A stretch of DNA of 64,000 nucleotides from Candidatus Omnitrophota bacterium (GTDB lineage: Bacteria; Omnitrophota; Gorgyraeia; Gygaellales; Profunditerraquicolaceae), in assembly GCA_028715785.1 (NCBI GenBank), contig JAQURC010000003.1, positions 91,423 through 155,422 on the forward strand, in the 5' to 3' direction. Below the pieces are notes generated by a model. The model searched no databases and had not been told where the DNA came from. It worked only from the letters and a program-made list of their open reading frames with translations. Positions 1 to 64,000 of the stretch are shown piece by piece (the stretch's first letter is position 1; every line of letters begins with the position of its first letter). A program made the translations under genes and the position numbers.

Positions 1-43
1 TATTTTTTATCGGTTATTCTTGTTAAAAAATAGAACCGTCCCC
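1..43. repeat. Partial or degenerate family C arm (AAAAAATAGAACCGTCCCC)
   Basis: It matches the right outer arm of C2/C3. The remainder, if present, lies off the window. Confidence 0.35.
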
Positions 44-65
44 TTGATTTTCAAAAAACAACTTT

Positions 66-473
66 TTATAATGGTGTAAGCACTCCACCTGTGGTTGCGG
101 TATAGGTAATACTACCAGTAGCTGCGCTGGTTGGCGTAGCCGCAAAGATATAACCGCCTGAAGTTAAAGTACAGGCATAGTTATAACCCTGCACAGGAGT
201 AAGCCCGCCAGCATTATTAGCGCAATAACTGCCTGCAGAAGCGATAAAATCTTGCAGGTTGCCGGCTCCCAATACATCTGTAGGATATGCGCCGCTATGG
301 CTGGTTGAGAAGGTTTCTGCTGCGGTAGATAAAGTACGCACGGTTGCTTTGGCTGCCGCTTCATTAGCCGTCCTTCTTGCGCTAAGCAAATTAGGAACTG
401 CGATCGCGGCTAACAAGGCGATAATCGCCACCACTATCATGATTTCGACGAGTGTAAAACCTTTCCTATTCAT
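66..473 (-). CDS. Type IV pilin (PilA-like major pilin), prepilin N-terminal methylation motif
   Basis: N-terminus MNRKGFTLVEIMIVVAIIALLAAIA is a class III signal peptide (G-F-T-L-x-E). The C-terminal region has two Cys, typical of the pilin D-loop. It has its own TTGACA-17-TAAATT promoter upstream. Confidence 0.8.
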   Translation of the reverse strand: MNRKGFTLVEIMIVVAIIALLAAIAVPNLLSARRTANEAAAKATVRTLSTAAETFSTSHSGAYPTDVLGAGNLQDFIASAGSYCANNAGGLTPVQGYNYACTLTSGGYIFAATPTSAATGSITYTATTGGVLTPL

Positions 474-620
474 TGAAAAGAACCTCCTTCCTAAGGTCAG
501 ATTGACTTTTCGCGCTAACTTGAAAATTAACTCTTATTTTTGGATCCAATAATTAAGACTCACTTCTTAAGAGATTAACTTCTAAGCCCGCACTAAAGTG
601 CACCTTATGTATCTATAACA

Positions 621-649
621 AATTTAACATGTTAGGCAACCCTTGTCAA
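621..649 (-). promoter_or_regulatory. Sigma70-like promoter (TTGACA-17 nt-TAAATT) upstream of the lone pilin gene
   Basis: On the minus strand, TTGACA (644-649) is followed by a 17-nt spacer and TAAATT (621-626). This is ~145 nt upstream of the pilin start. Confidence 0.4.
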
Positions 650-817
650 GCGAAAATAAAAATCCCGGTGCGCTGTATCATAATCCAGATTCTTCTTTTT
701 TAAATTCCTCTACTTGCTCCTTCTCAATTTTCTTAATACGTTCTTGAATTTCTTTATCTAGTGTCTCCTGAGTTTGACCCCATCATTTCTTTGTAAATAA
801 AAACATCTGGCTTCCTT

Positions 818-877
818 TAATCGTCACCCTAATCGTCACCCTAATCGTCACCCTAATCGTCACCCTAATCGTCACCT
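818..877. repeat. Tandem repeat, 12-bp unit TAATCGTCACCC x5
   Basis: Five contiguous copies are read directly from the sequence. The array overlaps the stop codon of the 872..2254 gene, and each unit carries TGA/TAG in the gene frame. Confidence 0.9.
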
Positions 878-2254
878 TTTCAATAGATATTTCGTTGCCC
901 TGCCCTTGCCTTCTTGAACAAGTAGTTTTTTTTCGCAAAGCCCTCTTAGCTCTAAATGGGCCGTCTTATGAGATACCTTATTTAATTTGATGTACTCGCT
1001 TCTTGCAATAGAGCCTTTTTTTCTTACGTATTCAATAGCTTTTTTCTGCCTCTCATTCAATTCTTCCAAAATCTTCTCTCCTATTTCAACCACGGTAACA
1101 TCCCTAACCTGCGATTTGAAAATTACTTTTGTTTGGACAGGATCTATTTCGTAAACGGGTTTTGGATTTTTATTCTTTAAGCAAAGCTCATTTTCCAAGT
1201 ATATTCCCGAACCGTACTTTTCAATGTAGCCGATATCATACATTAAATCCGACAAGATTTTATTAACCGGCTTATGTTTCGGTTTCTTGGGAGTTACTCC
1301 CTCAGGAAACGGGCCGGGGCTGACTATCTCAATCCTATCGTCAAAGATAAACACTCTGACGTCGGCCAGATTGAAATAATCCCTATGGATTAAGCCATTG
1401 ATGATCGCTTCCCTCAGCGCCCTGATGGGGTATTCAAACCTATCTTCCCTGCGGAAACTCTGGTCGGTTCGAAAACCAAGCAGCCGGATGTTTTTCCGAA
1501 AAAAATCCTCTACCTGGTCAACCATTTCCCATAACGTGCCATCGCAATCCAGCCTGTCCAGAATGTTGCCGTATATCTTTACGCCCTTAATCCTCACCAG
1601 CCTTAATCGGGCGTGGGAAATAAATCTAAGCGGGTTCTTCCCGAAAAACAGGATGCCGGCGTTGGTCGGTTTTTTATCTATGGCGGCATTTATGTTAACC
1701 AGCAATCGGTTTATCGGTATCTTTATTTTGGACGATATTTTCCGGTTCTTTTCCCTTAATTTCAGATAGGTCTTGATTTTTCTTTGGTCGATGTCTTCGG
1801 ATAAATCGGCTTCCTTACAAATTTGTGAATCAAACTGCAATTTGTCTTTATGCTTCTCCAGAATTGACCTTTCGTATTCATCCTTACCCATTCTTATGGT
1901 TGATTTGCCCACTCTTTTGAAGGGCCGGCCAAAAGCTAGAACAAGTCTATCAAGGCTTTCCCTTACCTCGATAATAATAATATTCTTACCTTCTGCTTCC
2001 TTAACATTGATTTTTGGATGGATTTTAGGGTCTGTGTTTTGGGCAATTCGGTTAGTAAGATTTTCAATTGTGCCTTTGCCTATCTCTACGCCGATAATCC
2101 GGCCTGCATTATCCACCCCAACCATAACCTTGCCGCCTTTGGTATTGGCAAAGCCGGAGATAGTCTCGATAATCTCGTTTATCAAAGACAAAGAAGATTT
2201 CAACTCAATATCTTCTTTTTCTTTAATTAAGTTTTGAATTTCTTTTCTGGTCAT
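872..2254 (-). CDS. AlbA_2 (Schlafen-like divergent AAA) plus HATPase_c_4 plus C-terminal wHTH protein; putative ATP-dependent transcriptional regulator
   Basis: Domain-typical N-terminal region (GFANTKGGKVMVGVDNAG), a central ATPase-like region and a C-terminal HTH. 460-aa ORF. Confidence 0.65.
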   Translation of the reverse strand: MTRKEIQNLIKEKEDIELKSSLSLINEIIETISGFANTKGGKVMVGVDNAGRIIGVEIGKGTIENLTNRIAQNTDPKIHPKINVKEAEGKNIIIIEVRESLDRLVLAFGRPFKRVGKSTIRMGKDEYERSILEKHKDKLQFDSQICKEADLSEDIDQRKIKTYLKLREKNRKISSKIKIPINRLLVNINAAIDKKPTNAGILFFGKNPLRFISHARLRLVRIKGVKIYGNILDRLDCDGTLWEMVDQVEDFFRKNIRLLGFRTDQSFRREDRFEYPIRALREAIINGLIHRDYFNLADVRVFIFDDRIEIVSPGPFPEGVTPKKPKHKPVNKILSDLMYDIGYIEKYGSGIYLENELCLKNKNPKPVYEIDPVQTKVIFKSQVRDVTVVEIGEKILEELNERQKKAIEYVRKKGSIARSEYIKLNKVSHKTAHLELRGLCEKKLLVQEGKGRATKYLLKR

Positions 2255-2325
2255 ATTCAGCCTCTAGACTTAGCTATATTTTACCATTTTAAATCTTAAC
2301 CCTCAAGAAATTTATTTTCTTAACT

Positions 2326-2664
2326 CTATGCAACCTGGCTGGTTACATAGACATACTGCAGAATTTTTCTTCCAGAATTTTTTACATTGTGGAGGGTTTC
2401 CGGAGGGATAAATACAAAGCTGTTTTTAGGTGCTTTGAGTTTTTTGTTTTTATCAAAATAAACAGTCGCGCTGCCTTTTAATATAATCAGCGCCTCTTCT
2501 TTGTTTTCAGTTTTGTGCTCACCGATTAATTCTTTAGGCCTTAAAGTAACTAAGCCGGCCCGTAACCCTTTGGCCTTAGTGGAATCCCCTAAAAGGCGCA
2601 AAAACCTTTGCTCACCTTTAAGCCGCGTGCAAAAAACTTTTTTGGCAGAAGGATTCTTTTTCAT
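2326..2664 (-). CDS. Cupin domain protein
   Basis: Cupin-like motifs (GEHKTENKEEALIILKG...FIPPETLHNVKN). The ATG overlaps the cbiO stop as ATGA, so the two are translationally coupled. Confidence 0.6.
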   Translation of the reverse strand: MKKNPSAKKVFCTRLKGEQRFLRLLGDSTKAKGLRAGLVTLRPKELIGEHKTENKEEALIILKGSATVYFDKNKKLKAPKNSFVFIPPETLHNVKNSGRKILQYVYVTSQVA

Positions 2665-3482
2665 CAATGATTATCCCCATGATGGTCAAGGTGCAAATGC
2701 GGATGGATATGTACTGTATCTTCATGTTTATGGCGATGGATATGCACCAGGTTATTTTCCTGAAGCAGCGGCAGGTCATTAAGGATATCTTTGGCTAAAC
2801 CGGATTTAACGATTTTCTTTTCCCGGCCAAAAACATAAACCATATCGGATATATCCTCAACAATATGCAAATCATGGGTAGCAGTGATAATAGTTTTGCC
2901 GTTGGAATTTGCCTCGATCAAAAAATCAATTATCTGCCGCGTAGTTAAAGGATCCAGCCCGGCAGTGGGCTCATCCAGGATAAGGACCTGCGGGTCAATT
3001 ATTAGAACTGCAGCAATGGCTACCTTGCGCTTTTCTCCGATACTTAACCGGTGCGGGCTTCTGTCAAGTAAATGTTTAATATTTAAAGCGGTAATCAATT
3101 CTTCCAAGCGTTTTTGAATTTGGTTTTTATCTAAACCCAGCTGCAGGGGCCCGAAAACTATGTCCTCTTCTACCGTCGGGCAGAATAACTGCGCATCGGG
3201 ATTTTGGAAAACAAAACCCACCCTGCGCCTGAAATCAAGCGAAAACTTACCATCATTAAAGGCCTTTTCGTCCAATTGCCTTCCACAAAAATTTACCTTC
3301 CCCTTATCCGCAAAAATAAGTCCGTTAAGCATCTGCAAAAAAGTGGACTTACCTGAACCATTAGCGCCGATAACAGCAACCTTCTGCCCTTTGTTGATTT
3401 TAACATCTATACCGTTTAAAGCGGGGATCTTAGCCGGATAGGAGAAATAAACATTACTTAATTCAAAAATTATATTATCCAT
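2664..3482 (-). CDS. cbiO: ECF-type cobalt/nickel transporter ATPase (CbiO/EcfA family) with a His-rich C-terminal tail
   Basis: Walker A GANGSGKST, ABC signature LSIGEKRKV and Walker B ILDEP. The C-terminus is HIHRHKHEDTVHIHPHLHLDHHGDNH. Confidence 0.8.
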   Translation of the reverse strand: MDNIIFELSNVYFSYPAKIPALNGIDVKINKGQKVAVIGANGSGKSTFLQMLNGLIFADKGKVNFCGRQLDEKAFNDGKFSLDFRRRVGFVFQNPDAQLFCPTVEEDIVFGPLQLGLDKNQIQKRLEELITALNIKHLLDRSPHRLSIGEKRKVAIAAVLIIDPQVLILDEPTAGLDPLTTRQIIDFLIEANSNGKTIITATHDLHIVEDISDMVYVFGREKKIVKSGLAKDILNDLPLLQENNLVHIHRHKHEDTVHIHPHLHLDHHGDNH

Positions 3483-3500
3483 AATAATCTCTTAAAATCC

Positions 3501-3576
3501 GTGTCATTGCGAGCCCGAAGGGCCAAGCAATCTAATAAAAGATTGCTTCGTCGCCTACGGCTCCTCGCAATGACAC
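3501..3576. repeat. Family A palindromic intergenic repeat, copy A1
   Basis: GTGTCATTGCGAG...GAAGCAATC-loop-GATTGCTTCG...CTCGCAATGACAC. The right arm is the exact reverse complement of the left arm of copy A2. Confidence 0.85.
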
Positions 3577-4320
3577 AGTAACAAACATTATTAATACCAC
3601 TAACAACCACAACCAATCCCTTGGCCTAAATTTAAAATCATTCCAAACCATCGCCTCCCCGCGATACCCCCTGGAAAGCATGGCCTTATAGACCTCGTCA
3701 TTAAGCTTAACTGACCGCTGCCACAAAGAAGCAATATTCCAGGCCGCGATACTCCGGCCATTTTTGTAATGCACAAACGTACCAACCCGGCTTTTGACCG
3801 CAAGATATGTCTGTTCAATTATTTCCACAAAGAGGTAGATATAACGGTAGCACATCCCTAAAGTCATTACAAAAATCTGCGGTATCTTAAAAATTCGCAG
3901 GACTCTTAATAATGCAAAGTGTTTGGTGGTGATGCTTAAAAGCACGGTAAAAGATACACAAGTAAGCACGCGCATGAGAAAAGGCAAAACGCTGGATAAT
4001 CCGAAACTCAATATTGCCGGAATTGCGATAAACAATGAGAACAGCGGAATAAAAAACCAGGTGCGTTTTAGAAAAAATAACAAATTTATCCTGGAAATCA
4101 ACACCAGCAATAAACATAACGCGTAGAGAAAAAATATAACCTGTAGGTTACGGGCCAACAATACCTGGATAATGAATAGCAGAAAAGTAGCTAATTTAAT
4201 CCGCGGATCCAGCGACTGCAAGAACCCTCTGCGCGCCGCCAATTCCTCGGCAAAGATTAAATCTTTCAAGAAAGCCAAGGCCCCGATAATCGAACGTTGA
4301 ATAAAATTATTGTTTTTCAT
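3532..4320 (-). CDS. cbiQ: ECF transporter transmembrane component CbiQ/EcfT
   Basis: Multi-TM protein with CbiQ-like sequence. The start was chosen at the internal ATG (MKNNNF), which gives a 10-nt gap to thyX. The last 14 codons and the stop lie inside repeat A1. Confidence 0.7.
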   Translation of the reverse strand: MKNNNFIQRSIIGALAFLKDLIFAEELAARRGFLQSLDPRIKLATFLLFIIQVLLARNLQVIFFLYALCLLLVLISRINLLFFLKRTWFFIPLFSLFIAIPAILSFGLSSVLPFLMRVLTCVSFTVLLSITTKHFALLRVLRIFKIPQIFVMTLGMCYRYIYLFVEIIEQTYLAVKSRVGTFVHYKNGRSIAAWNIASLWQRSVKLNDEVYKAMLSRGYRGEAMVWNDFKFRPRDWLWLLVVLIMFVTVSLRGAVGDEAIFY

Positions 4321-4330
4321 TTGTGGCAAA

Positions 4331-5050
4331 TCAAGCTTTTGCCGGGAATTTTCCGCAGCAGAATTTTTCACCTTCGGGGCAATACTCCAGTGTTTCACAT
4401 TTAGCTCCTGCCTCAGAAAAAACAGCCGGAAGTTTCTCTTTACAAATATCCAGCATCATATTAGCCAACTGGCGTATTTCCCACTGGGCGCGGGAGCAGC
4501 AACGAGCTTGAAAAAAATGCAATAGCTCCCGGCAATTCATAGTGACCACAATCTTTGTCTCGGCTGCCTGCGGAAGCGCAAAACGCGCGTCCTGGTTTGC
4601 CGCCTCTCCGCTGATATTATCCTGCCCCATAAACGCAAGCAGTTTGGTATAGCTCTGCTGAATCGCAGCCATCAATTTTTCAAATTCATTTTTTGCCTCC
4701 GGATTCCTCTCGATAACCGGCGGAATAATGAAATCAAAATCTTTTTCTTTTACATAACGTTGGCTTTGCTGGCTGAATGAGGCGATCCTGTGCCTGACTA
4801 ACTGATGGGTAAGGGCACGCGATACCCCCTCGATGGCAAAAGTAAACTTAACGTGTTCAAGCGGGCTCTGATGCCCGGAAGCAACAATACTCTTTACAAA
4901 GGCCTCTTGTTTTTCAATATTCACCGAACTGTCTAAAAAAACCTCGCCCGCGAATTTCTCCGAATAACACTGCCGGCAGGCAACATAAATAAGCGAGATC
5001 GCGTTCCGGCTCATCTCCAATAATTTAACGTTCATTGTAACTTTGCCCAT
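4331..5050 (-). CDS. thyX: Flavin-dependent thymidylate synthase ThyX with a Cys-rich C-terminal extension
   Basis: ThyX motif RHRIASFSQQSQRY. There are about 25 extra C-terminal residues containing six Cys. Confidence 0.8.
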   Translation of the reverse strand: MGKVTMNVKLLEMSRNAISLIYVACRQCYSEKFAGEVFLDSSVNIEKQEAFVKSIVASGHQSPLEHVKFTFAIEGVSRALTHQLVRHRIASFSQQSQRYVKEKDFDFIIPPVIERNPEAKNEFEKLMAAIQQSYTKLLAFMGQDNISGEAANQDARFALPQAAETKIVVTMNCRELLHFFQARCCSRAQWEIRQLANMMLDICKEKLPAVFSEAGAKCETLEYCPEGEKFCCGKFPAKA

Positions 5051-5064
5051 TTATTAATTCTCCC

Positions 5065-5901
5065 TTAAGATAAATAATCGGCTGCCATATATGAGCTGCG
5101 CACATATGGAGCGCTTTCGATATGCAGAAAACCTAACTCTCTGGCTTTCTCTCTATAGTAATCAAACTGCTCCGGCTGAATATATTCTTTAACCGGATAA
5201 TGCTCTTTACTGGGCGCCAGATACTGGCCGATACTCAAAAAATCGCATCCTACATAACGCAGGTCTTGCATCAGATAAAGAATTTCTTCTTCTTTTTCGC
5301 CTAAACCCAGCATCAGCCCGGATTTTATCTTTAAACCGGGCGATATTTTATTTATCGTATGCAGCAAACTAAGCGAACCTAAATAATCCGCTCCCTGGCG
5401 CACCTGTTTATAAAGTGACGGGACTGTTTCAAGATTATGGGCAATGATATCCGGTTTTGAGTCAGCGACAATTTTTAAGGCATCCAAAGAAAGCCCAAAA
5501 TCCGGAATCAGGGTTTCTATGCTTACCTGGGGTGATTTTTCCCTGATCCGCCTGACCGTCTGGGCAAAAAGCGCAGCTCCTCCGTCGGCAAGATCATCGC
5601 GGGTAACACTGGTAATCACAACATGCTTTAAATCAAGTTCTTTGACCGCCTGCGCAACACGGTCCGGCTCATTTAAATCAGGCTCAAGCGGTCTAGACTT
5701 CTTTATATTACAAAAACTGCACCGGCGCGTGCAATTACGGCCCAGGATCAAAAATGTCGCTTCATTGCGGGCAAAACATTCCCCCATATTCGGGCACATC
5801 GCCTGCTCGCAGACAGTTTCCACGCCCAAACCGCGCAAAGTATTTTTCATCACGGAACAGCTCCTAAGATTGATTTTTTTATTAAGCCAGGCAGGTTTCA
5901 T
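5065..5901 (-). CDS. lipA: Lipoyl synthase
   Basis: KPAWLNKKI N-terminal motif, CxxxCxxC radical-SAM cluster (CTRRCSFC) and a second Cys cluster (CEQAMCPNMGEC). Confidence 0.85.
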   Translation of the reverse strand: MKPAWLNKKINLRSCSVMKNTLRGLGVETVCEQAMCPNMGECFARNEATFLILGRNCTRRCSFCNIKKSRPLEPDLNEPDRVAQAVKELDLKHVVITSVTRDDLADGGAALFAQTVRRIREKSPQVSIETLIPDFGLSLDALKIVADSKPDIIAHNLETVPSLYKQVRQGADYLGSLSLLHTINKISPGLKIKSGLMLGLGEKEEEILYLMQDLRYVGCDFLSIGQYLAPSKEHYPVKEYIQPEQFDYYREKARELGFLHIESAPYVRSSYMAADYLS

Positions 5902-6625
5902 ATGCGGGTTCTTTCTCTTCGATAAACTTTACGCTAAAAGTTTCACTAAAAGCGCCGATTAGACCTTGCTCCAAAACCTTTCTTTCAGGAACTACCCGGA
6001 TTTCATCACTGAGAGTTGTCACGTATGTAGAAATATTATCCGGCAGGCAATTAAGGTAGTTACGCGCAAAATCCCAATTAACTCTTAAGGGGATTGAACC
6101 ATGCTGAAAGATAACCTGCCTTCTTCTTTTCTGGGCGTTTCCGCCGATCTTTCTCCCTCCGATAACAATGTCATATTTCTCATGTGAAGCACTGCAAAGC
6201 TCATTTGGAGCGCATCGATTATTAAAACTTTCAGCTTGAAGCGCAAATTCAGGAAAAAGGCCGAGCGATTCATAAAAACGCATAAGGAATTTACAAATAT
6301 TGCGGTAAGAAACAAACACGCCCTTAGGCTCCCCCACATCCTCCTTGCTGCAGACAAAACTGTAAGTAATTTCATCATCGTGAAAAAGGATCCCGCCTCC
6401 GGTCATCCTTTTGGCAATTTGTATGCCGTCAGAGGCGCATTTATCCAAGTTAATCTTATTCCGAGGATTCTGGGAAAACCCGTAAGTAAAAGACGGTCTT
6501 TCCCAGCGATAGATCCTTAACACCCCGATACCATCCTCCAAATATCGATTAAAAATTTTTTCATCAAAGTTCATATTATGTGCTGCGCTTGAAGCTTCTG
6601 ATCGAATAAGTCTAAATAATTTCAT
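5882..6625 (-). CDS. Lipoate-protein ligase / octanoyltransferase family (BPL/LPL catalytic domain)
   Basis: BPL_LplA_LipB-like core (GRKIGGNAQKRRR). Confidence 0.6.
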   Translation of the reverse strand: MKLFRLIRSEASSAAHNMNFDEKIFNRYLEDGIGVLRIYRWERPSFTYGFSQNPRNKINLDKCASDGIQIAKRMTGGGILFHDDEITYSFVCSKEDVGEPKGVFVSYRNICKFLMRFYESLGLFPEFALQAESFNNRCAPNELCSASHEKYDIVIGGRKIGGNAQKRRRQVIFQHGSIPLRVNWDFARNYLNCLPDNISTYVTTLSDEIRVVPERKVLEQGLIGAFSETFSVKFIEEKEPAYETCLA

Positions 6626-6669
6626 ATGCGTAACCCTATTTCCCCTTTAGGCTCGAAACAGTTTCGCAG

Positions 6670-8136
6670 TTAATCGGGAAACAGGGCCAGTGGTTTCCAG
6701 TTAAGGTCCGGCTGGCGCGCTGCCCTTACTTCATCAAGGCGCTTTATCGGCATCCTAAGCGGCGCTGCGGTTACAGCAGAAGGATTTTCTTCTGCCAAAC
6801 GGGCGATCTCAATCATTGCCTCGATAAAAGCATCGATGGTTTCTTTTGATTCTGTTTCCGTCGGTTCAATCATCAACGCCTCTTTAACAATTAAAGGAAA
6901 ATATATCGTCGGCGGATGGAATCCTCGATCAATTAAATATTTGGCAATATCTAAAGCATGCACTCCATTCTTTGCCTGCCGGCTGGCGGAAAATACGCAT
7001 TCATGCATGCATGTTTTGTTAAAAGGCAGGTCATAATATTTTTTGAGTTTTGCCTGGCAATAATTGGCATTTAATACCGCGATTTCAGCCGCTTTAATCA
7101 AGCCTTCCCTGCCCAGATGCAGGATATACGCATAGGCCTTGAGAATTACGCCGAAATTCCCGTAAAAAGGGGCGATATAACCGATGGATTTTGGCTGATG
7201 GTAATCAAGGGCGAATGTCCCGTCGGCTCTGCGGATGACCCGGGAGATCGGCAAGAACTCAATTAATTTTTCGTTTACTCCCACCGGCCCCGCTCCGGGG
7301 CCTCCGCCTCCGTGGGGAGTAGCGAATGTCTTATGTAAATTTATATGCATGACATCAAAACCAATATCCCCGGGGCGGCATTTGCCCAGCATGGCGTTAA
7401 GGTTGGCTCCGTCGTAATACATCAACGCCCCGCACGCATGCGCCAAGTCAGCGATCTCTTTGATCCGCGGGTTAAAAATTCCCAGCGTATCCGGGCAGGT
7501 CAACATCACCGCCGCCAGCTCTTCGGTTAAATGTTTTTTGTATTCGACTAAATCCATATAGCCATCCGAACCTGTGGGAATAACAACAACCTCATAACCG
7601 GCAATGGCGGCACTTGAGGGATTTGTCCCATGCGATGAATCCGGGACAATCACATATTTACGCCGGGAACCTTTATTTTTGTGGTAGGCGGCAATCAGCA
7701 TTACTCCGGTTAACTCACCATGAGCGCCGGCCAAAGGCTGCATGGTAAAAGCGCTCATCCCGGTAATTTCACAAAGCAGTTTCTCGGATTCATACAGGAC
7801 CTCTAAAGACCCCTGCGCAAGCATGCCCCCTCCTGAAAGTTGCGGCAATAACGGATGCAGCTGAGAAAATCCATCTAAGGAAGCGATCTGCTCGCAAAAT
7901 TTTGGATTATATTTCATTGTGCAGGAACCAAGCGGATAGAAATTTGTGTCTACGGAATAATTAAGCCGGGAAAGATTGGTATAATGGCGGATGACATCTA
8001 ATTCACTAAGGCAGGCTAAATGCGCCTGGCGCTTGCGGCAATATTTTTCCGCCAAAGGCTTTGCTTTGCCAACATCGCAGTCGCCGTATGAAAAACCCCG
8101 CCGGCCTTCCTTATGTTTCTCAAAAATTAATTTCAT
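6670..8136 (-). CDS. gcvPB: Glycine dehydrogenase (decarboxylating) subunit 2
   Basis: P-protein C-terminal half, with the PLP Lys region HINLHKTF. Confidence 0.9.
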   Translation of the reverse strand: MKLIFEKHKEGRRGFSYGDCDVGKAKPLAEKYCRKRQAHLACLSELDVIRHYTNLSRLNYSVDTNFYPLGSCTMKYNPKFCEQIASLDGFSQLHPLLPQLSGGGMLAQGSLEVLYESEKLLCEITGMSAFTMQPLAGAHGELTGVMLIAAYHKNKGSRRKYVIVPDSSHGTNPSSAAIAGYEVVVIPTGSDGYMDLVEYKKHLTEELAAVMLTCPDTLGIFNPRIKEIADLAHACGALMYYDGANLNAMLGKCRPGDIGFDVMHINLHKTFATPHGGGGPGAGPVGVNEKLIEFLPISRVIRRADGTFALDYHQPKSIGYIAPFYGNFGVILKAYAYILHLGREGLIKAAEIAVLNANYCQAKLKKYYDLPFNKTCMHECVFSASRQAKNGVHALDIAKYLIDRGFHPPTIYFPLIVKEALMIEPTETESKETIDAFIEAMIEIARLAEENPSAVTAAPLRMPIKRLDEVRAARQPDLNWKPLALFPD

Positions 8137-9464
8137 AGCACTGCCTCCAGGCTATCGGTAAGACGAACTATCTCTTCTTTGGTCCTTTTCTCGGTAACGG
8201 CAATCAATAAATAATTATCCATTCCTTTATAGAACTTGCCCAGCGGAAAACCGCAGGCAAAGCCTTTTTCAATCATCCGGCGCACTACTTCATCGGCACT
8301 TTTAGGCAGTAACACTGTAAATTCATTAAAAGTCGGAGAGGAACGTTTTACTGCAACGCCTTTAACGCGCGACAATTCCTCTTTGGCAAACTCGGCTTTT
8401 TGATAATTATGGGCGGCTAGCTCCTTCAATCCTTCCCTGCCCAAAAGCGAAACAAACACTGCCGCCCGTAACGCGCAAAGCGCCTCATTCGAACAAATAT
8501 TGGAAGTCGCTTTTTGGCGGCGGATATGCTGCTCGCGGGTCTGCAGGGTCAAGACAAAACCTCTTTTACCGCCGCTGTCAACGGTAGCCCCCACGATCCT
8601 GCCGGGCATCTGGCGCACTAATTCATTTTTTACGGCCATAAATCCCAAATAAGGCCCGCCGAAAGAAAGCGGTATCCCCAAACTCTGGCCTTCGCCTGTG
8701 GCGATATCAAACCCCATCTCACCCGGAGCCTTTAACATGCCCAGAGAAACCGGATACACCGAAGCAATTGCCAAAGCGCCAAATTTATGCGCCTCATTCA
8801 CTATGTCGCTATGATCATCAACAGCGCCGAAGAAATTAGGGTTCTGTAAAATTACCGCGGCGGTCCGATCATCTAAATGTTTAAGCAACTCTCCCCTGCT
8901 GCTCTGGCCGTGCACAACCGGGATTTCCACAAACTCAACGGAAAGATTCAAGGTGTAAGTGTAAAGCATGGTGCGATAGATCAAGTTCACTCCGCTGTCC
9001 AAAATTATTTTATTGCGGCCGGTCTGCCTTATGGCCATCATCATCGCCTCAAAAAGAGCGGTCCCCCCGTCATACAAAGAAGCATTGGAAACATCCAGTC
9101 CGGTCAACTGGCAAATAATACTCTGATATTCATAAATTGCCTGCAGCCACCCCTGGGAACACTCCGGCTGATACGGCGTATAAGCGGTATAGAACTCTGA
9201 ACGCCCGGCAAGCGCGTCCACGCCGGCGGGAATAAAATGATCATAGAATCCCGCGCCGACAAAATTAACCAGGCCCGTGGCATTCTTTAGGGAAAGCTTG
9301 CGCAATGCTTGCGTTACCTCAAACTCTGATTTTGACGCCGGAATTTTAAAAGATTTGGGCGAAAGTGCCGCGGGAATATCTTTAAAAAGTTCATTGATAT
9401 TCTTTACCCCGATCACTTGCAGCACCTCTTGAATATCCTCTTGCGTGTGCGGAATATAACTCAT
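8133..9464 (-). CDS. gcvPA: Glycine dehydrogenase subunit 1
   Basis: P-protein N-terminal half. There is a 4-nt overlap with gcvPB. Confidence 0.9.
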   Translation of the reverse strand: MSYIPHTQEDIQEVLQVIGVKNINELFKDIPAALSPKSFKIPASKSEFEVTQALRKLSLKNATGLVNFVGAGFYDHFIPAGVDALAGRSEFYTAYTPYQPECSQGWLQAIYEYQSIICQLTGLDVSNASLYDGGTALFEAMMMAIRQTGRNKIILDSGVNLIYRTMLYTYTLNLSVEFVEIPVVHGQSSRGELLKHLDDRTAAVILQNPNFFGAVDDHSDIVNEAHKFGALAIASVYPVSLGMLKAPGEMGFDIATGEGQSLGIPLSFGGPYLGFMAVKNELVRQMPGRIVGATVDSGGKRGFVLTLQTREQHIRRQKATSNICSNEALCALRAAVFVSLLGREGLKELAAHNYQKAEFAKEELSRVKGVAVKRSSPTFNEFTVLLPKSADEVVRRMIEKGFACGFPLGKFYKGMDNYLLIAVTEKRTKEEIVRLTDSLEAVL

Positions 9465-9850
9465 TTGGCAAGCCCTTCCACATAACGCTGATAAGCCGAG
9501 GCATCCATGAGATTTGCTTTTTCCGCTTCGTTTGAAATCTGCAGCGAGAAAAAATAGCCTTTTTCATACGCCGACTGGTTAATTAATTCCGGATGGGCCG
9601 CTAATTGCGTATTGATGGATGTAACTTTTCCCGATAAAGGCGCGTATACTTCAGAAGCGGCTTTGACCGATTCAACAGTAGCGCAATATTTGGATTGTTT
9701 AAGCTCCTCTCCTATCTTGGGTAATTCCACGAAAGTAATATCACCCAGAGAACTTTGAGCATAATCAGTAATACCGATATAGGCGGTTTTACCGTCGATA
9801 CGCGCCCACTCGTGATCCTTGGTATAGAAAATATTCTTTGGTATATCCAT
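9461..9850 (-). CDS. gcvH: Glycine cleavage system H protein
   Basis: Lipoyl-lysine motif ESVKAASE. Confidence 0.9.
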   Translation of the reverse strand: MDIPKNIFYTKDHEWARIDGKTAYIGITDYAQSSLGDITFVELPKIGEELKQSKYCATVESVKAASEVYAPLSGKVTSINTQLAAHPELINQSAYEKGYFFSLQISNEAEKANLMDASAYQRYVEGLAK

Positions 9851-9875
9851 AAAATTCTCCTTTTAAATTAATATC

Positions 9876-9956
9876 GTCATTGCGAGGAGCCGTAGGCGAC
9901 GAAGCAATCTTTAAAAGCAAGATTGCTTCGGCACTTCTCGTGCCTCGCAATGACAC
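9876..9956. repeat. Family A palindromic intergenic repeat, copy A2
   Basis: Same termini and inner stem as A1. It lies between the gcvT stop and the gcvH RBS. Confidence 0.85.
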
Positions 9957-11029
9957 TAATTTGTACGACAACGATAAAAAGGTTTTTTTGTAACCACGAC
10001 CGGAATCTCCGTGCCCGCGTCCTTAACAATAAGCTGCGCTCCGATACTATAATTACCCGCGACATACCCCATTCCAATACCGACAGAAAGGCTGGGTGAA
10101 AATGAACCGCTGGTTACCAGGCCTACGCGTTGATTACGATCGAATATAGCAAAACCATGGCGAGGAGCGCGCCGGGAATCCGCCTGAAAACAAATTAAAC
10201 GCTCTTTCGGGCCGCCTGCCTGTTCTTTTAGCAAAGCATCCTTACCGATAAAATCCTTGGATAAATCCACAAACTTAGCAAGCCCGGCGGCCAAAGGTGT
10301 ATGGTTTATATCCAGGTCCTGGCCGTAAAGCGGATAACCCATTTCAAGGCGTAAGGTATCCCGGCTCCCCAAACCGGCGGGTTTTACGCGCACATCCTTA
10401 AGCAGAACTTTCCACAATTTTACTACATAATCGGCTGATATATATATTTCATAGCCGAGCTCTCCGGTATAACCGGTGCGGCTTACTATACAGCGCTGGT
10501 CATGGAAAGTAAATTCGGAAAAAGTATAATAGTTAAGTTTTGCCAGGCCATCGCCAAAAATATCTTTAAGCACATCCAGGGACTCCGACCCCTGCACATC
10601 CAGTTTTCCTGTTTTATCAGAAATATCTTTGAGGTTATATTCTCCGGTAAGATTTTTCTTTAAATGCGCGTAATCGCCGAGAGTGGTTGCGGCATTGACC
10701 ACCAGCATCCAGTTGGTTTTATTGATGCGGTACACAACCAGGTCATCCAACACCCCCGCCTGTTCATCAAGCATAAAACCATAACGGCAGGAGCCTTCGG
10801 GCATGGAAATTATATTCTGGGTGACAATGCGGTCAAAGCCGCTTAAGGCAGGGTCTGCCTCAAGCATGAATTCACCCATATGGCAAATATCGAATACAGA
10901 AACTGCCTTGCGGGTATGCGCGTGCTCAGCCAAAATACCTTCATACTGAATGGGCATCAACCATCCGCCAAAAGGAGCTATTTTTGCATTAAGTGAAATA
11001 TGCGTATTGTAAAGCGGAGTTTTTAACAC
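9956..11029 (-). CDS. gcvT: Aminomethyltransferase (glycine cleavage T protein)
   Basis: GcvT family throughout. Its stop TAG overlaps the last nt of A2. Confidence 0.9.
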   Translation of the reverse strand: MLKTPLYNTHISLNAKIAPFGGWLMPIQYEGILAEHAHTRKAVSVFDICHMGEFMLEADPALSGFDRIVTQNIISMPEGSCRYGFMLDEQAGVLDDLVVYRINKTNWMLVVNAATTLGDYAHLKKNLTGEYNLKDISDKTGKLDVQGSESLDVLKDIFGDGLAKLNYYTFSEFTFHDQRCIVSRTGYTGELGYEIYISADYVVKLWKVLLKDVRVKPAGLGSRDTLRLEMGYPLYGQDLDINHTPLAAGLAKFVDLSKDFIGKDALLKEQAGGPKERLICFQADSRRAPRHGFAIFDRNQRVGLVTSGSFSPSLSVGIGMGYVAGNYSIGAQLIVKDAGTEIPVVVTKKPFYRCRTN

Positions 11030-11081
11030 TTAGGTGTTCTGCTTTTATTAAGTTAAGTAATTTTATAGATTATATCACAAA

Positions 11082-11414
11082 TTATTTTTTTCCACTCAAG
11101 AATTTACCCAATATCAATACCACAACCACGCAGATAAGTATTCCGACAACCGCGGATAAAATATAAGCAAAGCTTAAACTGGCAACGGGCTTTTTTCCCC
11201 ACCCCTTAAAAGCATAGCCGGGAAGCGGCGCGCTCCAAAGGCTGGATAATTTTTCCAGCCCATGAGGTATATAACCTATAAATCCTTTCACCTCATTAGC
11301 GCCCCATTCGCCCCAGGCGCTGCCTGCCTTAAAATGTCCGGGGAGCAATAAACCCAAAGGAGATAAAACGACTAACACGCCTAAACCAATCCAAAATTTA
11401 GTAGTAATTTTCAT
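11082..11414 (-). CDS. PDGLE-domain membrane protein (CbiN-like ECF accessory component)
   Basis: Two TM helices flank a PxGxE-like motif (YIPHGLEK). It lies immediately downstream of cbiM. Confidence 0.5.
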   Translation of the reverse strand: MKITTKFWIGLGVLVVLSPLGLLLPGHFKAGSAWGEWGANEVKGFIGYIPHGLEKLSSLWSAPLPGYAFKGWGKKPVASLSFAYILSAVVGILICVVVVLILGKFLSGKK

Positions 11415-11418
11415 AAAT

Positions 11419-12096
11419 TCAAGCCCTTGCGGTTAATAACTCCGGAGAATGCTTTTGCAGGTATTTTATTACCAGGGCAGTAACAATTGCTTCAATCCAG
11501 CCCAAGATCAAAAGATGCTCGCCCGCCATTACCGGCACGGCAACATTCAATCCATAAGGGCAGTATAATGCCTGCCCATTTACATTATGATGCAACAAAG
11601 GCTGCAATCCGAATTCAACGCCGGTTAAAAAAGCGGCGACATTAATGCCGATATATCCGGCTATTCCGGCAGCCAATACTCTTCTACCCGAATCTATCGA
11701 AGCGCGATAACTAATAATCTTATATATATAATAGCCGGCAAACGGCATCGCAAACGCCATATTAAAACAATTGGCGCCGATAGCGGTAATGCCTCCATCG
11801 CCAAATAACAATGCCTGGATAACCAGCGCCACGGTAATAGCAATACAAGCCGCCCAGGGGCCAAGCAGTATCGCCACCAAAACACTGCCTACGGCATGGC
11901 CGGTTGTTCCTGCCGGTATGGGAATATTTAACATCATAATCACAAAACTGAATGCCGCCCCTATCGCCAACATCGGCACCTGCTTGGCCGTTAGTGTTTT
12001 CTTTACAATCCTGGAGGCAGCCGTCCATATCGGCAGCATCGCAAGATAAAAAAATCCGCAGGTTGCCGGGCCTAAATATCCGTCGGGTATATGCAT
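11419..12096 (-). CDS. cbiM: ECF transporter substrate-specific component CbiM/NikM
   Basis: N-terminal MHIPDGYL, which is diagnostic for CbiM/NikM. Confidence 0.8.
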   Translation of the reverse strand: MHIPDGYLGPATCGFFYLAMLPIWTAASRIVKKTLTAKQVPMLAIGAAFSFVIMMLNIPIPAGTTGHAVGSVLVAILLGPWAACIAITVALVIQALLFGDGGITAIGANCFNMAFAMPFAGYYIYKIISYRASIDSGRRVLAAGIAGYIGINVAAFLTGVEFGLQPLLHHNVNGQALYCPYGLNVAVPVMAGEHLLILGWIEAIVTALVIKYLQKHSPELLTARA

Positions 12097-12097
12097 A

Positions 12098-13309
12098 TTA
12101 TTTCAAGGCCTCTTTTTTCAAAATAAAGAACGCAAATATAGCCGCTGCTTCAACGGCGATACTAATAATGATAACTGCAAATATAGAATTTTCATAAAGC
12201 AGCCCGGTAAGGGCGCTGCCGATAAAAATCGCCAAACCATAAGCAGCATTAAATATTCCGTAACCAGTCCCTCTCTTTTTCAACGGAGTAATGTCGGCGA
12301 TTGCCGAACGCATCACAGTTTCGTGTAACCCCATAACAATCCCCCAGATAATTGCTCCTGTTAAAACTAAAGAAAATTTAGTAGAAAAAATAAACGGCGG
12401 AATAAATAATGAAAAAACCGGGATAGTAATCAGGGTAACTAAGCCCGCCTTTTCATTATTATGCCTGGACTTAAAAATATCATAGGTCTTTCCGACAGCC
12501 AAAGCCGCTACAGCGTCGACTCCCATCGCCAAAGCGTAAAATAAAGGGATCTGCGCGTCAGTCAGCACATGCTTGGCCTTAAAGTGAAAACCAACTAAAG
12601 CGAAATTAGCAAAACCAAGGGTAGTAATAAAAGTAAAAATAGTATAAATCCAAAAAACCCTGCTCAGCTTATCTTGCCCCGGATTTTTAGTTACCGCTTC
12701 CTCTAAAACTTCCGGGTTAGGCGTCCTGCGGTAGGCAATAGTCAGGCAGAACAAAACTAAAATCAAAGGCATCCAAAGCAAAGCATACCCGTGCTGATAA
12801 TCTGCCAAGCCCTTGTCCCCTTTGCCGAGAATTACAAAAAGCGCGGTAAAAATTAACGGGCCGCTGATCGCTCCGACTTGATCAAAGACCTCGGCTATGG
12901 CAAAACCGATCCCGGTGCCCACCTGCTTGGTAGCCTGTGAAAGGAGAGTATCTCTTGCCGGGCTGCGCAATGCTTTACCCAATCTTTCCATAATGATGAA
13001 GACAACCGCAACCTGCCATATCCCGACCAGAGAAAGCAAAGGCACGCTAAGCAGCATTCCATAACCCAGGAAGGCAAACAGCCAGTAGGCTTTGGTCTTG
13101 TCGGCAAAATATCCGGAAAGCAGGCGTATCGCGTAGCCTAAAAATTCGGCGACACCGGCAACTAAACCCACTATCGCCGCATTTGCGCCAAGGGTTTTAA
13201 GATACGGGCCATTAACGGAACGCGCCCCCTCATAAACCATATCCCCGAAAAGGCTGACCAGCCCAAAAAGCAGAATTAATTGGAACGCGGATTTTTTGTG
13301 ATTATTCAT
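12098..13309 (-). CDS. MFS transporter
   Basis: 12-TM profile and a typical MFS length. Confidence 0.6.
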   Translation of the reverse strand: MNNHKKSAFQLILLFGLVSLFGDMVYEGARSVNGPYLKTLGANAAIVGLVAGVAEFLGYAIRLLSGYFADKTKAYWLFAFLGYGMLLSVPLLSLVGIWQVAVVFIIMERLGKALRSPARDTLLSQATKQVGTGIGFAIAEVFDQVGAISGPLIFTALFVILGKGDKGLADYQHGYALLWMPLILVLFCLTIAYRRTPNPEVLEEAVTKNPGQDKLSRVFWIYTIFTFITTLGFANFALVGFHFKAKHVLTDAQIPLFYALAMGVDAVAALAVGKTYDIFKSRHNNEKAGLVTLITIPVFSLFIPPFIFSTKFSLVLTGAIIWGIVMGLHETVMRSAIADITPLKKRGTGYGIFNAAYGLAIFIGSALTGLLYENSIFAVIIISIAVEAAAIFAFFILKKEALK

Positions 13310-13319
13310 AACTGATTAT

Positions 13320-14984
13320 TTAGAGTGTTTCAATCTTTAGGATATATTCATTCCCTATAACTTTTAACACCGTGTATTTAAATTCTCCGGAAACAATACG
13401 CCCAATATCCCTAACAGAACTATTTTTTAAAACGCAATAAGTAACTTTTTGCTTGCGTAGAAAATTAAGCACTTTCTCTTTAGAATTCAGAAAAGGTATG
13501 AGATGCTGGCTAAAAAAAGGGGTGCCCGGAATATCGATTACCGCGACTTCTTTATCCGCATAATACTTTACTCCGCGCGCAAAAAACTTAGAACTTAGGA
13601 TAACATTATCAACTTGATAATTCTTAAGCAAATACTGGCAACTCTCCTTGGGGGAAAGATATGGTTCAATATTATGGCGCACAAAGGGAATAAGATATAC
13701 CATAATGGGGACAAACAAAGCCAGGCAATAAACACTCTTTAATATTTTTTTCCTGGCGATCAAGAAGGACAAACCTAGGCCAAACGCCAAAAAGATAAAA
13801 ATAATGAAATTGACTACTGGCTGCGCCAAGAGATGCAGGCTTAAATAATGCTTAAACCAAATGGAAATAATAATTAAAGACGCGGGTATTAAAAAAACCG
13901 TAAGTAGGTTAAGGGATAAAATGAAATAAATCAGGCGCTTCTTATCTTGAGTAATTAAATCCACGATAAAATTACCCATGAATAAAGCTAGGGCGGCAAA
14001 AAGCGGGAAAATATAACTTGCTAATTTAGAATGCGCGCTTTGAAAAATAACGAATACGGAAACAATCCAACAAACCAAAAAAACAAGAAATTGATTATCT
14101 CTCTGTTTTAAATATTGCGGCAGGGAAAATAAAGAAAAAACAAGAAAAATGCTCCAGGGGAATATGCAGCCGGCCATAGATAAAGGATAGAAATACCAGG
14201 TATCATTTCCAGGATGTTCGGCTTCGATAATCCTCCTAAGGTGGTCGTTGTAGAAAAATTCATTAACAAAAGTATTCCCATAGAGCTTAAACATCAGGAT
14301 ATACCAAGGCAGAGAAATTAATCCAAAGAGCAACAATCCCCAAAACAGATACTGGTTGAGCAAAAATTTCAGGTCCTTTTTGATGAACAAAAATAAGATT
14401 ACACTTAAAAAAGGAATAAGCAAACCCAGGGGCCCTTTGGTTAAAGTCGCCAGGGCCGCAAAAACAAAAAATAACAATATTCCCGGGCCTTTTTTGTTCT
14501 TAAACGCATACCCCCAATAAAACGATAGTAAAGACAAAAGAATGAATACGCTAAAAATCAGGTCCGTAAAGACGGTACGGGCCAACCCAATATAAAGCCC
14601 GCCGGTCATTAAGACTATAGCGGAAATAAAGGCTTTTTTGGGGTCTTTAAAACCTATTCGCCCGAACAGGTAAATGGCAATTACCCCGATCATCCCGAAT
14701 AAAGCGGGAAAAAATCTGGCGGCAAAACTATTTATTCCAAAAATTATAAATCCCAACCTGAGCAGCCAGTAAAGAAATACCGGCTTCTCAAACTGCGGCT
14801 GGGCAAACAGGTAAGGAGTCATCCAGCTATGCTGCCGGGCCATCTCTTTGGCGGTTTGGGCGTAAAAAACTTCATCGGGTATAGTCAGGCTAAGTAAGCC
14901 GTTACCAAACATAAAACAAAAATAGGAAAGAACAACCAAAATAATGATATGTTTTATATATTTATTATTTTTCATTTTTTTCAT
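13320..14984 (-). CDS. ArnT/PMT-family (GT39/GT83) membrane glycosyltransferase
   Basis: N-terminal motif IPDEVFYAQTAKEM. It is polytopic. Confidence 0.6.
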   Translation of the reverse strand: MKKMKNNKYIKHIIILVVLSYFCFMFGNGLLSLTIPDEVFYAQTAKEMARQHSWMTPYLFAQPQFEKPVFLYWLLRLGFIIFGINSFAARFFPALFGMIGVIAIYLFGRIGFKDPKKAFISAIVLMTGGLYIGLARTVFTDLIFSVFILLSLLSFYWGYAFKNKKGPGILLFFVFAALATLTKGPLGLLIPFLSVILFLFIKKDLKFLLNQYLFWGLLLFGLISLPWYILMFKLYGNTFVNEFFYNDHLRRIIEAEHPGNDTWYFYPLSMAGCIFPWSIFLVFSLFSLPQYLKQRDNQFLVFLVCWIVSVFVIFQSAHSKLASYIFPLFAALALFMGNFIVDLITQDKKRLIYFILSLNLLTVFLIPASLIIISIWFKHYLSLHLLAQPVVNFIIFIFLAFGLGLSFLIARKKILKSVYCLALFVPIMVYLIPFVRHNIEPYLSPKESCQYLLKNYQVDNVILSSKFFARGVKYYADKEVAVIDIPGTPFFSQHLIPFLNSKEKVLNFLRKQKVTYCVLKNSSVRDIGRIVSGEFKYTVLKVIGNEYILKIETL

Positions 14985-15720
14985 GCAACTCCAAGAGCTG
15001 GCTGATTGTTACAAATCTATACCCGCGTTCCCTTAATTTCTCAATCAAGAGGCTGATAGCTTTCACTGTTTCTTTGCGCTTGCCGCCTTCAGGCTTAAAC
15101 ACCCCCCCGCTATCATGAAAAAGAAGGATATCTCCGGGCCGAACATGGCGCAATATATAGCTTACAATATAGCGATCATCAAAAGTAACCCAATCCTTGG
15201 AATTTAACGACCACAAGACGGTCTCATAGCCCATCTCCTTAATTTGCTTCTTTTCCCTTTCCGTAAGCCAGGCCTTGGGCGGGCGAAAATATTTGGTAGT
15301 CTGGCCCGTTATGCTTCTGATTACCTTCTCGGTATCGACGAGCTCTCTTTTCAACTCAGAAGCATTATAATAAATAAGCGTGTGGTGATCAAAGGTATGA
15401 TTGCCTATTTCATGGCCTTCTTCGGCCAGGCGCCTGACCACCTCCGGATACCTCTGCGCGTGTTCACCCAGCATAAAAAAAGTAGCTTTGACCTGGGCCT
15501 TTTTAAGCACATCCAATATCCTAGGAGTCCAAACAGGAGAAGGCCCATCGTCAAAAGTCAGGGCCACCACCTTTTCTGAGGCCGGAATGTGATAAACCGT
15601 ATCTTTTCTGGCAATCACCGCTTGATCAAAAAATACGGTGAATAAAATTAGCGCTAAACCGATTAAAAAAAGAGACACAAAACTCAAAAAGAATAGTTTC
15701 TTTATGGCTATTTTCTTCAT
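14965..15720 (-). CDS. Polysaccharide deacetylase (NodB/CE4)
   Basis: TFDDGP motif and His motifs. Confidence 0.75.
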   Translation of the reverse strand: MKKIAIKKLFFLSFVSLFLIGLALILFTVFFDQAVIARKDTVYHIPASEKVVALTFDDGPSPVWTPRILDVLKKAQVKATFFMLGEHAQRYPEVVRRLAEEGHEIGNHTFDHHTLIYYNASELKRELVDTEKVIRSITGQTTKYFRPPKAWLTEREKKQIKEMGYETVLWSLNSKDWVTFDDRYIVSYILRHVRPGDILLFHDSGGVFKPEGGKRKETVKAISLLIEKLRERGYRFVTISQLLELHEKNEK

Positions 15721-15811
15721 ATTAAATTAGGCTAAGAAGTTAAAAACAGATACAACTATTATAGGATGGGGGTATAAAAAAACAAGGAATTACTTATGCT
15801 GGCCTTATTTA

Positions 15812-17077
15812 CTAGCGATAAAATTTGGGTTTAGGATATTTATACGGTTTTTTGGGCTGGCCGTATCCTGGCTGCTTATGGCCGGACCGATGATTAGAAG
15901 GACGGCCTGATTCACTAAATTTATCCAGGGTAAGCTCCGGGTGCTTTGACACGGGTAAGGTGGCTTTAATGAGTTTTTCGATATCCGCCACATCACGGCC
16001 CTGATCCGGAGTGGCAAAAGAAACCGCGTGCCCCTTATGTCCGGCGCGGGCAGTGCGGCCGATACGATGCACGTAATTTTCCGCGTCTTCCGGTAAATCA
16101 TAATTAAGCACCAGTTCAATACCGGTAACATCAATGCCGCGGGAAGCAATATCGGTAGCCACCAATACCCGGTATTTGCCGGATTTAAAACCTTCTAAGG
16201 CATCGCGGCGCTGGGCGAGAGAACGGTTAGAATGTATTTCCGAAGCAGAGTGGCCCATATCCCGGATGGACTTGACGATTTTTCTGGCGTTATGCTTAGT
16301 GCGTGAAAATAACAGGACTGAACCGTGATATTGGCCAAGCAGTTTCTTGAGTAATTGAGTCTTGGTCTCTTTCTTAACGATAAATAATTCCTGGGTAACG
16401 CGCTCAGCGGTAGTGCCCGGAGGAGCGATCTCAACACTTAAAGGCAATTTCATGTGTTTAGCCGCTATGCTCATAATTTCCTTCGGCATGGTCGCGGAGA
16501 ATAGCATGGTTTGCCTGTCTTTGGGCAGGAAACGTAAAATTTTATCAATTTGCGGAGCAAAACCCATATCCAGCATGCGGTCAGCCTCATCCAGCACGAG
16601 CATAATTACATTATCGGGCAGAAAATTCCACTGTGACATATGATCGATCAACCTTCCGGGTGTGGCAATAACTATTTGCGGGTCCCTGCGCAAAGCCTGA
16701 ACCTGAGGCGGCATCGGCGCCCCGCCGATAAGGCAGGCAGTCCGCATACTAAAAACACGCGCGATTTCCTGAAAGGCTTCATCAATCTGAATAGCCAGTT
16801 CCCTGGTCGGGGCGAGGACTAACCCGATGCCTTTTTTCTGCACCAGGCGCTGGACCATGGGAATAGCAAAAGAATGGGTCTTGCCGGTTCCGGTCTGGGC
16901 GATACCGACGATATCTTTTCCTTCCAAAGCCAGAGGAATCGCCTTTAACTGGATGGGCGTGGGAACTTTGAACTTCATGCGCTCTAAAAGATCCAGGATC
17001 TTCGGGGCAATACCTAAACCATAAAAATTTGCCGGAGCCAGCGTAAGGTTATTTGTCATTATCGGTTTATTGGTCAT
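15812..17077 (-). CDS. DEAD-box ATP-dependent RNA helicase
   Basis: Q-motif, GTGKT, DEAD and SAT motifs, plus a basic C-terminal tail. Confidence 0.85.
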   Translation of the reverse strand: MTNKPIMTNNLTLAPANFYGLGIAPKILDLLERMKFKVPTPIQLKAIPLALEGKDIVGIAQTGTGKTHSFAIPMVQRLVQKKGIGLVLAPTRELAIQIDEAFQEIARVFSMRTACLIGGAPMPPQVQALRRDPQIVIATPGRLIDHMSQWNFLPDNVIMLVLDEADRMLDMGFAPQIDKILRFLPKDRQTMLFSATMPKEIMSIAAKHMKLPLSVEIAPPGTTAERVTQELFIVKKETKTQLLKKLLGQYHGSVLLFSRTKHNARKIVKSIRDMGHSASEIHSNRSLAQRRDALEGFKSGKYRVLVATDIASRGIDVTGIELVLNYDLPEDAENYVHRIGRTARAGHKGHAVSFATPDQGRDVADIEKLIKATLPVSKHPELTLDKFSESGRPSNHRSGHKQPGYGQPKKPYKYPKPKFYR

Positions 17078-17240
17078 GCGGCTTTGATTAACTTGGGTTT
17101 ATCATTATAAGCTAAAAGGCCAAGATGAATATGGCAATAGGATTCATGATTATAAATACTCAAGATATTCTTACAGTGTGAATATTTACATTTTCTTCCT
17201 TTAAGCGAAGTCTTTATTTTTTTGATATTTACACCTCCAT

Positions 17241-17276
17241 AAAAAAACCGCAAAGGTTAGTTGTCGTCCTTGGCGG
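17241..17276 (-). terminator. Rho-independent terminator (CCGCCAAGG...CCTTTGCGG then a U7 run on the minus strand)
   Basis: A 9-bp stem is followed by TTTTTTT. It lies downstream of the 17314..17628 gene. Confidence 0.6.
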
Positions 17277-17313
17277 CTTCAAAATCCTCTAATCTTTATT
17301 TTATTATACTCCT

Positions 17314-17628
17314 TTAATCCGCTTTGTCAACCATATCTTCTCCAACTATCTGACCCTGAATATCCACAACCTTACCGTCTCCCCGGCCTTGCCGCCTGTA
17401 GCTTTTACTATCGGAAGCAAAACCGCGGCCCTGCTGGCCGAATTGCCGGATGATTTTGCGCCTCATAATATTAATACTAATGATAAACATTAAGATTAGA
17501 ATGGCCTCAATACCCAGCCACAGGCGGGTAGAATTAAATATAAACCTGCCGAAAAATAGATTGAAAATAATCAAAAAAGGTAAAAGACAACCTGAACCCC
17601 CTATCCACACAAACCCGGAATCAGGCAT
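17314..17628 (-). CDS. Small hypothetical membrane protein with an RG-rich acidic tail
   Basis: Two predicted TM helices. Its ATG overlaps the nitroreductase stop as TAATG. Confidence 0.35.
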   Translation of the reverse strand: MPDSGFVWIGGSGCLLPFLIIFNLFFGRFIFNSTRLWLGIEAILILMFIISINIMRRKIIRQFGQQGRGFASDSKSYRRQGRGDGKVVDIQGQIVGEDMVDKAD

Positions 17629-18131
17629 TAAAATTTCTCCCAATGCAATAACTCTTTCAAACCCCTCTTTTCCACGATTTTAAACGCGTTTTTATCCTGA
17701 GGATACCCCAAAGCAATCAGGCTGATTAACTTCATGCCTAATGGCGCGTTCAATAAGGCGTTTACCTGCTGGCAATAAGGCTTTTTATCGCCGGCCACCC
17801 AGCATGAACCTATCCCTAAAGCAGAAGCCGCCAAAAGAATATTACAGGTAGCCGCGCATCCATCCTCAAGAAAATAATGGGTATCGATGGAGAATACCGC
17901 CACGCAAGCAGCTGCCTGCCCCATAAACCTGCAGTTTTGGCCCAAAGCAGCCAACTCCGTTAATTTGTTCTTATCCGTTACCACTACAAATTCCCAGGGC
18001 TGGACATTCCTGGCTGTAGGAGCAAACCGGGCCGCGTCGATAATCTCTTGGAGCTGTTCTTTAGGTATATCTTTGCTTTGAAAGGCCCTTACGCTGCGCC
18101 TGATCTTTAGCAGTTTTAGAAAACTTTCCAT
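17628..18131 (-). CDS. Nitroreductase family protein
   Basis: Nitroreductase fold motifs (RRSVRAF, ARFAPTARNVQPW). Confidence 0.7.
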   Translation of the reverse strand: MESFLKLLKIRRSVRAFQSKDIPKEQLQEIIDAARFAPTARNVQPWEFVVVTDKNKLTELAALGQNCRFMGQAAACVAVFSIDTHYFLEDGCAATCNILLAASALGIGSCWVAGDKKPYCQQVNALLNAPLGMKLISLIALGYPQDKNAFKIVEKRGLKELLHWEKF

Positions 18132-18161
18132 TTTTTCACCTCAAATTTTAATTAAATAATT

Positions 18162-18539
18162 TTAGGCTATTTTTTTACGCAAATCTTCGGGAATGGCTTG
18201 CGGTTTCAGGTTCTTATCGACACAAACAAGGGTGGTTTTGGCTTTGACAATTATTTGTTTATCTTGATTATAGATTTCATGCAGAAATTCGATGCGCACT
18301 CCGCTGATCGCTCCGACTTGAGCTTGAATATCCAGCTGGTCCCCGTATTTAGCGGGAAACTTATAATCAATTTCCTGCCGGGCGACTACAAACATAAAAC
18401 CGGAATCCGCCAAAAGCTTGATCGAAGCGTTCTTCTGCTCAAAATATTCGGTGCGCGCCTCTTCTAAAAATTCAAGGTATTTGGCGTAATAAACCACTCC
18501 GCCGCAGTCGGTATGATGATAATAAATACGCTTTTTCAT
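18162..18539 (-). CDS. Acyl-CoA thioesterase (4HBT / YbgC-like)
   Basis: YHHTDCGGVVYYAKYLEF hotdog motif. Confidence 0.7.
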   Translation of the reverse strand: MKKRIYYHHTDCGGVVYYAKYLEFLEEARTEYFEQKNASIKLLADSGFMFVVARQEIDYKFPAKYGDQLDIQAQVGAISGVRIEFLHEIYNQDKQIIVKAKTTLVCVDKNLKPQAIPEDLRKKIA

Positions 18540-18560
18540 AAGGGCTACCCTTCCGCCTAG

Positions 18561-18588
18561 ATTCTACCTTCAATCTAAGAATTGTCAA
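18561..18588 (-). promoter_or_regulatory. Sigma70-like promoter (TTGACA-16-TAGAAT) for the thioesterase gene
   Basis: Read on the minus strand. It overlaps the last codons of mtaB. Confidence 0.4.
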
Positions 18589-19798
18589 TATATTCACCGA
18601 TAAAATCATCCTTAAGAATACGGTTGATCCTGGCATTGACAATCTTATTTTTTAAATCCGGTCCAAACGGCAGCCTGACCGGCAGGTAATTATCCGTTAA
18701 GCCTTGCAAAAAATCAGGATCATCTTTGGCCCTGCCTTCAATCAAAACAGCGGCCTTTTTAGCAATAAACTTGCGCATAAAATCTATCTGGCACTGCCTG
18801 GCAATCTTTCCTAACCTCCGGCAGCGAAGGTTAATGATTTTAGGGTCAACTAACCCGTTAAAATCCGCGGCTTTAGTCCCCGGCCTGCGGGAATAAGGAA
18901 AGATATGCACCTTTAGCGGGTTGATCTTCCTGACTAAATCAACGGTATTCTCAAAATTTTTTTCGGTTTCACCCGGAAAACCGACCAGGCAGTCGGTGGT
19001 AATAGAGACCTCGGGGATATCGCGTTTCAACCGGTCAACCAAATCCAGGTATTTTTGCCTGGTATATTTTCGATTCATGCGTTTTAAGATATGGTCATCT
19101 CCGCTCTGAATAGGGATATGTAAATGCCGGCAAAGTTTACGGCTGCCCTCTAAGCACTTAATTAACCTAGGTGAAACATCCCCGGCCTCAATAGAGCTCA
19201 ATCTTATACGCAATAAACCTTCAATTTTCTCAAGCGCCCTGATAACATCAACTATATTTTTTTTAGGAGAAAAATCCCGGCCATAAGCGCCCAGGCAGAT
19301 GCCCGTCAAGACTATTTCTTTATGCCCACAGGCTGCCAGCCTTCTTGCCTCAGTAACTATCCGATTAAGATTTTTACTGCGCTCTCTGCCGCGCACCAAA
19401 GCTACTTTGCAATAGGTGCAGAAATTACTGCAGCCATCTTGAATTTTTAAGAAAGCTCTGGTGTGCCGGCTAAAACTGCTTATTCCTTCCGGAAAAAAAC
19501 TTTTCTTGACGACTAAAGCAATGCCTCGGATATCAGCTAATGCTTGGCTGTCTTTTTCAACCAGGCAGCCGGTAACAATCACTTTTGCTTTTGGGTTAGA
19601 GCGGATACATTTGCGGATGGTATTGCGGGATTTCTGGTCGGCTGCGGCGGTAACGGTGCAGGTATTTATAAGGAAATAATCGGGCGGCTTTCTCTGATTG
19701 GCCTCCTGAAAACCCTTGTTTAAGAATCTTTCGCGGATACTCTGCGTATCATATTGGTTGGCCTTGCAGCCAAGAGTAAAGAATTTAATGCTCTTCAT
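18575..19798 (-). CDS. mtaB: Radical SAM methylthiotransferase, MtaB/MiaB family
   Basis: MTTase N-terminal domain (FFTLGCKANQYD), a radical SAM core and a TRAM domain. Confidence 0.8.
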   Translation of the reverse strand: MKSIKFFTLGCKANQYDTQSIRERFLNKGFQEANQRKPPDYFLINTCTVTAAADQKSRNTIRKCIRSNPKAKVIVTGCLVEKDSQALADIRGIALVVKKSFFPEGISSFSRHTRAFLKIQDGCSNFCTYCKVALVRGRERSKNLNRIVTEARRLAACGHKEIVLTGICLGAYGRDFSPKKNIVDVIRALEKIEGLLRIRLSSIEAGDVSPRLIKCLEGSRKLCRHLHIPIQSGDDHILKRMNRKYTRQKYLDLVDRLKRDIPEVSITTDCLVGFPGETEKNFENTVDLVRKINPLKVHIFPYSRRPGTKAADFNGLVDPKIINLRCRRLGKIARQCQIDFMRKFIAKKAAVLIEGRAKDDPDFLQGLTDNYLPVRLPFGPDLKNKIVNARINRILKDDFIGEYIDNS

Positions 19799-20522
19799 TT
19801 AATTTAATAAAACTGACAACCGCGATAGCGGCAGTATCCACGCGCAAGACCCCTCTGCCAAGATTAATGGGAAGAAAACCGGCTGCTTTTGCCAAAGCCA
19901 CTTCCGCGGGCGTAAAATCTCCCTCCGGGCCGATGAGAACCATAACAGTTTTGATTTTTTTAGCGGAATCATCAAAAATACCTTTAAGGGTCTTTCTCTC
20001 TCCTTCTAAGGTGGGAATTAATTTTAGATCAAAATCATGCGCGGCTAGAATTACCTCGCCAAGCTTGCTTACCGGTTTAATCGCTACGAATTTGCTGCGC
20101 TGGCTTTGTTTAAGCGCGCTTAGACTAATCTTTTCCCAACGCCGGAGGCGTTGCAGTTTTTTTTGCTTATCTAATCTTACGATCACCCGCTCTGTTTCAA
20201 GCGGAATTATGCACTCAACCCCCAATTGCGTAAGCTTATCGACAATATCATCCATTTTTACATTTTTCGGGATGGCGCAGGCAACCGTGATTTTGACCCC
20301 CGGTTCTTCTGACTGTTTTTTTTCTCTTAATTCTAATTTTACCGCCTTTGGCTGCAGCTGAGCAACTAAAACAAAATATTCATTGCCCAGGCTGTCAAAA
20401 ACCGCCACCTCTTCCTGCGGCTTGATTCTAAGCACATCCTTCAAGTGGTGCACTTGAACAGGATCATCCAGGATAATATATTTATCAAGGGGGTTGATCT
20501 TATCGATGAAAAACCGGTTCAT
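19785..20522 (-). CDS. rsmE: 16S rRNA (uracil1498-N3)-methyltransferase
   Basis: RsmE family length and motifs. Confidence 0.8.
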   Translation of the reverse strand: MNRFFIDKINPLDKYIILDDPVQVHHLKDVLRIKPQEEVAVFDSLGNEYFVLVAQLQPKAVKLELREKKQSEEPGVKITVACAIPKNVKMDDIVDKLTQLGVECIIPLETERVIVRLDKQKKLQRLRRWEKISLSALKQSQRSKFVAIKPVSKLGEVILAAHDFDLKLIPTLEGERKTLKGIFDDSAKKIKTVMVLIGPEGDFTPAEVALAKAAGFLPINLGRGVLRVDTAAIAVVSFIKLNEEH

Positions 20523-21985
20523 TCCTCCATATCCTTCTCAGAAAAAACTTCGGCGGTAAAAACATAAAGCTCGGTATTTTTATCCTTCCAGGCGCCTGGC
20601 GGTAAACCTGCTTTTTGGGAACAAAGATTGTTAAGGAACTCCTCCTTGTTCCATCCGGTCTCCGTAGCTACCTGCGGAAGGAACACCCCGCTTTGAGCGC
20701 CTTTACGCACCAGGACCCCATGTTTGCCCAATTCAATATTTTCGGCAGAAACAACTCTTTCTAATGGAGACAAAACAGAAATTTCTAACTTGATATTTTT
20801 AACTTCTGTTAAGCCAACCGGAGAAAAACGCGGGTCATCGGCTGCTGCCGCAATGGCCATATCCCGCACGGTTAGGTATAGCGGCTGGTTTGCCGTAAGA
20901 TTCCCGATACATCCCCGTAACCCTCCATGCTCGGTAAGCGTAACAAAAGAACCCATTTTTTGACTTAAAACCGGGTCAGCTTCGCTAACTTCCAATTTCT
21001 TACCGGTTTTTAAATATTCTTCGATTGCCTGGCGGGCGATCTTCAAAAGTTTTTTTCTCTGTTGGATATTAAGCATATTTTCCCCCTTAGGGTTAAAAAC
21101 CGCGCAACTGGCATAACCTACTGTCCAGTCGCCCTTATTTACTTTTCCGGTAACCATCGCAGAATTCGTATGATTTAAAACCTCTGATCTTTCATATCCC
21201 AGCTCTCTTGCTATATCTAAAGCGATAACGATACCAATCCCTCCGCAGGCTTGCGCCCTGCCTTCACGCAAAGCATAATACAGACCCTGGTAATCCATTT
21301 TTTTGATCAAATCGAGAGTAACCGCATCAACTTTATCCGCCTCTTCAAAATCATAGCCATGATACAAATCGGAGGATACCACGACCAAAACATCTTTACG
21401 TTCGCCAATGGCTTCTTTAAACAAAAGCGCGATTTTCCTGCAAGTCTTGAGCGAACAATCACCGACGACAACCGGAACGATCCTGAAATCAGTCAATACT
21501 TTTTGTAAAAAAGGCAGTTCTACCTCCACCGAGTGTTCTTTATCAAAGGCGGATTCATCGACAAAAACCTCGGGATCCTTGCCGGATATGCTTTTAATGA
21601 ATTCCTCATCGACATCGATTTTACCTAAACTGGCAGCAAAAGCCCCCTGCCCATAGAGGGCAGCGCCGTTAAAAACCTTATGGTGGCTGGTCCCTAAAAT
21701 AATTACGGTTCTATAAGGTTTATCTTTGACCAGCTTGTAGCCGAATGCGGCGGCCTGGCCGGAATAACCATAACCGGCGTGCGGGCTGATCAGCATAAAA
21801 ATATCTCCGGATATATCTCTAGGCCGGGCTTTTATCAAAAAATTGTCAATCATTGTTGATAATTCTTCTTGCTGCTGCGGATAAAACTGCCCGCCAAACT
21901 CCGGCTGTTTTATTGACGAGGCAAAAGAGTTCAAACAGAAAGAAAATAGAAAAATTTGAATTGAGAGGAAAATTTTATTTGGCAT
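20519..21985 (-). CDS. Memo-like (AmmeMemoRadiSam system protein B) fused to an AMMECR1 domain, with an N-terminal signal peptide
   Basis: The N-terminal Memo region (GQFYP...) follows a hydrophobic signal-like segment. The C-terminal AMMECR1 domain contains CIGNL. Confidence 0.75.
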   Translation of the reverse strand: MPNKIFLSIQIFLFSFCLNSFASSIKQPEFGGQFYPQQQEELSTMIDNFLIKARPRDISGDIFMLISPHAGYGYSGQAAAFGYKLVKDKPYRTVIILGTSHHKVFNGAALYGQGAFAASLGKIDVDEEFIKSISGKDPEVFVDESAFDKEHSVEVELPFLQKVLTDFRIVPVVVGDCSLKTCRKIALLFKEAIGERKDVLVVVSSDLYHGYDFEEADKVDAVTLDLIKKMDYQGLYYALREGRAQACGGIGIVIALDIARELGYERSEVLNHTNSAMVTGKVNKGDWTVGYASCAVFNPKGENMLNIQQRKKLLKIARQAIEEYLKTGKKLEVSEADPVLSQKMGSFVTLTEHGGLRGCIGNLTANQPLYLTVRDMAIAAAADDPRFSPVGLTEVKNIKLEISVLSPLERVVSAENIELGKHGVLVRKGAQSGVFLPQVATETGWNKEEFLNNLCSQKAGLPPGAWKDKNTELYVFTAEVFSEKDMEE

Positions 21986-22001
21986 GAAATACGACCTTCT
22001 G

Positions 22002-22074
22002 TGGAGCTGGGGAGAATCGAACTCCCGGCCCCCTCGTTGCGAACGAGGTGCTCTCCCAACTGAGCTACAGCCCC
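22002..22074 (-). tRNA. tRNA-Ala (anticodon CGC)
   Basis: Clean cloverleaf from GGGGCTGTAGCTCAGTTGGGAGAGC with anticodon loop TTCGCAA, a G3:U70 identity pair and T-loop TTCGATT. CCA is not encoded. Confidence 0.85.
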
Positions 22075-22086
22075 TATAATTAAATT

Positions 22087-22115
22087 ATTTTATCATATCT
22101 TAAGGTGCTTGACAA
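22087..22115 (-). promoter_or_regulatory. Promoter-like TTGTCA-17-TAAAAT upstream of tRNA-Ala
   Basis: Read on the minus strand, 12 nt upstream of the tRNA 5' end. Confidence 0.4.
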
Positions 22116-22128
22116 TGGGAAGGATGGA

Positions 22129-22716
22129 CTAATTTGTAGAACAATTATTGCAGATAATTTTTGTTTTCATCTCCACCTGAGGGTTGGCCAAAGTATCAGG
22201 GCTGGAAGTATCATAACGGCCGACTAAATCAATTTCAATAATGTTACTTTTTAAAGGGTCCGCGTCTTGCGTAGCGTTGAATGTGATAATCTTATCAGTT
22301 AATGTCTCCGGAGTAATTGGAAATGGGCCACAAGTACCGGCACCGATTGGAGCACATTCTGTTTTCAGCGTATTAATGTTGACATTATCAAGATAATACC
22401 TAACCCAAGCACTATTATAATCTGAAGGATCCTGAGGGCTCCTAAAATCAACACGCACCTTAAAATCAGACCCTGTCGTTATAACAATCGCCGGATAATC
22501 CTTATTCCCATTTGCCTGCTGGACATATTTACTCATATGCTCCAAAACATAAACCAGCTGATTCTGCACCTTTGCCCTTCTCTCGGAATTAATCACCTGC
22601 CCCTGGCTAAATGTTTCCAAGCTGTAAAAACTCAAAACCATCATTGTAACAATAATAATGCTGAAAAGTAATTCAAGCAGACTTATGGATTTAGTAGTAT
22701 TAAGGGGAAAGTTCAT
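22129..22716 (-). CDS. Minor pilin / pseudopilin-like protein
   Basis: N-terminal SLLELLFSIIIVTMMVL prepilin-like segment. It is first in the pilin run. Confidence 0.5.
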   Translation of the reverse strand: MNFPLNTTKSISLLELLFSIIIVTMMVLSFYSLETFSQGQVINSERRAKVQNQLVYVLEHMSKYVQQANGNKDYPAIVITTGSDFKVRVDFRSPQDPSDYNSAWVRYYLDNVNINTLKTECAPIGAGTCGPFPITPETLTDKIITFNATQDADPLKSNIIEIDLVGRYDTSSPDTLANPQVEMKTKIICNNCSTN

Positions 22717-23107
22717 CCCAGGAAATGGTTGTGGTTACCAGGCGTAAATCAGTACCACTGACATTTTCTATGACATATTTGGCGGAAAAATCTCTATTAT
22801 TAACTTTTCGCTCGGCTGGCGCAGGACAATCTTTATTCTGCGTATGTCCGCCGACACTATCACAATAGGTAGTACCTAGTGTAAGAGCATTGCTTGCCTG
22901 GCCCAGGGTCCAGGTATCCTGACGAACATCCGTTTGTAAAGGGTCAATAAATAATTTACCCAATTCAGCGCTGGTTATGCGTTCGCGGACATGTATTATA
23001 TGCCGGCTCCCGGCAACAAAAACACTCAGCAGCCCCGCTATCACCAACGCAAATACTACTGAGGCCACAATTATCTCAACTAAAGTAAAGCCGGCTTTAT
23101 TAGACAT
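22700..23107 (-). CDS. Prepilin-type N-terminal cleavage/methylation domain protein (minor pilin)
   Basis: KAGFTLVEIIVASVVFAL. Confidence 0.75.
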   Translation of the reverse strand: MSNKAGFTLVEIIVASVVFALVIAGLLSVFVAGSRHIIHVRERITSAELGKLFIDPLQTDVRQDTWTLGQASNALTLGTTYCDSVGGHTQNKDCPAPAERKVNNRDFSAKYVIENVSGTDLRLVTTTISWDELSP

Positions 23108-23110
23108 ACT

Positions 23111-23497
23111 CTAGTAACAAGAACCAGTACAGGTGGCGGCTTCACTAGAACCTGATGCCTGAAGCGTCCAGGTTCTTCCTGATCTGGTTGCCCTGCCAAT
23201 TCCGGTTGGAGAACCTATGCTATAACTCCAATCTGGAGAAGCAGTGTCAGGCAAGCTTAACCTTAAATCAGTATTTATCGTGCTGACAGTATTTACGCTT
23301 CCAGAATAAGGATAATAATACCCAATCTCCATCCTGTAGATTCGATCTGCCGCACGCATGAGCGCAAGGTTTGCTTTGGCTTCTCTATCCAGCGTTTTTT
23401 CTTTCATAGTGCTATAATTAGGCCAAGCAATAGCAGCTAAAATACCGATAATAACAAGCACCACTAATATTTCTGTTAAGGTAAAACCCCTTTTCAT
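23111..23497 (-). CDS. Type IV pilin / GspG-like pseudopilin
   Basis: KRGFTLTEILVVLVIIGILAAIAWPNY. Confidence 0.75.
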   Translation of the reverse strand: MKRGFTLTEILVVLVIIGILAAIAWPNYSTMKEKTLDREAKANLALMRAADRIYRMEIGYYYPYSGSVNTVSTINTDLRLSLPDTASPDWSYSIGSPTGIGRATRSGRTWTLQASGSSEAATCTGSCY

Positions 23498-23522
23498 CCG
23501 TATTTATGTTGTCTTATTGCAA

Positions 23523-23903
23523 TTAATAACCCGCGGAACCTCCGAAATTACCATCAATATCCAATGTTTTAGTATAAGCTATCGTGCTTTGCGGATTTTT
23601 TCCGCCGGTAGTACATCTGGTAGCCGTACATGTCCCGCTAGCAGCATCGCAAGCATACGAAAAATGATGCGTGGCTACACAAGTCGTCGGAGCTGAAACC
23701 CCTAAACCGGCTACCCCCTGATAAGCGCCATTTTCTGTATATTCGGCAATTTCCGCGCTTCTTAATGCACCCAAAATTATCCTTGCTTCAGCCGCGCGCC
23801 CTTTTTCCACTACTTTAGTATATTGAGTCATGCCTACAGCCGCTAAAATCCCTACGATGATGATGACTACAATTAATTCCACAAGCGTAAAACCTTTTCT
23901 CAT
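23523..23903 (-). CDS. Type IV pilin / GspG-like pseudopilin
   Basis: RKGFTLVELIVVIIIVGILAA. It has a strong SD and its own promoter. Confidence 0.8.
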   Translation of the reverse strand: MRKGFTLVELIVVIIIVGILAAVGMTQYTKVVEKGRAAEARIILGALRSAEIAEYTENGAYQGVAGLGVSAPTTCVATHHFSYACDAASGTCTATRCTTGGKNPQSTIAYTKTLDIDGNFGGSAGY

Positions 23904-23934
23904 TTTACTCCTCCTTTTAGTTTATACTGTTAGT

Positions 23935-23963
23935 ATTTTAAACCTACATCGGAAAGTTGTCAA
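23935..23963 (-). promoter_or_regulatory. Sigma70-like promoter TTGACA-17-TAAAAT for the pilin genes
   Basis: Read on the minus strand. It is followed by the SD AAAAGGAGGAG. Confidence 0.55.
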
Positions 23964-23966
23964 TAT

Positions 23967-25205
23967 TTATCCTCCTATTTTTGAAAGTTCAAATATAGGT
24001 AAAAACATCCCTATGACCATAACCCCAATAATGGAGCCGATAAAAACCAAAACAAAAGGCTCAAACATGGCCACAAAACGCGCCAGAAACGTATCGCAAT
24101 ACTCCTGATAAAAAGAATTGATCCTTTTAAACATTTGCGGGAGTTCGCCGATTTCTTCTCCGATGCTTACCATTTGGATAACCATAGGCTCAAAAAAACT
24201 GCTGCGTTCAAGCGACTCGCGAAGCGGTTTGCCTTCCCGGACATCCTCTTTAATCTTACGGATTATATCCCCCATTATCAGGTTGTCTACGCTGCGTTCC
24301 GATATCTCCAAAGAATAAAGGATAGGAACACCTGATTCCAGGAGCGTGGACATTTCCGAAGAAAATCTTTCGATGTTCAAAGCTAAAAAGAATTCGCCAA
24401 AAACCGGTAATTTAAATTTAAAATTTTCAAAGCTCTTTCTGCCGGGCTTAGTCCCTATATACTTCTTAAAGGCAAAAACAATTCCTGCAATTGACAGGAT
24501 CAGTAAAAACATAAACTTTCTAAGAAAAATACTTACTCCTACCAGTATCCGGGTAAGGAAAGGCAAAGTGATATCAAAACTTTTAAAAATTTCGGCAAAA
24601 GTAGGAACTATTTTAATCGTTAAAAATAAAAGCGCGCCTACTCCGGCGGCTGTCAAAATCGCCGGATAAATTAACGCTGAAATAACTTTTCTTTTAAATT
24701 CCATGGTTTTTTCCAGATATGCCGCAAGGCGGCTTAAGACAACTGCCAGGTTTCCGCTGGCCTCTCCGCTCTCTACAAGGTTAATCCAGAGATCGGAGAA
24801 TATTCTTGGATGCACCGCCATGGCTTCATGGAAACTTAAACCTGCTTCCATATTCTTAGTTAAATCCGTAATCACCTCATAAAGCTTTTTGCTAGACACC
24901 TGCTTGGCAATAATATTTAAGCTCATCAGTATCGTAACGCCTGCCCCAATCAAGGTCGACAACTGCCGGCAAAAAAGCATGAGATCCTCACCGGTTACTC
25001 TGCCGTGCTTAGGTTTAAACTTGACTTTTACCAAATTCTTAACATATGGAGCGCCGGATGCCTCAACGTTTTCGGGAATAATATTAACAATGATCAATCC
25101 TTTGGATTGGATTTTGGTTACCGCTTCTTCTTGATTTAAAGCATCCTCTGTACCGGTTTCTTTGGCCCCGGAACGAGTCCTGGCAACATAATAAAACTTA
25201 GGCAT
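23967..25205 (-). CDS. pilC: Type II secretion / type IV pilus platform protein (GspF/PilC)
   Basis: Two T2SSF repeats, polytopic. Confidence 0.9.
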   Translation of the reverse strand: MPKFYYVARTRSGAKETGTEDALNQEEAVTKIQSKGLIIVNIIPENVEASGAPYVKNLVKVKFKPKHGRVTGEDLMLFCRQLSTLIGAGVTILMSLNIIAKQVSSKKLYEVITDLTKNMEAGLSFHEAMAVHPRIFSDLWINLVESGEASGNLAVVLSRLAAYLEKTMEFKRKVISALIYPAILTAAGVGALLFLTIKIVPTFAEIFKSFDITLPFLTRILVGVSIFLRKFMFLLILSIAGIVFAFKKYIGTKPGRKSFENFKFKLPVFGEFFLALNIERFSSEMSTLLESGVPILYSLEISERSVDNLIMGDIIRKIKEDVREGKPLRESLERSSFFEPMVIQMVSIGEEIGELPQMFKRINSFYQEYCDTFLARFVAMFEPFVLVFIGSIIGVMVIGMFLPIFELSKIGG

Positions 25206-26920
25206 TATTCTACTCCCAAAGTAGTCGAAAGAACCTCTTCCAAAGAGGTAATTCCGCTTTCTACTTTCTTGATCCCGGATTCATAAAGTGTTTGCATGCC
25301 TGCGGCCCGGGCAACTTCGCGTATCTTCTGGAAAGATGCCCTCTGGTTAATTAAATCCTGGATCTCCAACGTAATGGGCATAACCTCAACAATGCAGGTT
25401 CTGCCTTTATATCCGGTATTGTTACATTTAGCGCATCCTTTAGGCCGATAGATAAGCTCGGCTTTGATGGAGGCTCCTTTAAGCTGGGCACTGGCAGGCT
25501 CATATGCCTCCTTGCAATCCGGACATAACTTACGAATGAGCCTCTGGGCAATAACAATAAGCAGGGAAGGGGCAAGCATATACGGCTCAATACCGATATC
25601 CATAAGCCGGGTTACTGCCGAAGGAGCATCATTAGTATGCAATGTACTTAAAACTAAATGCCCGGTAAGAGCGGAACGAATACAGATCTGCGCGGTTTCC
25701 AAATCCCTAACTTCTCCTACCAGCATAATATCCGGATCCTGGCGCAAAAAACTGCGCAAAGCCGCGGCAAAGGTAAGCCCGATTTCCGGCTTGATCTGCA
25801 CCTGATTAATCTCATCCATCTTATATTCTACGGGATCTTCAACCGTAACAATATTTTTAGCGGGGCTCTTGATCTCATTTAAGATAGCATAGAGTGAAGT
25901 GGATTTTCCGCTTCCTGTCGGCCCGGTAATAAAAACCAGCCCATAAGGAGAAAAGATTGCCTTGCGCACATGCTCAAGCTGCTTAGGATCAAAACCCATG
26001 TAATCCAAATTCAACTTAACCCCGCCGCGGTCAAGAATCCTTAAAACCGCCTTCTCTCCGTAAATAGTCGGGACGATCGAAACACGGATATCGATCGGAC
26101 GCTCATCAATACGCACTAAGATCGCCCCATCCTGAGGTAATCTTTTTTCCGCGATATCAAGCTTGGCTAAAATTTTGACGCGCGAAACAAGCGGCAGATG
26201 CAAATGTTTTGCCGGAGGAGGAATCTCATAAAGCTTGCCATCAATCCTGTAGCGTAAAGAAATTTTGTCTTTAAAAGGTTCAATATGTATATCCGAAGCC
26301 CGTTCATCGATTGCCTGACGGATTATTAAATCTACTAATTTTACAACCGGGGCCTCTTCTGCCCTGGCAATCAGCTTATCCAGGCTCAGCTCCTGGCCCA
26401 ACTCTTCCTGGCTCTGGGCAAATGAAGCGCTTATATCATAACTTGAATCAACCGCATCCTTAAGCATCGCTGATTTCCCATAAAATTCTTCGATTGCTTT
26501 CATAATATCAGAACGCGTAGCGATTACCGGATTAATCTCACCACCGGTTAATTTTCTTAAGCTATCGATAAGAAGAAGATCCAGGGGATCAGCCATGGCT
26601 ACAGTCAGAGACCTGAGCATACGCGAAAGGGGTAAAACGCAGTTTTTAAAAGCAAAATCCTGGGGGATAAGATGCTCTAAGCCCTGATCCATCGCCGGCT
26701 TGAGCATTCCTGTGCCCAGTGAAAAATAAGGCATGTTTAGCTGTTTACCTAAGGCTGCCACTACCTGATCTTCTTTAACCATTTCCAACTTGATCAGAAT
26801 TTCACCAAGACGGCCGCCTTCCTGCCTCTGGACGCTGATAGCTTTTTCCAACTGGCCGACAGTAATCAATCCTTCCTTAATTAAGAACTCGCCTAATCTT
26901 AAATACTTGTCTCTTACCAT
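25205..26920 (-). CDS. pilB: GspE/PilB-family assembly ATPase with an N-terminal MshEN domain
   Basis: Walker A GPTGSGKST, Asp/His boxes and a tetracysteine motif. Two tandem RLGE(F/I)L...G...Q motifs lie at the N-terminus. Confidence 0.9.
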   Translation of the reverse strand: MVRDKYLRLGEFLIKEGLITVGQLEKAISVQRQEGGRLGEILIKLEMVKEDQVVAALGKQLNMPYFSLGTGMLKPAMDQGLEHLIPQDFAFKNCVLPLSRMLRSLTVAMADPLDLLLIDSLRKLTGGEINPVIATRSDIMKAIEEFYGKSAMLKDAVDSSYDISASFAQSQEELGQELSLDKLIARAEEAPVVKLVDLIIRQAIDERASDIHIEPFKDKISLRYRIDGKLYEIPPPAKHLHLPLVSRVKILAKLDIAEKRLPQDGAILVRIDERPIDIRVSIVPTIYGEKAVLRILDRGGVKLNLDYMGFDPKQLEHVRKAIFSPYGLVFITGPTGSGKSTSLYAILNEIKSPAKNIVTVEDPVEYKMDEINQVQIKPEIGLTFAAALRSFLRQDPDIMLVGEVRDLETAQICIRSALTGHLVLSTLHTNDAPSAVTRLMDIGIEPYMLAPSLLIVIAQRLIRKLCPDCKEAYEPASAQLKGASIKAELIYRPKGCAKCNNTGYKGRTCIVEVMPITLEIQDLINQRASFQKIREVARAAGMQTLYESGIKKVESGITSLEEVLSTTLGVE

Positions 26921-26922
26921 TA

Positions 26923-28464
26923 TTAATGCTTTTTATCAAATTTATTCATACTCGAACTGATAATATAATCACGGGTTGAACCAAACGCAGAGCCTTGTTC
27001 CCTGGCCGGCAGTTGAATATTCTGGACTTGGGCAAGTTTAAAATCCGTTTTATCTCTAACAATACGCGGAGTGATAAAAACTATCAATTCCCGCTCGATA
27101 TCCTTGGTTTGGTCCTTATGCCTAAATAAAACCCCTAGCAGGGGGATATCGCCTAATATGGGTAGTTTTTTAATGGCAACACTCTTGTCCTGATGGATCA
27201 GCCCGCCCAAAACTACAGTCTCTTCGTCCTTAACTTTAACTATGGATTTTGTGCTTCTTACTTCAACATCTGACTGCGGATTACTTGAGCTACTCAAGGA
27301 ACTTATATTCGAAACGCTTGATTTTGGATTAATCACCATCGTAATCTCGTTTGTATCCAGATTTATCTGCGGGGTTACTTTAAGGAAAATACCGGTTCCT
27401 TCTTTAGTGAGCTCAAGGCCGGTTGATCTTACATAAACGCTGGTAGTGGTGGGGCTTCCCCCGGTGTTAAAAGTTGTTGTATCCTGCCTGCCTACTATCT
27501 CATCCTTGGTAATAGAAATTTCCGCGGTTTCATTATTCAAAGTAAGAAGCTTAGGCCGGGCCAAATATTTCGTATCGGTGAGCGTCCTTATATAATCCAA
27601 CTGCATCTGATAAGAATTAGCGCTAGGATTAACGGACAGAGTACCGTAAGCTCCATTCACGATCTTCCCCCAGCTATGGTAAGGAAAACCCAGTCCGGCA
27701 GTAGCTCCGGTAACAATTGCCGTAAAAGGCGTGTCGCCGAACTCAAAACCCATCTTATCCACCGCGTTCTTGCTTACATCCAGCATTTCCACTTCGAGCA
27801 TCACCTGGGGTATTGCCACATCTAAAGAGGCGATTACCTGGCTGATCACCTTCATCTTCATCGGAGTATCGGTAACAATAAGGCTATTGGTGCGAAAATC
27901 TTCGATCAAAGAACCCGAACTGGAAAGTAATTTTTTTACGGCGCTAGTTATCCCGCTTTCACTTTCCTCTTTCCATTTAGTTCTAGAGCTATCAGATGTG
28001 CTAGTTGTAGTCCCGGAACTTGAATCACTTTTAAGCACCCCCTTAGATGACTCCTCTTTTAAAGATGAGGTGGAAACAGTGGCAAATTTTAAAAAGAAAA
28101 CCTTAGTTACTGTTTCAGTTTCCATCTTACCCCATTCCTTAACCACAAAAATATTGGCTTTACTGTCCAGGTCATAAGAAAGATTGTTAGCGCTAAAGAT
28201 TTTATCCATCGCATAATTCAATGGCACCTTATCAAGATAAAGAGTAATTTTTCTGTCCTGTACCGCTTCAGAGGCAATAAAATTCAGCCCTGACTGCATG
28301 GAAAAAACCTTTAAGATATCTTTAAGACTGGCATCCTTAAAATCCATAGAAATAGTAACTTCACCACCGGTAAAATCCGGTTGCACCTGGGCATCCAGCT
28401 GCAAGATAAAAAAAGCAAACATTAAGAAACCGGTAATGGTGATGGTCAAAAATATCTTTCTCAT
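26923..28464 (-). CDS. Secretin (PilQ/GspD family) with a Ser/Thr-rich linker
   Basis: Signal peptide, N-terminal secretin domains and a C-terminal secretin core (VVLGGLI...LPILGDIPLLGVLF). Confidence 0.85.
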   Translation of the reverse strand: MRKIFLTITITGFLMFAFFILQLDAQVQPDFTGGEVTISMDFKDASLKDILKVFSMQSGLNFIASEAVQDRKITLYLDKVPLNYAMDKIFSANNLSYDLDSKANIFVVKEWGKMETETVTKVFFLKFATVSTSSLKEESSKGVLKSDSSSGTTTSTSDSSRTKWKEESESGITSAVKKLLSSSGSLIEDFRTNSLIVTDTPMKMKVISQVIASLDVAIPQVMLEVEMLDVSKNAVDKMGFEFGDTPFTAIVTGATAGLGFPYHSWGKIVNGAYGTLSVNPSANSYQMQLDYIRTLTDTKYLARPKLLTLNNETAEISITKDEIVGRQDTTTFNTGGSPTTTSVYVRSTGLELTKEGTGIFLKVTPQINLDTNEITMVINPKSSVSNISSLSSSSNPQSDVEVRSTKSIVKVKDEETVVLGGLIHQDKSVAIKKLPILGDIPLLGVLFRHKDQTKDIERELIVFITPRIVRDKTDFKLAQVQNIQLPAREQGSAFGSTRDYIISSSMNKFDKKH

Positions 28465-28559
28465 TTAATTCCTCCTTGGCCGCAAGGCCTGTTGCCCGCA
28501 AGGGCAGACCCGCGCGAATCCTTATAAACGCGGAATGTCAAGTTTTATCCGTAAATCCC

Positions 28560-29003
28560 CTATTCTTTTTCTTTTAAAACAGGAGTTTGACCGGGAGCCG
28601 GTAAATTAACGATCTCCCCGGCAAAGCTTAAAGTGACCCCTTTTTTATCTATACTCAAAATTTCAGCTCCGTTTATCGAATCTCCGGCAACCAAAACCTT
28701 ATTATTAATAATTGCCTGGGGCACTTTTGTCCCCCAGATTATCCCCTGCACATCCAAACTGCTAAGATTGATTTTTGGCCGATTTGATTCGGCTGCTTCC
28801 CGTTCCTGTAAACTCTCCTTATTTGCCGCTTTTAGCATAACTGACGCAAAGGGATCGCGTAACTGCCCGGATTTATATTTAATTTGCGGACGGCTAATCA
28901 TTTCATCAGCTATATTTTCCTGTGCCAAAGCGATAAATCCGAAATTTATTACCGCGGTCAGGAAAAAAACCAATAATATACAGATGTACGGACGCTTCTT
29001 CAT
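28560..29003 (-). CDS. Secreted protein, possibly PilP-like
   Basis: Signal peptide, followed by a beta-rich C-terminal domain, in the PilP position of the cluster. Confidence 0.35.
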   Translation of the reverse strand: MKKRPYICILLVFFLTAVINFGFIALAQENIADEMISRPQIKYKSGQLRDPFASVMLKAANKESLQEREAAESNRPKINLSSLDVQGIIWGTKVPQAIINNKVLVAGDSINGAEILSIDKKGVTLSFAGEIVNLPAPGQTPVLKEKE

Positions 29004-29531
29004 TTATTGGTAAAAGATGGTACTGATTTTTAAGTTAACGTTTAAATTCATATTCGCGCTTTCAAGAGACTGTTTATTTTCTGCCGAAGCTATACCTAAT
29101 TCATCAACCATATAGATATCCTTATAACTCTCAATTTGACTGATAAAATTACCTAAAGAATGATAATCAGGCGTACTGACCGTTATTAAGAACACCGACT
29201 TAATGTAATCAGGGTAAACCTCCTCATTGCTGGGTTTTATGGAAACAATCTTAATCGAGCAATTTTTGGCTATATTGGATATTGTATTTATGATAGAGCT
29301 TACGTCTTCTTTGACAAAAATTTTCTTATACCCCTCTATTTTTCTCTCAAGGCCGGCTATTTCTTCGGCGGCCTTATTTTTTTTAAGCTCCTCATCCTTC
29401 TGCTGGATTAAAGAATTTACCCGCTCATCGGCGGATTTATAGATCTGAAAAGCAATAAACAATGCCAGGATGACTACGCCGAGATTTAAAACTTTACTTT
29501 TATTTTTTTCAAATACCTCGATCTTTCCCAT
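29004..29531 (-). CDS. PilO-like bitopic membrane protein
   Basis: Single TM then a coiled-coil, in the PilO position of the cluster. Confidence 0.45.
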   Translation of the reverse strand: MGKIEVFEKNKSKVLNLGVVILALFIAFQIYKSADERVNSLIQQKDEELKKNKAAEEIAGLERKIEGYKKIFVKEDVSSIINTISNIAKNCSIKIVSIKPSNEEVYPDYIKSVFLITVSTPDYHSLGNFISQIESYKDIYMVDELGIASAENKQSLESANMNLNVNLKISTIFYQ

Positions 29532-29532
29532 C

Positions 29533-31080
29533 CTATTTTTTCTCCGGAAAATTCTGGCAAACTATTGTAAATACCGTTAAACTCTTATCCCCTGCCGGTT
29601 TTTGATCAACCGAGCTTATTCTAATCTCTTTAAAATATTTAGAAAATACAGGATCTTTTTTTAAGTTTATAAGAAAAAGGTTGACCGATTCAAATTCTTT
29701 TTCGCCGTTTTCCAGGTAAACCTGTCCGCTAAGGATAAGCTCGGTCCTGCCTCCTATTTTTTTAGTCAGACTGAAATTTTCCAGCCATACCCCCTTGGGC
29801 AAAGCGGCGGGAATTGCATCGAGCGGATAAGTAACATACAGTTGGTTCTTCACTAAATTATCCAATGTAACAATCTTTTTCTTGTATTTGGCCCCCAAGG
29901 CGGAAAGCTCACCAAGGCTGTCGCCGCCAACAGCAGAATCAATTTTTACCCGCTTACTCTTAATTTCAACCAATTCCTCTTGCACGGGTTTAACGCGCAT
30001 TAATCCGTATCCAAAAACAGCCGCACAAACAACAATCCCTAAAATTATGAATTTAAAGTCTAATTTGAAGCTCTCCAATAAGGCAAGAGGCTTCCAGCCC
30101 TCGGTAACAGTCTTGCCGGATTTAAGCCTTGCCTCCAGCAGGTTTATTTTAATTTTAAGAGGCGCAGATTTGAATAGGGCGGCGGAAAAACTTTTAGCAA
30201 GTATCGAAGAATAGCCGAGCCCTTTGCCTAAAGCCTTCTGGGTTTCCACAAATTTAACCGGCAGAGAAGATTCCGCGAAAAAAGAATTTAACTCGGAACG
30301 GCTTTCTTTATCAGAAACCACAAAAATATTTTTTATATCTTTCTCGGGGAATTTACGATTATAATAATCAAGGGAAACCTGAATTTCATTTTTTAATTTC
30401 TCGCGTTTGGCAATGGAATCGGCCTCTACGGTCTGCTCGAAACTGGCCGGTTCACCCGTTAAAATAAAATCGCGGCTAAATAAGGAAAACCCGTTTTCAA
30501 AAACCGTAAAATTTGCCTCGTCTTCATTATTTAAATCATAGCAAAGAATTGCTACCACGCCCGCGTCGCTTAAACCGGCAAGTTTTAAAAAACGTAAAAT
30601 ACTAAAAGCTGAATATTCCACTATATCAACTTTAAGATTAAGCTGTTTAGAAATAGAGATATAATTGGTAAGGATTTCCTTTTTTATTCCGACAAAAAGC
30701 ACAAGGCTGGTCTTATTTTTTTTATTAAACAAGACCTGGAAATCATAATCCAGCTCTTCCAGCTTAAAAGGTATGTATTTCTTGGCCTCAAAATTAACCG
30801 CGCTCTTTAATTCACTTTGGGGAAGAAGCGGGATCTCGAATGTGCGGATAACCAGGTCCTGGCCGGAGATGCAAAAGAAGGCTTCCTCTGCGCTTATACG
30901 ATTAGTCCGGAAAGCATCTTTAAGCATAGCCATCAGCTTTATCTCCGCAGGGACCTTCTCTTCCAATTCCGCTACAGCCAGGCTAAAATGCGGCAGGCGG
31001 ATATTATTCACAATCTTCTTACCGCTGACCTCCACCAGATTAATATCTTTGATCCCAAAATATATGCCTAAATAATTCAT
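29533..31080 (-). CDS. PilM-PilN fusion protein
   Basis: The N-terminal 330 aa are PilM-like (actin-like ATPase). They are followed by a TM helix and a PilN-like periplasmic domain. Confidence 0.7.
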   Translation of the reverse strand: MNYLGIYFGIKDINLVEVSGKKIVNNIRLPHFSLAVAELEEKVPAEIKLMAMLKDAFRTNRISAEEAFFCISGQDLVIRTFEIPLLPQSELKSAVNFEAKKYIPFKLEELDYDFQVLFNKKNKTSLVLFVGIKKEILTNYISISKQLNLKVDIVEYSAFSILRFLKLAGLSDAGVVAILCYDLNNEDEANFTVFENGFSLFSRDFILTGEPASFEQTVEADSIAKREKLKNEIQVSLDYYNRKFPEKDIKNIFVVSDKESRSELNSFFAESSLPVKFVETQKALGKGLGYSSILAKSFSAALFKSAPLKIKINLLEARLKSGKTVTEGWKPLALLESFKLDFKFIILGIVVCAAVFGYGLMRVKPVQEELVEIKSKRVKIDSAVGGDSLGELSALGAKYKKKIVTLDNLVKNQLYVTYPLDAIPAALPKGVWLENFSLTKKIGGRTELILSGQVYLENGEKEFESVNLFLINLKKDPVFSKYFKEIRISSVDQKPAGDKSLTVFTIVCQNFPEKK

Positions 31081-31286
31081 TGGTTATCCCCCGCAGCCGG
31101 CGCACTTGAACCAGTCGATTCACGCTTCTTGGACCTTAACCAGTTATCGATATCCTTGCGATCAAACCTCCAGACCCCTCCAACTTTAATTCCGGATATC
31201 TTACGCTGGTTAAGCCAGTTATAGATAGTCTGTTTCTTTAATTTCAGATAATCCGCTAATTCATCAATATCTATTAGTCTTGACAT
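31077..31286 (-). CDS. Helix-turn-helix (excisionase/MerR-like HTH_17) DNA-binding protein
   Basis: ELADYLKLKKQTIYNWLNQRKI HTH. Its stop overlaps the pilMN ATG as ATGA. Confidence 0.7.
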   Translation of the reverse strand: MSRLIDIDELADYLKLKKQTIYNWLNQRKISGIKVGGVWRFDRKDIDNWLRSKKRESTGSSAPAAGDNQ

Positions 31287-31344
31287 AAAGTTTATTTCCC
31301 CTACCTGCCGATAAGCAAGCTTAGCTATAAAGTACTATGGTTTT

Positions 31345-31373
31345 AATTAGAACATAACAAATTAATGTTGTCA
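31345..31373 (-). promoter_or_regulatory. Sigma70-like promoter TTGACA-17-TCTAAT for the HTH-pilMN operon
   Basis: Read on the minus strand. Confidence 0.45.
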
Positions 31374-31429
31374 AGTGTTTTTTAATATAATATTACTTAC
31401 ATTTACTTAGAATAGTTAGCAAGAAAAAA

Positions 31430-31509
31430 GGGGACGGTTCTATTTTTTGTGCTTTGTAGCTGACGTTTAAACGTCAGCTACTCTGTGGATAAAAAACAGA
31501 ACCGTCCCC
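31430..31509. repeat. Family C nested-palindrome element, copy C2
   Basis: GGGGACGGTTCT...GTAGCTGACGTTTAAACGTCAGCTAC...AGAACCGTCCCC. Flanking A- and T-runs give a bidirectional terminator-like structure. Confidence 0.85.
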
Positions 31510-31556
31510 TTTATTTACCTAAACTTACTTAGATTATAATATTTTGTTAAACAACC

Positions 31557-31943
31557 TTATTGAGGTGTGTAGGTATAGATCGCTTTAGCGCTTATTTTCC
31601 TTGTGCCGGAAACTCCTGACCCAAGATCATAGACAGTGATATCGACTCGTTGAATTGAGTTTGGCAGGCTTAGGATATTGATATCGCAGGCGCTCTTACA
31701 CATAGTCTTGGTATATTGTCCGCTAGCCGGCCAAAGCACATCATCATTCCTGCGCAGTTTATCCAGAGCGTAGAGCACCCCGGCCTTTGCGGCATATTGA
31801 GCCTGAATTCGGCTTAATTGGTGGTGGGTCAGGCGTGACTGATTGGATATGATTCTTAGGATGACAATGGTCAGCATTGCCACGACCATAATCACCCCGA
31901 TAACAATAAAAAGGATTACCCCCTTTTTATTACAATTAGGCAT
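31557..31943 (-). CDS. PilX-like minor pilin-associated protein
   Basis: N-terminal TM segment then QSRLTHHQLSRIQAQYAAKAGVLYALDKL, resembling PilX_N. Confidence 0.5.
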   Translation of the reverse strand: MPNCNKKGVILFIVIGVIMVVAMLTIVILRIISNQSRLTHHQLSRIQAQYAAKAGVLYALDKLRRNDDVLWPASGQYTKTMCKSACDINILSLPNSIQRVDITVYDLGSGVSGTRKISAKAIYTYTPQ

Positions 31944-32142
31944 CTTTCCTCAGTGAAATTCGATAATCATTATCTTTTTTCACTAAAATGACGTGGCCTT
32001 CCCGGGCAAGCCAGCCTAAGCTCATCAGAATATTTTCAGGCGTACGATCAAGCTCCCTGGTTAAGTCACTTAAAGTAACCTCGCCTTTTTGATCCAGGTA
32101 GTGCCAAATTTCACCAGCAACTATACCGATCTCAATAATCAT
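31936..32142 (-). CDS. Small winged-helix protein (DUF2582-like)
   Basis: 68 aa with LGWLAREGHV, typical of DUF2582 wHTH. Confidence 0.5.
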   Translation of the reverse strand: MIIEIGIVAGEIWHYLDQKGEVTLSDLTRELDRTPENILMSLGWLAREGHVILVKKDNDYRISLRKDA

Positions 32143-32202
32143 CTTATCCTACCCTCCTCCATATATTTACATTTATTCTATAAACATTCAAGAATAAGTC
32201 AA

Positions 32203-34470
32203 CTAGTTTTTTGAATTTATCCACTCAACTCTTTCCTGGGCAAATTTTGCCTCTTGGCCGCCTTGTTCGATAATCCGTTTATAAATCTCCAGAGCCTGTT
32301 TAAAACTTTCCTTATCTTCATAAAGTTTGGCTGCGCGTAAAAGCGAGCGCGCCAGTAAATCCGGCGATTGCGGATAGAGATCGGCTGCCAAAAGATATTG
32401 TTTAGCTGCCGCGTCAAACTCTGAATTGGCTTCAAGTGCCTCGGCTAAATTAAAGCGGATATCGGCGGTATCCTTAACATCCGACCGCTCAAGGCTTTTG
32501 GCATAATAAAGTTTAGCTCCTTCATAATCACCCAGCTTATATGAAGTTAAACCCAGGGCGTAAAATGCGTCGGCAGACAGCCGGCTGTCCGGAAAATCTT
32601 TTGTCAAAGAAGCAAAATACCTGCGGGCAAGTTCCAGATTATTACCCCGGTAATAATACTGGCCAAGCCACCACATAATATCCGCGGTTATGCTTGAATT
32701 GGGGTATTTGGCCCGTAAAAGCTTAAACAGCCTAAGCGCTTCATCCTTTTGGCCTAATTTATAATAACAATCCGCGATCTCATATTCGATTTTTTGCAGT
32801 AATTCAATATCCTGGGGACAAAGCTTAAGGGCATCCTTAAAAATATCAAGGGCTTCATTGATTTTTCCCAAACCAAGAAATGCTGTGCCCAACGTATAAA
32901 ATGCCTGGGGGGCCAACGGGTTATCCTTAAATTCATCCTGGAACCTAGAGAGAACCCGGCAACTTGCCGGATAATCCGCTTTCTGGAAATACGCCATTCC
33001 CAAAGAATAAACTGCATCGGCCAGGAATTTTGACTGCGGATAATTTTTTATCATGAGTTTAAAAGAACTGATTGCCCGATCATGCTCTGAATTTTTTAAT
33101 TGTAAAGATCCAAGTTGATATTGGGCATAGTCCGGATAAGCCGAATCCGGATAAAGTTTTATAATTTTGGCGTAAACTTCTTGCGCTTTTACAAAATCAT
33201 TTGCCTCCTGATAAGCCTGGGCTAGCTGAAAAAGCGCCTGAGCCTTAACGGACGGATTATTACTTTCTCCGGCGATACCTTCAAAAACATCTATGCCTGG
33301 CTTGACCTGGCCTTCTTTTATATAAGCTAAACCCAGGTTATAACGTAACTTATCGGCTAACTCATCCGGTATGCCAATCTGCCTGTCCGGCTGGGCGCCC
33401 AATTTATCAACCTTATCCAACCCTTCTTTATAGACATTTACTGCCTGAGCGTATTCATTCAAGTTATAAAGCGCATCGGCACGGCCCAAATACGCCTGAA
33501 TACCTATTAACGGATCAGTGCTTATATCGATAAGCTGTTCATAGAGCCTCTTTGCCTCATAGATGCGGTTAGTCGAAGACATCAATAACGCCCGGCCCAA
33601 TATAAGGATATCCAAACTTTTTTTATCCAGGCTGTTTTGATTAATATCCGCCAATATCTCTTCGGCTTCCTTGTACCTGGCAAGTTTAAGGTAAGACCAG
33701 CCTAATCCTAACTTCGCCAATGCCTGGACATTCTGTTCTTTAGAGATTTGCGCTGACTTAGAGTAATCTCTAGCCGCCTCATTAAAATTATCCAGATAAT
33801 ATTCGGACTCCGCCAGGTAAAAATACAGGTAGGGCAGGCGTAAGCTGTCATTGGCATAAAGCTTAAGGATGGGCTTGATCCTGTCCTTTAATTCCGGGTA
33901 CTCTTTAAGATTATATAAACATTCGATTAATTTAAAAGCGGCGTCTTTACTCTGGGGCTCGCCGGGAAATTTTTCTAACAAGCTTTTAAAGGTTTGCACT
34001 GCCTGGCTGTATTTACCAATCTGCGATAACGACCAACCCAGCGAATAATACGCCGCGGCAGCATAGGGAGATTGAGGGAATTGGGCGATTAGTTTTTGGT
34101 AAAACGCGGATGCTTTTTCAAAGTTGCCGCCTTTAAAATGCACTTCGGCCATCCAAAAATAAATGGCATCTTTAAAACCGCGGCAGGCCGGATCATTGAG
34201 CAACCTTTCGAAAATATTCAGCGCTTCAAGGTAGCGGCCTTGCTGAAAATAGCATTGTCCGCTTAAAAGGCGGGCTTGGTTAAGTTCGGATGAATCAGCA
34301 TACTCTTTCTGAAACCTTTCCAGCATTCCCAGGCTGACTTCATAGAACCCGTCTTCATATGCCTTTCTGGCCATAAAAAGTAGTTCAGTTTCCTTGGCGT
34401 TTTCATAAGCAAAACAAGCTGGAGATAAAAACAACAGGAATATAGATACGCAAACAATTATTTTTTTCAT
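32203..34470 (-). CDS. Large secreted tetratricopeptide-repeat protein
   Basis: Signal peptide followed by more than 15 TPR-like repeats. Confidence 0.8.
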   Translation of the reverse strand: MKKIIVCVSIFLLFLSPACFAYENAKETELLFMARKAYEDGFYEVSLGMLERFQKEYADSSELNQARLLSGQCYFQQGRYLEALNIFERLLNDPACRGFKDAIYFWMAEVHFKGGNFEKASAFYQKLIAQFPQSPYAAAAYYSLGWSLSQIGKYSQAVQTFKSLLEKFPGEPQSKDAAFKLIECLYNLKEYPELKDRIKPILKLYANDSLRLPYLYFYLAESEYYLDNFNEAARDYSKSAQISKEQNVQALAKLGLGWSYLKLARYKEAEEILADINQNSLDKKSLDILILGRALLMSSTNRIYEAKRLYEQLIDISTDPLIGIQAYLGRADALYNLNEYAQAVNVYKEGLDKVDKLGAQPDRQIGIPDELADKLRYNLGLAYIKEGQVKPGIDVFEGIAGESNNPSVKAQALFQLAQAYQEANDFVKAQEVYAKIIKLYPDSAYPDYAQYQLGSLQLKNSEHDRAISSFKLMIKNYPQSKFLADAVYSLGMAYFQKADYPASCRVLSRFQDEFKDNPLAPQAFYTLGTAFLGLGKINEALDIFKDALKLCPQDIELLQKIEYEIADCYYKLGQKDEALRLFKLLRAKYPNSSITADIMWWLGQYYYRGNNLELARRYFASLTKDFPDSRLSADAFYALGLTSYKLGDYEGAKLYYAKSLERSDVKDTADIRFNLAEALEANSEFDAAAKQYLLAADLYPQSPDLLARSLLRAAKLYEDKESFKQALEIYKRIIEQGGQEAKFAQERVEWINSKN

Positions 34471-37272
34471 TTATTTATTAAGGCAACTTTTAAGGAATTT
34501 AGCGGTATATGAATTTCCTATTTTTACCAATTCTTCCGGGCTGCAAGCGGCAACAACCTCTCCGCCCTTGTCTCCGCCTTCAGGCCCAAGGTCAATAATA
34601 TAATCGGCGCATTTAATTACCTCCAGGTTGTGCTCAACTACCACTACGGTATTGCCGCATTCAACCAGCCTCTGCAGGACCGAGATTAATCTGGCGACAT
34701 CGGCAAAATGCAGGCCGGTTGTAGGCTCATCCAAAAGATAAAGTGTCCTGCCTGTGGAACGCTTGGATAACTCTGAAGAGAGCTTGATTCTTTGGGCTTC
34801 TCCTCCGGATAAAGTAGTGGCGCTCTGCCCCAACTGGAGGTAGCCTAAACCGACATCGGATAAATATCCCAGAGTATTTTTTATCTTGGGAATATTACTG
34901 AATAGTTCCAAGGCGTCTTCAATAGTCATTTCCAAGACATCCGCGATGGACCTGCCTTTATACTTTACCTCTAAGGTGGCGTTGTTAAACCTTAAGCCCT
35001 TACACAAATCGCATTTTACGTAGACATCCGGAAGAAAATGCATCTCTATTTTCTTGATGCCGTCACCTTCGCAGGATTCGCAGCGGCCGCCTTTGACATT
35101 AAATGAAAACCTCCCCGGTTTATAGCCCCTAAGCCTGGCTTCAGGAAGCTGGGAAAATAAATCCCTTATGTGGCCGAATACCCCGGTATAAGTAACCGGG
35201 TTTGACCGCGGAGTCCTGCCAATGGGAGATTGGTCAACTACAATCACCTGGTCGATCTCCTGGACGCCGGTTATGGATTTAAATGCGCCGGGTTTTTCTT
35301 TAGACCTATAGATCTTGCGGGCCAAAGCCGGGTAGAGTATGTTACTAATTAGTGTGGACTTGCCTGAACCCGATACGCCGGTCACGCAAATAAGCGTGCC
35401 TAAAGGAAAACGCAGATCAATATTTTTCAGGTTATGCTCGCTGACCCCCTTTATTTCAATATACCTGGCTTTTTGCCATGGCCGCCGGTTTACCGGCGCC
35501 TGGATCAAAAGGTCGCCGCGCAGATATTTTGCGGTCAAGGAATTTTCATCCTTTAAAAGTTCTTCTTTATTTCCGGAAAAGATGACTTTGCCGCCGCCCC
35601 TTCCTGCCCCCGGGCCTAAATCCACAACAAAATCTGCGGCAAGAATAGTAGGAGCATCATGCTCAACCACGATTAAAGTATTTCCCAAATCCCTTAAAGT
35701 CTTTAAGGTTGAAAGCAGCTTTTGATTATCTCGCTGATGCAGGCCAATGCTGGGCTCATCCAAAACATACAGAACTCCGACCAGGCCGCTGCCAACTTGG
35801 GTAGCCAGGCGGATTCTCTGGGCCTCCCCGCCGGATAGAGTAGAACTCTTGCGGTCCAAAGTCAAATAATCCAAACCAACATCCGCGCAGAATTTTAATT
35901 TTCGAGCTATCTCTTTTAATGCCTGATAACCGACCAACTTTTCTTTTTCAGTCAACTTAAGGGCAGAGAAAAAACTTAACGCTTCTTTTATGGACAGCTG
36001 AGTAATCTGCCAGATATTTTTTTGATTAATTATTACTGCCAGGCTCTCCGGTTTAAGCCGGGCGCCTTTACATGCCGGGCAGGCAAGACTGGACATAAAC
36101 TTACTTATCTCTTCCTTAAGATAATCGCTGTCGGTCTGATGGAATAATCTTTCTAAATGCGGAATAACCCCTTCAAAAGGCTTATTGCCAACAACCTCAT
36201 CGCTGCCGTAAAGAATAGCTTTTTGCGCAGGCTTGGGTAATTTATTAAAAGGTGTATCCATGTCAAATTTTAGGCGCGAACTTAACTCCCGGATAAGCCA
36301 GCGGTAATAAAGGATGTAGCCCCTGCCGCCGCGCCTCCACGGCTCAAGGGCCCCGGCGTTAATACTTTTATTTTTATCCGGGATGATTAAATCCGGGTCA
36401 AATTTAAGTTTGGTCCCCAAACCGTTACATTCAGAGCAAGCCCCGTAAGGAGAGTTGAATGAAAAATTCCGCGGGTTAATCTGCGCATAGCTTATGCCGC
36501 ACTTTAAGCAGGCATATTGTTCGCTAAAAATTAGATCCTTAGAGACGCCTCTACTGATAATCACCGTGCCTTTGCCAACTTTTAAAGCAGTTTCAATGGA
36601 ATCGGTAAGCCGCTTGGCTGCGTCGGACTTAATATTAAGACGGTCAACCACTATTTCAATATTATGGATTTTATATTTTGCTAATTTTATCTTTGCGCCA
36701 AGTTCATAAATTTTACCGTCCACCCTGGCGCGCACAAATCCGGCTTTTTGAATCTGCAGAAAAATATCCCTGTGCTGGCCCTTCTTCCCTTGTATCAAAG
36801 GAGCCAATATCTGTATATCCTGGTTTGCCAGAGCGCTCTTAACCGCCTCAATTATCTCCTGGGCGCTCTGGCTTTGAATCGGGGCGCCGCATTTATAGCA
36901 ATGGACATTGCCGATCCTGGCAAATAACAACCTTAAATAATCATAGATCTCGGTTTGCGTGGCAACGGTTGAGCGCGGATTTCCTCCGGCAGAACGCTGT
37001 TGGATAGCAATCGCAGGAGACAGGCCTGAGATAAAATCCACATCCGGTTTCTGCAGCTGCTCCAGGAACTGGCGGGCATAGCTGGAGAGGCTTTCGACAA
37101 ACCTGCGCTGGCCCTCGGCATAAATGGTGTCAAAGGCAAGGCTGGATTTTCCTGAGCCGGATAAACCGGTCACAACGATTAGCTTGTTGCGCGGCAGCTC
37201 CAGGTTGATATTTTTAAGGTTATGCTCTTTTGCCCCGCGGATAATAATATTTTGGTTTTCCATAATCAGCAT
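34471..37272 (-). CDS. uvrA: Excinuclease ABC subunit A
   Basis: Two ABC modules and zinc-finger Cys clusters. The start may be the ATG at 37261. Confidence 0.95.
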   Translation of the reverse strand: MLIMENQNIIIRGAKEHNLKNINLELPRNKLIVVTGLSGSGKSSLAFDTIYAEGQRRFVESLSSYARQFLEQLQKPDVDFISGLSPAIAIQQRSAGGNPRSTVATQTEIYDYLRLLFARIGNVHCYKCGAPIQSQSAQEIIEAVKSALANQDIQILAPLIQGKKGQHRDIFLQIQKAGFVRARVDGKIYELGAKIKLAKYKIHNIEIVVDRLNIKSDAAKRLTDSIETALKVGKGTVIISRGVSKDLIFSEQYACLKCGISYAQINPRNFSFNSPYGACSECNGLGTKLKFDPDLIIPDKNKSINAGALEPWRRGGRGYILYYRWLIRELSSRLKFDMDTPFNKLPKPAQKAILYGSDEVVGNKPFEGVIPHLERLFHQTDSDYLKEEISKFMSSLACPACKGARLKPESLAVIINQKNIWQITQLSIKEALSFFSALKLTEKEKLVGYQALKEIARKLKFCADVGLDYLTLDRKSSTLSGGEAQRIRLATQVGSGLVGVLYVLDEPSIGLHQRDNQKLLSTLKTLRDLGNTLIVVEHDAPTILAADFVVDLGPGAGRGGGKVIFSGNKEELLKDENSLTAKYLRGDLLIQAPVNRRPWQKARYIEIKGVSEHNLKNIDLRFPLGTLICVTGVSGSGKSTLISNILYPALARKIYRSKEKPGAFKSITGVQEIDQVIVVDQSPIGRTPRSNPVTYTGVFGHIRDLFSQLPEARLRGYKPGRFSFNVKGGRCESCEGDGIKKIEMHFLPDVYVKCDLCKGLRFNNATLEVKYKGRSIADVLEMTIEDALELFSNIPKIKNTLGYLSDVGLGYLQLGQSATTLSGGEAQRIKLSSELSKRSTGRTLYLLDEPTTGLHFADVARLISVLQRLVECGNTVVVVEHNLEVIKCADYIIDLGPEGGDKGGEVVAACSPEELVKIGNSYTAKFLKSCLNK

Positions 37273-37279
37273 TAAAAAC

Positions 37280-37360
37280 AGGGACGGTTCTGTTTTTTTG
37301 TACTTTGTAGCTGACGTTTAAACGTCAGCTACTCTGTGGATAAAAAATAGAACCGTCCCC
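37280..37360. repeat. Family C nested-palindrome element, copy C3
   Basis: Near-identical to C2. It ends 8 nt before the uvrA start codon. Confidence 0.85.
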
Positions 37361-37372
37361 ATGTTTCTAAAA

Positions 37373-37612
37373 TTACTTCTTTTTCTTCTTTCCGCCTCTT
37401 TTCATCTTAGCGCAAGAAATATCGCCCTTCTTGTCCAAGAAATAAAGGTATCCTACTTTTCTCTTGATGCCGCATTTGGCTACCTTCTTGGGGCTGCCCC
37501 CTTTTTTAGCGCCTCTTGCCATTTTTGCGCAGGAAACATCCCCTTGCTTGTCAATATAATAGAGATAACCTTTTTCCCTTTTGACACCCACCTTCATCAC
37601 TTTATCAGCCAT
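37373..37612 (-). CDS. Small lysine-rich protein with an internal tandem duplication, uncharacterised
   Basis: 79 aa. It contains two ~35-aa repeats, K(R/V)xVGYLY(Y/F)(I/L)DK(Q/K)GD(V/I)SCAKM(A/K)RG. An SD AAGGGGGTG precedes the ATG at 37612. Confidence 0.5.
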   Translation of the reverse strand: MADKVMKVGVKREKGYLYYIDKQGDVSCAKMARGAKKGGSPKKVAKCGIKRKVGYLYFLDKKGDISCAKMKRGGKKKKK

Positions 37613-37645
37613 CTTTGTACTCACCCCCTTTCGTCTGTTAATTAA

Positions 37646-38467
37646 TCAAGTGCCGATCTTTACCGGCTCTAAAATCTGCTTTAAAGTCGCAATCGCCGAA
37701 AGCACCGCCAGGTAACTGGTCTTAGGATTCTGCGGATGCAGGATATTTTCGGTGCGCGTAAAAATCCTGGCTGCCTTGGATTCGATTAAAACCTCATGAA
37801 TATTCCTATTAACATAAGGGCTGGCAATTATGCGCACCTGTGTTTTATTCATCCCAATAGCGGCTAAGCCCAGAACCGCGGCGACATTAATATTCTGCGG
37901 AAAATATTTCACGGCATCCGCGGCTTTCCCGGAAAATAAGAGTTTGTCTTTTTTTAAACCGGAGAGCTTAAAGTTTCTTTCGACATACTCTACGCCCTTA
38001 AACGCGTTAGGATTTTTGCGCGTAGTCAGGACCACCTTCTTTACTCCGGCGATGTTGGCAGCCTTTAAAGCATCAATGCCCGAAATAGCTCCGCTAGGGA
38101 AATAAACCTGTGCGTTGTTCTTTAGGGCTAAAGCCGGCAATTCATTTGAATGATCCACTATTCCGCCGACGCTCATAATCATAACTTTACGCCCGCTGGA
38201 CAAAGACCTCCGCGCTATCTCCCAAGCCGCTTTGGCGCTGGAGGCTTCAATCACTAGATCCGATCTTTTAATAAGAATGTCCAGATTAGCCGCGCATAAT
38301 TTACCGCTCTTTGTTAATTTCCCGGAAAGGAATTGGGCCTTTTCCGGCCTGATATCAAAAAGCGCAACTAAAGAGGCGAGATTGCCAAAATTCGTAACTA
38401 TCTCTTTGGCTAAGGAACTGCCAATAGCCCCGCAGCCAACTATGCCAATTCTGAGTAATTTAACCAT
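37646..38467 (-). CDS. Aspartate dehydrogenase-like NAD(P)-binding protein
   Basis: N-terminal Rossmann motif GIVGCGAIG. Confidence 0.5.
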   Translation of the reverse strand: MVKLLRIGIVGCGAIGSSLAKEIVTNFGNLASLVALFDIRPEKAQFLSGKLTKSGKLCAANLDILIKRSDLVIEASSAKAAWEIARRSLSSGRKVMIMSVGGIVDHSNELPALALKNNAQVYFPSGAISGIDALKAANIAGVKKVVLTTRKNPNAFKGVEYVERNFKLSGLKKDKLLFSGKAADAVKYFPQNINVAAVLGLAAIGMNKTQVRIIASPYVNRNIHEVLIESKAARIFTRTENILHPQNPKTSYLAVLSAIATLKQILEPVKIGT

Positions 38468-38522
38468 TTATTAAATTTTTGTGTAATGTTCAATGTGTAA
38501 CGTGTAATGTAAATCTTTTGCA

Positions 38523-39368
38523 TTACACAGATATTATTGTATTATCTATTAACCTTATTTTTCCAATTCTTACCGCTAAAGCAATTAAACAGCTTTGATT
38601 TATTTTTTTAATACTTTCAAGCTTTTCCAAATCGACGATGGCGACATAATCGATCTTTGCTTGTTTCTTTTTTTCAATAAGCTGCCGCATCCTGCTGATG
38701 ATCCTGGCAGCATCGCGCTGGCCGCCAGCAACCAAGGATTCGGCCAAAGATAAGGCCTTAGATAAAACCGGAGCTTGCTTTCTCTGTTCATTATTCAAAT
38801 AAATATTCCGGGAACTCAAAGCCAATCCGTCTTTTTGGCGCACCGTTGGCATAACTTTTACTTTAACCGGAAAATTAAGATCCTTGATCATCCTGGTAAT
38901 AATAATTGCCTGCTGGGCGTCTTTTTGGCCCAAATAAAGAATATTAGGAGCAACGATATTAAGCAGCTTGGCCACAACCGTTGCCACGCCGCCAAAATGT
39001 CCGGGTCGGGAGATCCCGCAGAGTTTGGCGCCCAACTCTCCTGCCTCAACAAAAGTAGAATAACCTTGCGGATACATAATTTTCTCGGCCGGCAAGAAAA
39101 CCAAATCCACCCCGGCTTTACGGCAAAGCGCAAGGTCCTTTTTAAGCGGGCGGGGATATTTTTTAAAATCCTCCTTTGGCCCGAATTGCGCCGGGTTTAC
39201 AAATATACTTACGACAACAATATCATTATCTTTTACTGCCTGCTTAATCAGGCTTAAGTGCCCAGGGTGCAGAGCCCCCATCGTCGGGATAAAACCTATG
39301 CTCTTACCTTTGCAGCTAATCTGCCTGGTTATCTTGGCTAATTTCTGAGGATCGCCAATAACTTTCAT
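38523..39368 (-). CDS. panC: Pantoate--beta-alanine ligase
   Basis: GFIPTMGALHPGHLSL. Confidence 0.9.
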   Translation of the reverse strand: MKVIGDPQKLAKITRQISCKGKSIGFIPTMGALHPGHLSLIKQAVKDNDIVVVSIFVNPAQFGPKEDFKKYPRPLKKDLALCRKAGVDLVFLPAEKIMYPQGYSTFVEAGELGAKLCGISRPGHFGGVATVVAKLLNIVAPNILYLGQKDAQQAIIITRMIKDLNFPVKVKVMPTVRQKDGLALSSRNIYLNNEQRKQAPVLSKALSLAESLVAGGQRDAARIISRMRQLIEKKKQAKIDYVAIVDLEKLESIKKINQSCLIALAVRIGKIRLIDNTIISV

Positions 39369-39766
39369 AAAACCTCTTTCAACGGTTCAATCACAAAATC
39401 ACGGCTAAACAAGCGCGCGTGCGGGATGGTTAAGGTTTTAGTTCTTATAGACCTGTCTCCATAAAACAAGATGTCCAAGTCAATAACCCGGGGGCCAAAA
39501 CGCGCACTTTTGGCGCGGCCCAGTTCTTTTTCAATCGCTTTTAATTTTCGCAATAAGTTTATCGGGGAAAAATTAGTTTTAATTTTTATGGCCGCGTTTA
39601 AATAATTACGCTGCCCGGCAGGGCCGCCTGCGGGCGGGAAATCAAAAAATCTTGATTCTTTTATTATCCGGGTATTTTTCAAGGCGTTAATTTTTTTAAA
39701 AGCTAACCCTATATTCTTCCTGCGATTGCCCAGATTCGTTCCAACACCGATATAGCAAATAACCAT
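39365..39766 (-). CDS. folK: 2-amino-4-hydroxy-6-hydroxymethyldihydropteridine diphosphokinase
   Basis: HPPK motifs (GPRVIDLDIL). Confidence 0.85.
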   Translation of the reverse strand: MVICYIGVGTNLGNRRKNIGLAFKKINALKNTRIIKESRFFDFPPAGGPAGQRNYLNAAIKIKTNFSPINLLRKLKAIEKELGRAKSARFGPRVIDLDILFYGDRSIRTKTLTIPHARLFSRDFVIEPLKEVL

Positions 39767-40926
39767 TAAGCGATCTTCTCTATACGCTCCAGGGCCTCTT
39801 CAATTCTCTCTTTGGGAACGGTCAAAGCCATGCGAATATAACCTTCCCCATATTTGCCAAAACCTACTCCGGGAGTAGCGACGATATCAGCATCTTTTAA
39901 GAGGCGGCCGGCAAAATCTATAGAACTCTCTTTAGGAGGAATCTTTATCCAAACATAGAATGTTGCTTTGGGTTTAACTGCCTTCCAACCCAGGGCGGCA
40001 AGCCCCTCGCATAAAATATCCCTTCTTTCCTGATAAAGCCGGCACATGGATTTTAAATAATCCTGCGGGCCATCCAGGGCGGCAACCCCGGCAAGTTGAA
40101 TCGCAGAAAATATCCCCGAATCGATATTGGATTTTACTTTAGCCAAAGCGCCGATCAGCTGGGGATTACCGCTTGCCCAACCAATGCGCCATCCGGTCAT
40201 ATTAAAAGTCTTGGATAAAGAATGAAATTCAATCGTTATATCTCTTGCGCCCGGAAACTCCAAAAGACTGCGCGGTTTATAACCATCATAAGCCATTTCG
40301 GAATAAGCTAAATCCGAAATAATGATGATTTTGTTCTTAGCGGCAAATTCTATAAGCCGCTTGTAAAAATCATCGCCGGCGCAGGCATTAGTCGGGTTAT
40401 TCGGGTAATTGACAAAGATAATCTTGGCTTTTTTACGCGCCATAAACGGAATTTTATTTAAATCGGGAAGAAATGCGTTTGATTCCAATAGCGGCATAAG
40501 ATGCGGTTTGCCTCCTGCCAGAATTGTGCCGCCTTTATACGGAGGATAACATGGGTCAGGAACCAAAGAAAGATCGCCGGGGTTTAAAAAAGCCAAAGGA
40601 AAATGCGCGATACCTTCTTTAGAGCCAATCAACGGTAAAATTTCCGTATCCGGATTTAAATTAACGTTAAATCTGCGTTTATACCAGCCGGAAATGGCGT
40701 TGCGCAATACCGGCATACCCTGGTCTAAAGCGTAACGGTGGTTAGCCGGATCCTGGGCCGCCTTGCTTAAAGCGTCAATAATGAATTTTGGGGTTGGTTG
40801 ATCCGGATCCCCCACCCCCAAATCGATAATATCCCTGCCTTCGGCGCGGGCCTTGCGTTTTGCTTTATCAATCTCTAGAAACAAATATGGCGGTAATGCC
40901 TGAACTTTTTTAGATAACTTAAACAT
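39766..40926 (-). CDS. dapL: LL-diaminopimelate aminotransferase
   Basis: LPPYLFLEIDK N-terminus. Start set at the ATG 2 nt after the dapB stop. Confidence 0.85.
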   Translation of the reverse strand: MFKLSKKVQALPPYLFLEIDKAKRKARAEGRDIIDLGVGDPDQPTPKFIIDALSKAAQDPANHRYALDQGMPVLRNAISGWYKRRFNVNLNPDTEILPLIGSKEGIAHFPLAFLNPGDLSLVPDPCYPPYKGGTILAGGKPHLMPLLESNAFLPDLNKIPFMARKKAKIIFVNYPNNPTNACAGDDFYKRLIEFAAKNKIIIISDLAYSEMAYDGYKPRSLLEFPGARDITIEFHSLSKTFNMTGWRIGWASGNPQLIGALAKVKSNIDSGIFSAIQLAGVAALDGPQDYLKSMCRLYQERRDILCEGLAALGWKAVKPKATFYVWIKIPPKESSIDFAGRLLKDADIVATPGVGFGKYGEGYIRMALTVPKERIEEALERIEKIA

Positions 40927-40928
40927 CT

Positions 40929-41642
40929 TCACCCTTTCAAAACATCCTGCATCGAATAAAGGCCGGCTGGTTTTGCGCTGACCCATTTAGCTGCTTTTAA
41001 AGCCCCCACGGCAAACAGGTCGCGGGAATGCGCCTGATGCTTGATTTCAATGCGCTCGGAGTTCCCGCAGAAAACCACCGTGTGGTCGCCGACAATATCG
41101 CCCAGGCGGATGGAATGCATCGGAATATCTTTTTTAGTTACCTGCGTAATCACCTCGGCTAATTTTTTGGCGGTTCCGCTGGGAGCATCTTTTTTAGCTT
41201 TATGATGCGCCTCGACAATCTCCACGCTATAGTCCGGCCCCAGTTTTTTCGCTATGTCTGGAAGGATATTGAATAAAACATTCACGCCTATAGACATATT
41301 CGGCGAAAAAACAACCGGAACAACTTTTGAAACCTCTTCTACTTTACTTTTCTGCGCCTCAGTTAAACCCGTAGTGCCCAACACCAGCGCTTTTTTATAT
41401 CTGGCGACATAATCCAGATGTTCATCGGTTGCTTCAGGCAAAGTAAAATCAATGAGCACATCAATCAAAAATAACCCATCCGGATTGGAAGAAACTTTTA
41501 GCTTCCCCATTTCTTTTCCGATCAAAGGCGTGCCTTTTTTTTCAAGAACAAAAGCCACCTCTAAGTCTTTATCCAAGCCGGCAAGCTCAAAAATACGCCT
41601 GCCCATTTTTCCGCAAGCCCCCGCAATCCCTATTTTTATCAT
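40929..41642 (-). CDS. dapB: 4-hydroxy-tetrahydrodipicolinate reductase
   Basis: GAAGKMG N-terminus and DapB C-terminal domain. Confidence 0.9.
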   Translation of the reverse strand: MIKIGIAGACGKMGRRIFELAGLDKDLEVAFVLEKKGTPLIGKEMGKLKVSSNPDGLFLIDVLIDFTLPEATDEHLDYVARYKKALVLGTTGLTEAQKSKVEEVSKVVPVVFSPNMSIGVNVLFNILPDIAKKLGPDYSVEIVEAHHKAKKDAPSGTAKKLAEVITQVTKKDIPMHSIRLGDIVGDHTVVFCGNSERIEIKHQAHSRDLFAVGALKAAKWVSAKPAGLYSMQDVLKG

Positions 41643-41721
41643 CTATCCTCTCCTCTATTTCAAAAGGCCATAATTGCGCTACCTAGCGCACACCCGCGCA
41701 ACACCTTATAAGCGCGGGGTG

Positions 41722-42627
41722 CTACAAAAGGCCATAATCCTTTAAAGCTTTCTTAAGTTTCTCAAGATTCCCCTCCGACATCTCGCACATCGGAAGACGC
41801 AGGTCCGGTTCGCACACCCCCAATAACCCCATCGCGGTTTTAACCGGTATGGGGTTAGTTTCCAAAAACACCGCTTTAATCAGGGGTAATAACTTGTAAT
41901 GCAATTCTCTGGCCTTTTTGAGATCGCCTTTTTCAAAAGCCAAAACTAAATCCGCGACATCTCTGGGCACAATATTGGCAACTACGGAAATTATTCCTGT
42001 TCCGCCGATACTTAAGACCGGTAAAGTCAGGCCGTCATCCCCGGAAATCAGGTCAAAATTTTCCGGGCAAAGTTGTTTAATGCGGGACATCTGGTCGAGG
42101 CTTCCGGAGGCCTCTTTTACCGCCACGATATTCTTGCAATCCTGCGCTAATTTTGCGATAGTTTCAGGCTCGATATTTACGCCGGTGCGCCCGGCAATAT
42201 TATAAAGGATGATCGGGATTTTTACCGACTGAGCAATAGCTTTAAAATGCTCGTATAAACCTTTTTGCGTGGGGCGATTATAGTATGGGGAGACCTGTAA
42301 AGACGCATCGGCCCCCGCGCCGGCTGCTTTTTTAGTCAGCATAATCGCTTCTTCGGTGGAATTTGAGCCGGTCCCGGCAATAACCGGGACCCGTTTTTTT
42401 ACCTGATCAATGGTAATTTCAATTACTTTTTCATGCTCATCAAAATTTAAAGTAGCGGATTCCCCGGTAGTGCCGCAAGGCACAATACCGCCAGTGCCGT
42501 TTTTAATCTGGAAATCAATCAGTTCGCGCAATTTCCTCTCATCGACTACCAGGTTTTTTCCGCCGGAGGCGGATCCGCCTTTGGCGGAAAACGGCGTAAC
42601 TATGGCGACAATTGAACCCTTAAACAT
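41722..42627 (-). CDS. dapA: 4-hydroxy-tetrahydrodipicolinate synthase
   Basis: DapA family. Confidence 0.9.
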   Translation of the reverse strand: MFKGSIVAIVTPFSAKGGSASGGKNLVVDERKLRELIDFQIKNGTGGIVPCGTTGESATLNFDEHEKVIEITIDQVKKRVPVIAGTGSNSTEEAIMLTKKAAGAGADASLQVSPYYNRPTQKGLYEHFKAIAQSVKIPIILYNIAGRTGVNIEPETIAKLAQDCKNIVAVKEASGSLDQMSRIKQLCPENFDLISGDDGLTLPVLSIGGTGIISVVANIVPRDVADLVLAFEKGDLKKARELHYKLLPLIKAVFLETNPIPVKTAMGLLGVCEPDLRLPMCEMSEGNLEKLKKALKDYGLL

Positions 42628-43405
42628 AATATTCTCCTTTGTAAACTATCCTGGCGCTGCCCTCCAGCCAAACATCGCTGAATTTACAATTAACCCTCTG
42701 GAAATAAACTTTCAGGACCTCCCCGCTTTGCGTTTCCACTTTAACTAAACCATCCAAATTATTTTTTAGAGCAAAGATCAGGGCTGAAGCGGCGCTCCCT
42801 GTCCCGCAAGCCAGAGTCTCATCCTCAACCCCTCTTTCGTAGGTGCGGATCCTGATGGTATTGGCCCCTTCTACCTCCACAAAATCTACATTTGTTCCGG
42901 CCGGCCTAAATTTTGGATGATTGCGTATGCTGGCGCCAATCTGCCTCACATCAATGGCATTAATGCCATTTACAAAAACTACCGTATGCGGAACGCCGGT
43001 ATTTATAAAATTGACTTTTATCTGCCTGCCATTCACTTTTATAGGAATATCTAATTTTATACCTTTGGGCTCGGTAATCCGAACCTTCACCCGCCTGCCC
43101 TCAACCCGCGCGTTAACTATTCCGGCACAGGTCAACAATCTGGATCTCTTATTGCCGCTAAACAAAGCGGCGCAGCGCGCTCCGTTTCCGCACATCTCTG
43201 CCTCTGAACCGTCGGCATTAAATACCCTCATCCGCAGATCCGCTTTTTTGGATTTTTCCAATATCAACAGGCCGTCAGCGCCGATACCAAACCTGCGGTC
43301 GCACAATTTCTTGGCTAATGCGGATAAATTCCCGGCGGGCTTATCTTTAATTACGATAAAATCATTTCCGGAAGCAACCATCTTGGTAAAATTAAATTTT
43401 CTCAT
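42620..43405 (-). CDS. dapF: Diaminopimelate epimerase
   Basis: Catalytic Cys motifs GNGARC and CGTG. Confidence 0.9.
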   Translation of the reverse strand: MRKFNFTKMVASGNDFIVIKDKPAGNLSALAKKLCDRRFGIGADGLLILEKSKKADLRMRVFNADGSEAEMCGNGARCAALFSGNKRSRLLTCAGIVNARVEGRRVKVRITEPKGIKLDIPIKVNGRQIKVNFINTGVPHTVVFVNGINAIDVRQIGASIRNHPKFRPAGTNVDFVEVEGANTIRIRTYERGVEDETLACGTGSAASALIFALKNNLDGLVKVETQSGEVLKVYFQRVNCKFSDVWLEGSARIVYKGEYYV

Positions 43406-44630
43406 TGCGGATTAAATCCTCAAAAGACTCTCTTTTACGAATCAATGATATTTTATCTGCGGCTACCATGACCTCCGCGGCCCGAAGGCGCGAATTATAA
43501 TTACTGGACATGCTAAACCCATAGGCGCCGGCCCCCATTACCGCCAGATACTCCCCCTCTTTGACTTTGGCAATATAGCGCTCTTTTGCCAAAAAATCAC
43601 CGCTTTCACATATCGGCCCGACGACATCGGCTTTCTCGCTTTTTAAATTTTTGGCCAAGGGCAAAATACGATGATGCGCCGAGTATAACGCCGGGCGGAT
43701 TAAATCATTCATGCCGGCATCCACAATGATGAATTTCTTTTTTGGCGTATGCTTAATGTAGATGACCTTGGTAACCAAAATTCCGGAATTGCCTGCAATA
43801 AACCTGCCCGGCTCCATAATTATTTTAAGCCCGGTTTTTTTCAAAAGCGGGATGATCTTACCGGCGTAAATTTGGGCGGTCTGTGGAGTTTCACGGTCGT
43901 AAACAATACCCATGCCCCCACCGATATTTAAATATTGGAGTTCTACGCCTTTATCTTTCAGGCGCTGGATAAAATCCGACACCTTCTTTAGCGCCGCCAC
44001 AAACGGGGCGCTTTCAGTAATTTGCGAGCCGATGTGGATATGCAAACCGCAGATATTTAAATTTTTAAATTTATCGCGTAAAAGAAGTATCTTATAGGCG
44101 CTCTCCAGATCAATGCCGAATTTATTCGTAATTTTTCCCGTCGTGACATATTTATGGGTTTTGGCTTCCACGTCGGGATTAAGGCGGATCGCCGCGCGGG
44201 TGATTTTTTTAAGTTTTGCGGATATACGGTTGATATTCTCCAGCTCCGCCAATGATTCAACGTTAAAAAAGAAAATACCTTTTGAAATCGCGGCAGCAAT
44301 TTCTTTATCGGTTTTACCGACTGAAGCATAAACGATTTTTTGCGCCGGGCAGCCGATTTTAAGGGCCCGGTAAAGCTCGCCTCCTGAAACAATGTCCAGG
44401 CCGGCGCCCTGGCTAACCAAAGCTTTTAATATGGAAAGATTGGAATTTGCTTTTACCGAAAAACAGATAAGCGGATTGATTTGAGAAAATGCCGATTTTA
44501 ACTTCAAGTAGTGATCGAGGAGGGTCTTACGGCTATAAACATAAAGCGGCGTGCCGAAGGTTTTAGCCAATTTTTTAACTATAACATCCTCGCAATAAAG
44601 CTGATTCTTCTTGTATCTAAAATCGTGCAT
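43392..44630 (-). CDS. lysA: Diaminopimelate decarboxylase
   Basis: PLP fold III decarboxylase. Confidence 0.9.
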   Translation of the reverse strand: MHDFRYKKNQLYCEDVIVKKLAKTFGTPLYVYSRKTLLDHYLKLKSAFSQINPLICFSVKANSNLSILKALVSQGAGLDIVSGGELYRALKIGCPAQKIVYASVGKTDKEIAAAISKGIFFFNVESLAELENINRISAKLKKITRAAIRLNPDVEAKTHKYVTTGKITNKFGIDLESAYKILLLRDKFKNLNICGLHIHIGSQITESAPFVAALKKVSDFIQRLKDKGVELQYLNIGGGMGIVYDRETPQTAQIYAGKIIPLLKKTGLKIIMEPGRFIAGNSGILVTKVIYIKHTPKKKFIIVDAGMNDLIRPALYSAHHRILPLAKNLKSEKADVVGPICESGDFLAKERYIAKVKEGEYLAVMGAGAYGFSMSSNYNSRLRAAEVMVAADKISLIRKRESFEDLIRNEKI

Positions 44631-46007
44631 TTAGTTTAACTTTTTCCCCCATCTATCGATCTGCTTGGCTACGAAGGCGGGATTGGTACTGCCAATAGAT
44701 AATTTTCGGCTTACCGAAGCCCAGGCATTCAAGATATCCCTGACATCGGGGTCCAATTTGTCCGAATATCGCTTCAATTCAGTATCAGATAAACTGGATA
44801 TCTTTTTACCTTTATCCAGACAATCCCTTACTATCTTGCCGACGATATCATGCGCTTTCCTGTAAGATACGCCTTTCTTAATCAGGTATTCTACGATATC
44901 AACCGAAAATAAAGATTCATCCTGAACCTTGCCGGCAATTGCCTCCTTCTCAATTACGATATTCTGAAAAAGCGCCACAAGAATTTCCAGGATATCCTTC
45001 ATCGTATCTACTGCGTCAAAAAGCGGCGGCTTATCCATCTGTAGATCCCGGTTATAAGATGACGGCAGCCCCTTCATCAAAATCATTACGCTGGAAAGGT
45101 CCCCGTGGATTTTACCGACCGAGCCCCGGATTAACTCCAGGATATCTGGGTTCTTTTTGTGCGGCATAATGCTTGAGCCGGTGCAAAAAGAAAAATCGAT
45201 ATCGATAAAATTGAACTCTTTGGTGCTCCAGAGGATGAGGTCTTCGGCAATCCGCGACAGGTGCACGGAAAGAATGGTTAATTGCGCTAAAACTTCAAGG
45301 ATAAAATCCCTGTCGCTTACGCTGTCGATGCTATTGGCAGTCACGGTTTTAAAATCAAGTTCTTTTCTGACAAACTCCCGGTCAATAGGCAAACCTGTCC
45401 CGGAAAACGCGCAAGCACCCAGAGGCATAGAATCAATCCTGGCCTTGGCATCTAAAATTCTTTCTTTATCCCTCTCCAGGCCCTCGATATAGCTCAACAA
45501 ATGGTGGCTCAAAAGCACAGGCTGGGCAACCTGTAAATGCGTATATCCGGGAATAACCACCTTTGAATTTACTCTTGCCAGCTTCAATATGGATTTTTGC
45601 AGCTGGCTGATATACTCAACCAGGTCGGCGATTTCACTTTTCAAATACATTTTTATATCCAAAGCAACCTGATCATTGCGGGAACGGGCGGTATGCAACT
45701 TATGCGCCGGCTCTCCGATCTTCTTAACCAATAGCTCCTGGATATTCGAATGTATATCTTCAGCTCCGGGATCAAATTTAAATTTACCGCTAATCACGTC
45801 TTTAAGCAACGCGTTCAGGCCTTTGACGATCTGCTGGCTGTCTTTTAAAGGAATGATTTTTTGTTTACCCAGCATCTTGACATGGGCAATACTGCCTAAA
45901 ATATCATACTTAGCCAACCTCTGATCGAAGGATATCGATGAAGTAAACTTGTCGGTCAAGGCGTTTGTTTTTTTGCCAAATCTTGTTCCCCAAAGTTTCT
46001 TGGCCAT
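44631..46007 (-). CDS. argH: Argininosuccinate lyase
   Basis: KLWGTRF start. Fumarate lyase signature GSSIMPHKKNP. Confidence 0.9.
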   Translation of the reverse strand: MAKKLWGTRFGKKTNALTDKFTSSISFDQRLAKYDILGSIAHVKMLGKQKIIPLKDSQQIVKGLNALLKDVISGKFKFDPGAEDIHSNIQELLVKKIGEPAHKLHTARSRNDQVALDIKMYLKSEIADLVEYISQLQKSILKLARVNSKVVIPGYTHLQVAQPVLLSHHLLSYIEGLERDKERILDAKARIDSMPLGACAFSGTGLPIDREFVRKELDFKTVTANSIDSVSDRDFILEVLAQLTILSVHLSRIAEDLILWSTKEFNFIDIDFSFCTGSSIMPHKKNPDILELIRGSVGKIHGDLSSVMILMKGLPSSYNRDLQMDKPPLFDAVDTMKDILEILVALFQNIVIEKEAIAGKVQDESLFSVDIVEYLIKKGVSYRKAHDIVGKIVRDCLDKGKKISSLSDTELKRYSDKLDPDVRDILNAWASVSRKLSIGSTNPAFVAKQIDRWGKKLN

Positions 46008-46018
46008 TTTTTTCTCCA

Positions 46019-47200
46019 CTATCTTTTATAAGGCATGCCCCAAAGTTTAATAAAACCTTCGGCCAGCTTCTGGTCGAATTTATCCTCGCGGCCGTAAGTG
46101 CTTAATTCTTTTTTATAGAGCGAGTTGTTGGATTTTCTCCCTGCTACAACGCAGGATCCTTTAGACAATTTCAGTTTAATCGTGCCGCTGACCAGCTTCT
46201 GCGTCTTATCCACAAAACCATCCAAGGCATCTTTTAAAGCGGAAAACCACAAACCATAATAAACCAATTCGGCATACTTAAGGCTGATCATTTCTTTAAA
46301 ATGCGCCAGCTCTCTATCCAGCACCAAAGCCTCTAATTCTTTATGCGCGGTATGAAGAATAGTAGCCGCCGGCGCTTCATAAATCTCTCTGGATTTAATA
46401 CCCACCAGCCTGTTTTCAACCATATCGCTTCTGCCTACCCCAAACTGCCCGCCCACTTCATTAAGATAATTGATCAAGTTCTTTGCCTTAAAAACTTTGC
46501 CGTCAATTTTAACCGGAACGCCTTTTGCGAAAGTTATCTCGATATACCGGGGATAGCTTGAATTATGCGTCGGGCTCCTGGTAATCATATAGGCGTCTTC
46601 CGGCGGTTCCTGCTCCAAATTCTCTAAAACGCCTGCCTCAATGCTTATGCCCCAAAGATTCCTGTCGATACTGTAAGGCTTTTTCTTAGTCACATCGATC
46701 GGGATATTATATTTTAACGCGTATTCAATCTCCTCTTCCCGCGATTTAAATTCCCATTCCCTGACCGGAGCAATAATTTCTAACCTCGGATCGAGTATGC
46801 CTACGGCAACCTCAAGCCTGACCTGATCATTGCCTTTTCCCGTGCAGCCATGCGCGACCAGCCCGGCCTTTTCTTTATGCGCAATCTGCACTAAATATTT
46901 CGCGATTAACGGCCGGCCCAACGCCGTAGCCAGAAGGTACTTACCTTCATAAACAGCGTTGGCCTTTAAAGCAGGGATAATAAAATCACTTATAAATTCC
47001 TCTTGAAGGTCGCGGATATAGACTTTAGAAGCCCCGGCGGCAAGTGCCCGCTTTTCGATTGCCTCAAAGTCTTCTCCCTGCCCAAGCCCCTGGCCAAGAT
47101 CCGCCACAAAACAGATTACGTCATGGCCTTTTTCCTTTAACCACCTGACAATGCAAGAGGTATCCAATCCGCCTGAATAAGCCAACACTACTTTTTTCAT
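46019..47200 (-). CDS. argG: Argininosuccinate synthase
   Basis: AYSGGLDTS. Confidence 0.9.
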   Translation of the reverse strand: MKKVVLAYSGGLDTSCIVRWLKEKGHDVICFVADLGQGLGQGEDFEAIEKRALAAGASKVYIRDLQEEFISDFIIPALKANAVYEGKYLLATALGRPLIAKYLVQIAHKEKAGLVAHGCTGKGNDQVRLEVAVGILDPRLEIIAPVREWEFKSREEEIEYALKYNIPIDVTKKKPYSIDRNLWGISIEAGVLENLEQEPPEDAYMITRSPTHNSSYPRYIEITFAKGVPVKIDGKVFKAKNLINYLNEVGGQFGVGRSDMVENRLVGIKSREIYEAPAATILHTAHKELEALVLDRELAHFKEMISLKYAELVYYGLWFSALKDALDGFVDKTQKLVSGTIKLKLSKGSCVVAGRKSNNSLYKKELSTYGREDKFDQKLAEGFIKLWGMPYKR

Positions 47201-47225
47201 CCAGAGTCTCCTTAGATTTCAAATG

Positions 47226-47390
47226 TTAGCGGGTTTGGCGAGTCTTGTTCTCGCATCACCGCTTGCTGTCCCCAGCGTGGACAGCTGCGCTTCAGTAAAA
47301 TTCTCGCTCTGCCGGAACATCTATGGCGGGCAGCCCTGCCCGCTCGAATTTTAAGATGCTGCTCGAATCAAGCCTCGCCGCCCGCTAAGC
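47226..47390 (+). repeat. Family B structured intergenic repeat, copy B1
   Basis: CTTAGCGGG...CCCGCTAAG terminal inverted repeat with nested stems. It lies between the argF stop and the argG RBS. Confidence 0.85.
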
Positions 47391-48308
47391 TTAACCCTTA
47401 AGCAACTTAATCAAAATCGCCTTTTGCACATGCATCCTGTTTTCCGCCTGATCAAAAACAATCGAATTTTTACTGTCCATAACCTCATCGGTTATTTCTT
47501 CGCCTCGATGGGCGGGCAAACAGTGCATAACCAAAACTCCCGGCGCCGCGTTTGCTAAAAGCTTGGCATTGATCTGAAAATCCTTAAAGATAATTTTTCG
47601 CTTGGCGATCTCCTCTTCCTGTCCCATGCTGGCCCAAACATCAGCGTAAATTACATTGGCACCTTTGACTGCGCTAACCGGATCTTCGGTAATTTTTATC
47701 TTGCTGCCCGTCTCTTTGGCGATCTCCTGCGCATACTTAACTACCTGCTCATCCGGAAAGTAACCTTTGGGGCTAGCCACGGTAATATTCATTCCGGTTT
47801 TAGCTGCCGCAAAGAGCAGGGAATTACAAACATTATTGCCGTCGCCGACATAAACCAGGGTGACATTTTTCAAGTCTTTCAATTTCTCTTTAATCGTAAA
47901 AAGATCAGCCAGTCCCTGGCAAGGATGCGAAAAATCCGACAAACCGTTGATCACCGGAACGGTCGCGGCGGTAGCCATATCCAAACAATTCTTATGTTCA
48001 AAGGTCCTTAAAACAATCCCGTCAACATAGCGGGAAATAGTTTTAGCCACATCCCTTACGCTCTCTCTTACGCCGATATTAATCTCAGCAGGCGATAGAT
48101 ACAGGGAATTCCCTCCCAACTGATACATGCCGACCTCGAAAGAGACCCGTGTCCTGTTCGACGGTTTCTGAAAAATCAAGGCCAAAGTTTTACCGGATAA
48201 TACCTTGCTGAATTTCTTTTTATTCTTCTTGAGCAGGGCGGAAAGCTTAAAAATAGAATCGATCTCCCCTAAAGTTAGATCCCTGATTGAAAGCAGGTCC
48301 TTTTTCAT
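47391..48308 (-). CDS. argF: Ornithine carbamoyltransferase
   Basis: STRTR and HCLP motifs. Confidence 0.9.
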   Translation of the reverse strand: MKKDLLSIRDLTLGEIDSIFKLSALLKKNKKKFSKVLSGKTLALIFQKPSNRTRVSFEVGMYQLGGNSLYLSPAEINIGVRESVRDVAKTISRYVDGIVLRTFEHKNCLDMATAATVPVINGLSDFSHPCQGLADLFTIKEKLKDLKNVTLVYVGDGNNVCNSLLFAAAKTGMNITVASPKGYFPDEQVVKYAQEIAKETGSKIKITEDPVSAVKGANVIYADVWASMGQEEEIAKRKIIFKDFQINAKLLANAAPGVLVMHCLPAHRGEEITDEVMDSKNSIVFDQAENRMHVQKAILIKLLKG

Positions 48309-48320
48309 ATTTATCCCCTT

Positions 48321-48403
48321 GTGTCATTGCGAGGAGCCTCGCCGCAGGCGGGCGACGCGGCAATCTTAAAAACAAGATTGCTTCGCTTCGCTCGCAATGA
48401 CGC
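48321..48403. repeat. Family A palindromic intergenic repeat, copy A3
   Basis: Same termini and inner stem as A1, A2 and A4. The argD stop lies in its loop. Confidence 0.85.
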
Positions 48404-49559
48404 CTTCCAGTATTCCTATTGCCTTATCTATCTCTTTTTTTGTTACATTTAACGCCGGCATCAACCTTAAGACTTTATCATGCGTGCAATTGATTAACAA
48501 ACCCTGGAGCATACATTTCTCTACGATTGGCTTCCCTTCAACGGCCAATTCCACTCCCAGCATCAACCCCATGCCCCTTATTTCTTTGATCACCGCAAAG
48601 GAGTTTTTTAGAAGCTTTAATTTTTCCAAAAGATACTCCCCCATATTTTGGCAATTTTTCAAAATTTTTTCTTTCTGCATCGCCTTAAAAACCCCTAAAG
48701 CCGCCCGGCAAATCACCGGGCCGCCGCCAAAAGTAGAGGCGTGCATACCCGGGGCCAAAAGATCGCTCAAATCTCTTCTGGCAATCATGGCGCCAATCGG
48801 CAGGCCTCCGCCTAAAGCCTTAGCCAAAGTCATAATATCGGGAGTTATGCCATAATGCTGATAGCCGAACATCTTGGCTGTCCTGCCGATACCGGTCTGC
48901 ACCTCATCAATGATCAAAAGTAGATTCTTCTCATCGCATAATTTTCTAAGCGCCAAAACAAAATCTTTATCGGCGACATTTACTCCGCCTTCCCCCTGGA
49001 TAAGTTCAAGCATAACCGCAACCGTCTTCTCCGTAAGCGCCTGCTTGACCGCGTTTATATCATTGAACTTAACCTGCTTAAAACCCTCCGGCATCGGCTC
49101 AAAACCAGCCTGATATTTTTTCTGGCCGGTAGCGGCCAAGGCGGCTAAGGTCCTGCCGTGAAAGGCATTTTCAAAAGTGATTATCTCATACCTGCCTTTA
49201 CCGAATTTTCTGGCCAGCTTAATCGCTCCCTCGTTGGCCTCTGCTCCGGAGTTGGCAAAAAAGACCTTCCCCGGAAAACTCAAATAGATCAACTCTTTGG
49301 CTAACTTTGCCTGGAAAGGATGATAATAATTATTCGGCACAAAGATCAGTTTGCTGATCTGATCCCGCACGCCCTGCATTACTTTAGGATGACAATGCCC
49401 CAGGTTACCCACCCCCCAACCCGGAAAAAAATCCAGATAGGCCCTTCCGTTAATATCCCAAAGCCGCGAACCCTTGCCCTTGACAAATACCAGCGGCACC
49501 TTGCTATAGGTGGGCATGATGTTTTCTTTATAAACCTGAAAGATCTCTTCTACTTTCAT
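48366..49559 (-). CDS. argD: Acetylornithine aminotransferase
   Basis: Class III aminotransferase. The last 11 aa (VIASEAKQSCF) are encoded by repeat A3. Confidence 0.9.
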   Translation of the reverse strand: MKVEEIFQVYKENIMPTYSKVPLVFVKGKGSRLWDINGRAYLDFFPGWGVGNLGHCHPKVMQGVRDQISKLIFVPNNYYHPFQAKLAKELIYLSFPGKVFFANSGAEANEGAIKLARKFGKGRYEIITFENAFHGRTLAALAATGQKKYQAGFEPMPEGFKQVKFNDINAVKQALTEKTVAVMLELIQGEGGVNVADKDFVLALRKLCDEKNLLLIIDEVQTGIGRTAKMFGYQHYGITPDIMTLAKALGGGLPIGAMIARRDLSDLLAPGMHASTFGGGPVICRAALGVFKAMQKEKILKNCQNMGEYLLEKLKLLKNSFAVIKEIRGMGLMLGVELAVEGKPIVEKCMLQGLLINCTHDKVLRLMPALNVTKKEIDKAIGILEGVIASEAKQSCF

Positions 49560-50410
49560 TTTATGATTTCCGTGCCGATACCATGGTCGGTAAAAATCTC
49601 GATTAAAAGGCCATGGGGGGTGCGCGCGTCAATAATATGCGTTTTCTTTACTCCGCCGTTTAACGCCTCAACGCAGGCCATGACCTTAGGGATCATCCCC
49701 TGCTGGATAACTTTGTTTTCGATCAATCCGTTTACCTCTTCAACCGTCAGAGTAGAAATAAAGGAATGCGGATCATCGGCATTGCGCATGATCCCCCTGA
49801 CATTGGTCAATAAGACCAGCTTCTCTGCCTGCATATTTGCGGCAATACTGGCAGCTGCTTCATCGGCATTTACATTATAAGTTTTTTTATCCTTGCCGCG
49901 GCCCATGGGCAAAACTACGGCTACCTTATCTTTTTTCAGTTCTCCGTTCAACAAATGCGTATTTATGCCTTTGACCTGCCCCACCAAACCGATATCGACT
50001 TTAGCCTTTTTCTTTTCAACCTGGATCAAATCGTCATCCTTGCCGTTTAAACCGACAGCCTTTGCTCCTAAGGCATCAAGTTCTTTGACGATCAATCCAT
50101 TCAGCACTAATAATTCTTCTTCCACTAATTTTAAGGTTTCTGCGTCGGTAACCCGCATTCCCTCCACAAACTCTGTTTTCTTACCGGATGCGCGCATACG
50201 CTCGCTGATATTCGGGCCGCCTCCGTGCACAAGCACCGGCCGCAACCCCATAAAATTCAAAAAGACGATATCCTCTAAAACACCGCTGCGGATTTTTTCA
50301 TCTCCCAGGATGCTTCCGCCGTATTTAATCACAATTACCTTTTTATGGAACCTCTTTATATAAGGCAATGCTTCAATTAGAACATCTGCTTTTCTGATTG
50401 CGTCTTTCAT
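49556..50410 (-). CDS. argB: Acetylglutamate kinase
   Basis: AAK family. Confidence 0.9.
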   Translation of the reverse strand: MKDAIRKADVLIEALPYIKRFHKKVIVIKYGGSILGDEKIRSGVLEDIVFLNFMGLRPVLVHGGGPNISERMRASGKKTEFVEGMRVTDAETLKLVEEELLVLNGLIVKELDALGAKAVGLNGKDDDLIQVEKKKAKVDIGLVGQVKGINTHLLNGELKKDKVAVVLPMGRGKDKKTYNVNADEAAASIAANMQAEKLVLLTNVRGIMRNADDPHSFISTLTVEEVNGLIENKVIQQGMIPKVMACVEALNGGVKKTHIIDARTPHGLLIEIFTDHGIGTEIIK

Positions 50411-50423
50411 CGGCCCTTTTCCT

Positions 50424-51560
50424 TTAGTTGTAAGCGGCGTTGATCTTTATATATTCCGGAGTAAGATCGGAAGTAAAAACCGTGCACCTGGCTTTGCCCC
50501 GGGATAAGCTCACCCAAACTTTTACGTGTTTTGCCTTTAACGAACCCAGCTTTATTTTCAACTGATGCTCTTTAATATTAAAACCGCTGGCGCCGACTGC
50601 GGCAGCTACCCGGCCAAAATTTGGGTTCCGGCCAAAAACAGCAGTTTTAAAAAGCGTTGAGTTGGCGATATTTAAAGCTACTTTTTTTGCCTCATGCCAA
50701 TCCTTTGCCCGGCAAACTTCAATCTGGATAAATTTAGTAGCTCCCTCGGCATCCAAAATTATCATCTTAGCCAGTTCAAAACAAATTAATTCCAAAGCCT
50801 TGGAAAAAACCTGTAAATCTTTACCGGCAGAAACAGTTTTATTGCCCGCAGCCCCATTGGCTAAAACTAACACCGTATCATTTGTGCTCATACAACCATC
50901 AACAGAAATACAGTTAAAAGTTCTATCCACGGCAGATACCAGTGATTTATCTAAAGCCTTTTTAGCGATCGAAGCATCGGTCATAACAAAACAAAGCATA
51001 GTTGCCATATCCGGGGCAATCATCCCTGCGCCTTTGGCGATCCCGCAAATATGCACCGGCTTGCCGGCAATCCTTATGCTTAAGCTGATTTCTTTAGCAA
51101 AGGTATCCGTGGTCATAATCGCTTTTTTTGCCTTATCGATACCGGAACAAGACAACCCGCTGACTAGCTCATCAATACCCCGCTTGATTTTTCCAACATC
51201 CAGCCTTTTACCGATAATCCCCGTAGAATTAACCAAAATACTGCTTTTTGCGATTTTTAATCTTTCGGCCACATATCCGACGGAAACTTGGGCATCTTTA
51301 ATCCCGGCTTTACCGGTAAAACAATTCGCATTGCCGCTATTAATCAAAACAGCCTGAAATCTCTTGGCGGATTTTAAGTGCGTTTTAGAAACTACCAGCG
51401 GCGCGGCAATAATACTGTTGGTGGTGAATTTCGCGCTGGCTACGGCCGGATACTCGGAATAAAGCAATGCCAAATCCAGCTTGCCGGACTTCTTTAATCC
51501 GCAAGCGATGCCATTTGCCTTAAATCCCGCGGGTAAAATTGCTTTTAAAACCTTCTTCAT
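50424..51560 (-). CDS. argJ: Bifunctional ornithine acetyltransferase / N-acetylglutamate synthase
   Basis: ArgJ with the autocatalytic ATML-like site (TMLCFV). Confidence 0.9.
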   Translation of the reverse strand: MKKVLKAILPAGFKANGIACGLKKSGKLDLALLYSEYPAVASAKFTTNSIIAAPLVVSKTHLKSAKRFQAVLINSGNANCFTGKAGIKDAQVSVGYVAERLKIAKSSILVNSTGIIGKRLDVGKIKRGIDELVSGLSCSGIDKAKKAIMTTDTFAKEISLSIRIAGKPVHICGIAKGAGMIAPDMATMLCFVMTDASIAKKALDKSLVSAVDRTFNCISVDGCMSTNDTVLVLANGAAGNKTVSAGKDLQVFSKALELICFELAKMIILDAEGATKFIQIEVCRAKDWHEAKKVALNIANSTLFKTAVFGRNPNFGRVAAAVGASGFNIKEHQLKIKLGSLKAKHVKVWVSLSRGKARCTVFTSDLTPEYIKINAAYN

Positions 51561-52591
51561 AATAATCCGGCCGTCTCAGGCAGCTTATACATAATATTCA
51601 TATTCTGCACTGCTTGGGCTGAAGCGCCTTTTAATAAATTATCAATCGCGCAGATGACAATAATTGTTTTACCGAAATCCTTGACTCCGATGTCGCAAAA
51701 ATTAGTCTTGACCACATCCTTGATCCGGGGAAAAATACCGTCCGGCTTGATCCGGATAAACGGTTCATTCTTATAGAATTTTTTATATAATTCTACTACA
51801 CTGCCTACTTTAAGTTTTGCCCCCGGGGCCTTCTTAAGATAAATCGTCGCAAGTATCCCTCTTTCGATAGGCAGAAGATGCGGCACGAATACCACGCTAA
51901 TCTTTTTTCCGGCCAGCTTAGAAAGAGTCTGGTTTATTTCCGGTGAATGCTGGTGCACATTAACTTTATAAGCCCGGAAATCTCCCTGTATTTCAGAAAA
52001 TAAATATTCTTTCTCCAGCTTTTTGCCCGCACCGCTCACTCCGGATTTAGCGTCGATAATAATCGAATCCGTATCGACTAAATTTACCGCCAATAGCGGG
52101 GCAAGCCCAAGAATCGCCGAAGTGGGATAACATCCGGGATTGGCCAGAAGCTTTGCGGTTTTGATCTTTGCCCTGTTTAATTCCGGCAGCCCATAAATGG
52201 CCTCTTTTAAATTGGCCTTATCCTGATGGCTTATCTTATAAAATTCTTCATAAATCGTCGGGTTTTTAATCCTATAGTCGGCGCTTAAATCAACAACCCT
52301 CTTGCCTAAACTTAAAAGTTTGGGCGCAAATTTCATGGATATAGTATGCGGCAGGGCCAAAAAAACCAGGTCGCAATCTTTCTTAATTTGGGCCCAATCC
52401 GGTTTTATGCAAACCAGATCCAGCCTCTTCTTGAATTTCGGAAAAACATCGGAAATAACGCAAGCCCCCTGGCCGCTCTTTCCGCTATTGTAAAGGCGGG
52501 TGATCTTAACATTGGGATGGCCAAGCAAAAGTTCAATCAGGACCTCTCCGGTATGGCCGGTGGCTCCGATTATTCCAACATTGATAATCAT
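51557..52591 (-). CDS. argC: N-acetyl-gamma-glutamyl-phosphate reductase
   Basis: GATGHTG motif and an active-site Cys. Confidence 0.9.
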   Translation of the reverse strand: MIINVGIIGATGHTGEVLIELLLGHPNVKITRLYNSGKSGQGACVISDVFPKFKKRLDLVCIKPDWAQIKKDCDLVFLALPHTISMKFAPKLLSLGKRVVDLSADYRIKNPTIYEEFYKISHQDKANLKEAIYGLPELNRAKIKTAKLLANPGCYPTSAILGLAPLLAVNLVDTDSIIIDAKSGVSGAGKKLEKEYLFSEIQGDFRAYKVNVHQHSPEINQTLSKLAGKKISVVFVPHLLPIERGILATIYLKKAPGAKLKVGSVVELYKKFYKNEPFIRIKPDGIFPRIKDVVKTNFCDIGVKDFGKTIIVICAIDNLLKGASAQAVQNMNIMYKLPETAGLL

Positions 52592-52672
52592 TGGACTCTC
52601 CTCATATTTTAATCATCTTAGAATAAAATCAATCTTCCGTCAAGGTTTTTTCTCGACGGAATAGGCTATAAC

Positions 52673-52841
52673 TTATGCGGGTCCTGTCGAGCCTTGTCTC
52701 TCACCGCACCGCTTGCTCGCCCCAGCGTGGCGAGCTGCGCTTCGGCAAAAATTCTCGCTCTGCCGAGACATTTAGTGCGGGCAACCCTGCCCGCTCGAAT
52801 TTTTGAGATGCTGTTCGAGTCCAAGGCTCGCCACCCGCTAA
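52673..52841 (+). repeat. Family B structured intergenic repeat, copy B2
   Basis: Aligns with B1 and B3 along its whole length, with compensatory stem changes. Confidence 0.85.
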
Positions 52842-53092
52842 CAACATGCATAAATGGCACTGACAAGTTTCGCAGCGAATGTCGATTTTATGAATATCAT
52901 CAAGATTTCCGGCTTTTGCTGGAGGAGCATTAGAAATTTTTCGGCAGTTGTGTGCAAGGAGTTACGGCGAGTGCAGGCAATCTAATAATACGTAAGGAAC
53001 ACTGCGCTGCCGGAAGGAGCCGTAAACCGCAGCACACGGCGAAAAATTTCAGCGACGGAAGTAAAAGACGGAAATCGAAACGCCGCGTAAAC

Positions 53093-53126
53093 AAAAAATC
53101 CCGCTTCATCAGCGGGACTTTTTTAC
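53093..53126 (-). terminator. Rho-independent (bidirectional) terminator downstream of rpsI
   Basis: TCCCGCT-TCATC-AGCGGGA stem, with a T6 run on one side and an A6 run on the other. Confidence 0.7.
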
Positions 53127-53153
53127 AAACTTATATTTTAATCTACTTATCGC

Positions 53154-53549
53154 TTACCTCTTTGTCCACTGGAAGCGTTTACGCGCCCCTTTGAGCCCGT
53201 ATTTCTTACGCTCCTTCATCCGCGGATCACGCGTTAAATACCCGTTCTTACGGAATATTGCCTTAAAATTTTCATCCGCATTTAAAAGCGCGCGGGCAAT
53301 ACCCAAACGTAAAGCCCCAGCCTGGCCGGTCAATCCGCCGCCAGCAAGCCTGGCGGCAATATTAAATTTACCCGTGCTTTCCGTAAGCGCCAAAGGCTGT
53401 AAAACAATAATCCGGTCTGTTTCACGCAGGAAATATTTCTCAAAAGGCCGCCCGTTAACCGTAATCAAGCCGGTACCCGGCTCCATACGTACCCTGGCGG
53501 TTGATTCCTTGCGCCTGCCCAATGCTATATATTTAGTTGACTCGCTCAT
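53154..53549 (-). CDS. rpsI: 30S ribosomal protein S9
   Basis: C-terminal KYGLKGARKRFQWTKR. Confidence 0.95.
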   Translation of the reverse strand: MSESTKYIALGRRKESTARVRMEPGTGLITVNGRPFEKYFLRETDRIIVLQPLALTESTGKFNIAARLAGGGLTGQAGALRLGIARALLNADENFKAIFRKNGYLTRDPRMKERKKYGLKGARKRFQWTKR

Positions 53550-53986
53550 TATTTCCTGGCCTCCAAAACAACAGGCTTTATACCGGTTAAATCATGCTTA
53601 TCATCGGCAAAAACCCTTAATTTTTTAATTAAATCCCTTCCTAGCGGGCCTGAAGGCAGCATCCTCTGAACGGCTAACTGCATAACGGTAGCCGGCTTTT
53701 TAGCCAAAAGCACCTCCAGCTTTACTTCACGTAAGCCTCCCGGATACCCGGAATACCGGCGATAGACCTTCTGTTTAAGCTTTCGCCCGGTGACCTTAAT
53801 CTGGCTGGCATTGATCACAATTACCCCGTCACCGGTATCCAGATGCGGAGTAAAAATCGGCTTATGCTTGCCTCTTAAGATCGTGGCAATCCTGGCTGCC
53901 AGCCTTCCCAAAGTCTGGCCTTTGGCATCAGCAATATACCACTTCATTTTAATGTCTTCCGGTTTGGCTGTATATGTCTTTTTCAT
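53549..53986 (-). CDS. rplM: 50S ribosomal protein L13
   Basis: L13 family. Confidence 0.95.
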   Translation of the reverse strand: MKKTYTAKPEDIKMKWYIADAKGQTLGRLAARIATILRGKHKPIFTPHLDTGDGVIVINASQIKVTGRKLKQKVYRRYSGYPGGLREVKLEVLLAKKPATVMQLAVQRMLPSGPLGRDLIKKLRVFADDKHDLTGIKPVVLEARK

Positions 53987-53995
53987 AGAAAAATA

Positions 53996-54023
53996 AGTAT
54001 AACAGAATAATTTATAAAGTCAA
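53996..54023 (-). promoter_or_regulatory. Possible promoter TTGACT-16-TATACT directly upstream of rplM
   Basis: Read on the minus strand. There are only 9 nt between the -10 element and the ATG, so the mRNA would be near-leaderless. Confidence 0.3.
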
Positions 54024-54032
54024 ATAGATTTT

Positions 54033-54788
54033 TTAATACTTTACCTTGACTAAGCATAATCCTTTTGCCGGCAAAGTCGGCCCGGCAAGCGCACGGTCGC
54101 CTGATTTAAGGATCCTGCGCATACTCCCTTTTGGAAACCTTCCCCTGCCAATCTCTAATAAGGTCCCGGCAATATTTCTGACCATATTATACAAAAAACT
54201 GTCTGCTTCAATGTTAATATGCAAAAAATCTTTATCCTTAACAATCCTGATGCGTTTAACGGTACGCACAGGATTTCTCTGCCTGTCTTCGGCCGCCTGA
54301 AAAGCTTTGAAATTATGCCGGCCAAGAAGAAATTTGGCCTCACTGCGCATTAATCTTGCATCCAGAGGATGATAAAAGAAATATACCCTGCCTGCCGACA
54401 GAGGCGAAGAATATTTCCGATTCAGGATCGTATAACGATAGATCTTGGATTTGGCGCAGAACCGGCTGTTAAAATCCAAACCCACCTTTTGAATCCGGCT
54501 TACCTTTATATCTTCAGGCAGAAGGCAATTTATCGCCCAGCGCAATCTTGCCAGGGGTATTTTTGAGGAACTTTTAAAATTAGCAACCTGGGAAAGAGCG
54601 TGCACCCCTGAATCCGTGCGCCCGGCAACGATGAGCTTAATCTCTTCCTGAAGGATTTTTTTAAGAACCTGCTCTAAAACATGCTGGATGGTTTTGTTTG
54701 CCCGGTAAGTTACCTTTTTGCCGTTCTGCACCTGCCAGCCGTAATAATGCGTGCCGTCATACTCTATTTGGAGCTTGAAATTAGGCAT
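54033..54788 (-). CDS. truA: tRNA pseudouridine(38-40) synthase
   Basis: TruA catalytic Asp motif (GRTDSGVHA). Confidence 0.9.
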   Translation of the reverse strand: MPNFKLQIEYDGTHYYGWQVQNGKKVTYRANKTIQHVLEQVLKKILQEEIKLIVAGRTDSGVHALSQVANFKSSSKIPLARLRWAINCLLPEDIKVSRIQKVGLDFNSRFCAKSKIYRYTILNRKYSSPLSAGRVYFFYHPLDARLMRSEAKFLLGRHNFKAFQAAEDRQRNPVRTVKRIRIVKDKDFLHINIEADSFLYNMVRNIAGTLLEIGRGRFPKGSMRRILKSGDRALAGPTLPAKGLCLVKVKY

Positions 54789-55789
54789 TCAGCGATTTGC
54801 ACGGCATTTGTGGCAGCGCCTTTACGTAAATTATCCGCCACTACCCACAACCATAATCCCTTTTTATTAAAGGTATCCTGGCGGATGCGGCCGACAAAAG
54901 TCTCATCCTTGCCCTCGACATCCTTAGGCATAGGATATAAATTATTCTTAGGATCATCCATAACCACAACGCCCGCAGCCTTGGCTAAGATTTTCCTGGC
55001 TCCTTCGGCAGTTAAGGGCTTGGCAGTTTCAATATAAACCGATTCAGAATGCCCGGTCCTTACCGGAACACGCACGGTAGTTGCCGAAATTTTAATCTTT
55101 GGCGCGTGCATAATTTTGTGTGTTTCCTTGACCAGCTTCCACTCTTCATTGGTATAATCGCCCTCAACAAAACTGCCGATGTGCGGAAAACAATTATAAG
55201 CTAACTGCTGGGGCATAGCTTTATTTAGAACGCAAACTTTAACATTTTCAAATCCACCCTGGGCAATTAAACTCGATTCTTCTTTTAATTGCTCAACCGC
55301 CCCTTTTCCCGCCCCGCTGGAAGCCTGCAGAGTGGTAACGATAATTTTCTTAATCCCTACCTTCTTATGAATAGGATTCAAAGCTACCACCATCTGGATA
55401 GTCGAACAATTAGGATTAGCGATAATCCCTTTGTGTTTTTTAACATCATTAGGATTAACTTCCGGAACAACCAGGGGAACTTTTGGATCCATACGAAAAT
55501 CCGCGCCGTTATCAATAACCACAGCGCCTCTTTTTACCGCCTCAGGCGCGTAACTGACCGCGGCCCCCTTCTCGCCTTCGGTTCCGGCAAACAATGCGAT
55601 ATCGATTCCGTTGAAACCATCCGGAGTAATCGGCTCAACCGCATAAACCTGCCCATCGACATTGATATCGCGGGCAGAACGGGCAAAAACTTTTAAGGTG
55701 TTCACGGGAAAATTCCGCTGCTTTAAAACCCGCAGCATCTCAATCCCAACGACTCCTGCCCCGATTACCGCCACATTATATTTTTTCAT
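54764..55789 (-). CDS. asd: Aspartate-semialdehyde dehydrogenase
   Basis: N-terminal GAGVVG and an active-site Cys. Confidence 0.9.
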   Translation of the reverse strand: MKKYNVAVIGAGVVGIEMLRVLKQRNFPVNTLKVFARSARDINVDGQVYAVEPITPDGFNGIDIALFAGTEGEKGAAVSYAPEAVKRGAVVIDNGADFRMDPKVPLVVPEVNPNDVKKHKGIIANPNCSTIQMVVALNPIHKKVGIKKIIVTTLQASSGAGKGAVEQLKEESSLIAQGGFENVKVCVLNKAMPQQLAYNCFPHIGSFVEGDYTNEEWKLVKETHKIMHAPKIKISATTVRVPVRTGHSESVYIETAKPLTAEGARKILAKAAGVVVMDDPKNNLYPMPKDVEGKDETFVGRIRQDTFNKKGLWLWVVADNLRKGAATNAVQIAECLISSSK

Positions 55790-55812
55790 CTTTTATAACC
55801 TTTCTTCATTAC

Positions 55813-55968
55813 TTAGCGGGTCCTGCCGAGACTTGTTCTCGCCGCACCGCTTGCTCGCCCCAGCGTGGCTCGCTGCGCTTCGGTAAAATTCTCGCTCTCC
55901 GCCTTCGGCGGAACCGTGCCCGCTCGAATTTTAAGATGCCGCTCGAATCAAGTCTCGTCACCCGCTAG
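55813..55968 (+). repeat. Family B structured intergenic repeat, copy B3
   Basis: It lies between the leuB stop and the asd RBS. Confidence 0.85.
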
Positions 55969-55971
55969 AAA

Positions 55972-57030
55972 TTATAGATTCTTAACTACAAGATCGCCTA
56001 TCTCCGTTGTCGAATAACCCATTTTACCGGCAGCAAGTGATTTCAGTTTCTTGCTTACTAGTTCAATAACCGCATCCTCGATTGCCTTCCCAGCTTCAGT
56101 TTCTCCTAAGCTCTCGAGCATCATCCCTACTGCACAAATTGCTGCTAACGGGTTAATCACATTCTTACCGGTATATTTTGGCGCGCTTCCGCCGATAGGT
56201 TCAAACATCGAAACTCCCTGAGGATTAATATTTCCTCCGGCGGCTATTCCCATACCGCCCTGGATCATCGCCCCTAAATCCGTAATAATATCGCCGAACA
56301 TATTGTCCGTAACGATGACATCAAACCACTCGGGATTCTTTACGAACCACATCGTCGTGGCGTCAACATGGGCGTAATCCGTGGCCACATCCGGGTATTC
56401 TTTGGCTACTTCATTAAATGCGCGCTGCCAAAGGTCCCAGGCATAGGTCAAAACATTGGTTTTACCGCAAAGGGTCAGCTTTTTCCTTTTATTACGCTTG
56501 CGCGTGTACTCGAAAGCATAACGGATACAGCGCTCCACCCCTTTACGGGTATTATAGGAAATCTGGGTAGCCACTTCATTGGCCGTCCCTTTGTCTTTAA
56601 ACTCTCCCATACCTTTATATAGGCCTTCGGAGTTCTCGCGCACAACCACAAAATCAATATCTTCCGGCTTCTTGTCTTTAAGCGGGCAAAAATTGGAATT
56701 ATAAAGCTTGACCGGGCGCAGGTTAATATATTGATCCAGGGCAAATCTTAATTTAAGCAGCACGCCTGTTTCAATAATCCCGGGCTTTACATCCGGGTCA
56801 CCCACCGCGCCGAGGTAAATCGCGTTATATTTTTTTAATTCGGCAATATCGTTATCATCAACCAGTTTTCCGGTTTTTAAATATCTCCGGCCGCTGAAAT
56901 CAAAAGATTTTGTTTCATATTTAAAATTAAACTTCCGGGCAGCTGCCTGCAAAACTTTCAAACCCTCGTTAACTACCTCCGGGCCGGTCCCGTCGCCGGG
57001 GATTACCGCGATCCTATACATTTTGAGCAC
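55972..57030 (-). CDS. leuB: 3-isopropylmalate dehydrogenase
   Basis: IDH/IMDH family. Confidence 0.9.
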
Positions 57031-57063
57031 CTCTAAGTTTTTATCCAGCGAAATCCCGCGGAG

Positions 57064-57096
57064 TCTGTCAAAATTATCTTTGATAATTTTGACAGA
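57064..57096. repeat. Perfect inverted repeat TCTGTCAAAATTATC-TTT-GATAATTTTGACAGA
   Basis: 15-bp arms with a 3-nt spacer, in the leuD-leuB intergenic gap. Confidence 0.85.
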
Positions 57097-57098
57097 TA

Positions 57099-57596
57099 TT
57101 ACGAAGCGGGAGAAACCTTCTTTTTAATATAATTAATCAGGCCGCCGCTCTCAACAATCTGCTGCAAGAACTGCGGAAAAGCCTGCGTTTTATAATTTTT
57201 ATCCTGAGTTATATTCTTAATTATGCCAGTGGACAAATCGATTTCAATAATATCTCCGTCATTAATTTTATCCACATCCGTTGATTCTAAAAAAGGCAAG
57301 CCGATATTAATGGCATTTCGAAAAAATATGGCCGCAAAACTTTTGGCAATCACCGCGGCGATCCCGCACCCCTTAATCGCCAAAGGCGCATGCTCGCGGC
57401 TTGAACCGCAGCCAAAATTGTTTCCGGCAACAATTATATCTCCGGGGCTGACCTTTTGCGAAAAATCCGGGCTGATGGTTTCCATACAATGCCTGCCTAA
57501 TTCCTGCGCGTCGCCGGAAACCAGATATTTGGCCGCGATAATATCATCGGTATTTATATCATCGCTAAATTTATGGACTTTGCCTTTGATAATCAT
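57099..57596 (-). CDS. leuD: 3-isopropylmalate dehydratase small subunit
   Basis: LeuD family. Confidence 0.9.
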   Translation of the reverse strand: MIIKGKVHKFSDDINTDDIIAAKYLVSGDAQELGRHCMETISPDFSQKVSPGDIIVAGNNFGCGSSREHAPLAIKGCGIAAVIAKSFAAIFFRNAINIGLPFLESTDVDKINDGDIIEIDLSTGIIKNITQDKNYKTQAFPQFLQQIVESGGLINYIKKKVSPAS

Positions 57597-57609
57597 AGTA
57601 AATAAATTT

Positions 57610-57684
57610 GTGTCATTGCGAGCCCGCAGGGCGAAGCAATCCCGCTTTTAAGATTGCTTCGTCGCTTTGCTCCTCGCAATGACA
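57610..57684. repeat. Family A palindromic intergenic repeat, copy A4
   Basis: The leuC stop lies in its loop. Confidence 0.85.
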
Positions 57685-58937
57685 ATTTCCTTCGGATGCG
57701 TAATTTTGCCGGTTACTGCCGAGGCCGCGGCCACTGCCGGATTAGACAGATACACAAAAGATTTAGGGCTGCCCATCCTGCCTAAAAAGTTCCGGTTGGT
57801 TGTGGCAATGGCTACCTCACCGTCGGTTAAAATACCCATATGGCCGCCAAGGCATGGCCCGCAGGTCGGCGTTGAAAAAACTCCCCCGGCTTCCACAAAA
57901 ATTTCAGCCAATCCTTCTTTTACCGCTTGCAGGTAAATCTTCTGCGTTGCCGGAAAAACGATTAATTTAACCCCTTTGGCCGCTTTTTTTCCTTTAAGCA
58001 AAGAGGCGGCGATACGCAAATCCGAGATCCTGCCGTTAGTGCAGGAACCAATAACCACCTGGTCAACTTTAATATTTTTTAGTTCGCCTGCCGGCTTAAC
58101 ATTGCTGGGTAAATGCGGACAGGCAACCATCGGCTCTAATTTAGTAATATCCCATTCATACGTTTTTTCATAAACAGCATCGGGATCTGAATGGTAAAAT
58201 TTAGATTTACGTTTAAAACCGGCGACGAATTTTTTAGTGGTCGCATCCGGGGCGATTATCCCCGTCCTTGCCCCGGCTTCGATTGCCATATTGCAGATCG
58301 AAAAACGGTCATCCATCCCTAATTTTTCGATTACCGGGCCGCAGAACTCCATTACTTTATATAAAGCCCCGTCAACACCGATCTGGCCGATGGCGTAAAG
58401 AATCAGGTCTTTGCCGCCAACCCATCTATTCAACTTACCTTTATAGATGAATTTATGCGTTGCCGGTACCTTCAACCAGCATTTGCCGTCGATATAAGCG
58501 CGGGCCAAATCCGTTGAGCCCATTCCGGTGGCATAAGCGCCTAAAGCCCCATAGGTGCAGGTATGCGAATCCGCGCCGATGATCAGGTCTCCGGGCAAAA
58601 CAATTCCTTTTTCCGGCAAAAGAGCGTGTTCAATTCCCATGCTCCCGATTTCAAAATAATTCTTGATCCCCTGCTCCTTGGCAAAATTAGCTAAAATTTT
58701 GCATTGGTTGGCGCTTTTTAAATCTTTAGCCGGGGCAAAATGATCCGGGACTAAAACAACTTTATTTTTATTAAATACCTGTTTAAAACCGGATTTTTTA
58801 AATTCAGCGATGGCAAGAGGGGCGGTAATATCGTTGGCCAAGGCAACATCAACGCTGGCTTCGATAAACTCTCCCGGCGAAATTGACTTTTGAGCGCAAT
58901 GCTTCAATAATATTTTTTCCGCAATCGTATAGCCCAT
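57648..58937 (-). CDS. leuC: 3-isopropylmalate dehydratase large subunit (short, archaeal-type aconitase fold)
   Basis: Cys ligands for the Fe-S cluster. The last 11 aa (VIARSKATKQS) are encoded by repeat A4. Confidence 0.9.
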   Translation of the reverse strand: MGYTIAEKILLKHCAQKSISPGEFIEASVDVALANDITAPLAIAEFKKSGFKQVFNKNKVVLVPDHFAPAKDLKSANQCKILANFAKEQGIKNYFEIGSMGIEHALLPEKGIVLPGDLIIGADSHTCTYGALGAYATGMGSTDLARAYIDGKCWLKVPATHKFIYKGKLNRWVGGKDLILYAIGQIGVDGALYKVMEFCGPVIEKLGMDDRFSICNMAIEAGARTGIIAPDATTKKFVAGFKRKSKFYHSDPDAVYEKTYEWDITKLEPMVACPHLPSNVKPAGELKNIKVDQVVIGSCTNGRISDLRIAASLLKGKKAAKGVKLIVFPATQKIYLQAVKEGLAEIFVEAGGVFSTPTCGPCLGGHMGILTDGEVAIATTNRNFLGRMGSPKSFVYLSNPAVAAASAVTGKITHPKEIVIARSKATKQS

Positions 58938-58954
58938 TTTTTTTAAATAGGTGC

Positions 58955-60196
58955 TTATTTAAACTTTTTGACAATCAGAGAGGCGTTATGTCCGCCGAAC
59001 CCTAAAGAATTGGACATGCAGGCTGATACATTTACTTTACGCGCGGTATTGGGCACGTAATCCAAGTCGCATTCCGGATCAGGATGTTCATAATTGATGG
59101 TGGGAGGGACAACTCCGTCTTTGATTGCCAGACAGCAAACCACAAATTCTACCCCGCCGGCCGCGCCCAAAAGGTGGCCGGTCATCGACTTTGTCGAAGA
59201 AACCATTACCTTCTTGCTATGCTGGCCAAACGCCTTTTTCATCGATAAAGTCTCGATTTTATCGTTAAGCTTGGTTGAGGTGCCATGCGCGTTGATATAA
59301 TCTATCTGGCTGGGGTTCATCTGCGCATCTTTCATCGCAATAGTCATCGCTGAAGCTGCACCCTCTCCGCCGGGATCAGGGGCAGTTATATGATAAGCAT
59401 CGCAGGTCATGCCAAAACCGACAATCTCGGCGATTATATTGGCATTCCTCTTTTGAGCATGCTCTAAGCTTTCTAAAACTACTAAACCGCTTCCTTCGGC
59501 CATGATAAAACCATCGCGATCCCGTTCAAAAGGGCGGCTGGCTTTTTCCGGTTCATTATTCCTGGTAGAAAGGGCTTTTAAAGCGCAAAAACCGCCCAAC
59601 GCGGTAGGCACAATACAACTTTCCGTGCCTCCGGTAATCATCGCATCGGCATCACCATAAAGAATAGTGCGATAGGCTTCTCCGATAGCATGAGAACCTG
59701 AAGCGCAAGCAGTAGCAACGCATGAATTTGGCCCTTTTAATCCATGGATAATCGCCACCAGGCCGCTTGCCTCATTCACGATAAGCATGGGGATAAGGAA
59801 TGGTGATAATCTAGACGGGCCCTTACTAAGAAAAACCTTATGTTCTTCCTCAATTGTATGCAAGCTGCCGATCCCGGAACCGATAATTACGCCGATACGG
59901 TTTCTGTCTTCTTTATTTAATTCAAGGCCGGAAGATTCAACCGCCTGTTTGGCCGAGGCTACGGCAAATTGCACAAATCTTGCCGTCCTTTTAATATCTT
60001 TAAGGGAAATCCCATACTGCGTGGGGTTAAAATTCTTTACTTCTGCCGCAATCCGGGAATCAAAATCTTTGGCATCAAAACTGGTAATCGGCCCTACTCC
60101 GCCTTTGCCGGCTTTTAAAGATCCCCAAAAGCTGGAAATATCATTGCCTACGGGGCTAATCACTCCTAAACCTGTTATTACTACTCTCTTTTTCAT
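58955..60196 (-). CDS. fabF: Beta-ketoacyl-ACP synthase II
   Basis: KRVVITGLG start and the catalytic Cys-His-His triad. Confidence 0.9.
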   Translation of the reverse strand: MKKRVVITGLGVISPVGNDISSFWGSLKAGKGGVGPITSFDAKDFDSRIAAEVKNFNPTQYGISLKDIKRTARFVQFAVASAKQAVESSGLELNKEDRNRIGVIIGSGIGSLHTIEEEHKVFLSKGPSRLSPFLIPMLIVNEASGLVAIIHGLKGPNSCVATACASGSHAIGEAYRTILYGDADAMITGGTESCIVPTALGGFCALKALSTRNNEPEKASRPFERDRDGFIMAEGSGLVVLESLEHAQKRNANIIAEIVGFGMTCDAYHITAPDPGGEGAASAMTIAMKDAQMNPSQIDYINAHGTSTKLNDKIETLSMKKAFGQHSKKVMVSSTKSMTGHLLGAAGGVEFVVCCLAIKDGVVPPTINYEHPDPECDLDYVPNTARKVNVSACMSNSLGFGGHNASLIVKKFK

Positions 60197-60264
60197 ATTT
60201 ATACTAAATAACCCAGCCATTGCGTGCAAGGACTGGGTTATTTATTTACTGTTAATTGGATATG

Positions 60265-60501
60265 TTATTTGGCGCTTTTCTCATCAATATACTTGATGGC
60301 ATCGCCAACAGTAGCAATCTTTTCTGCATCCTCATCAGGAATCTCAATGCCGAATTCCTCTTCTAAAGCCATAACTAACTCCACGGTATCCAGGGAATCC
60401 GCGCCCAAATCATCGACAAACGATGCCTCAGGGGTTACTTCCTCCGGTTTTACGCCTAACTGTTCCGCTATGATTGATTTTACTTTCTCTTGTGATGCCA
60501 T
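60265..60501 (-). CDS. acpP: Acyl carrier protein
   Basis: [21 protein letters not shown]. The SD GGAGG precedes the internal ATG. Confidence 0.9.
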
Positions 60502-60539
60502 TCTTTTTCCTCCTTGTGTAGAGAGACACGTCATATGCT

Positions 60540-61283
60540 TTACGCCATGACCATCCCGCCATCGATGGTAATTGTCTGCCCGGTTATATAACTTGACTCA
60601 TCAGAAGCCAAAAATAAGCAGACATTTGCTACATCTTCCGGTGTACCTAATTTCGCTAAAGGAATCGCCTCCAGCATTTTCTTTTTTAGATCCTCAGGAA
60701 GCTTCGCGGTCATCTCCGTCTGAATAAACCCCGGAGCTACCGCGTTAGCGTTAATATTACGGCTGGCTAACTCCTTAGCTACTGTCTTGGTAAGAGCGAT
60801 GATCCCGGCTTTGGAAGCGGCGTAATTTGCCTGGCCCGGGTTACCCATTAAACCGATAATCGAAGCGATACTGATAATCCGTCCGCTTCTTTGCTTAACC
60901 ATCGGCCGGGATACGGCTTTAATACAGTTAAATGTGCCTTTTAAATTAACGTTGATTACCGCATCCCAATCCGCCGGGGACATTCTAAGCAAAAGATTAT
61001 CCTTAGTAATTCCGGCGTTGTTAACTAATATATCAACCTTTCTCATTTTGTCAAGAATTTTGTTTATGCCTTCTTCGACCTTATCATAGCTGGTTACATC
61101 CATCTCCAAAGCCAGCGCTTTACGGCCCAAGCCTTCAATTTCCAGGGCGGTTTTCTGCGCTGTTTCAAGGTTAACATCAGCTACCACAATATCGGCGCCT
61201 TCTTTGGCAAAAGCTATAGCAATTGCCCGGCCAATACCCCTTGCTCCACCGGTAATCAAAGCAACTTTATCTTTTAATCTCAT
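60540..61283 (-). CDS. fabG: 3-oxoacyl-ACP reductase
   Basis: SDR with TGGARGIG and YxxxK. Confidence 0.9.
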
Positions 61284-61303
61284 TTAAGCCCCCATTGCCA
61301 ATT

Positions 61304-61335
61304 ACAGTAGGGGAGGTTTAAACCTCCCCTACTGT
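61304..61335. repeat. 32-bp perfect palindrome ACAGTAGGGGAGGTTTAAACCTCCCCTACTGT
   Basis: Centred on GTTTAAAC, in the fabD-fabG intergenic gap. Confidence 0.9.
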
Positions 61336-61406
61336 TAAAAGTATTATATCACGCTATGTCAGCGCTTTTCTCCTGCTAAATAGGGGACGTCCTCTAAGGG
61401 GACACC

Positions 61407-62333
61407 CTACTGCAACGCTAAAATATCTTCTTTCTTCTCTATATTTACCACTTGCGCATTGCTATCAATGCGGCGCATTAACCCTTTTAATACCTTACCC
61501 GGCCCAAACTCGATAAAATTGGATATCCCTTTCGACAAGATCAATTTTATCGAATCCTCCCACAACACGCTGGCAGAAACCTGACGGATCAGATTCTGTT
61601 TAATCTCCTCGGGATTTAAAACGGGCTTACCGGTAACGTTACTAATTACGGGAAATTTGGGTGCGCTTATTTTTATTTTATCCAACTCCTTTGCTAATTT
61701 TAGCGAGGCTCCTTGCATAAAAGAAGAATGAAAGGCACCGCTAACTTCCAAAATAACCGCTAATTTTGCTCCCTTTTCTTTAGCCAAAAGTTGCGCCTTT
61801 TCAATTACCTGGGCAGATCCGGAAATAACCGTTTGTCCGGGGCAATTAATATTGGCTATCTCTGCTTTAACTTCAGCACAAATTTCTCTAACCTTGGTTA
61901 AATCCAGACCGATTACCGAAAGCATCTTACCCGGATGTTTAACCGCCTCATCCTCCATAAATTGGCCCCTCTGCCTAACCAAATAAACCGCATCCTCAAA
62001 ATTAAGCGCTTCGGCAGCTACCAAAGCCGAATATTCACCCAGGCTTAAACCTGCCATATATCCATCTATCTGTGGGCATCTGTTCCTATATGCCTGCCAA
62101 CAGGCAATAGTCATGGTAACAATCGCCGGCTGACAGTTATTGGTTTTGGTCAATTCATCCGACGGACCGTTAAAACAAAGATTACTTATTGAAAATCCTA
62201 AAACCTTATCTGCTTTTTCAAAGATCAACTTAGCTTGTGGAAAAGATTCAAATAGATCCTTTCCCATCCCCGCGTATTGGCTGCCCTGGCCGGCAAAAAG
62301 ATAGCCTACCACTCGATAATGCAGGCGCCCCAA
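61407..62333 (-). CDS. fabD: ACP S-malonyltransferase
   Basis: GQGSQ and GLSLGE motifs. Confidence 0.9.
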   Translation of the reverse strand: MGRLHYRVVGYLFAGQGSQYAGMGKDLFESFPQAKLIFEKADKVLGFSISNLCFNGPSDELTKTNNCQPAIVTMTIACWQAYRNRCPQIDGYMAGLSLGEYSALVAAEALNFEDAVYLVRQRGQFMEDEAVKHPGKMLSVIGLDLTKVREICAEVKAEIANINCPGQTVISGSAQVIEKAQLLAKEKGAKLAVILEVSGAFHSSFMQGASLKLAKELDKIKISAPKFPVISNVTGKPVLNPEEIKQNLIRQVSASVLWEDSIKLILSKGISNFIEFGPGKVLKGLMRRIDSNAQVVNIEKKEDILALQ

Positions 62334-63289
62334 ACTAGACCTGCCCCAAATGCGTCTAAGAGGATAATATCACCCTTCTTAACTTTTCCTTCCTGCACTG
62401 CTTCGCAAAGCGCGGTGACCGTGGAAGCGCTGGACATGTTCCCGCACCTTTCGATATTAAGATAGACCCTGTCTTCAGGAATACCTAATTTTTTGGCTAC
62501 CGCCATAATGATGCGCGCGTTTGCCTGGTGCGGAATAATTAAATCCACATCCGCAAAAGTCATATTCGCTTGTTTTAAAACAATCTCGGCGGCGCGGGTC
62601 ATCGTGTTAACCGCGATCTTGAATAATTCATTCCCCTGCATCTTCAGGAAATGCTGGCGGTTCCTTACGGTTTCGCTAGTTGCCGGATTGCGCGAACCGC
62701 CGGCAGGCAGGTTCAATATGCCGGCCTTTGATCCGTCGCATCCTAAATATGTCGAAATAATCCCGCCTTTTTTTACTTCCGATAATACTGCCGCCCCTGC
62801 TCCATCGCCGAACAATACGCAGGTATTGCGGTCCTGCCAATCGGTAATTGCAGATAAAGTCTCCGCGCCAATTACTAAAGCATTTTTATAAGTAGCGGAG
62901 GCGATGAACTTTTCCGCTACGGAAATACCGTATAAGAAACCGGCGCAGGCAGCGGAGATGTCAAAACAGGCCGCGTTTTTGGCGCCAAGCTTATCCTGCA
63001 CGAGCGCGGCCACCGAAGGAAAAGGCATATCACCGGTAATTGTGGCCACGACGATCAAATCTAAATCTTCGGCCTTGAGTTTGGCATTTTCCAACGCCCG
63101 GCAGGCCGCGTTAAAAGCTAAATCCGAAGTAGCCTGGCCTTCAGCAGCCAGGTGCCTTTCTTTTATGCCGGTGCGCGTAGTGATCCACTCGTCGGATGTA
63201 TCGACCATCTTTTCAAGGTCGGCATTAGTGAGGATTCTTTCCGGCAGGTATTCGCCTACCCCGATAATCCCTACTTTTTTCAAAGACAA
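62306..63289 (-). CDS. fabH: Beta-ketoacyl-ACP synthase III
   Basis: Cys-His-Asn triad; FabH family. Confidence 0.9.
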   Translation of the reverse strand: MSLKKVGIIGVGEYLPERILTNADLEKMVDTSDEWITTRTGIKERHLAAEGQATSDLAFNAACRALENAKLKAEDLDLIVVATITGDMPFPSVAALVQDKLGAKNAACFDISAACAGFLYGISVAEKFIASATYKNALVIGAETLSAITDWQDRNTCVLFGDGAGAAVLSEVKKGGIISTYLGCDGSKAGILNLPAGGSRNPATSETVRNRQHFLKMQGNELFKIAVNTMTRAAEIVLKQANMTFADVDLIIPHQANARIIMAVAKKLGIPEDRVYLNIERCGNMSSASTVTALCEAVQEGKVKKGDIILLDAFGAGLVWGACIIEW

Positions 63290-63294
63290 CCTTT

Positions 63295-64000
63295 CTATTT
63301 TATCGCTTCAAGGATCTTGGTATTAACCTGGCGTTCTACCTCTTCCTTGGCTACCCGGATCGCGTTCTTAATCGCCCTTTTATTCGAACGGCCGTGGCCG
63401 ATAATGACTACGCCATTTACCCCTAACAATAACGCCCCGCCGTATTCGGCATAATCAAGCTCCTTCTTAAAACGCTTGAGACTGGGCATCATAAAAATCA
63501 ATCCGATCTTGCCCCAGATATTACTAAGCAGATGGCGTTTTAGAAATGTCTGCATTGCTTCGGCGGCGCTTTCAGAAACCTTCAAAGCCACATTGCCCAC
63601 AAAACCATCGCAGACGATAATATCGCATTTGCCTTTAAAAAGGTCTTTACCCTCGACATTGCCGATAAAATTCAATTTGCTTGTTTCCAGCAGCTCATAA
63701 GCCTCGCGGATAAACCCCGTGCCCTTCTTCTCTTCTTCCCCGATATTCAATAACCCCACGCTGGGATTGGTTTTATTCAGGATATTCTTGCAATAAGCAT
63801 CGGCCATGATCCCATATTGCAATAGTTGCATGGGCTTAGGGTCAATATTTGCGCCGACATCGATGATCAAAGATACTCCTTTTAAAGTAGGGGTAACGAT
63901 GCCGATCCCCGGCCGTTCGATTCCCGGCAAGAGCCTTAATTCCAAAGTAGCGGCGCAAACAACCGCTCCGGTATTGCCCGCGCTAAAGAAAGCGTCGGCC
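63295..64000 (-). CDS. plsX: Phosphate acyltransferase PlsX (5' end off the window)
   Basis: The in-frame upstream sequence continues ADAFFSAGNTGAVVCAAT with no stop up to the window edge. The M drawn in the ORF track is a TTG inside the gene. Confidence 0.85.
   Translation of the reverse strand, partial: ADAFFSAGNTGAVVCAATLELRLLPGIERPGIGIVTPTLKGVSLIIDVGANIDPKPMQLLQYGIMADAYCKNILNKTNPSVGLLNIGEEEKKGTGFIREAYELLETSKLNFIGNVEGKDLFKGKCDIIVCDGFVGNVALKVSESAAEAMQTFLKRHLLSNIWGKIGLIFMMPSLKRFKKELDYAEYGGALLLGVNGVVIIGHGRSNKRAIKNAIRVAKEEVERQVNTKILEAIK

Follow-up and report, generated by a model that had tools for sequence, protein, structure and literature searches.

Paired hairpin units at operon junctions of Candidatus Omnitrophota, a probable gene-less form of an ssn-carrying element

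The window, a stretch of 64,000 nucleotides from a Candidatus Omnitrophota genome, carries four palindromes of 72–79 bp with exact GTCATTGCGAG/CTCGCAATGAC ends, all of them at operon junctions. A preliminary description had reported four palindromic repeats with shared termini, and this was borne out: GTCATTGCGAG occurs exactly eight times in the window, against 0.78 occurrences expected at up to one mismatch, and the copies form four inverted pairs (3503–3574, 9876–9954, 48323–48401 and 57612–57683). NCBIfam agreed with the earlier names cbiQ, argD and leuC and gives the junction pairs as cbiQ/cbiO, gcvT/gcvH, argD/argF and leuC/leuD. The repeats, referred to here as Family A, and the gene ends that they touch are as follows.

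3501–3576, no strand: element A1, cbiQ/cbiO junction; left unit 3503–3532 (plus), spacer 3533–3540 (TAATAAAA), right unit 3541–3574 (minus)
3532–3576, minus strand: cbiQ 3′ end from the repeat; 14 codons, VSLRGAVGDEAIFY, at 3535–3576, stop TAG at 3532–3534
9874–9956, no strand: element A2, gcvT/gcvH junction; left unit 9876–9909, spacer 9910–9920, right unit 9921–9954
9956–9958, minus strand: gcvT stop codon TAG, abutting the right end of A2
48321–48403, no strand: element A3, argD/argF junction; left unit 48323–48365, spacer 48366–48375, right unit 48376–48401
48366–48401, minus strand: argD 3′ end from the repeat; 11 codons, VIASEAKQSCF, at 48369–48401, stop TAA at 48366–48368
57610–57685, no strand: element A4, leuC/leuD junction; left unit 57612–57641, spacer 57642–57651, right unit 57652–57683
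57648–57683, minus strand: leuC 3′ end from the repeat; 11 codons, VIARSKATKQS, at 57651–57683, stop TAA at 57648–57650

The arms are variations on one design. As first described, reverse-complementing the right arm of A1 gives the left arm of A2 exactly (37 nt, 100%). Two supposed uniformities had to be given up: the GTGTC extension attributed to all arms reads TCGTC in A2-left, GCGTC in A3-right and TTGTC in A4-right, and the inner stem also deviates, with CAAGCAATC in A1-left and GCGGCAATC in A3-left. This last sequence lies at the junction of a long nested hairpin, and the right unit of A3 is the shortest module, GCGAAGC. All four elements lie in co-directional operons with the next start codon 12–25 nt downstream. 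The gcvT TAG only abuts A2. The earlier placement of every copy ahead of a ribosome-binding site stands only in part, there being no recognisable Shine-Dalgarno sequence between A4 and the leuD ATG.

In CbiQ, ArgD and LeuC the reading frame crosses one arm and stops at or in the A/T spacer, with the three tails as originally read. The ArgD and LeuC tails are read in one shared frame of the repeat (GTC ATT GCG AG.) and the CbiQ tail in the next, and A2 contributes zero residues to GcvT. That the stops lie in the loop is correct for argD and leuC, whose TAA codons are inside the A3 and A4 spacers, and incorrect for cbiQ, whose TAG falls where the stem meets the spacer. For LeuC, the family profile stops at residue 418, precisely where the repeat starts, and about 110 of 120 Omnitrophota orthologues end at residue 418–419; the CbiQ profile extends to residue 243 of 288. 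Among close relatives the tails vary (VIARS*, VIARSVATKQS* and VSLRARNDTIYLI*). Judged from sequence, the extra 11–14 residues at the three gene ends are repeat-derived and unplanned, as the orthologue comparison for LeuC bears out.

The same junctions in relatives record how the elements came to be there. At leuC/leuD the site is filled in the window and in L123 and empty in L121, where the leuC stop overlaps the leuD start (TAATG); L124 retains a 26-nt collapsed remnant, and L122 has a lone head together with a sister-family element. L122 also lacks an element at argD/argF, and its ArgD ends in ...ILERVLADV*. Occupancy thus varies among relatives whose LeuC proteins are ~90% identical. Because empty, filled and decayed sites occur in close relatives, the window copies must have reached their operon junctions by insertion, in line with the insertion at gene 3′ ends proposed at the outset. 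No target-site duplication was apparent, direct repeats of 2–5 nt being at or below chance. Insertion removed or displaced the native stop of leuC, and probably those of argD and cbiQ likewise; once a native stop is lost, translation must cross one arm to stop at or in the A/T spacer, and tails arise automatically. Given this, and the variation of the tails among close relatives, the exaptation as coding tails suggested at the outset is at most a possibility.

Comparison of many arms showed that an element consists of two hairpin units, each independent of the other, which are paired heads outward with a short A/T-rich spacer between them. A unit is laid out as (C/T)GTC, ATTGC, GAG, a small variable hairpin, (C)GAA/GTG/GCG, GCAAT and C. 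In the window, (C/T)GTC precedes ATTGC in all eight arms and all eight contain GCAATC, that is, a C just 3′ of the palindrome; at position –1, 260 arms of other genomes show C in 72% of cases and T in 24%. Covariation is strict in the seven sister families compared, where a head pentamer ATNNN shares its arm solely with its reverse complement followed by C: the ATTGC head has the matching inner pentamer in 73 of 83 cases, with off-diagonal counts of about 0. The two arms of an element vary independently, since identical modules were found in only 27 of 219 dimers and short/long heterodimers numbered 131 against 109.5 expected, and this comparison of dimer modules indicates that arm-to-arm complementarity is not selected. 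Folded as DNA, seven of the eight window arms share one topology, but the arms, with stems of just 5 bp, are predicted to fold weakly (–2.7 to –9.7 kcal/mol; z not significant in five of the eight), so that support for the arm hairpins comes from the covariation.

We scanned one genome per species and obtained at least 120 loci; exact termini were required, so that terminus conservation in this set is by construction. The matches listed fall in Pseudomonadota, Bacteroidota, Chloroflexota, Planctomycetota, Patescibacteria, Cyanobacteria, Desulfobacterota and others, and include a copy in a Candidatus Tisiphia genome (L073). The inner motifs, which lie outside the search pattern, were both present in 100 of 124 elements, with one present in 23 more, where chance would give ~1% for each; the repeats are homologous across phyla. 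Heads occur as 147 pairs versus 22 orphans. The tail after GCAAT is CCAG in most proteobacterial copies and CTT, CTA or CCC in the window. No recurrent neighbouring gene was found among the 120 genome loci listed.

A gene partner emerged from metagenomic loci. In a sample of 80 loci found with an Ssn alignment and ranked by similarity to one Ssn, so that the frequencies of head types in it should not be taken as a census, GTCATTGCGAG ranks first among the 11-mer heads beside ssn homologues (68 occurrences versus ~0.1 expected, at at least 14 loci). At least three metagenomic contigs carry a 95-aa ssn gene inside one such element of 356–388 bp in total; in L166, L173 and L189 the ssn open reading frame lies between a left unit 41–59 nt upstream and a right unit 27–41 nt downstream. 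The 95-residue protein consists of one GIY-YIG domain (PF01541, E = 1.9e-18) with 51% gap-free identity to the Neisseria gonorrhoeae SsnA orthologue, whose own gene has NTS repeats on its flanks; NCBIfam gave it only a sub-threshold match to an intron endonuclease model. Among loci with ATTGC heads, 11 of 14 Ssn proteins have (G/A/S)GSR after REKQIK, and other head types go with xW(L/V/R)R; by this sequence signature, Family A heads pair with their own Ssn subclade. The mobiliser first suggested was a RAYT or other transposase, but the window contains none and the associated gene is the GIY-YIG nuclease; within the 64-kb window, no ssn or GIY-YIG open reading frame was found either. To cleave, SsnA requires GTC on the 5′ side of the palindrome, and to bind it requires C directly on the 3′ side; it does not bind RNA (PMC11893778). 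Both features are invariant in the eight window arms.

These data make it likely that the window elements are gene-less miniatures of an ssn-carrying element, and that their units are a variant of the NTS/SRM repeats, which are also the CGTC-tagged REPs. On this explanation the units would serve as ssDNA hairpins that small GIY-YIG nucleases of the Ssn type bind and cut, and the full-length form would be the one in which the 95-aa ssn gene replaces the spacer (356–388 bp). A putative cognate Ssn, whose gene would lie elsewhere in the genome or have since been lost, would recognise the units in ssDNA and nick just outside each head, and nicking would lead to copying or spread of the element. 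Once transcribed, the long hairpin may also happen to influence mRNA stability and translational coupling, and any RNA effect may be a side effect of the element.

REPs of E. coli stabilise upstream mRNA, and by that parallel the Family A repeats could be host-selected RNA elements, whether mRNA-stabilising or processing hairpins, attenuators or terminators in operons, with the DNA repeat serving only as template. On the transcribed strand they do fold into very stable RNA hairpins (–40 to –49 kcal/mol; z –3.7 to –8.8), and all four sit shortly before the next start codon of a co-directional operon. However, Rfam returned no match, and the terminator role that had been envisaged found no backing: no T-run follows the hairpin, the downstream sequences being GGAUUUUAAG (A1), AUAUUAAUUU (A2), ACAAGGGGAU (A3) and ACAAAUUUAU (A4) with a short U-run in A1 only, and a scan for intrinsic terminators called none at A3 or A4. 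Moreover, both arms keep the same oriented motif, which one transcript cannot present twice, their mutual complementarity is not selected, the element is missing from these junctions in close relatives, and SsnA lacks RNA binding (PMC11893778). We therefore regard this account as improbable. The elements could instead be inert relics of Ssn-associated ancestry that only decay now that the lineage has lost the nuclease, as the lack of ssn in the window, the remnant in L124 and the lone head in L122, and the proposal of Di Nocera et al. that CGTC repeats may be heading to extinction (PMC3733652) would suggest. Nevertheless, none of the eight window arms has lost a position known to matter, two arms of different elements are 100% identical over 37 nt, and the differing occupancy at ~90% LeuC identity points to recent turnover; we consider such relics unlikely.

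Conventional transposition fares worse. REP/REPIN doublets mobilised by a RAYT, an IS200-like tyrosine transposase, would share the doublet-like layout of inverted units forming a long hairpin, the intergenic 3′ positions and the lack of target-site duplication familiar from IS200/IS605-type elements. Yet the Family A head is CGTC/TGTC instead of GTAG, the window has neither a RAYT nor any transposase, the 120 loci listed share no recurrent neighbour, CGTC repeats flank no transposase in the survey of Di Nocera et al. (PMC3733652), and the gene bracketed by the repeats encodes a GIY-YIG nuclease, which together make this origin very improbable. A classical MITE, in which a DDE-transposase insertion sequence shortened by deletion is recognised by its terminal inverted repeats, is scarcely credible: small size, many copies, terminal inverted repeats and presence/absence polymorphism would fit, but there is no target-site duplication above chance, conservation extends to inner motifs that covary with the head, no DDE transposase lies nearby, and the longer form carries the 95-aa GIY-YIG gene and no transposase.

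The reading of the window copies as gene-less miniatures can be taken a step further, though only tentatively and with the odds somewhat against it: the 356–388 bp arrangement of left arm, ssn and right arm might be a minimal autonomous mobile element whose one protein, the single-domain Ssn nuclease, mobilises it, with Family A as its gene-less derivatives and movement between phyla, possibly on viruses. If true, it would be among the smallest self-mobilising DNA elements and would use a mobilisation route distinct from those of DDE, HUH, serine and tyrosine enzymes. To our knowledge, no Ssn has so far been demonstrated to mobilise anything. The role demonstrated for Neisseria Ssn is restriction of transforming ssDNA, and the 2025 work that tied CGTC repeats to the nuclease left the mobility of the repeat-ssn-repeat unit open (PMC11893778). 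CGTC-tagged repeats, without a dedicated transposase in 2013, gain a candidate enzyme, and an operon junction that is empty, filled or decayed at ~90% LeuC identity offers a natural test case. Family A also explains recurrent tails at protein ends in metagenome-assembled genomes (VIARS.ATKQS, SLRGA..., HCE...DEAI and ...LAMT), and its partners may supply a candidate Ssn specificity for ssDNA tools.

Family A is a variant within a known repeat class and is itself new. With the NTS/SRM repeats (Chenal et al., Nat Commun 2025, PMC11893778) it shares an oriented hairpin headed by HGTC, in which the palindrome begins with AT and is directly followed by C, hundreds of chiefly intergenic copies, and the repeat-ssn-repeat architecture, the Family A case of which comes from metagenomes and not from the window. 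It differs in having a 5-bp stem, a conserved purine-rich GAG/GAA mismatch and a nested variable hairpin where SRM has an 8-bp stem and a 3–4 nt loop, in Ssn partners with GGSR instead of xWxR, and in its host here, Omnitrophota. Family A accordingly escapes the published SRM search pattern: HGTCWYN(0-2)YYVSBRHN(0-5)WNVSBRGN(0-2)RNCYNB had 0 matches on either strand of the window, and the Family A interior has GAG plus the nested hairpin where the pattern has YYVSBRH.

The CGTC-tagged REPs comprise families CGTC-1 to -4, including Neisseria dRS3 and Rickettsia RPE-4/-6, none of whose repeats was found to flank a transposase (Di Nocera et al., BMC Genomics 2013, PMC3733652). The preliminary view of Family A as a REP/RPE-like mobile palindrome agrees with the superfamily tag that it carries: both have a CGTC/TGTC tag unpaired within the unit, a stem beginning with AT, heads-outward dimers with heterodimers favoured, and positions downstream of open reading frames, sometimes coding in frame, without a dedicated transposase. 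As to their short CCA tail, Family A has it in most genomes, but CTT, CTA or CCC in the window. ATTGC...GCAAT-CCA is common to Family A and CGTC-3 (VIAGLDPAIH). In contrast to their 8–9 bp stem and 4–5 nt loop, Family A has 5 contiguous pairs around an interior of 12–31 nt, and because its peptides VIARSEATKQS, SLRGA... and ...LAMT are absent from the intragenic list of Di Nocera et al. (PMC3733652), it probably falls outside their four families. The REP/REPIN-RAYT system likewise has inverted hairpin doublets, no target-site duplication and an ssDNA-specific partner enzyme whose gene is flanked by repeats, but its head is GTAG and its partner an HUH tyrosine transposase, versus CGTC and a GIY-YIG nuclease in Family A. 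Finally, GIY-YIG homing endonucleases of group I introns and free-standing phage genes resemble ssn as small selfish genes embedded in a co-spreading sequence; whereas they have added DNA-binding domains and cut dsDNA at the empty allele, Ssn has just one domain and cuts ssDNA beside a hairpin.

Inspection of the window bore out the positions proposed for the four long palindromes of Family A in the preliminary description. Each consists of two arms placed heads-outward around an A/T spacer, the head being the outer 11-mer GTCATTGCGAG. Exactly eight copies of this 11-mer, arranged as four inverted pairs, are present in the 64-kb window, compared with 0.78 matches in the shuffled window even when one mismatch was permitted. 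The minus strand carries all of the window genes, and NCBIfam identified the flanking genes as the pairs listed below.

Inverted GTCATTGCGAG pairs in the window, each between two minus-strand genes
3503-3574: element A1, between cbiQ and cbiO
9876-9954: element A2, between gcvT and gcvH
48323-48401: element A3, between argD and argF
57612-57683: element A4, between leuC and leuD

Aligned in both orientations, the four elements show invariant outer 11-mers, an inner GCAATC/GATTGC pair and a variable module between them, as in the arm CGTCATTGCGAGGAGCGAAGCGACGAAGCAATCTC. The inner stem GAAGCAATC, described earlier as common to the copies, is present in six of the eight arms and absent from the rest, while the reported match of the A1 right arm to the A2 left arm holds, the complementarity being 100% across 37 nt. 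On either strand, and as RNA and DNA alike, an entire element forms a long hairpin, with RNA folding energies of -40 to -49 kcal/mol (z -3.7 to -8.8). Rfam was searched with the whole window at the gathering threshold, and permissively with A2 and a Bradyrhizobium locus; Family A had no match there, and the only hits were chance microRNA or riboswitch matches. String matching of the repeat against the literature retrieved unrelated primers only, and neither the window LeuC nor the window ArgF has an exact-protein record.

Comparison with related loci (L121-L124) showed that the window copies arrived at operon junctions by insertion.

States of the leuC/leuD junction
L121: empty, with the stop of leuC and the start of leuD overlapping (CTC TAATG G)
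Window and L123: filled by a complete element
L124, 2935-2960: a 26-nt collapsed palindrome of the two termini only, GTGTCATTGCGAGCCCGCAATGACAC
L122, 11255-11380: a single head and, after it, an element of a sister family (GTCATTCTGAG...GAAGAATC...CTCAGGATGAC)

The leftovers in L124 and L122 are decay products of the element. L122, a syntenic 21-kb stretch of GCA_028712255.1, also carries no element between argD and argF; the ArgD it encodes finishes ...ILERVLADV*. This allelic series, together with the element-free argD/argF junction, therefore makes presence of the element the derived state and its turnover recent. Insertion at leuC/leuD disrupted the overlapping stop and start: a Shine-Dalgarno-like AAGGA now lies upstream of A4, parted from leuD on the far side of the hairpin (57597-57609, 57684-57695), and no Shine-Dalgarno sequence was found between A4 and the leuD ATG. 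We conjecture that folding of the A4 hairpin could bring AAGGA and this ATG close together again.

Translation confirmed that three of the upstream genes take their stop codons and last residues from the repeat. CbiQ ends ...VSLRGAVGDEAIFY, with its TAG on the stem/spacer boundary, and ArgD (...VIASEAKQSCF) and LeuC (...VIARSKATKQS) each terminate on a TAA within the spacer; the gcvT stop merely abuts A2. The LeuC equivalog model TIGR02083 stops at residue 418 of 429, the last residue before the repeat. Among the 120 closest LeuC homologues (80-93% identical, those with an organism name all being Candidatus Omnitrophota), about 110 likewise finish at residue 418-419 with ...ITHPxxI or ...ITHPxxIK, and three carry repeat-derived tails: VIARSVATKQS in P0001 (92% identical), VIARS in P0004 and VSLRARNDTIYLI in P0029. 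The tails are an unavoidable by-product, since the native stop is gone, and because they vary among close relatives there is no hint of exaptation, or recruitment to a function. Three further Omnitrophota orthologues (P0002, P0009 and P0011) have short non-native tails, ...VTSS, ...ITSS and ...IASS, possibly contributed by a different repeat family at the leuC/leuD junction.

The window holds other repeats besides Family A.

Other repeats in the window
47230-47390 (argG/argF), 52680-52805 (argC/rpsI) and 55820-55972 (asd/leuB): second intergenic family, ~155 nt
24-67, 31424-31515 and 37275-37368: composite palindrome, bracketing uvrA and TPR genes
818-877: the 12-mer TAATCGTCACCC five times in tandem, immediately downstream of a Schlafen/AlbA_2-HATPase gene (872-2254)

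The ~155-nt family (79% mean column identity) has inverted ends, TAGCGGGT...ACCCGCTA, and looks like a separate miniature element; at the rpsI-argC position L122 has an ORF of 147 aa that weakly matches an integrase core (rve). The composite palindrome, in which GGGGACGGTTCT...AGAACCGTCCCC arms flanked by A/T runs enclose an inner GTAGCTGACGTTTAAACGTCAGCTAC palindrome, resembles a bidirectional terminator. The genes of the cobalt ECF transporter fall into two groups (2664-4398 and 11082-12096), cbiM and a PDGLE (cbiN-like) gene being placed ~7 kb upstream of the pair cbiQ and cbiO; between the two groups, on one strand, lie gcvT, gcvH, gcvPA, gcvPB, genes for an LplA/LipB-type ligase and a radical-SAM protein (both lipoate-related), and thyX.

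Every window arm of Family A reads (C/T)GTC-ATTGC...GCAAT-C. SsnA, a 94-aa single-domain GIY-YIG nuclease, binds its NTS hairpin repeat as ssDNA only and cuts a few bases upstream, with cleavage governed by the three bases preceding the palindrome and binding by the C right after it (Chenal et al., 2025; PMC11893778). The positions critical to SsnA are invariant in the window arms, and the published pattern for SRM, the repeats recognised by Ssn enzymes, has no match in the window. Seven head types were found (ATTGC, ATTCT, ATCCT, ATTCC, ATTTC, ATGCT and ATCCC), each co-occurring in the same arm only with its own reverse complement plus C, a pattern that is covariation for a within-arm stem. 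The two arms of an element behave independently: the same module occurs in both arms of only 27 of 219 distinct dimers, short/long heterodimers are more frequent than expected (131 vs 109.5), and an arm's junction type is not predicted by that of its partner. Arm independence and within-arm covariation together argue that the selected structure is the single arm and not the long hairpin. The arm interior begins with GAG, continues with a small hairpin that varies in length and sequence (GCGAAGC, GCCCGAAGGGC and GGCACGAGAAGTGCC are examples), and closes with (C)GAA, GTG or GCG. Predicted arm folding energies are weak, so the case for an arm hairpin leans on the covariation.

Scanning one genome per species (596 Gb) for two termini 35-65 nt apart, with the termini demanded and the inner motifs left free, recovered at least 120 loci with Family A termini, compared with ~2 expected by chance. 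Among the matches listed, 100 of 124 elements have both inner motifs and another 23 have one, and the hosts include Bradyrhizobium, Sphingomonas, Pedobacter, Mucilaginibacter, Flavobacterium, Chloroflexota, Planctomycetota, Patescibacteria, Microcoleus, Desulfobacterota, Rickettsiales, Coxiellaceae, Zixibacteria and others. Conservation ends two bases beyond the head; at position -1, C makes up 72% and T 24%, and no target-site duplication was found at the ends. ORFs lying within 1.5 kb of elements in the 120 loci listed, compared all against all by BLAST, formed no recurrent gene family. In other genomes, long ORFs stop inside 18 of 130 elements and 27 elements lie within ORFs, counts that are unreliable given the spurious ORFs that abound in G+C-rich genomes. 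Family A also occurs in at least 120 viral or proviral IMG/VR contigs (L211-L330), which may include host DNA; of the 140 elements from the contigs listed, 119 carry both inner motifs, and five viral contigs encode Ssn relatives.

In various phyla, ssn genes have SRM motifs on their flanks (PMC11893778). Plasmid records retrieved by tblastn with an Ssn-like sequence have ssn bracketed by heads-outward dimers in the same layout as Family A, the Planktothrix bracket being the GTCATTCTGAG...GAAGAATC sister family. A metagenome scan with an alignment of the five plasmid-record Ssn proteins and the Ssn-like query returned 80 loci, in which GTCATTGCGAG is the commonest 11-mer beginning with GTCAT (68 occurrences, at least 14 loci). 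Among the 65 loci with 200 nt on each side, heads lie beside ssn on at least one side in 52 and on both in 27, most commonly as the pair ATTGC/ATTGC. In L166, L173 and L189 the ssn ORF sits inside a single element of 356-388 bp in total, with 41-59 nt separating the left arm from the start codon and 27-41 nt separating the stop from the right arm. The element-borne protein, of 95 aa, has a GIY-YIG domain (PF01541, E = 1.9e-18) and is 51% identical, gap-free, to an N. gonorrhoeae SsnA orthologue that is flanked by NTS repeats; by homology, the element-borne protein is an Ssn. Proteins partnered with ATTGC heads have (G/A/S)GSR after REKQIK in 11 of 14 cases, and those with other heads have xW(L/V/R)R. 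This subclade comprises at least 7995 protein clusters at E <= 1e-10, is ~80% identical across Chloroflexota, Desulfobacterota and Aerophobetes, and is often found on 0.5-1 kb contigs. Beside some ssn genes, heads alone are reiterated in tandem at a spacing of 23 or ~92 nt (L208, 1376-2403, with 12 consecutive GTCATTGCGAG heads; L127, 2698-2760 and 3339-3400), which suggests repeated partial copying at the element boundary.

Judged by sequence, the window copies are shown to have the anatomy of Ssn substrates and to be gene-less versions of the ssn-carrying element. No ssn was found in the window or assigned to Omnitrophota, and two regular expressions and phmmer detected no GIY-YIG protein in the window or the 120 genome loci listed, an expected outcome if each genome has one or a few ssn copies. 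The earlier reading of a REP/RPE-like mobile palindrome was correct in kind, including its supply of stops and tails; the partner enzyme differs, being an Ssn nuclease and not a RAYT. A Pfam scan of ~47 window ORFs (those at 49.5-64 kb, bar leuC and leuD, named solely by synteny with L122) contained no RAYT or other transposase, integrase or GIY-YIG domain. The terminator role also suggested for the repeats found no support, as no T-run follows the elements scanned and a terminator scan of A3 and A4 was negative. Stabilisation at the RNA level may occur as a side effect, and does not account for the conservation of one oriented motif in both arms. Hairpins of this kind are bound in ssDNA by Ssn enzymes, which nick them a short way upstream of the head (PMC11893778), so a heads-outward dimer would receive two nicks, just beyond each end and on opposite strands. 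This geometry suits copying or excision, as steps of a possible mobilisation. The size and cross-phylum identity of the subclade and the occurrence in IMG/VR fit, without proving, a selfish horizontally moving element.

Family A belongs to the known CGTC-REP/Ssn-motif superfamily. CGTC-tagged REPs have a CGTC or TGTC head, a stem opening with AT and a CCA tail; they form mainly heads-outward dimers, many of them heterodimers, lie downstream of and at times in-frame within ORFs in several phyla, and are without a dedicated transposase (Di Nocera et al., 2013; PMC3733652). CGTC-1 corresponds to Neisseria dRS3 and Rickettsia RPE-6 (PMC3733652), and dRS3 is part of the longer oriented hairpin NTS (CGTCATTCCCGCGMAVGCGGGAATCYRG) (Chenal et al., 2025; PMC11893778). 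CGTC-3, which encodes the peptide VIAGLDPAIH, reads CGTC-ATTGCCGGG-CTTGA-CCCGGCAAT-CCA (PMC3733652) and shares its head, ATTGC...GCAAT and tail with Family A; the Family A peptides are absent from the CGTC-REP tables of that study. Family A is an uncatalogued structural variant of these repeats, with its own Ssn subclade.

Follow-up and report, generated by a model that had tools for sequence, protein, structure and literature searches.

A probable REP element nested in terminator-like hairpins of Candidatus Omnitrophota, one of them next to uvrA

Introduction

The closest described counterparts of the elements considered here are REP/RAYT systems, in particular those of group 3 (Stenotrophomonas maltophilia, Marinomonas) and that of E. 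coli TnpA_REP (4ER8), in which short multi-copy extragenic palindromes carry GTAG at the hairpin foot and inverted REPs bracket a RAYT-type gene. For group 3 RAYTs, GTAG and the loop are the measured recognition determinants and the REPs are perfect palindromes; RAYTs cleave at a CT adjoining the hairpin (PMC8266576). Described REPs carry GTAG as a one-sided, unpaired tag (PMC3733652), and most families have stems of 6-9 bp. REPs have been reported mostly downstream of coding regions and have been proposed to be RNA elements (PMC3733652). REPs nested in host palindromes, with many empty targets, have been described in Thermomicrobium roseum (GTAG-23 in CCGSSCC...GGSSCGG), Anabaena variabilis (GTAG-15) and Halothiobacillus neapolitanus (CGTC-1) (PMC3733652; Di Nocera et al. 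2013).

Here, we analyse two composite elements in a 64-kb window, the whole stretch of DNA under study, together with loci of related genomes. One composite lies close to the start of uvrA. A preliminary description had interpreted both as bidirectional terminator-like structures whose inner palindrome might act as an operator controlling uvrA.

Anatomy of the composites

The two composites (Table 1) are each about 86 nt long and align without gaps over 86 nt at 87% identity. Their inner 26-bp palindrome, GTAGCTGACGTTTAAACGTCAGCTAC, is exact at both sites, in agreement with the preliminary description of two near-identical elements, and shuffles of the window yielded no match to it. Inverted arms of 12-19 bp enclose the palindrome, and the arm AGAACCGTCCCC occurs five times at up to one mismatch, compared to 0.18 expected occurrences. 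These arms had been reported as 12-bp inverted repeats; they are present, with the correction that the left arm of copy 2 reads AGGGACGGTTCT and has one mismatch. On either strand, a composite is predicted to fold into a single long hairpin (-47 to -54 kcal/mol, z about -9 to -11). Each composite is made up of two unrelated and independent repeat families, the REP being nested in the loop of an outer hairpin. The two modules are separable, as REP-less outer hairpins occur at window positions 1-43 and in the related locus L057.

Type IV pilus genes are present in the window, with HTH_17 and PilM/PilN assignments near copy 1. The elements had been placed 3' of pilX and of a small repeat-protein gene. 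This location is correct and the latter gene, syntenic with uvrA in many relatives, encodes a two-repeat protein, but the 128-aa pilX-like ORF has a weak minor-pilin-like N-terminus only.

Table 1. Features of the composites and related elements. Positions refer to the window unless a locus is named.
Feature	Position	Strand	Remark
Outer hairpin, third in window	1..43	.	REP-less; TATTTTTT, 16-nt loop, then AAAAAATAGAACCGTCCCC; GC-rich left arm outside window
Promoter-like TTGACA-17 nt-TCTAAT	31346..31374	-	putative; downstream of copy 1, before HTH_17/pilM genes
Copy 1, composite	31424..31509	
Copy 1, outer left arm	31424..31448	.	A-tract 31424-31429 + GGGGACGGTTCTATTTTTT
Copy 1, spacer GTGCTTT	31449..31455	.	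between outer arm and REP
Copy 1, REP hairpin GTAG-CTGAC-GTTTAAAC-GTCAG-CTAC	31456..31481	.	11-bp stem, TTAA loop
Copy 1, REP flanking box TGTGGATAA	31484..31492	+	final AA runs into outer right arm
Copy 1, outer right arm AAAAAACAGAACCGTCCCC + T-tract TTTATTT	31491..31516	.	
uvrA start, probable, ATG 37263-37261	37261..37276	-	TTTAAT (37276-37271) 7 nt upstream
Copy 2, composite	37275..37360	
Copy 2, outer left arm	37274..37299	.	AAAAAC + AGGGACGGTTCTGTTTTTTT
Copy 2, spacer GTACTTT	37300..37306	.	near-identical to GTGCTTT of copy 1
Copy 2, REP hairpin	37307..37332	.	identical to copy 1 REP hairpin
Copy 2, REP flanking box TGTGGATAA	37335..37343	+	
Copy 2, outer right arm AAAAAATAGAACCGTCCCC	37342..37360	.	
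Small two-repeat basic protein gene	37373..37624	-	83 aa, ends ...CAKMKRGGKKKKK*; copy 2 at 3' end
REP-family hairpin, third in window, GTAG-GGGAG-GTTTAAAC-CTCCC-CTAC	61307..61332	.	not nested; flank differs (TGTTAAAAG)
Bracketed RAYT locus	L026 1633-2124		
Bracketed RAYT locus	L014 6040-6528		
Bracketed RAYT locus	L010/L011		

The outer hairpin

The outer module, GGGGACGGTTCTATTTTTT...AAAAAATAGAACCGTCCCC, is built from an A-tract, a 12-bp GC-rich stem (GGGGACGGTTCT) that a T6-7/A6-7 run extends, a loop and a T-tract. The stem is invariant and the loops are highly variable (6-60 nt). The element at the left window edge, previously taken for a half-copy, is such an outer hairpin without the inner palindrome; as positions 1-8 (TATTTTTT) pair with positions 25-32 (AAAAAATA), it is not a truncated composite. 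It lies 3' of a lone pilin gene (66-473, minus strand). Further REP-less outer hairpins are found in L012, L017, L022, L028 and L038 (five copies), among others.

None of the 20 complete outer hairpins in related DNA lies within an ORF; 14 occupy co-directional gaps, and 16 are accounted for when convergent gaps are included. In the window, each of the three outer hairpins comes after a minus-strand stop codon. On this gene strand, a U-tract succeeds the GC-rich stem-loop in copy 1 (...AGAACCGUCCCC-UUUUUUCUUG) as well as in copy 2 (...CCGUCCCU-GUUUUUAAUG). The arms with their A/T tracts have the anatomy and position of intrinsic terminators on both strands, and the bidirectional terminator-like structure proposed previously is retained on sequence grounds. 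The outer module thus appears to be a lineage-typical intrinsic-terminator-like hairpin at gene 3' ends, at which transcription may terminate. The promoter-like TTGACA/TCTAAT pair after copy 1 would fit an upstream unit that ends at copy 1.

The Neisseria DUS and the Pasteurellaceae USS act as terminators when they form inverted pairs. The outer arms resemble them in their invariant 12-mer stem, variable loops, position just 3' of genes and a host with type IV pilus genes. DNA uptake sequences were nevertheless rejected as an explanation because the outer 12-mer is not a frequent single sequence: in 857 kb it occurs 34 times in exact form, 29 times with an inverted partner no more than 130 nt away and three times clearly alone. 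Moreover, it was never found within ORFs in the DNA examined and mostly occurs about once per 20 kb.

The inner hairpin and the RAYT genes it brackets

Copies of the inner hairpin were sought beyond the window, as the preliminary description had proposed, and 60 members of the family were found in 305 kb (the window and loci nearly all from Candidatus Omnitrophota). Their consensus is GTAG-N5-GTTTAAAC-N5'-CTAC, usually with NN-TGTGGATAACT on one side. A scan of the genome collection with a 20-bp core returned 35 loci, 33 of which belong to about 15 Candidatus Omnitrophota MAGs; the distribution of the family is patchy.

The stem occurs in at least nine variants, several of which coexist within one genome, and the GTTTAAAC apex is kept in all of them. 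The 5-bp middle of the stem (N5) varies and is always paired, with changes on both sides in seven of 11 stem pairs. This set was gathered by palindromy, and gathering based on the box gives the same picture. GTAG forms the foot of more than 90% of the copies and is base-paired with CTAC; hence, both strands display the same GTAG-plus-hairpin. All CTGAC-type copies (37 of 37) are intergenic, in both orientations, and many are located in tight gaps between co-directional genes. Eight of the 60 copies are nested in outer hairpins, and in other genomes the spacers of nested copies differ from those of the window.

The flank TGTGGATAACT, 11 nt long, is conserved on one side only. In most copies, a YT dinucleotide separates CTAC from the box, which might hint at RAYT cleavage. 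No defined insertion junction was found for the REP plus box, and direct repeats of 2-4 nt, as expected for a target-site duplication, did not exceed noise at the tested boundaries of this unit. Around the outer hairpin, the flanking repeats are complementary rather than direct. A MITE was considered and rejected on account of the missing target-site duplication and these complementary flanks.

In three MAGs, inverted hairpin-plus-box units stand on either side of a RAYT gene, with their boxes facing the gene. The encoded proteins of L026 and L014 score 119 and 118 bits, respectively, against NCBIfam NF047646 (REP_Tyr_transpos; cut-off 80). The L026 protein also matches Pfam Y1_Tnp (5.6e-12), its best solved structure is E. 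coli TnpA_REP 4ER8, and the RAYT motifs EHLHLI and YIHNNPV align to this structure. IS200/IS605 elements and their palindrome-associated derivatives likewise combine a Y1 HUH transposase with recognised single-stranded hairpins near both gene ends. However, the protein reaches 119 bits with the RAYT model compared to 28 bits with the IS200 model, the flanking hairpins are inverted and not direct, and hairpin units far outnumber transposase genes in the DNA examined.

The conservation pattern of the inner family, with GTAG and loop fixed and the stem free but paired, matches the determinants of group 3 RAYTs. Stem compensation, intergenic location in either orientation, unrelated neighbours and the bracketing of RAYT genes together indicate that the inner module is the REP, a small selfish repeat, of a REP/RAYT system. 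Since no RAYT gene was found in the 64-kb window, we infer that mobilisation in this genome would occur in trans.

The family shares with described REPs the perfect stem, the conserved loop and GTAG, and the placement between co-directional or convergent genes. It differs in that GTAG is paired with CTAC, the stem is longer (11-13 bp), and the extra conserved flank TGTGGATAACT confers polarity and equals a DnaA box. Furthermore, the host is an Omnitrophota bacterium and copies per genome apparently number in the tens rather than the hundreds. As in the nested REPs of Di Nocera et al., the REP is central in a larger unrelated palindrome, and as in T. roseum many host palindromes are empty. The host palindrome is terminator-like with A/T tracts here, and a minority of the REPs are nested.

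The uvrA locus

Copy 2 had been described as ending 8 nt before the uvrA ATG. The close spacing is real; a gap of 7 nt separates the arm from the first in-frame ATG (37272), but the N-termini of homologous UvrA proteins (MENQNL in L036) fit the second ATG (37263) at a distance of 16 nt. In 13 relatives, TATAAT precedes the uvrA ATG by 6-9 nt. TTTAAT in the window, a -10 candidate without the key A at position 2, is a degenerate counterpart of this motif and might function as a promoter. As relatives keep a hairpin, a T-run and TATAAT, a tight and probably leaderless uvrA start looks typical of the locus among them.

A comparison of uvrA upstream regions shows that a hairpin near the start is common at this locus and was not created by the composite. 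In 549 kb covering the uvrA loci of relatives, the REP family is absent. Relatives carry other hairpins, or the outer hairpin without the palindrome. The latter is the case in L057, where a REP-less outer hairpin with the same arms as copy 2 occupies the orthologous position, flanked by the small-protein gene and uvrA. L057 is a distant relative (72% UvrA identity) and its entire loop differs; thus, its hairpin is not a clean insertion footprint.

Alternative readings

The earlier view that the inner palindrome, as TGACGT-N4-ACGTCA, is a double-stranded operator of a dimeric regulator (LexA-like or other) for uvrA and other genes is largely refuted, and we consider it highly improbable. A perfect 26-bp palindrome kept across species would suit an operator, and one copy precedes the uvrA start by 16 nt, a position at which an SOS operator is expected. 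Yet the resemblance to LexA/SOS operators ends with the palindrome close to uvrA. Five central stem positions, the centre of the half-site, vary and are always compensated, and variants coexist in one genome, which is the signature of a hairpin and not of a fixed half-site. Tabulation of the downstream genes gave 20 genes of unrelated function with no repair gene, and no repair regulon appears among the genes beside REP copies (secY, gltX, mnmA, tilS, spoVG and ABC ATPases, among others). The proposed control of uvrA is further contradicted by the absence of the palindrome from the uvrA loci of at least 30 relatives. Copies also show no fixed orientation, often lie at the 3' ends of genes or within operons, e.g., directly before secY, and bracket RAYT genes. 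Alternatively, the REP copies might be DnaA-binding sites that serve datA-like titration or replication-linked control of RAYT, a reading that we judge less far-fetched but still improbable. It stems from the box TGTGGATAA (complement TTATCCACA), which equals the canonical high-affinity DnaA box; this 9-mer is exact at 35 REP copies, both nested window copies included, although it may not be the box used by Omnitrophota DnaA. Of the 39 exact 9-mers in 305 kb, against about 2.3 expected by chance, 35 adjoin a REP hairpin, and in RAYT loci 1-3 nt separate the box from the start codon of the RAYT gene, with four boxes within 600 nt. However, the flank may instead be recognition or cleavage context of the RAYT, as CT or TT stands between hairpin and box.

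Two further readings, both somewhat more credible but unlikely, concern the composite as a whole. The entire ~86-nt unit might be mobile, with the outer arms as TIRs of a non-autonomous element (e.g., of a TIR-associated tyrosine transposase) and the REP incidental in its middle. This would agree with a spacer common to the nested copies of each genome (GTGCTTT/GTACTTT in the window, CATTATAATAAGG in L022/L025, ATTATGACTCA in the C19 MAG) but different between genomes, with a right junction GGAT|AAAAAAT identical in all nested copies, and with the turnover of uvrA-upstream hairpins between relatives. In addition, the arm start GGGGACGG is close to GGGGWSAS, a motif of TIRs flanking TIRYT genes (PMC3733652). 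On the other hand, loops that vary from 6 to 60 nt around an invariant stem are unlike copy-and-paste, no target-site duplication was found, no transposase gene is bracketed by these arms in 857 kb, and gene conversion via the conserved arms explains the common spacers equally well. With a similarly low probability, the composite could be kept mainly for a function in RNA, namely to protect the upstream mRNA from 3' exonucleases or to serve between cistrons as a processing site of RNase III or another enzyme, the REP origin being incidental. The predicted coding-strand RNA hairpins are very stable, copies filling short co-directional gaps must be transcribed, and published REPs are mostly found downstream of coding regions and have been proposed to be RNA elements (PMC3733652). 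Nevertheless, there is no orientation bias with respect to transcription, and the asymmetric box is kept whichever way the copies face, pointing to a constraint at the DNA level. No Rfam family was matched, and relatives make do at this site with hairpins that are ordinary and unrelated.

Implications for Omnitrophota

In the REP/RAYT reading, the REP hairpin would fold in single-stranded DNA and would be recognised via GTAG and loop, and copied, by a RAYT encoded elsewhere in the genome. The apical loop of one terminator hairpin would have received a REP copy, which would be harmless there because it merely lengthens the stem-loop. A second terminator would then have acquired the filled loop, which either moved as a unit or was transferred by gene conversion via the ~25-bp conserved arms. 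The composite RNA would still be a stem-loop with a U-tract that ends the upstream gene, and uvrA would not be regulated by the composite. Instead, the uvrA mRNA would probably be leaderless or near-leaderless, starting from the weak -10 TTTAAT between hairpin and ATG 37263, and/or arise by read-through. We found no published description of REP/RAYT in Omnitrophota. Taken together, the inner module is very likely the REP of an Omnitrophota REP/RAYT system that resides inside an ordinary terminator-type hairpin, and not a switch for uvrA.

Structure of the Two Nested Elements

The two nested palindromic elements (copies 1 and 2, Table) lie where the preliminary description had placed them, and the 26-bp palindrome GTAGCTGACGTTTAAACGTCAGCTAC is exact in both; 100 shuffles of the window contained no match to it. 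The outer arm AGAACCGTCCCC occurs five times in the window at ≤1 mismatch, compared with 0.18 expected. The copies align over 86 nt without gaps at 87% identity, and folding predicts a single long hairpin from either strand (-47 to -54 kcal/mol, z about -9 to -11). Every credible gene of the window is encoded by the minus strand. The 128-aa ORF 5' of copy 1 has a weakly minor-pilin-like N-terminus, and the promoter-like site past copy 1 is consistent with a transcription unit ending at this copy. The "half-copy" described at the left edge proved to be an outer hairpin and not a partial composite, as the inner palindrome is absent. Hence, the outer hairpin exists independently of the inner module within the window itself. 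Rfam gave no match at the elements, neither for their region at E ≤ 1 nor for the whole window at gathering thresholds; these searches returned one chance snoRNA-like match and one tRNA.

Positions of the features discussed. Coordinates refer to the window unless a locus of related DNA (L-number) is named.
Feature	Position	Strand	Context or composition
Copy 1	31424-31516	minus (genes)	between stop of 128-aa ORF and HTH_17 gene, then pilM/N
Copy 1, inner palindrome	31456-31481		GTAGCTGACGTTTAAACGTCAGCTAC
Promoter-like site			TTGACA-17 nt-TCTAAT; downstream of copy 1, ahead of next gene
Copy 2	37274-37360	minus (genes)	between stop of 83-aa two-repeat basic protein and uvrA
Copy 2, inner palindrome	37307-37332		GTAGCTGACGTTTAAACGTCAGCTAC
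Homologous uvrA start	ATG at 37263	minus	MENQNI (MENQNL in L036)
TTTAAT and uvrA ATG	37261-37276	minus	
Left-edge outer hairpin	1-8 paired with 25-32		TATTTTTT with AAAAAATA, then AGAACCGTCCCC; loop 16 nt
Third REP-family hairpin	61307-61332		GTAG-GGGAG-GTTTAAAC-CTCCC-CTAC; flank TGTTAAAAG in place of TGTGGATAAC box
145-aa gene	53549-53986 (region 53549-54030)	minus	TTGACT-17 nt-TATACT-9 nt-ATG
GC-rich repeats	47236-47387, 52686-52803, 55824-55967		intergenic, ~150 nt
GTGTCATTGCGAGC...GCAATC repeats (and complement)	3495-3576, 9919-9956, 57604-57641		
RAYT locus, left unit	L026		GTAGCGGAG...CTAC-CT-TGTGGATAACT-ATG
RAYT locus, right unit	L026		TAA-GTTATCCACA-GA-GTAGCTGAC...CTAC
Box clusters	L014 6027-6628; L026 1554-2134		four TTATCCACA-type boxes (≤1 mismatch) within ~600 nt each
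Other Y1 homologue	L008 3520-3948		35% identity
Outer hairpins	L038 301-333, 1213-1267, 2112-2141, 5403-5457, 7762-end		every loop different
REP before secY	L021 2332-2373		overlaps stop of 147-aa ORF by 4 nt
REP, then MKK(I/V)FIKTFG	L005 4015-4080; L020 1860-1926; L032 ~5212-5260	L020 minus	next codon TGG (L020) or TGA (L005, L032)
Direct repeats starting at REP	L008 5620-5758, 7588-7726		139 nt, 94% identical

The Inner Palindrome Is a REP

A search for the 20-bp core of the palindrome, with one genome per species, returned 35 loci, 33 of them in about 15 Candidatus Omnitrophota metagenome-assembled genomes (MAGs). Beyond the search pattern, these loci conserve GTAG...CTAC and, next to it on one side, NN-TGTGGATAACT. 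In the 305 kb formed by the window and the Omnitrophota loci, a search for near-perfect palindromes found 60 units that share GTAG, a GTTTAAAC centre and CTAC and differ in the middle of the stem (CTGAC, GGGAC, GGGAG, GGTGG, CGGAG, CGGAC, GTGAC, CCGAC and others), each variant being compensated in the opposite arm. A single MAG can hold several such variants. Both-sided changes are found in 7 of the 11 stem pairs of the alignment; because the members were collected by palindromy, the proportion of paired cells is a circular measure. Starting independently from the box on the flank, 35 of the 39 exact TGTGGATAA 9-mers in the 305 kb adjoin a REP-type hairpin.

A constant foot and apex with a stem that is variable yet paired is the selection expected from a hairpin-recognising enzyme, not from a dimeric binder of double-stranded DNA. 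In experiments with REP-associated tyrosine transposases (RAYTs), GTAG and certain bases of the loop are critical, while the sequence of the stem is of minor importance as long as it pairs, and cleavage occurs at a CT beside the hairpin (PMC8266576). The conservation pattern observed here agrees with the group 3 REPs of these experiments, which are perfect palindromes (PMC8266576).

In related DNA, a candidate enzyme is encoded at the repeats. The locus L026 carries a 163-aa ORF between two inverted REP units whose boxes face the gene, and homologues are equally bracketed in L014 and across L010/L011, a single contig recovered in two parts. Pfam Y1_Tnp matches the L026 protein. Against the NCBIfam equivalog "REP-associated tyrosine transposase" (cut-off 80 bits), the L026 and L014 proteins score 119 and 118 bits, and against the IS200 model only 28 and 22 bits, respectively. 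Of the solved structures, E. coli TnpA_REP (4ER8) is the nearest, and the HUH and Tyr motifs align with it. The bracketed loci thus have REPtron architecture, and the inner palindrome is a REP of a REP/RAYT system. Two of its features are unusual in a REP, namely the GTAG/CTAC symmetry and the one-sided 11-nt flank equal to a DnaA box. The only other Y1 homologue, in L008, adjoins neither REPs nor outer arms, and no Y1 transposase bracketed by outer arms was found.

The third hairpin of this family in the window is un-nested, and its flank is similar to TTAATAAAAG, the flank of the GGTGG sub-family (L015, L030 and L033), which often stands on both sides. These flanks suggest that a further REP sub-family exists, which may be served by a RAYT of its own.

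The Outer Hairpin Is a Separate Family

The outer arms form a terminator-like hairpin that hosts the REP and belongs to a family separate from it. GGGGACGGTTCT...AGAACCGTCCCC hairpins with loops of 6-60 nt occur alone in many loci (L012, L017, L022, L028, L037, L038, L049, L057, L069 and L110), and compensated variants of the stem exist (GGGGGCGG/CCGCCCCC and GACGCTTC/GAAGCGTC). Among 20 complete copies in related DNA, none is inside an ORF; 14 are flanked by co-directional genes, the next start codon often being 2-25 nt away. A preceding A-tract and a following T-tract give them the look of terminators that would be readable on both strands. The 12-mer might also be read as a DNA-uptake sequence; 29 of the 34 exact 12-mers have a nearby inverted partner and only three are clearly single, which argues that the unit is the hairpin and not the 12-mer, and we rejected uptake as the main explanation.

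The same 12-bp stem is found at 56-63% UvrA identity (L069 and L110), and a stem invariant over such distances with loops that are free is unusual. Conservation at UvrA identities as low as 56% might, though improbably, mark the GGGGACGGTTCT stem as a sequence-specific signal and not simply a stem. Five such hairpins lie within 7.8 kb of L038 (85% UvrA identity), a far higher density than the three in the 64 kb of the window.

Nesting of REPs within unrelated host palindromes, many targets being empty, is documented (PMC3733652). Eight of the 60 REP units are nested here. The spacer between arm and REP is common within a genome (GTGCTTT/GTACTTT in the window, CATTATAATAAGG in L022/L025, ATTATGACTCA in the C19 MAG) and differs between genomes, and the right junction GGAT|AAAAAAT is identical in all nested copies. 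The common spacer and the constant junction indicate that, inside each genome, copies of the filled loop passed from one hairpin to another, either by movement as a unit or by gene conversion through the conserved arms. Target-site duplications around the REP plus box were not found.

Neighbouring Genes and the Operator Reading

The preliminary description had read the inner palindrome as an operator controlling uvrA. This reading is not supported, since the stem varies with compensation and the genes starting beside 20 CTGAC-type REPs are functionally unrelated, none of them being a repair gene. They include an ABC ATPase, MiaB-like and other radical SAM enzymes, an L,D-transpeptidase, SpoVG, a nucleoside phosphorylase, a pilin, SecY, GltX, MnmA, a PP-loop (TilS-like) protein and an acyl-CoA dehydrogenase. 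An SOS or LexA-type regulon was also rejected on the basis of these functions. All 37 CTGAC-type REPs are intergenic, in both orientations at about equal frequencies, and many occupy gaps of 40-70 nt between co-directional genes. A phage link was likewise rejected, as viral contigs gave no match to the REP-plus-box pattern and a single match to the outer arm. The tempting uvrA-operator reading is removed and no novel uvrA operator is seen here; the unusual features justify modest interest, not the claim of a new regulatory system.

Several REP neighbourhoods are worth recording. In L021, 1 nt separates the end of the box from the called secY ATG, leaving no room for a ribosome-binding site, which indicates that REPs are tolerated within an apparently tightly packed core operon. 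In three MAGs a conserved MKK(I/V)FIKTFG reading follows the REP, and this stretch before radical SAM genes is conserved either as a short leader peptide or as a non-coding leader; L005 has more stops downstream. Selenocysteine in this short ORF (L005 and L032) was dropped, given several stops on translation and TGG in L020. The direct repeat in L008 surrounds a two-gene cassette of an AbiEi_2-like protein and an NTP_transf_8 nucleotidyltransferase that resembles a type IV toxin-antitoxin pair, and the REP-containing sequence may have served there as a recombination or integration site.

The window holds two other repeat families. The GC-rich copies are 60-91% identical to each other, unrelated to the elements studied here and without an Rfam match. 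The palindromic GTGTCATTGCGAGC...GCAATC family also lies ahead of the start codons of two minus-strand genes, whose ends are at 48308 and 9850, and it often directly precedes gene starts, ctcgcaatgacac lying ≤45 nt from four start codons.

The uvrA Upstream Region in Relatives

Upstream regions of uvrA were compared in loci from a metagenome scan with UvrA, which yielded 80 of them. In many closer relatives, a gene for a small basic protein (ending ...CAKMKRGGKKKK) precedes uvrA as in the window, with a hairpin between the two genes. This hairpin is different in almost every relative, which points to rapid turnover of terminators at the site. The outer hairpin known from the window recurs in L057 (72% UvrA identity), where its loop measures 17 nt and holds no REP, and L049 has a compensated variant of it. 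No REP-family unit was found in the 549 kb of relatives' uvrA loci; the distribution of the REP family among relatives is thus patchy.

In 13 relatives (within L036-L059), about 60 nt before the uvrA ATG, the terminator of the gene for the small basic protein is directly followed by a T-run, a hexamer (GGTATAAT, GTTATAAT or similar; also written (G)GTATAAT), 6-9 nt and the ATG. Among relatives, a hairpin abutting the start of uvrA is therefore a common feature of this locus. Judged against standard promoter spacing, we infer that this layout would be a conserved extended -10 promoter producing a leaderless or near-leaderless uvrA mRNA. In the window, TTTAAT stands at the right distance before the homologous ATG, a weaker hexamer than those of the relatives. 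The promoter/terminator scan, whose loop limit of 8 nt places the composite hairpins beyond its scoring, listed no promoter in the interval from copy 2 to uvrA. A Shine-Dalgarno-like motif precedes about 27 of the 64 window genes. At least one other gene, the 145-aa one, has a textbook leaderless promoter, a geometry that supports the use of leaderless starts in the source genome. The sequences of the relatives suggest transcription of uvrA in this lineage by way of a -10 element immediately behind the upstream terminator, the mRNA being essentially leaderless.

A Possible DnaA Box on the REP Flank

The 11-nt flank AGTTATCCACA, which gives the REP its polarity, matches a DnaA box. DnaA bound 1-3 nt ahead of the start codon of the RAYT gene could synchronise RAYT expression with replication, the stage at which hairpins are exposed as single strands, and the tens of dispersed REPs could be a transposase-built set of DnaA-titrating sites. 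That AGTTATCCACA is a working DnaA box and, separately, the GGGGACGGTTCT stem of the host hairpin a sequence-specific signal is improbable. If true, a domesticated transposase system would be coupled to the replication initiator. Among the Omnitrophota loci, oriC-like clusters of DnaA boxes occur only at RAYT loci and at one distant locus without REPs (L113). The four-box clusters at the RAYT loci arise from the REP boxes, and a naive origin-finding scan would call them oriC-like.

Implications

REPs in terminator loops can mislead the prediction of promoters, operators and terminators in MAG annotation. REPs with a GTAG tag had been described before in the PVC superphylum (PMC3733652). In the library searched, no paper names both Omnitrophota and extragenic palindromes, and none of the three that pair Omnitrophota with the string "RAYT" treats this topic in its title or abstract. 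The known range of REP/RAYT systems, which are domesticated transposases, gains Candidatus Omnitrophota, an uncultured PVC-related phylum. Moreover, the family amounts to a clean experiment of nature on the features that a RAYT reads, with GTAG and the GTTTAAAC apex constant, the stem variable but paired, and an unusual conserved flank on one side that matches a DnaA box.

Follow-up and report, generated by a model that had tools for sequence, protein, structure and literature searches.

Intergenic repeats of about 165 nt with a conserved strand-specific fold in Candidatus Omnitrophota

Results

Three repeat copies and their gene context

The window, that is, the whole 64-kb stretch of Candidatus Omnitrophota DNA that was analysed, contains three copies of a repeat termed here family B. 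Copy B1 (47226–47388) runs from TTAGCGGG (47226–47233) to CCCGCTAA (47381–47388); it begins 2 nt past the argF stop codon (47391–47393) and ends 25 nt short of the argG start (47200), and its folding strand, the window's − strand, is the sense strand of the operon. Copy B3 (55813–55968, folding strand −), from TTAGCGGG (55813–55820) to CCCGCTAG (55961–55968), begins 3 nt past the leuB stop codon (55972–55974) and ends 23 nt short of the asd start (55789). The initial annotation had placed all copies at intercistronic junctions, which is the case for B1 (argF/argG) and B3 (leuB/asd) but not for B2 (52673–52841, folding strand −; TTATGCGGG at 52673–52681 to CCCGCTAA at 52834–52841). This copy is located between a terminator-like hairpin of rpsI (53099–53117, − strand), which is conserved in relatives and bounds the D+B insertion on its upstream side, and a promoter-like site of argC downstream of the repeat (TTGACG-17-TAAGAT, 52615–52643, − strand), which is kept in relatives with and without the insertion. 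Immediately 5′ of B2, read in the sense of the genes, is a second inserted repeat, D, a long hairpin of ~200–250 nt that together with a 55-nt spacer occupies 52846–53095 (− strand). The D-then-B order is found again in other genomes, and a D copy at 3905–4150 of L036 bears its own TTAGCGGGG terminus.

The places and the single shared orientation of the three ~165-nt repeats were as annotated. A 22-nt core pattern has three matches in the window, namely B1, B2 and B3, where shuffles expect none. A covariance model of the family scores far higher on the − strand than on the + strand for B1 (47223–47392, 161.5 against 16.9 bits), B2 (52671–52845, 174.4 against 8.4 bits) and B3 (55810–55972, 166.4 against 17.6 bits), and neither this model nor nhmmer finds a fourth copy in the 64 kb. 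The terminal inverted repeats, given earlier as 9–10 bp, are perfect over 8 bp (TTAGCGGG/CCCGCTAA in B1, TAGCGGGT/ACCCGCTA in B3) and are broken by one base in B2 (TTATGCGGG...CCCGCTAA). Across the family, an 8-bp core, TTAGCGGG/CCCGCTAA, extends imperfectly to ~38 nt. Among the 46 copies retrieved through an interior pattern, 19 keep both ends with at most one mismatch, and more than half show a degenerate terminal core. Copies are 155–180 nt long, vary by indels of 1–3 nt, share no open reading frame and have no coding capacity. No Rfam 15 family matches the repeats when the window is scanned at gathering scores, and at E up to 10 the region 47000–56200 gives no relevant match, ribozyme and sRNA models included; a tRNA search with ARAGORN found nothing.

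A fold that covaries and belongs to one strand

One strand of the element, in sense orientation to the window genes, folds into a rod (P1–P4) closing a three-way junction. One arm has a large internal loop that is conserved (GAGCGGGCAnGGU/GAGCGA), together with a hairpin that can be replaced; the other is a hairpin with the nearly invariant loop ACGCUGG. In B1 this latter hairpin, P8, lies at 47265–47285 on the − strand (GCTGTCC-CCAGCGT-GGACAGC on the + strand); its stem covaries family-wide (pairs 141–161 to 146–156) around the 7-nt loop. The variable hairpin, P6, is indeed swapped in B3, as the initial annotation reported, where an alternative form ('module 2') reads CCGCC-TTC-GGCGG at 55899–55911 (− strand, CCGCC-GAA-GGCGG), compared with TGCC...~20 nt...GGCA in B1 and B2. 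The B3 form also occurs in L005, L025, L026, L031 and L039, and the orthologue of B3 in the close relative L041 has the other form.

Both quoted examples of compensation, CGAGACTTG/CAAGTCTCG in B3 against CGAGCCTTG/CAAGGCTCG in B2 and CTGTCC/GGACAG in B1 against CTCGCC/GGCGAG in B2, are correct. In the CGAGNCTTG stem, B1 is mismatched at the position taken as 'compensated', and the CTCGCC/GGCTCG hairpin of B3 is not Watson–Crick, giving tandem G·A on the opposite strand. Covariation was assessed on 67 copies and 52 proposed base pairs, with 500 shuffles and with controls in which the partners were slid. Changes on both sides are seen in 47 of the 52 pairs (32.5 in shuffles), paired cells amount to 87.3% (73.5% in shuffles, 33–45% with partners slid) and compensated cells number 427 (107.5 in shuffles). 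None of the 500 shuffles reaches any of these values, and the slid controls are likewise exceeded. The fold is retained at deep divergence, down to ~60% identity.

Several features assign the fold to the window's − strand. Mismatches read on this strand are purine–purine in 364 cases and pyrimidine–pyrimidine in 33; the recurrent ones within helices are G·A, A·G or G·G, and specific mismatches persist, among them a tandem G·A in P3 and purine–purine pairs at 19 positions. In 67 of 69 copies the − form has the greater stability, with a mean advantage of 9.5 kcal/mol, and with DNA parameters the folding strand is the more stable in all 69. In the unpaired parts purines prevail on one strand only, and oriented RAGCG and (G/U)CGAG motifs are found there. 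Counts of G·U and A·C are equal (62 and 63), so that the classic signature of a transcribed strand is absent. The data equally allow an RNA fold or a single-stranded DNA fold.

Conservation of individual copies

Orthologous copies are 96–97% identical (96% for the orthologue of B2 in L046), compared with 71–84% for the flanking genes at third codon positions; each copy thus changes at a rate several-fold below that of synonymous sites. Paralogous copies are only 79–81% identical, which implies that copies are not being homogenised. In a first alignment of 42 copies retrieved through the core pattern, invariant columns occur only in the interior. Over all 69 copies, conservation is at least 97% in the interior loops and 75–90% at the termini, a comparison that if anything favours the termini, since a terminus pattern served to retrieve 26 of the copies. 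The near identity of orthologous copies and the stronger conservation of the interior loops show an element constrained in place.

Distribution, insertion polymorphism and related elements

Dozens of copies are known, always intergenic. Of 40 genome matches, 39 fall in ~17 metagenome-assembled genomes (MAGs) of Candidatus Omnitrophota type, with up to five core-pattern matches per MAG (the window alone holds three copies); metagenome contigs add 26 further full-length copies, and the viral contigs searched hold none. Landing sites are very short AT-rich spacers adjoining stop and start codons. The orientation relative to transcription that the initial annotation described as uniform is so for the three window copies but not family-wide: 18 copies are sense and 11 antisense among the 29 that lie between co-directional genes. 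A role in mRNA cannot, therefore, be the sole constraint. Oppositely oriented copies 1–6 kb apart are present on five contigs (L030, L036, L037, L041 and L060). GC skew did not separate replication strand from coding strand. Neither the element nor its immediate surroundings contain a conserved promoter, and different copies have unrelated flanks.

Filled and empty sites were compared among relatives with Asd 94–97% identical. The leuB/asd junction is empty in L043, L044, L045 and L046 and is occupied in L042 and L047 by other elements that have the same TTAGCGGG termini; the argF/argG gap is 0 nt in L046; and the rpsI/argC junction is empty in L042, L043, L045 and L047, with a copy reversed in orientation and at another position in L041. 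All three window sites are thus empty in at least one relative, and independent insertions, involving different members and either orientation, have occurred at the same junctions. Extra bases set filled sites apart from empty ones beyond what a clean insertion would leave, so that a clean junction could not be reconstructed. A TA lies at either end of nearly all copies, although the TA may equally belong to the repeat, and no longer direct repeat is found at the copy ends.

Family B is the ~165-nt size class within a group of small elements of ~42, 70, 95, 165 and 250 nt, together with D+B composites, that have only the termini TTAGCGGGK...MCCCGCTAA in common and are almost always TA-flanked. 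None of the copies is a fragment of a larger IS or prophage. No transposase or autonomous partner was found in ~1.1 Mb of loci. Pairs of termini 0.45–6 kb apart at 167 loci revealed no autonomous IS, which is weak evidence as MAG assemblies often lose IS copies; the candidates proved to be terminus pairs flanking cysS, uvrC and similar genes, or an assembly palindrome. No IS200/RAYT-like protein was found among the ORFs of the loci, by what is a weak test.

Discussion

What kind of element is family B? We conclude that it is probably a MITE-like mobile repeat, neither autonomous nor coding, that is native to Candidatus Omnitrophota. It shows several of the features by which bacterial MITEs are recognised, being under ~500 bp and non-coding, with terminal inverted repeats, many dispersed copies and presence/absence polymorphism. 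A transposase acting in trans would recognise the termini and move the copies. B1 and B3 would be transcribed within the arg and leu–asd operon mRNAs in the well-folding orientation, and may there add a compact intercistronic structure that, in this orientation, has no terminator-like hairpin. Because the element is constrained in place, the folded module is likely to be recognised by some factor rather than inert, and the oriented RAGCG and (G/U)CGAG motifs point the same way. Several observations argue against a MITE. Termini less conserved than the interior are the reverse of what purely transposase-driven maintenance predicts, and slow evolution of single copies is not expected for junk; in addition, no transposase was found in ~1.1 Mb of loci, target duplication beyond TA could not be shown, filled and empty sites differ by more than a clean insertion, orientation is mixed, and G·U and A·C counts are equal.

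Alternatively, a functional structured RNA module, spread as or recruited from a mobile repeat and with each copy kept by the host, would account for covariation in every helix, conserved unpaired nucleotides, a fold surviving to ~60% identity, a variable arm that tolerates exchange for another hairpin, orthologues under purifying selection with no concerted evolution, and purine-rich unpaired parts on one strand only. The three-way junction and invariant loops might bind protein or carry an activity, and the repeated single-stranded RAGCG might provide protein-binding sites, by analogy with protein-sequestering sRNAs. We nevertheless consider this unlikely, given that the element has no conserved promoter and unrelated flanks, that 11 of 29 copies between co-directional genes would be transcribed as the poorly folding strand, that G·U and A·C are equally frequent, that presence is polymorphic at housekeeping junctions of close relatives, and that ribozyme and sRNA models of Rfam give no match up to E = 10. 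The strand-specific fold, the more stable one under DNA parameters also (69 of 69 copies), could instead be the recognition structure, conserved mismatches and bulges included, of an HUH transposase of Y1/RAYT type that moves a REPIN- or IS200/IS605-like element as folded single-stranded DNA. Whole elements are long imperfect hairpins, down to the 42-nt form, and no target duplication exceeds TA, as such transposition would have it; however, true terminal inverted repeats are present, the GTAG-type REP signature is absent, opposite orientations within 1–6 kb on five contigs speak against a strict lagging-strand bias, and no IS200-like protein was found among the ORFs of the loci (by the same weak test), making this explanation rather improbable.

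A helix is also an inverted repeat, and arm-to-arm correction during replication of quasi-palindromes can change both sides with no selection on the fold. Template switching of this kind can mimic compensatory change, and might by itself have produced the apparent compensation in decaying segmental duplications or chance palindromes. We give this hardly any credence: it is already contradicted by the conserved loops and mismatches, since the unpaired loops are the most conserved parts and specific mismatches (the tandem G·A in P3, the 19 purine–purine positions) persist uncorrected, and it sits poorly with dispersal over ~17 genomes and with orthologues far slower than synonymous sites. The earlier proposal of a structure under selection, an RNA motif or folding MITE rather than decaying duplicates, is supported. 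A bolder suggestion, to which we assign a low probability, is that the ~120-nt interior represents a new class of functional nucleic-acid module on a mobile shell, each copy kept by the host for its function. Its parts are the tight three-way junction, the invariant GAGCGGGCAnGGU/GAGCGA, the invariant ACGCUGG loop and the RAGCG and (G/U)CGAG motifs; it would be, for example, an RNA that binds protein or acts in a guide-like way, or a site in folded DNA recognised by an Omnitrophota enzyme.

Among known systems, the Correia elements (NEMIS) of Neisseria are non-coding repeats of ~100–160 nt that are bounded by terminal inverted repeats and have TA at each end, dispersed intergenically and within operons, co-transcribed, and folding into a long hairpin. 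Family B resembles them in being small, non-coding, TA-flanked and intergenic, including within operons, with terminal inverted repeats. It differs in sequence and host phylum and in its branched three-way fold with invariant loops compared with a simple hairpin; an IHF site and RNase III processing belong to the Correia side of the comparison. The bcr1 repeats of the Bacillus cereus group are likewise MITE-like, ~150 nt long, with compensatory changes that support a conserved transcript fold. Family B shares their size range and compensatory changes, but lacks anything comparable to the TTTAT target duplication of bcr1 and is unrelated in sequence, termini and host. With MITEs derived from IS630/Tc1-mariner (Stowaway-like) it has in common TA flanks, terminal inverted repeats, AT-rich targets and heterogeneous interiors between the same termini; on the other hand, no IS630-type transposase or autonomous copy with these termini was found in the loci, and its interior is more conserved than its termini.

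ERIC/IRU and REP/BIME/REPIN sequences of proteobacteria are similarly clade-specific imperfect palindromes just past stop codons, in both orientations, transcribed with their neighbours and conserved as individual copies, and recognition of REPINs takes place on the folded single strand. Family B differs in its larger size and branched fold, has no GTAG-type motif and no RAYT gene in the loci, and, in contrast to ERIC and REP, has only its termini in common with a set of other size classes. Assignment to REP/REPIN with RAYT was rejected as there is no palindromic unit of 20–40 nt with a GTAG-type head and no RAYT-like ORF (a weak test); to IS200/IS605-derived PATE, for the inverted termini and the opposite orientations within 1–6 kb on five contigs; and to integron attC, as the flanks belong to housekeeping operons whose synteny is fixed and conserved, copies occur in both orientations and their termini do not fit RYYYAAC/GTTRRRY.

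Literature searched by topic and by sequence motif gave no description of Omnitrophota repeats or non-coding elements. Family B is a previously undescribed family of MITE/REP-like structured repeats, of an already known kind of element. It combines features rarely found together, being clearly mobile, with each copy almost unchanged and a fold kept through very many compensatory changes. If a factor encoded by the host or the element recognises the fold, an alignment of ~70 or more sequences is ready for defining the interaction. In the Omnitrophota, which are uncultivated bacteria, family B and its terminus-sharing relatives fill many of the spacers between genes of essential operons. They would confuse annotation and are a probable cause of assembly breaks at contig ends, and the presence or absence of copies is usable as a strain-level marker.

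Family B copies in the window

All three copies of the family B repeat named in the initial annotation were found where it placed them, B1 at 47226-47388, B2 at 52673-52841 and B3 at 55813-55968, each in the same orientation on the + strand. They align end to end as claimed, with a mean column identity of 85%, and the compensatory stem pairs and the swapped hairpin of B3 that had been quoted are correct; the terminal inverted repeat, given as 9-10 bp in all three, is actually 8 bp and is interrupted in B2. Within the window a 22-nt core pattern matches only these three copies, with none expected in shuffles, and no further copy was found there by nhmmer or with a covariance model. The genes of the region all lie on the - strand, in the order leuD, leuB, (B3), asd, truA, rplM, rpsI, (D+B2), argC, two ORFs, argD, argF, (B1), argG; the two ORFs between argC and argD are ArgJ and amino-acid-kinase homologues in L041, a locus from a relative. 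Placement at gene junctions holds for B1 and B3, which begin 2 nt past the argF stop and 3 nt past the leuB stop, respectively, but B2 is located between a terminator-like hairpin of rpsI and a promoter-like site of argC.

Family B has no match in Rfam, searched as had been suggested, at either gathering or permissive thresholds; no tRNA, tmRNA or tRNA-like gene was found, and no description was found in the literature by topic or sequence motif. A core-pattern search of a species-representative genome collection gave 40 loci, 39 of them from about 17 MAGs whose label is Candidatus Omnitrophota or, loosely, 'Planctomycetales' or 'bacterium'; the other, in Extensimonas, is a chance match, since nhmmer does not match it. 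The Asd of the window, for which an exact-protein look-up gave no record, is 97% identical to Omnitrophota proteins. A terminus-pattern scan of metagenome contigs added 26 full-length copies, and viral contigs gave no copy. The survey of copy number and insertion context that had been proposed thus yields copies in about 17 MAGs and in metagenome contigs, at junctions that are filled or empty among relatives. We conclude that family B is a previously undescribed example of an established kind of element, unusual in its strong structural conservation, its modular terminus-sharing families and the purifying selection on individual copies.

Fold and covariation

Read as the - strand, each window copy folds at -72 to -84 kcal/mol (z = -4.1 to -5.1). 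The terminal helix P1, P2, P3 and a 4-bp P4 form a rod that closes a tight three-way junction, with a tandem G.A in P3 in nearly all copies. One arm is the A/U-rich P5, which leads through a large internal loop, GAGCGGGCAnGGU opposite GAGCGA, to the variable hairpin P6; the other, P7-P8, carries a nearly invariant 7-nt loop, ACGCUGG. P6 occurs in two unrelated forms, and between the leuB|asd orthologues (window 55899-55911, L041 about 9880-9910) it is cleanly replaced while the remainder is ~96% identical, a difference indicating that copies of different subfamilies have probably exchanged sequence (gene conversion).

When 42 copies were aligned with MAFFT, blind to structure, a hand-drawn structure had 92.6% of cells paired and both-side changes in 29 of 40 pairs. 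The junction was corrected by a mutual-information scan of 69 copies, and the refined structure of 52 pairs was tested on 67 copies against 500 shuffles and slid partners. Paired cells reach 87.3% (shuffles 73.5%, slid partners 33-45%), both-side changes are seen in 47 of the 52 pairs (32.5 and 27-32), compensated cells number 427 (107.5 and 83-140) and the covariation score is 0.364 (0.137 and at most 0.117). None of the 500 shuffles reached any observed value, and covariation comes out above both sets of controls. Three further features were considered and rejected: a conserved U.G wobble in P4, since by mutual information the bases concerned form U-A and C-G pairs with the P5 arm on its 3' side; pairing of the ACGCUGG loop with an AGCG motif as a pseudoknot, which has no supporting covariation and poor geometry; and a K-turn at the tandem G.A of P3, which has no adjoining 3-nt bulge.

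Variation of the junctions among relatives

Contigs of relatives with 94-97% Asd identity to the window retain its gene order, yet vary at all three junctions. At leuB|asd, L041 is filled as in the window, L043, L044, L045 and L046 are empty, with a 10-16-nt spacer, and L042 and L047 are occupied by ~95-nt elements that differ from B but have its TTAGCGGG.../...CCCGCTAA termini, that of L042 in the opposite orientation. At argF|argG, L041 is again filled as in the window, L046 is empty (0-nt gap), and L042, L043 and L047 have another palindromic repeat. At rpsI|argC it is L046 that is filled as in the window, with D+B, whereas L042, L043, L045 and L047 are empty and L041 has a B copy that is oppositely oriented and differently positioned.

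The shared termini bound a series of size classes: ~42 nt (L092 3113-3154), ~70 nt (L036 2224-2293), ~95 nt (L042 about 8877-8963 and the leuB|asd spacer of L047), ~165 nt (family B) and ~250 nt (family D, L036 3905-4150). Apart from the TTAGCGGG/CCCGCTAA termini, the 42-, ~70- and ~95-nt elements contain little more than one or two hairpins, and the 60-95-nt class outnumbers family B in the metagenome sample, which was obtained by terminus pattern. Together these look like a set of non-autonomous elements with one common mobilisation signal. In the window and at seven other loci at different genomic sites, D immediately precedes B on its 5' side with the relative orientation unchanged, and D+B therefore behaves as a composite unit; a lone D copy ends in the same TTAGCGGGG terminus. 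The D family, ~200-250 nt, is itself a long hairpin around GAAATTTTTCGCCG...CTGCCGAAAAATTTC (window 52846-53095; L046 11062-11260; L033 7552-7716; L002 5925-6094; L036 3905-4150). Between D and B2 is a 55-nt stretch with TTTCGCAGCGAATG (window 52846-52899), which also adjoins B copies in L001, L004, L005 and L038 and may be a further small module; L046 has a different 17-nt spacer instead.

Metagenome contigs were searched by terminus pattern for inverted terminus pairs 0.45-6 kb apart, and these loci contained no transposase or autonomous copy with family B termini. The pair in L092 flanks cysS and represents two separate small elements, that in L091 flanks uvrC and an aldo-keto reductase gene, and the 852-nt 'elements' of L070 are a false pair, the whole 4618-nt metagenome contig being a near-perfect self-palindrome and an assembly artefact. 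The ORFs that lie between copies of D and B are mutually unrelated and lack any transposase domain. Filled and empty junctions differ by more than a clean insertion, and no direct duplication is visible at family B insertions beyond the flanking TA. How the family moves we can thus only infer, given neither a transposase or autonomous copy, nor a duplication longer than TA, nor a clean filled/empty difference.

Constraint on copies in place

With third codon positions of the flanking genes as a neutral proxy, orthologous copies are conserved far above that proxy: B1 is 97% identical to its L041 counterpart (third codon positions ~78%), B3, with the swapped module left out, 96% (80-84%), and B2 and D are each 96% identical to those of L046 (71-74%). 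The tendency is seen in deeper orthologous sets too, for either orientation. Homogenisation between copies is ruled out, because paralogues within the genome of the window are just 79-81% identical. In the 42 first-aligned copies, retrieved by core pattern, invariant columns are interior only, and both termini are kept at no more than one mismatch in only 19 of 46 copies examined. Over the full set of 69 copies, conservation is at least 97% in unpaired interior motifs and 75-90% in the termini, a comparison that if anything favours the termini, as 26 of the 69 were retrieved by terminus pattern. Such slow evolution, with the interior better conserved than the termini, is not as predicted for a purely selfish, decaying insertion.

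Interpretation

What kind of element is family B? That the copies are decaying duplicates or chance palindromes is excluded, because their loops and mismatches are conserved, and the earlier proposal of a structure under selection is supported. Template switching in quasi-palindromes can copy changes from arm to arm without selection; this caution applies to all hairpin covariation, but it leaves the conserved loops, persistent mismatches and slow rate unexplained. We favour, as probable, a MITE-like family that behaves like the comparable Correia, ERIC/REP or bcr1 repeats, and whose folded interior is recognised by something and therefore kept. The pentamer (G/U)CGAG, an alternative reading of the tandem G.A, has six or seven occurrences, all oriented alike, and four or five RAGCG motifs lie in unpaired parts; together these look like a putative set of oriented recognition sites.

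The fold is strand-specific. Non-canonical helix cells are purine-purine in 364 cases and pyrimidine-pyrimidine in 33, recurrent mismatch positions 19 and 4, respectively, and with RNA parameters 67 of 69 copies are stabler in the minus form than in the complementary one, by a mean 9.5 kcal/mol. That family B is a functional RNA module carried by a mobile shell is unlikely. An excess of G.U over A.C (66 versus 14 on 42 copies) was lost with the corrected structure (62 versus 63 on 67 copies), so the usual mark of a transcribed strand is absent and RNA is indistinguishable from single-stranded DNA. Moreover, the common orientation relative to transcription noted for B1, B2 and B3, all with the well-folding strand mRNA-sense, does not extend to the family, where copies between co-directional ORFs number 18 sense and 11 antisense and where, on five contigs, oppositely oriented copies are no more than a few kb apart; the constraint is therefore independent of transcription direction and, apparently, of replication direction. 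GC skew was discarded as a proxy for the latter, as it tracks the coding strand only. That it is a REPIN-like element, moving in the form of folded single-stranded DNA, seems quite improbable, although the minus form is the stabler in all 69 copies with DNA parameters; phmmer found no IS200 TnpA homologue in the loci, a weak test with an approximate TnpA sequence as query.

Returning to the MITE-like family, the + strand of copies with the common hairpin contains a terminator-like hairpin, GCGGGCA-ACCC-TGCCCGC, followed by a T run (window 52777-52803 and equivalents), with which a copy antisense to the window orientation could act as a putative transcription stop.

Other repeats at the junctions

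The palindromic repeat that fills argF|argG of L042, L043 and L047, where the window has B1, belongs to another family (GGGGACGGTTCTATTTTT...AAAATAGAACCGTCCCC; window 31424-31509, 37275-37360 and 24-67), and a TTAACGGGTCCTGTCTTG end resembling the B terminus lies ahead of it in L042 and L043. A third short repeat (GTGTCATTGCGAGCCCG.AGGGC.AAGCAATC) is found at 3495-3576, 9919-9956 and 57604-57641 of the window; one of these is in the spacer between leuC and leuD, which means that several unrelated repeat families occupy the intercistronic junctions of this genome. Finally, a ~45-nt repeat (CCCCGCGCT.AT..G.ATT.GCGCGGGTG) is inserted within a B copy of L014 (6886-7103), and in L041 and L042 it is found immediately before argC, after the promoter-like site and ahead of the start codon.
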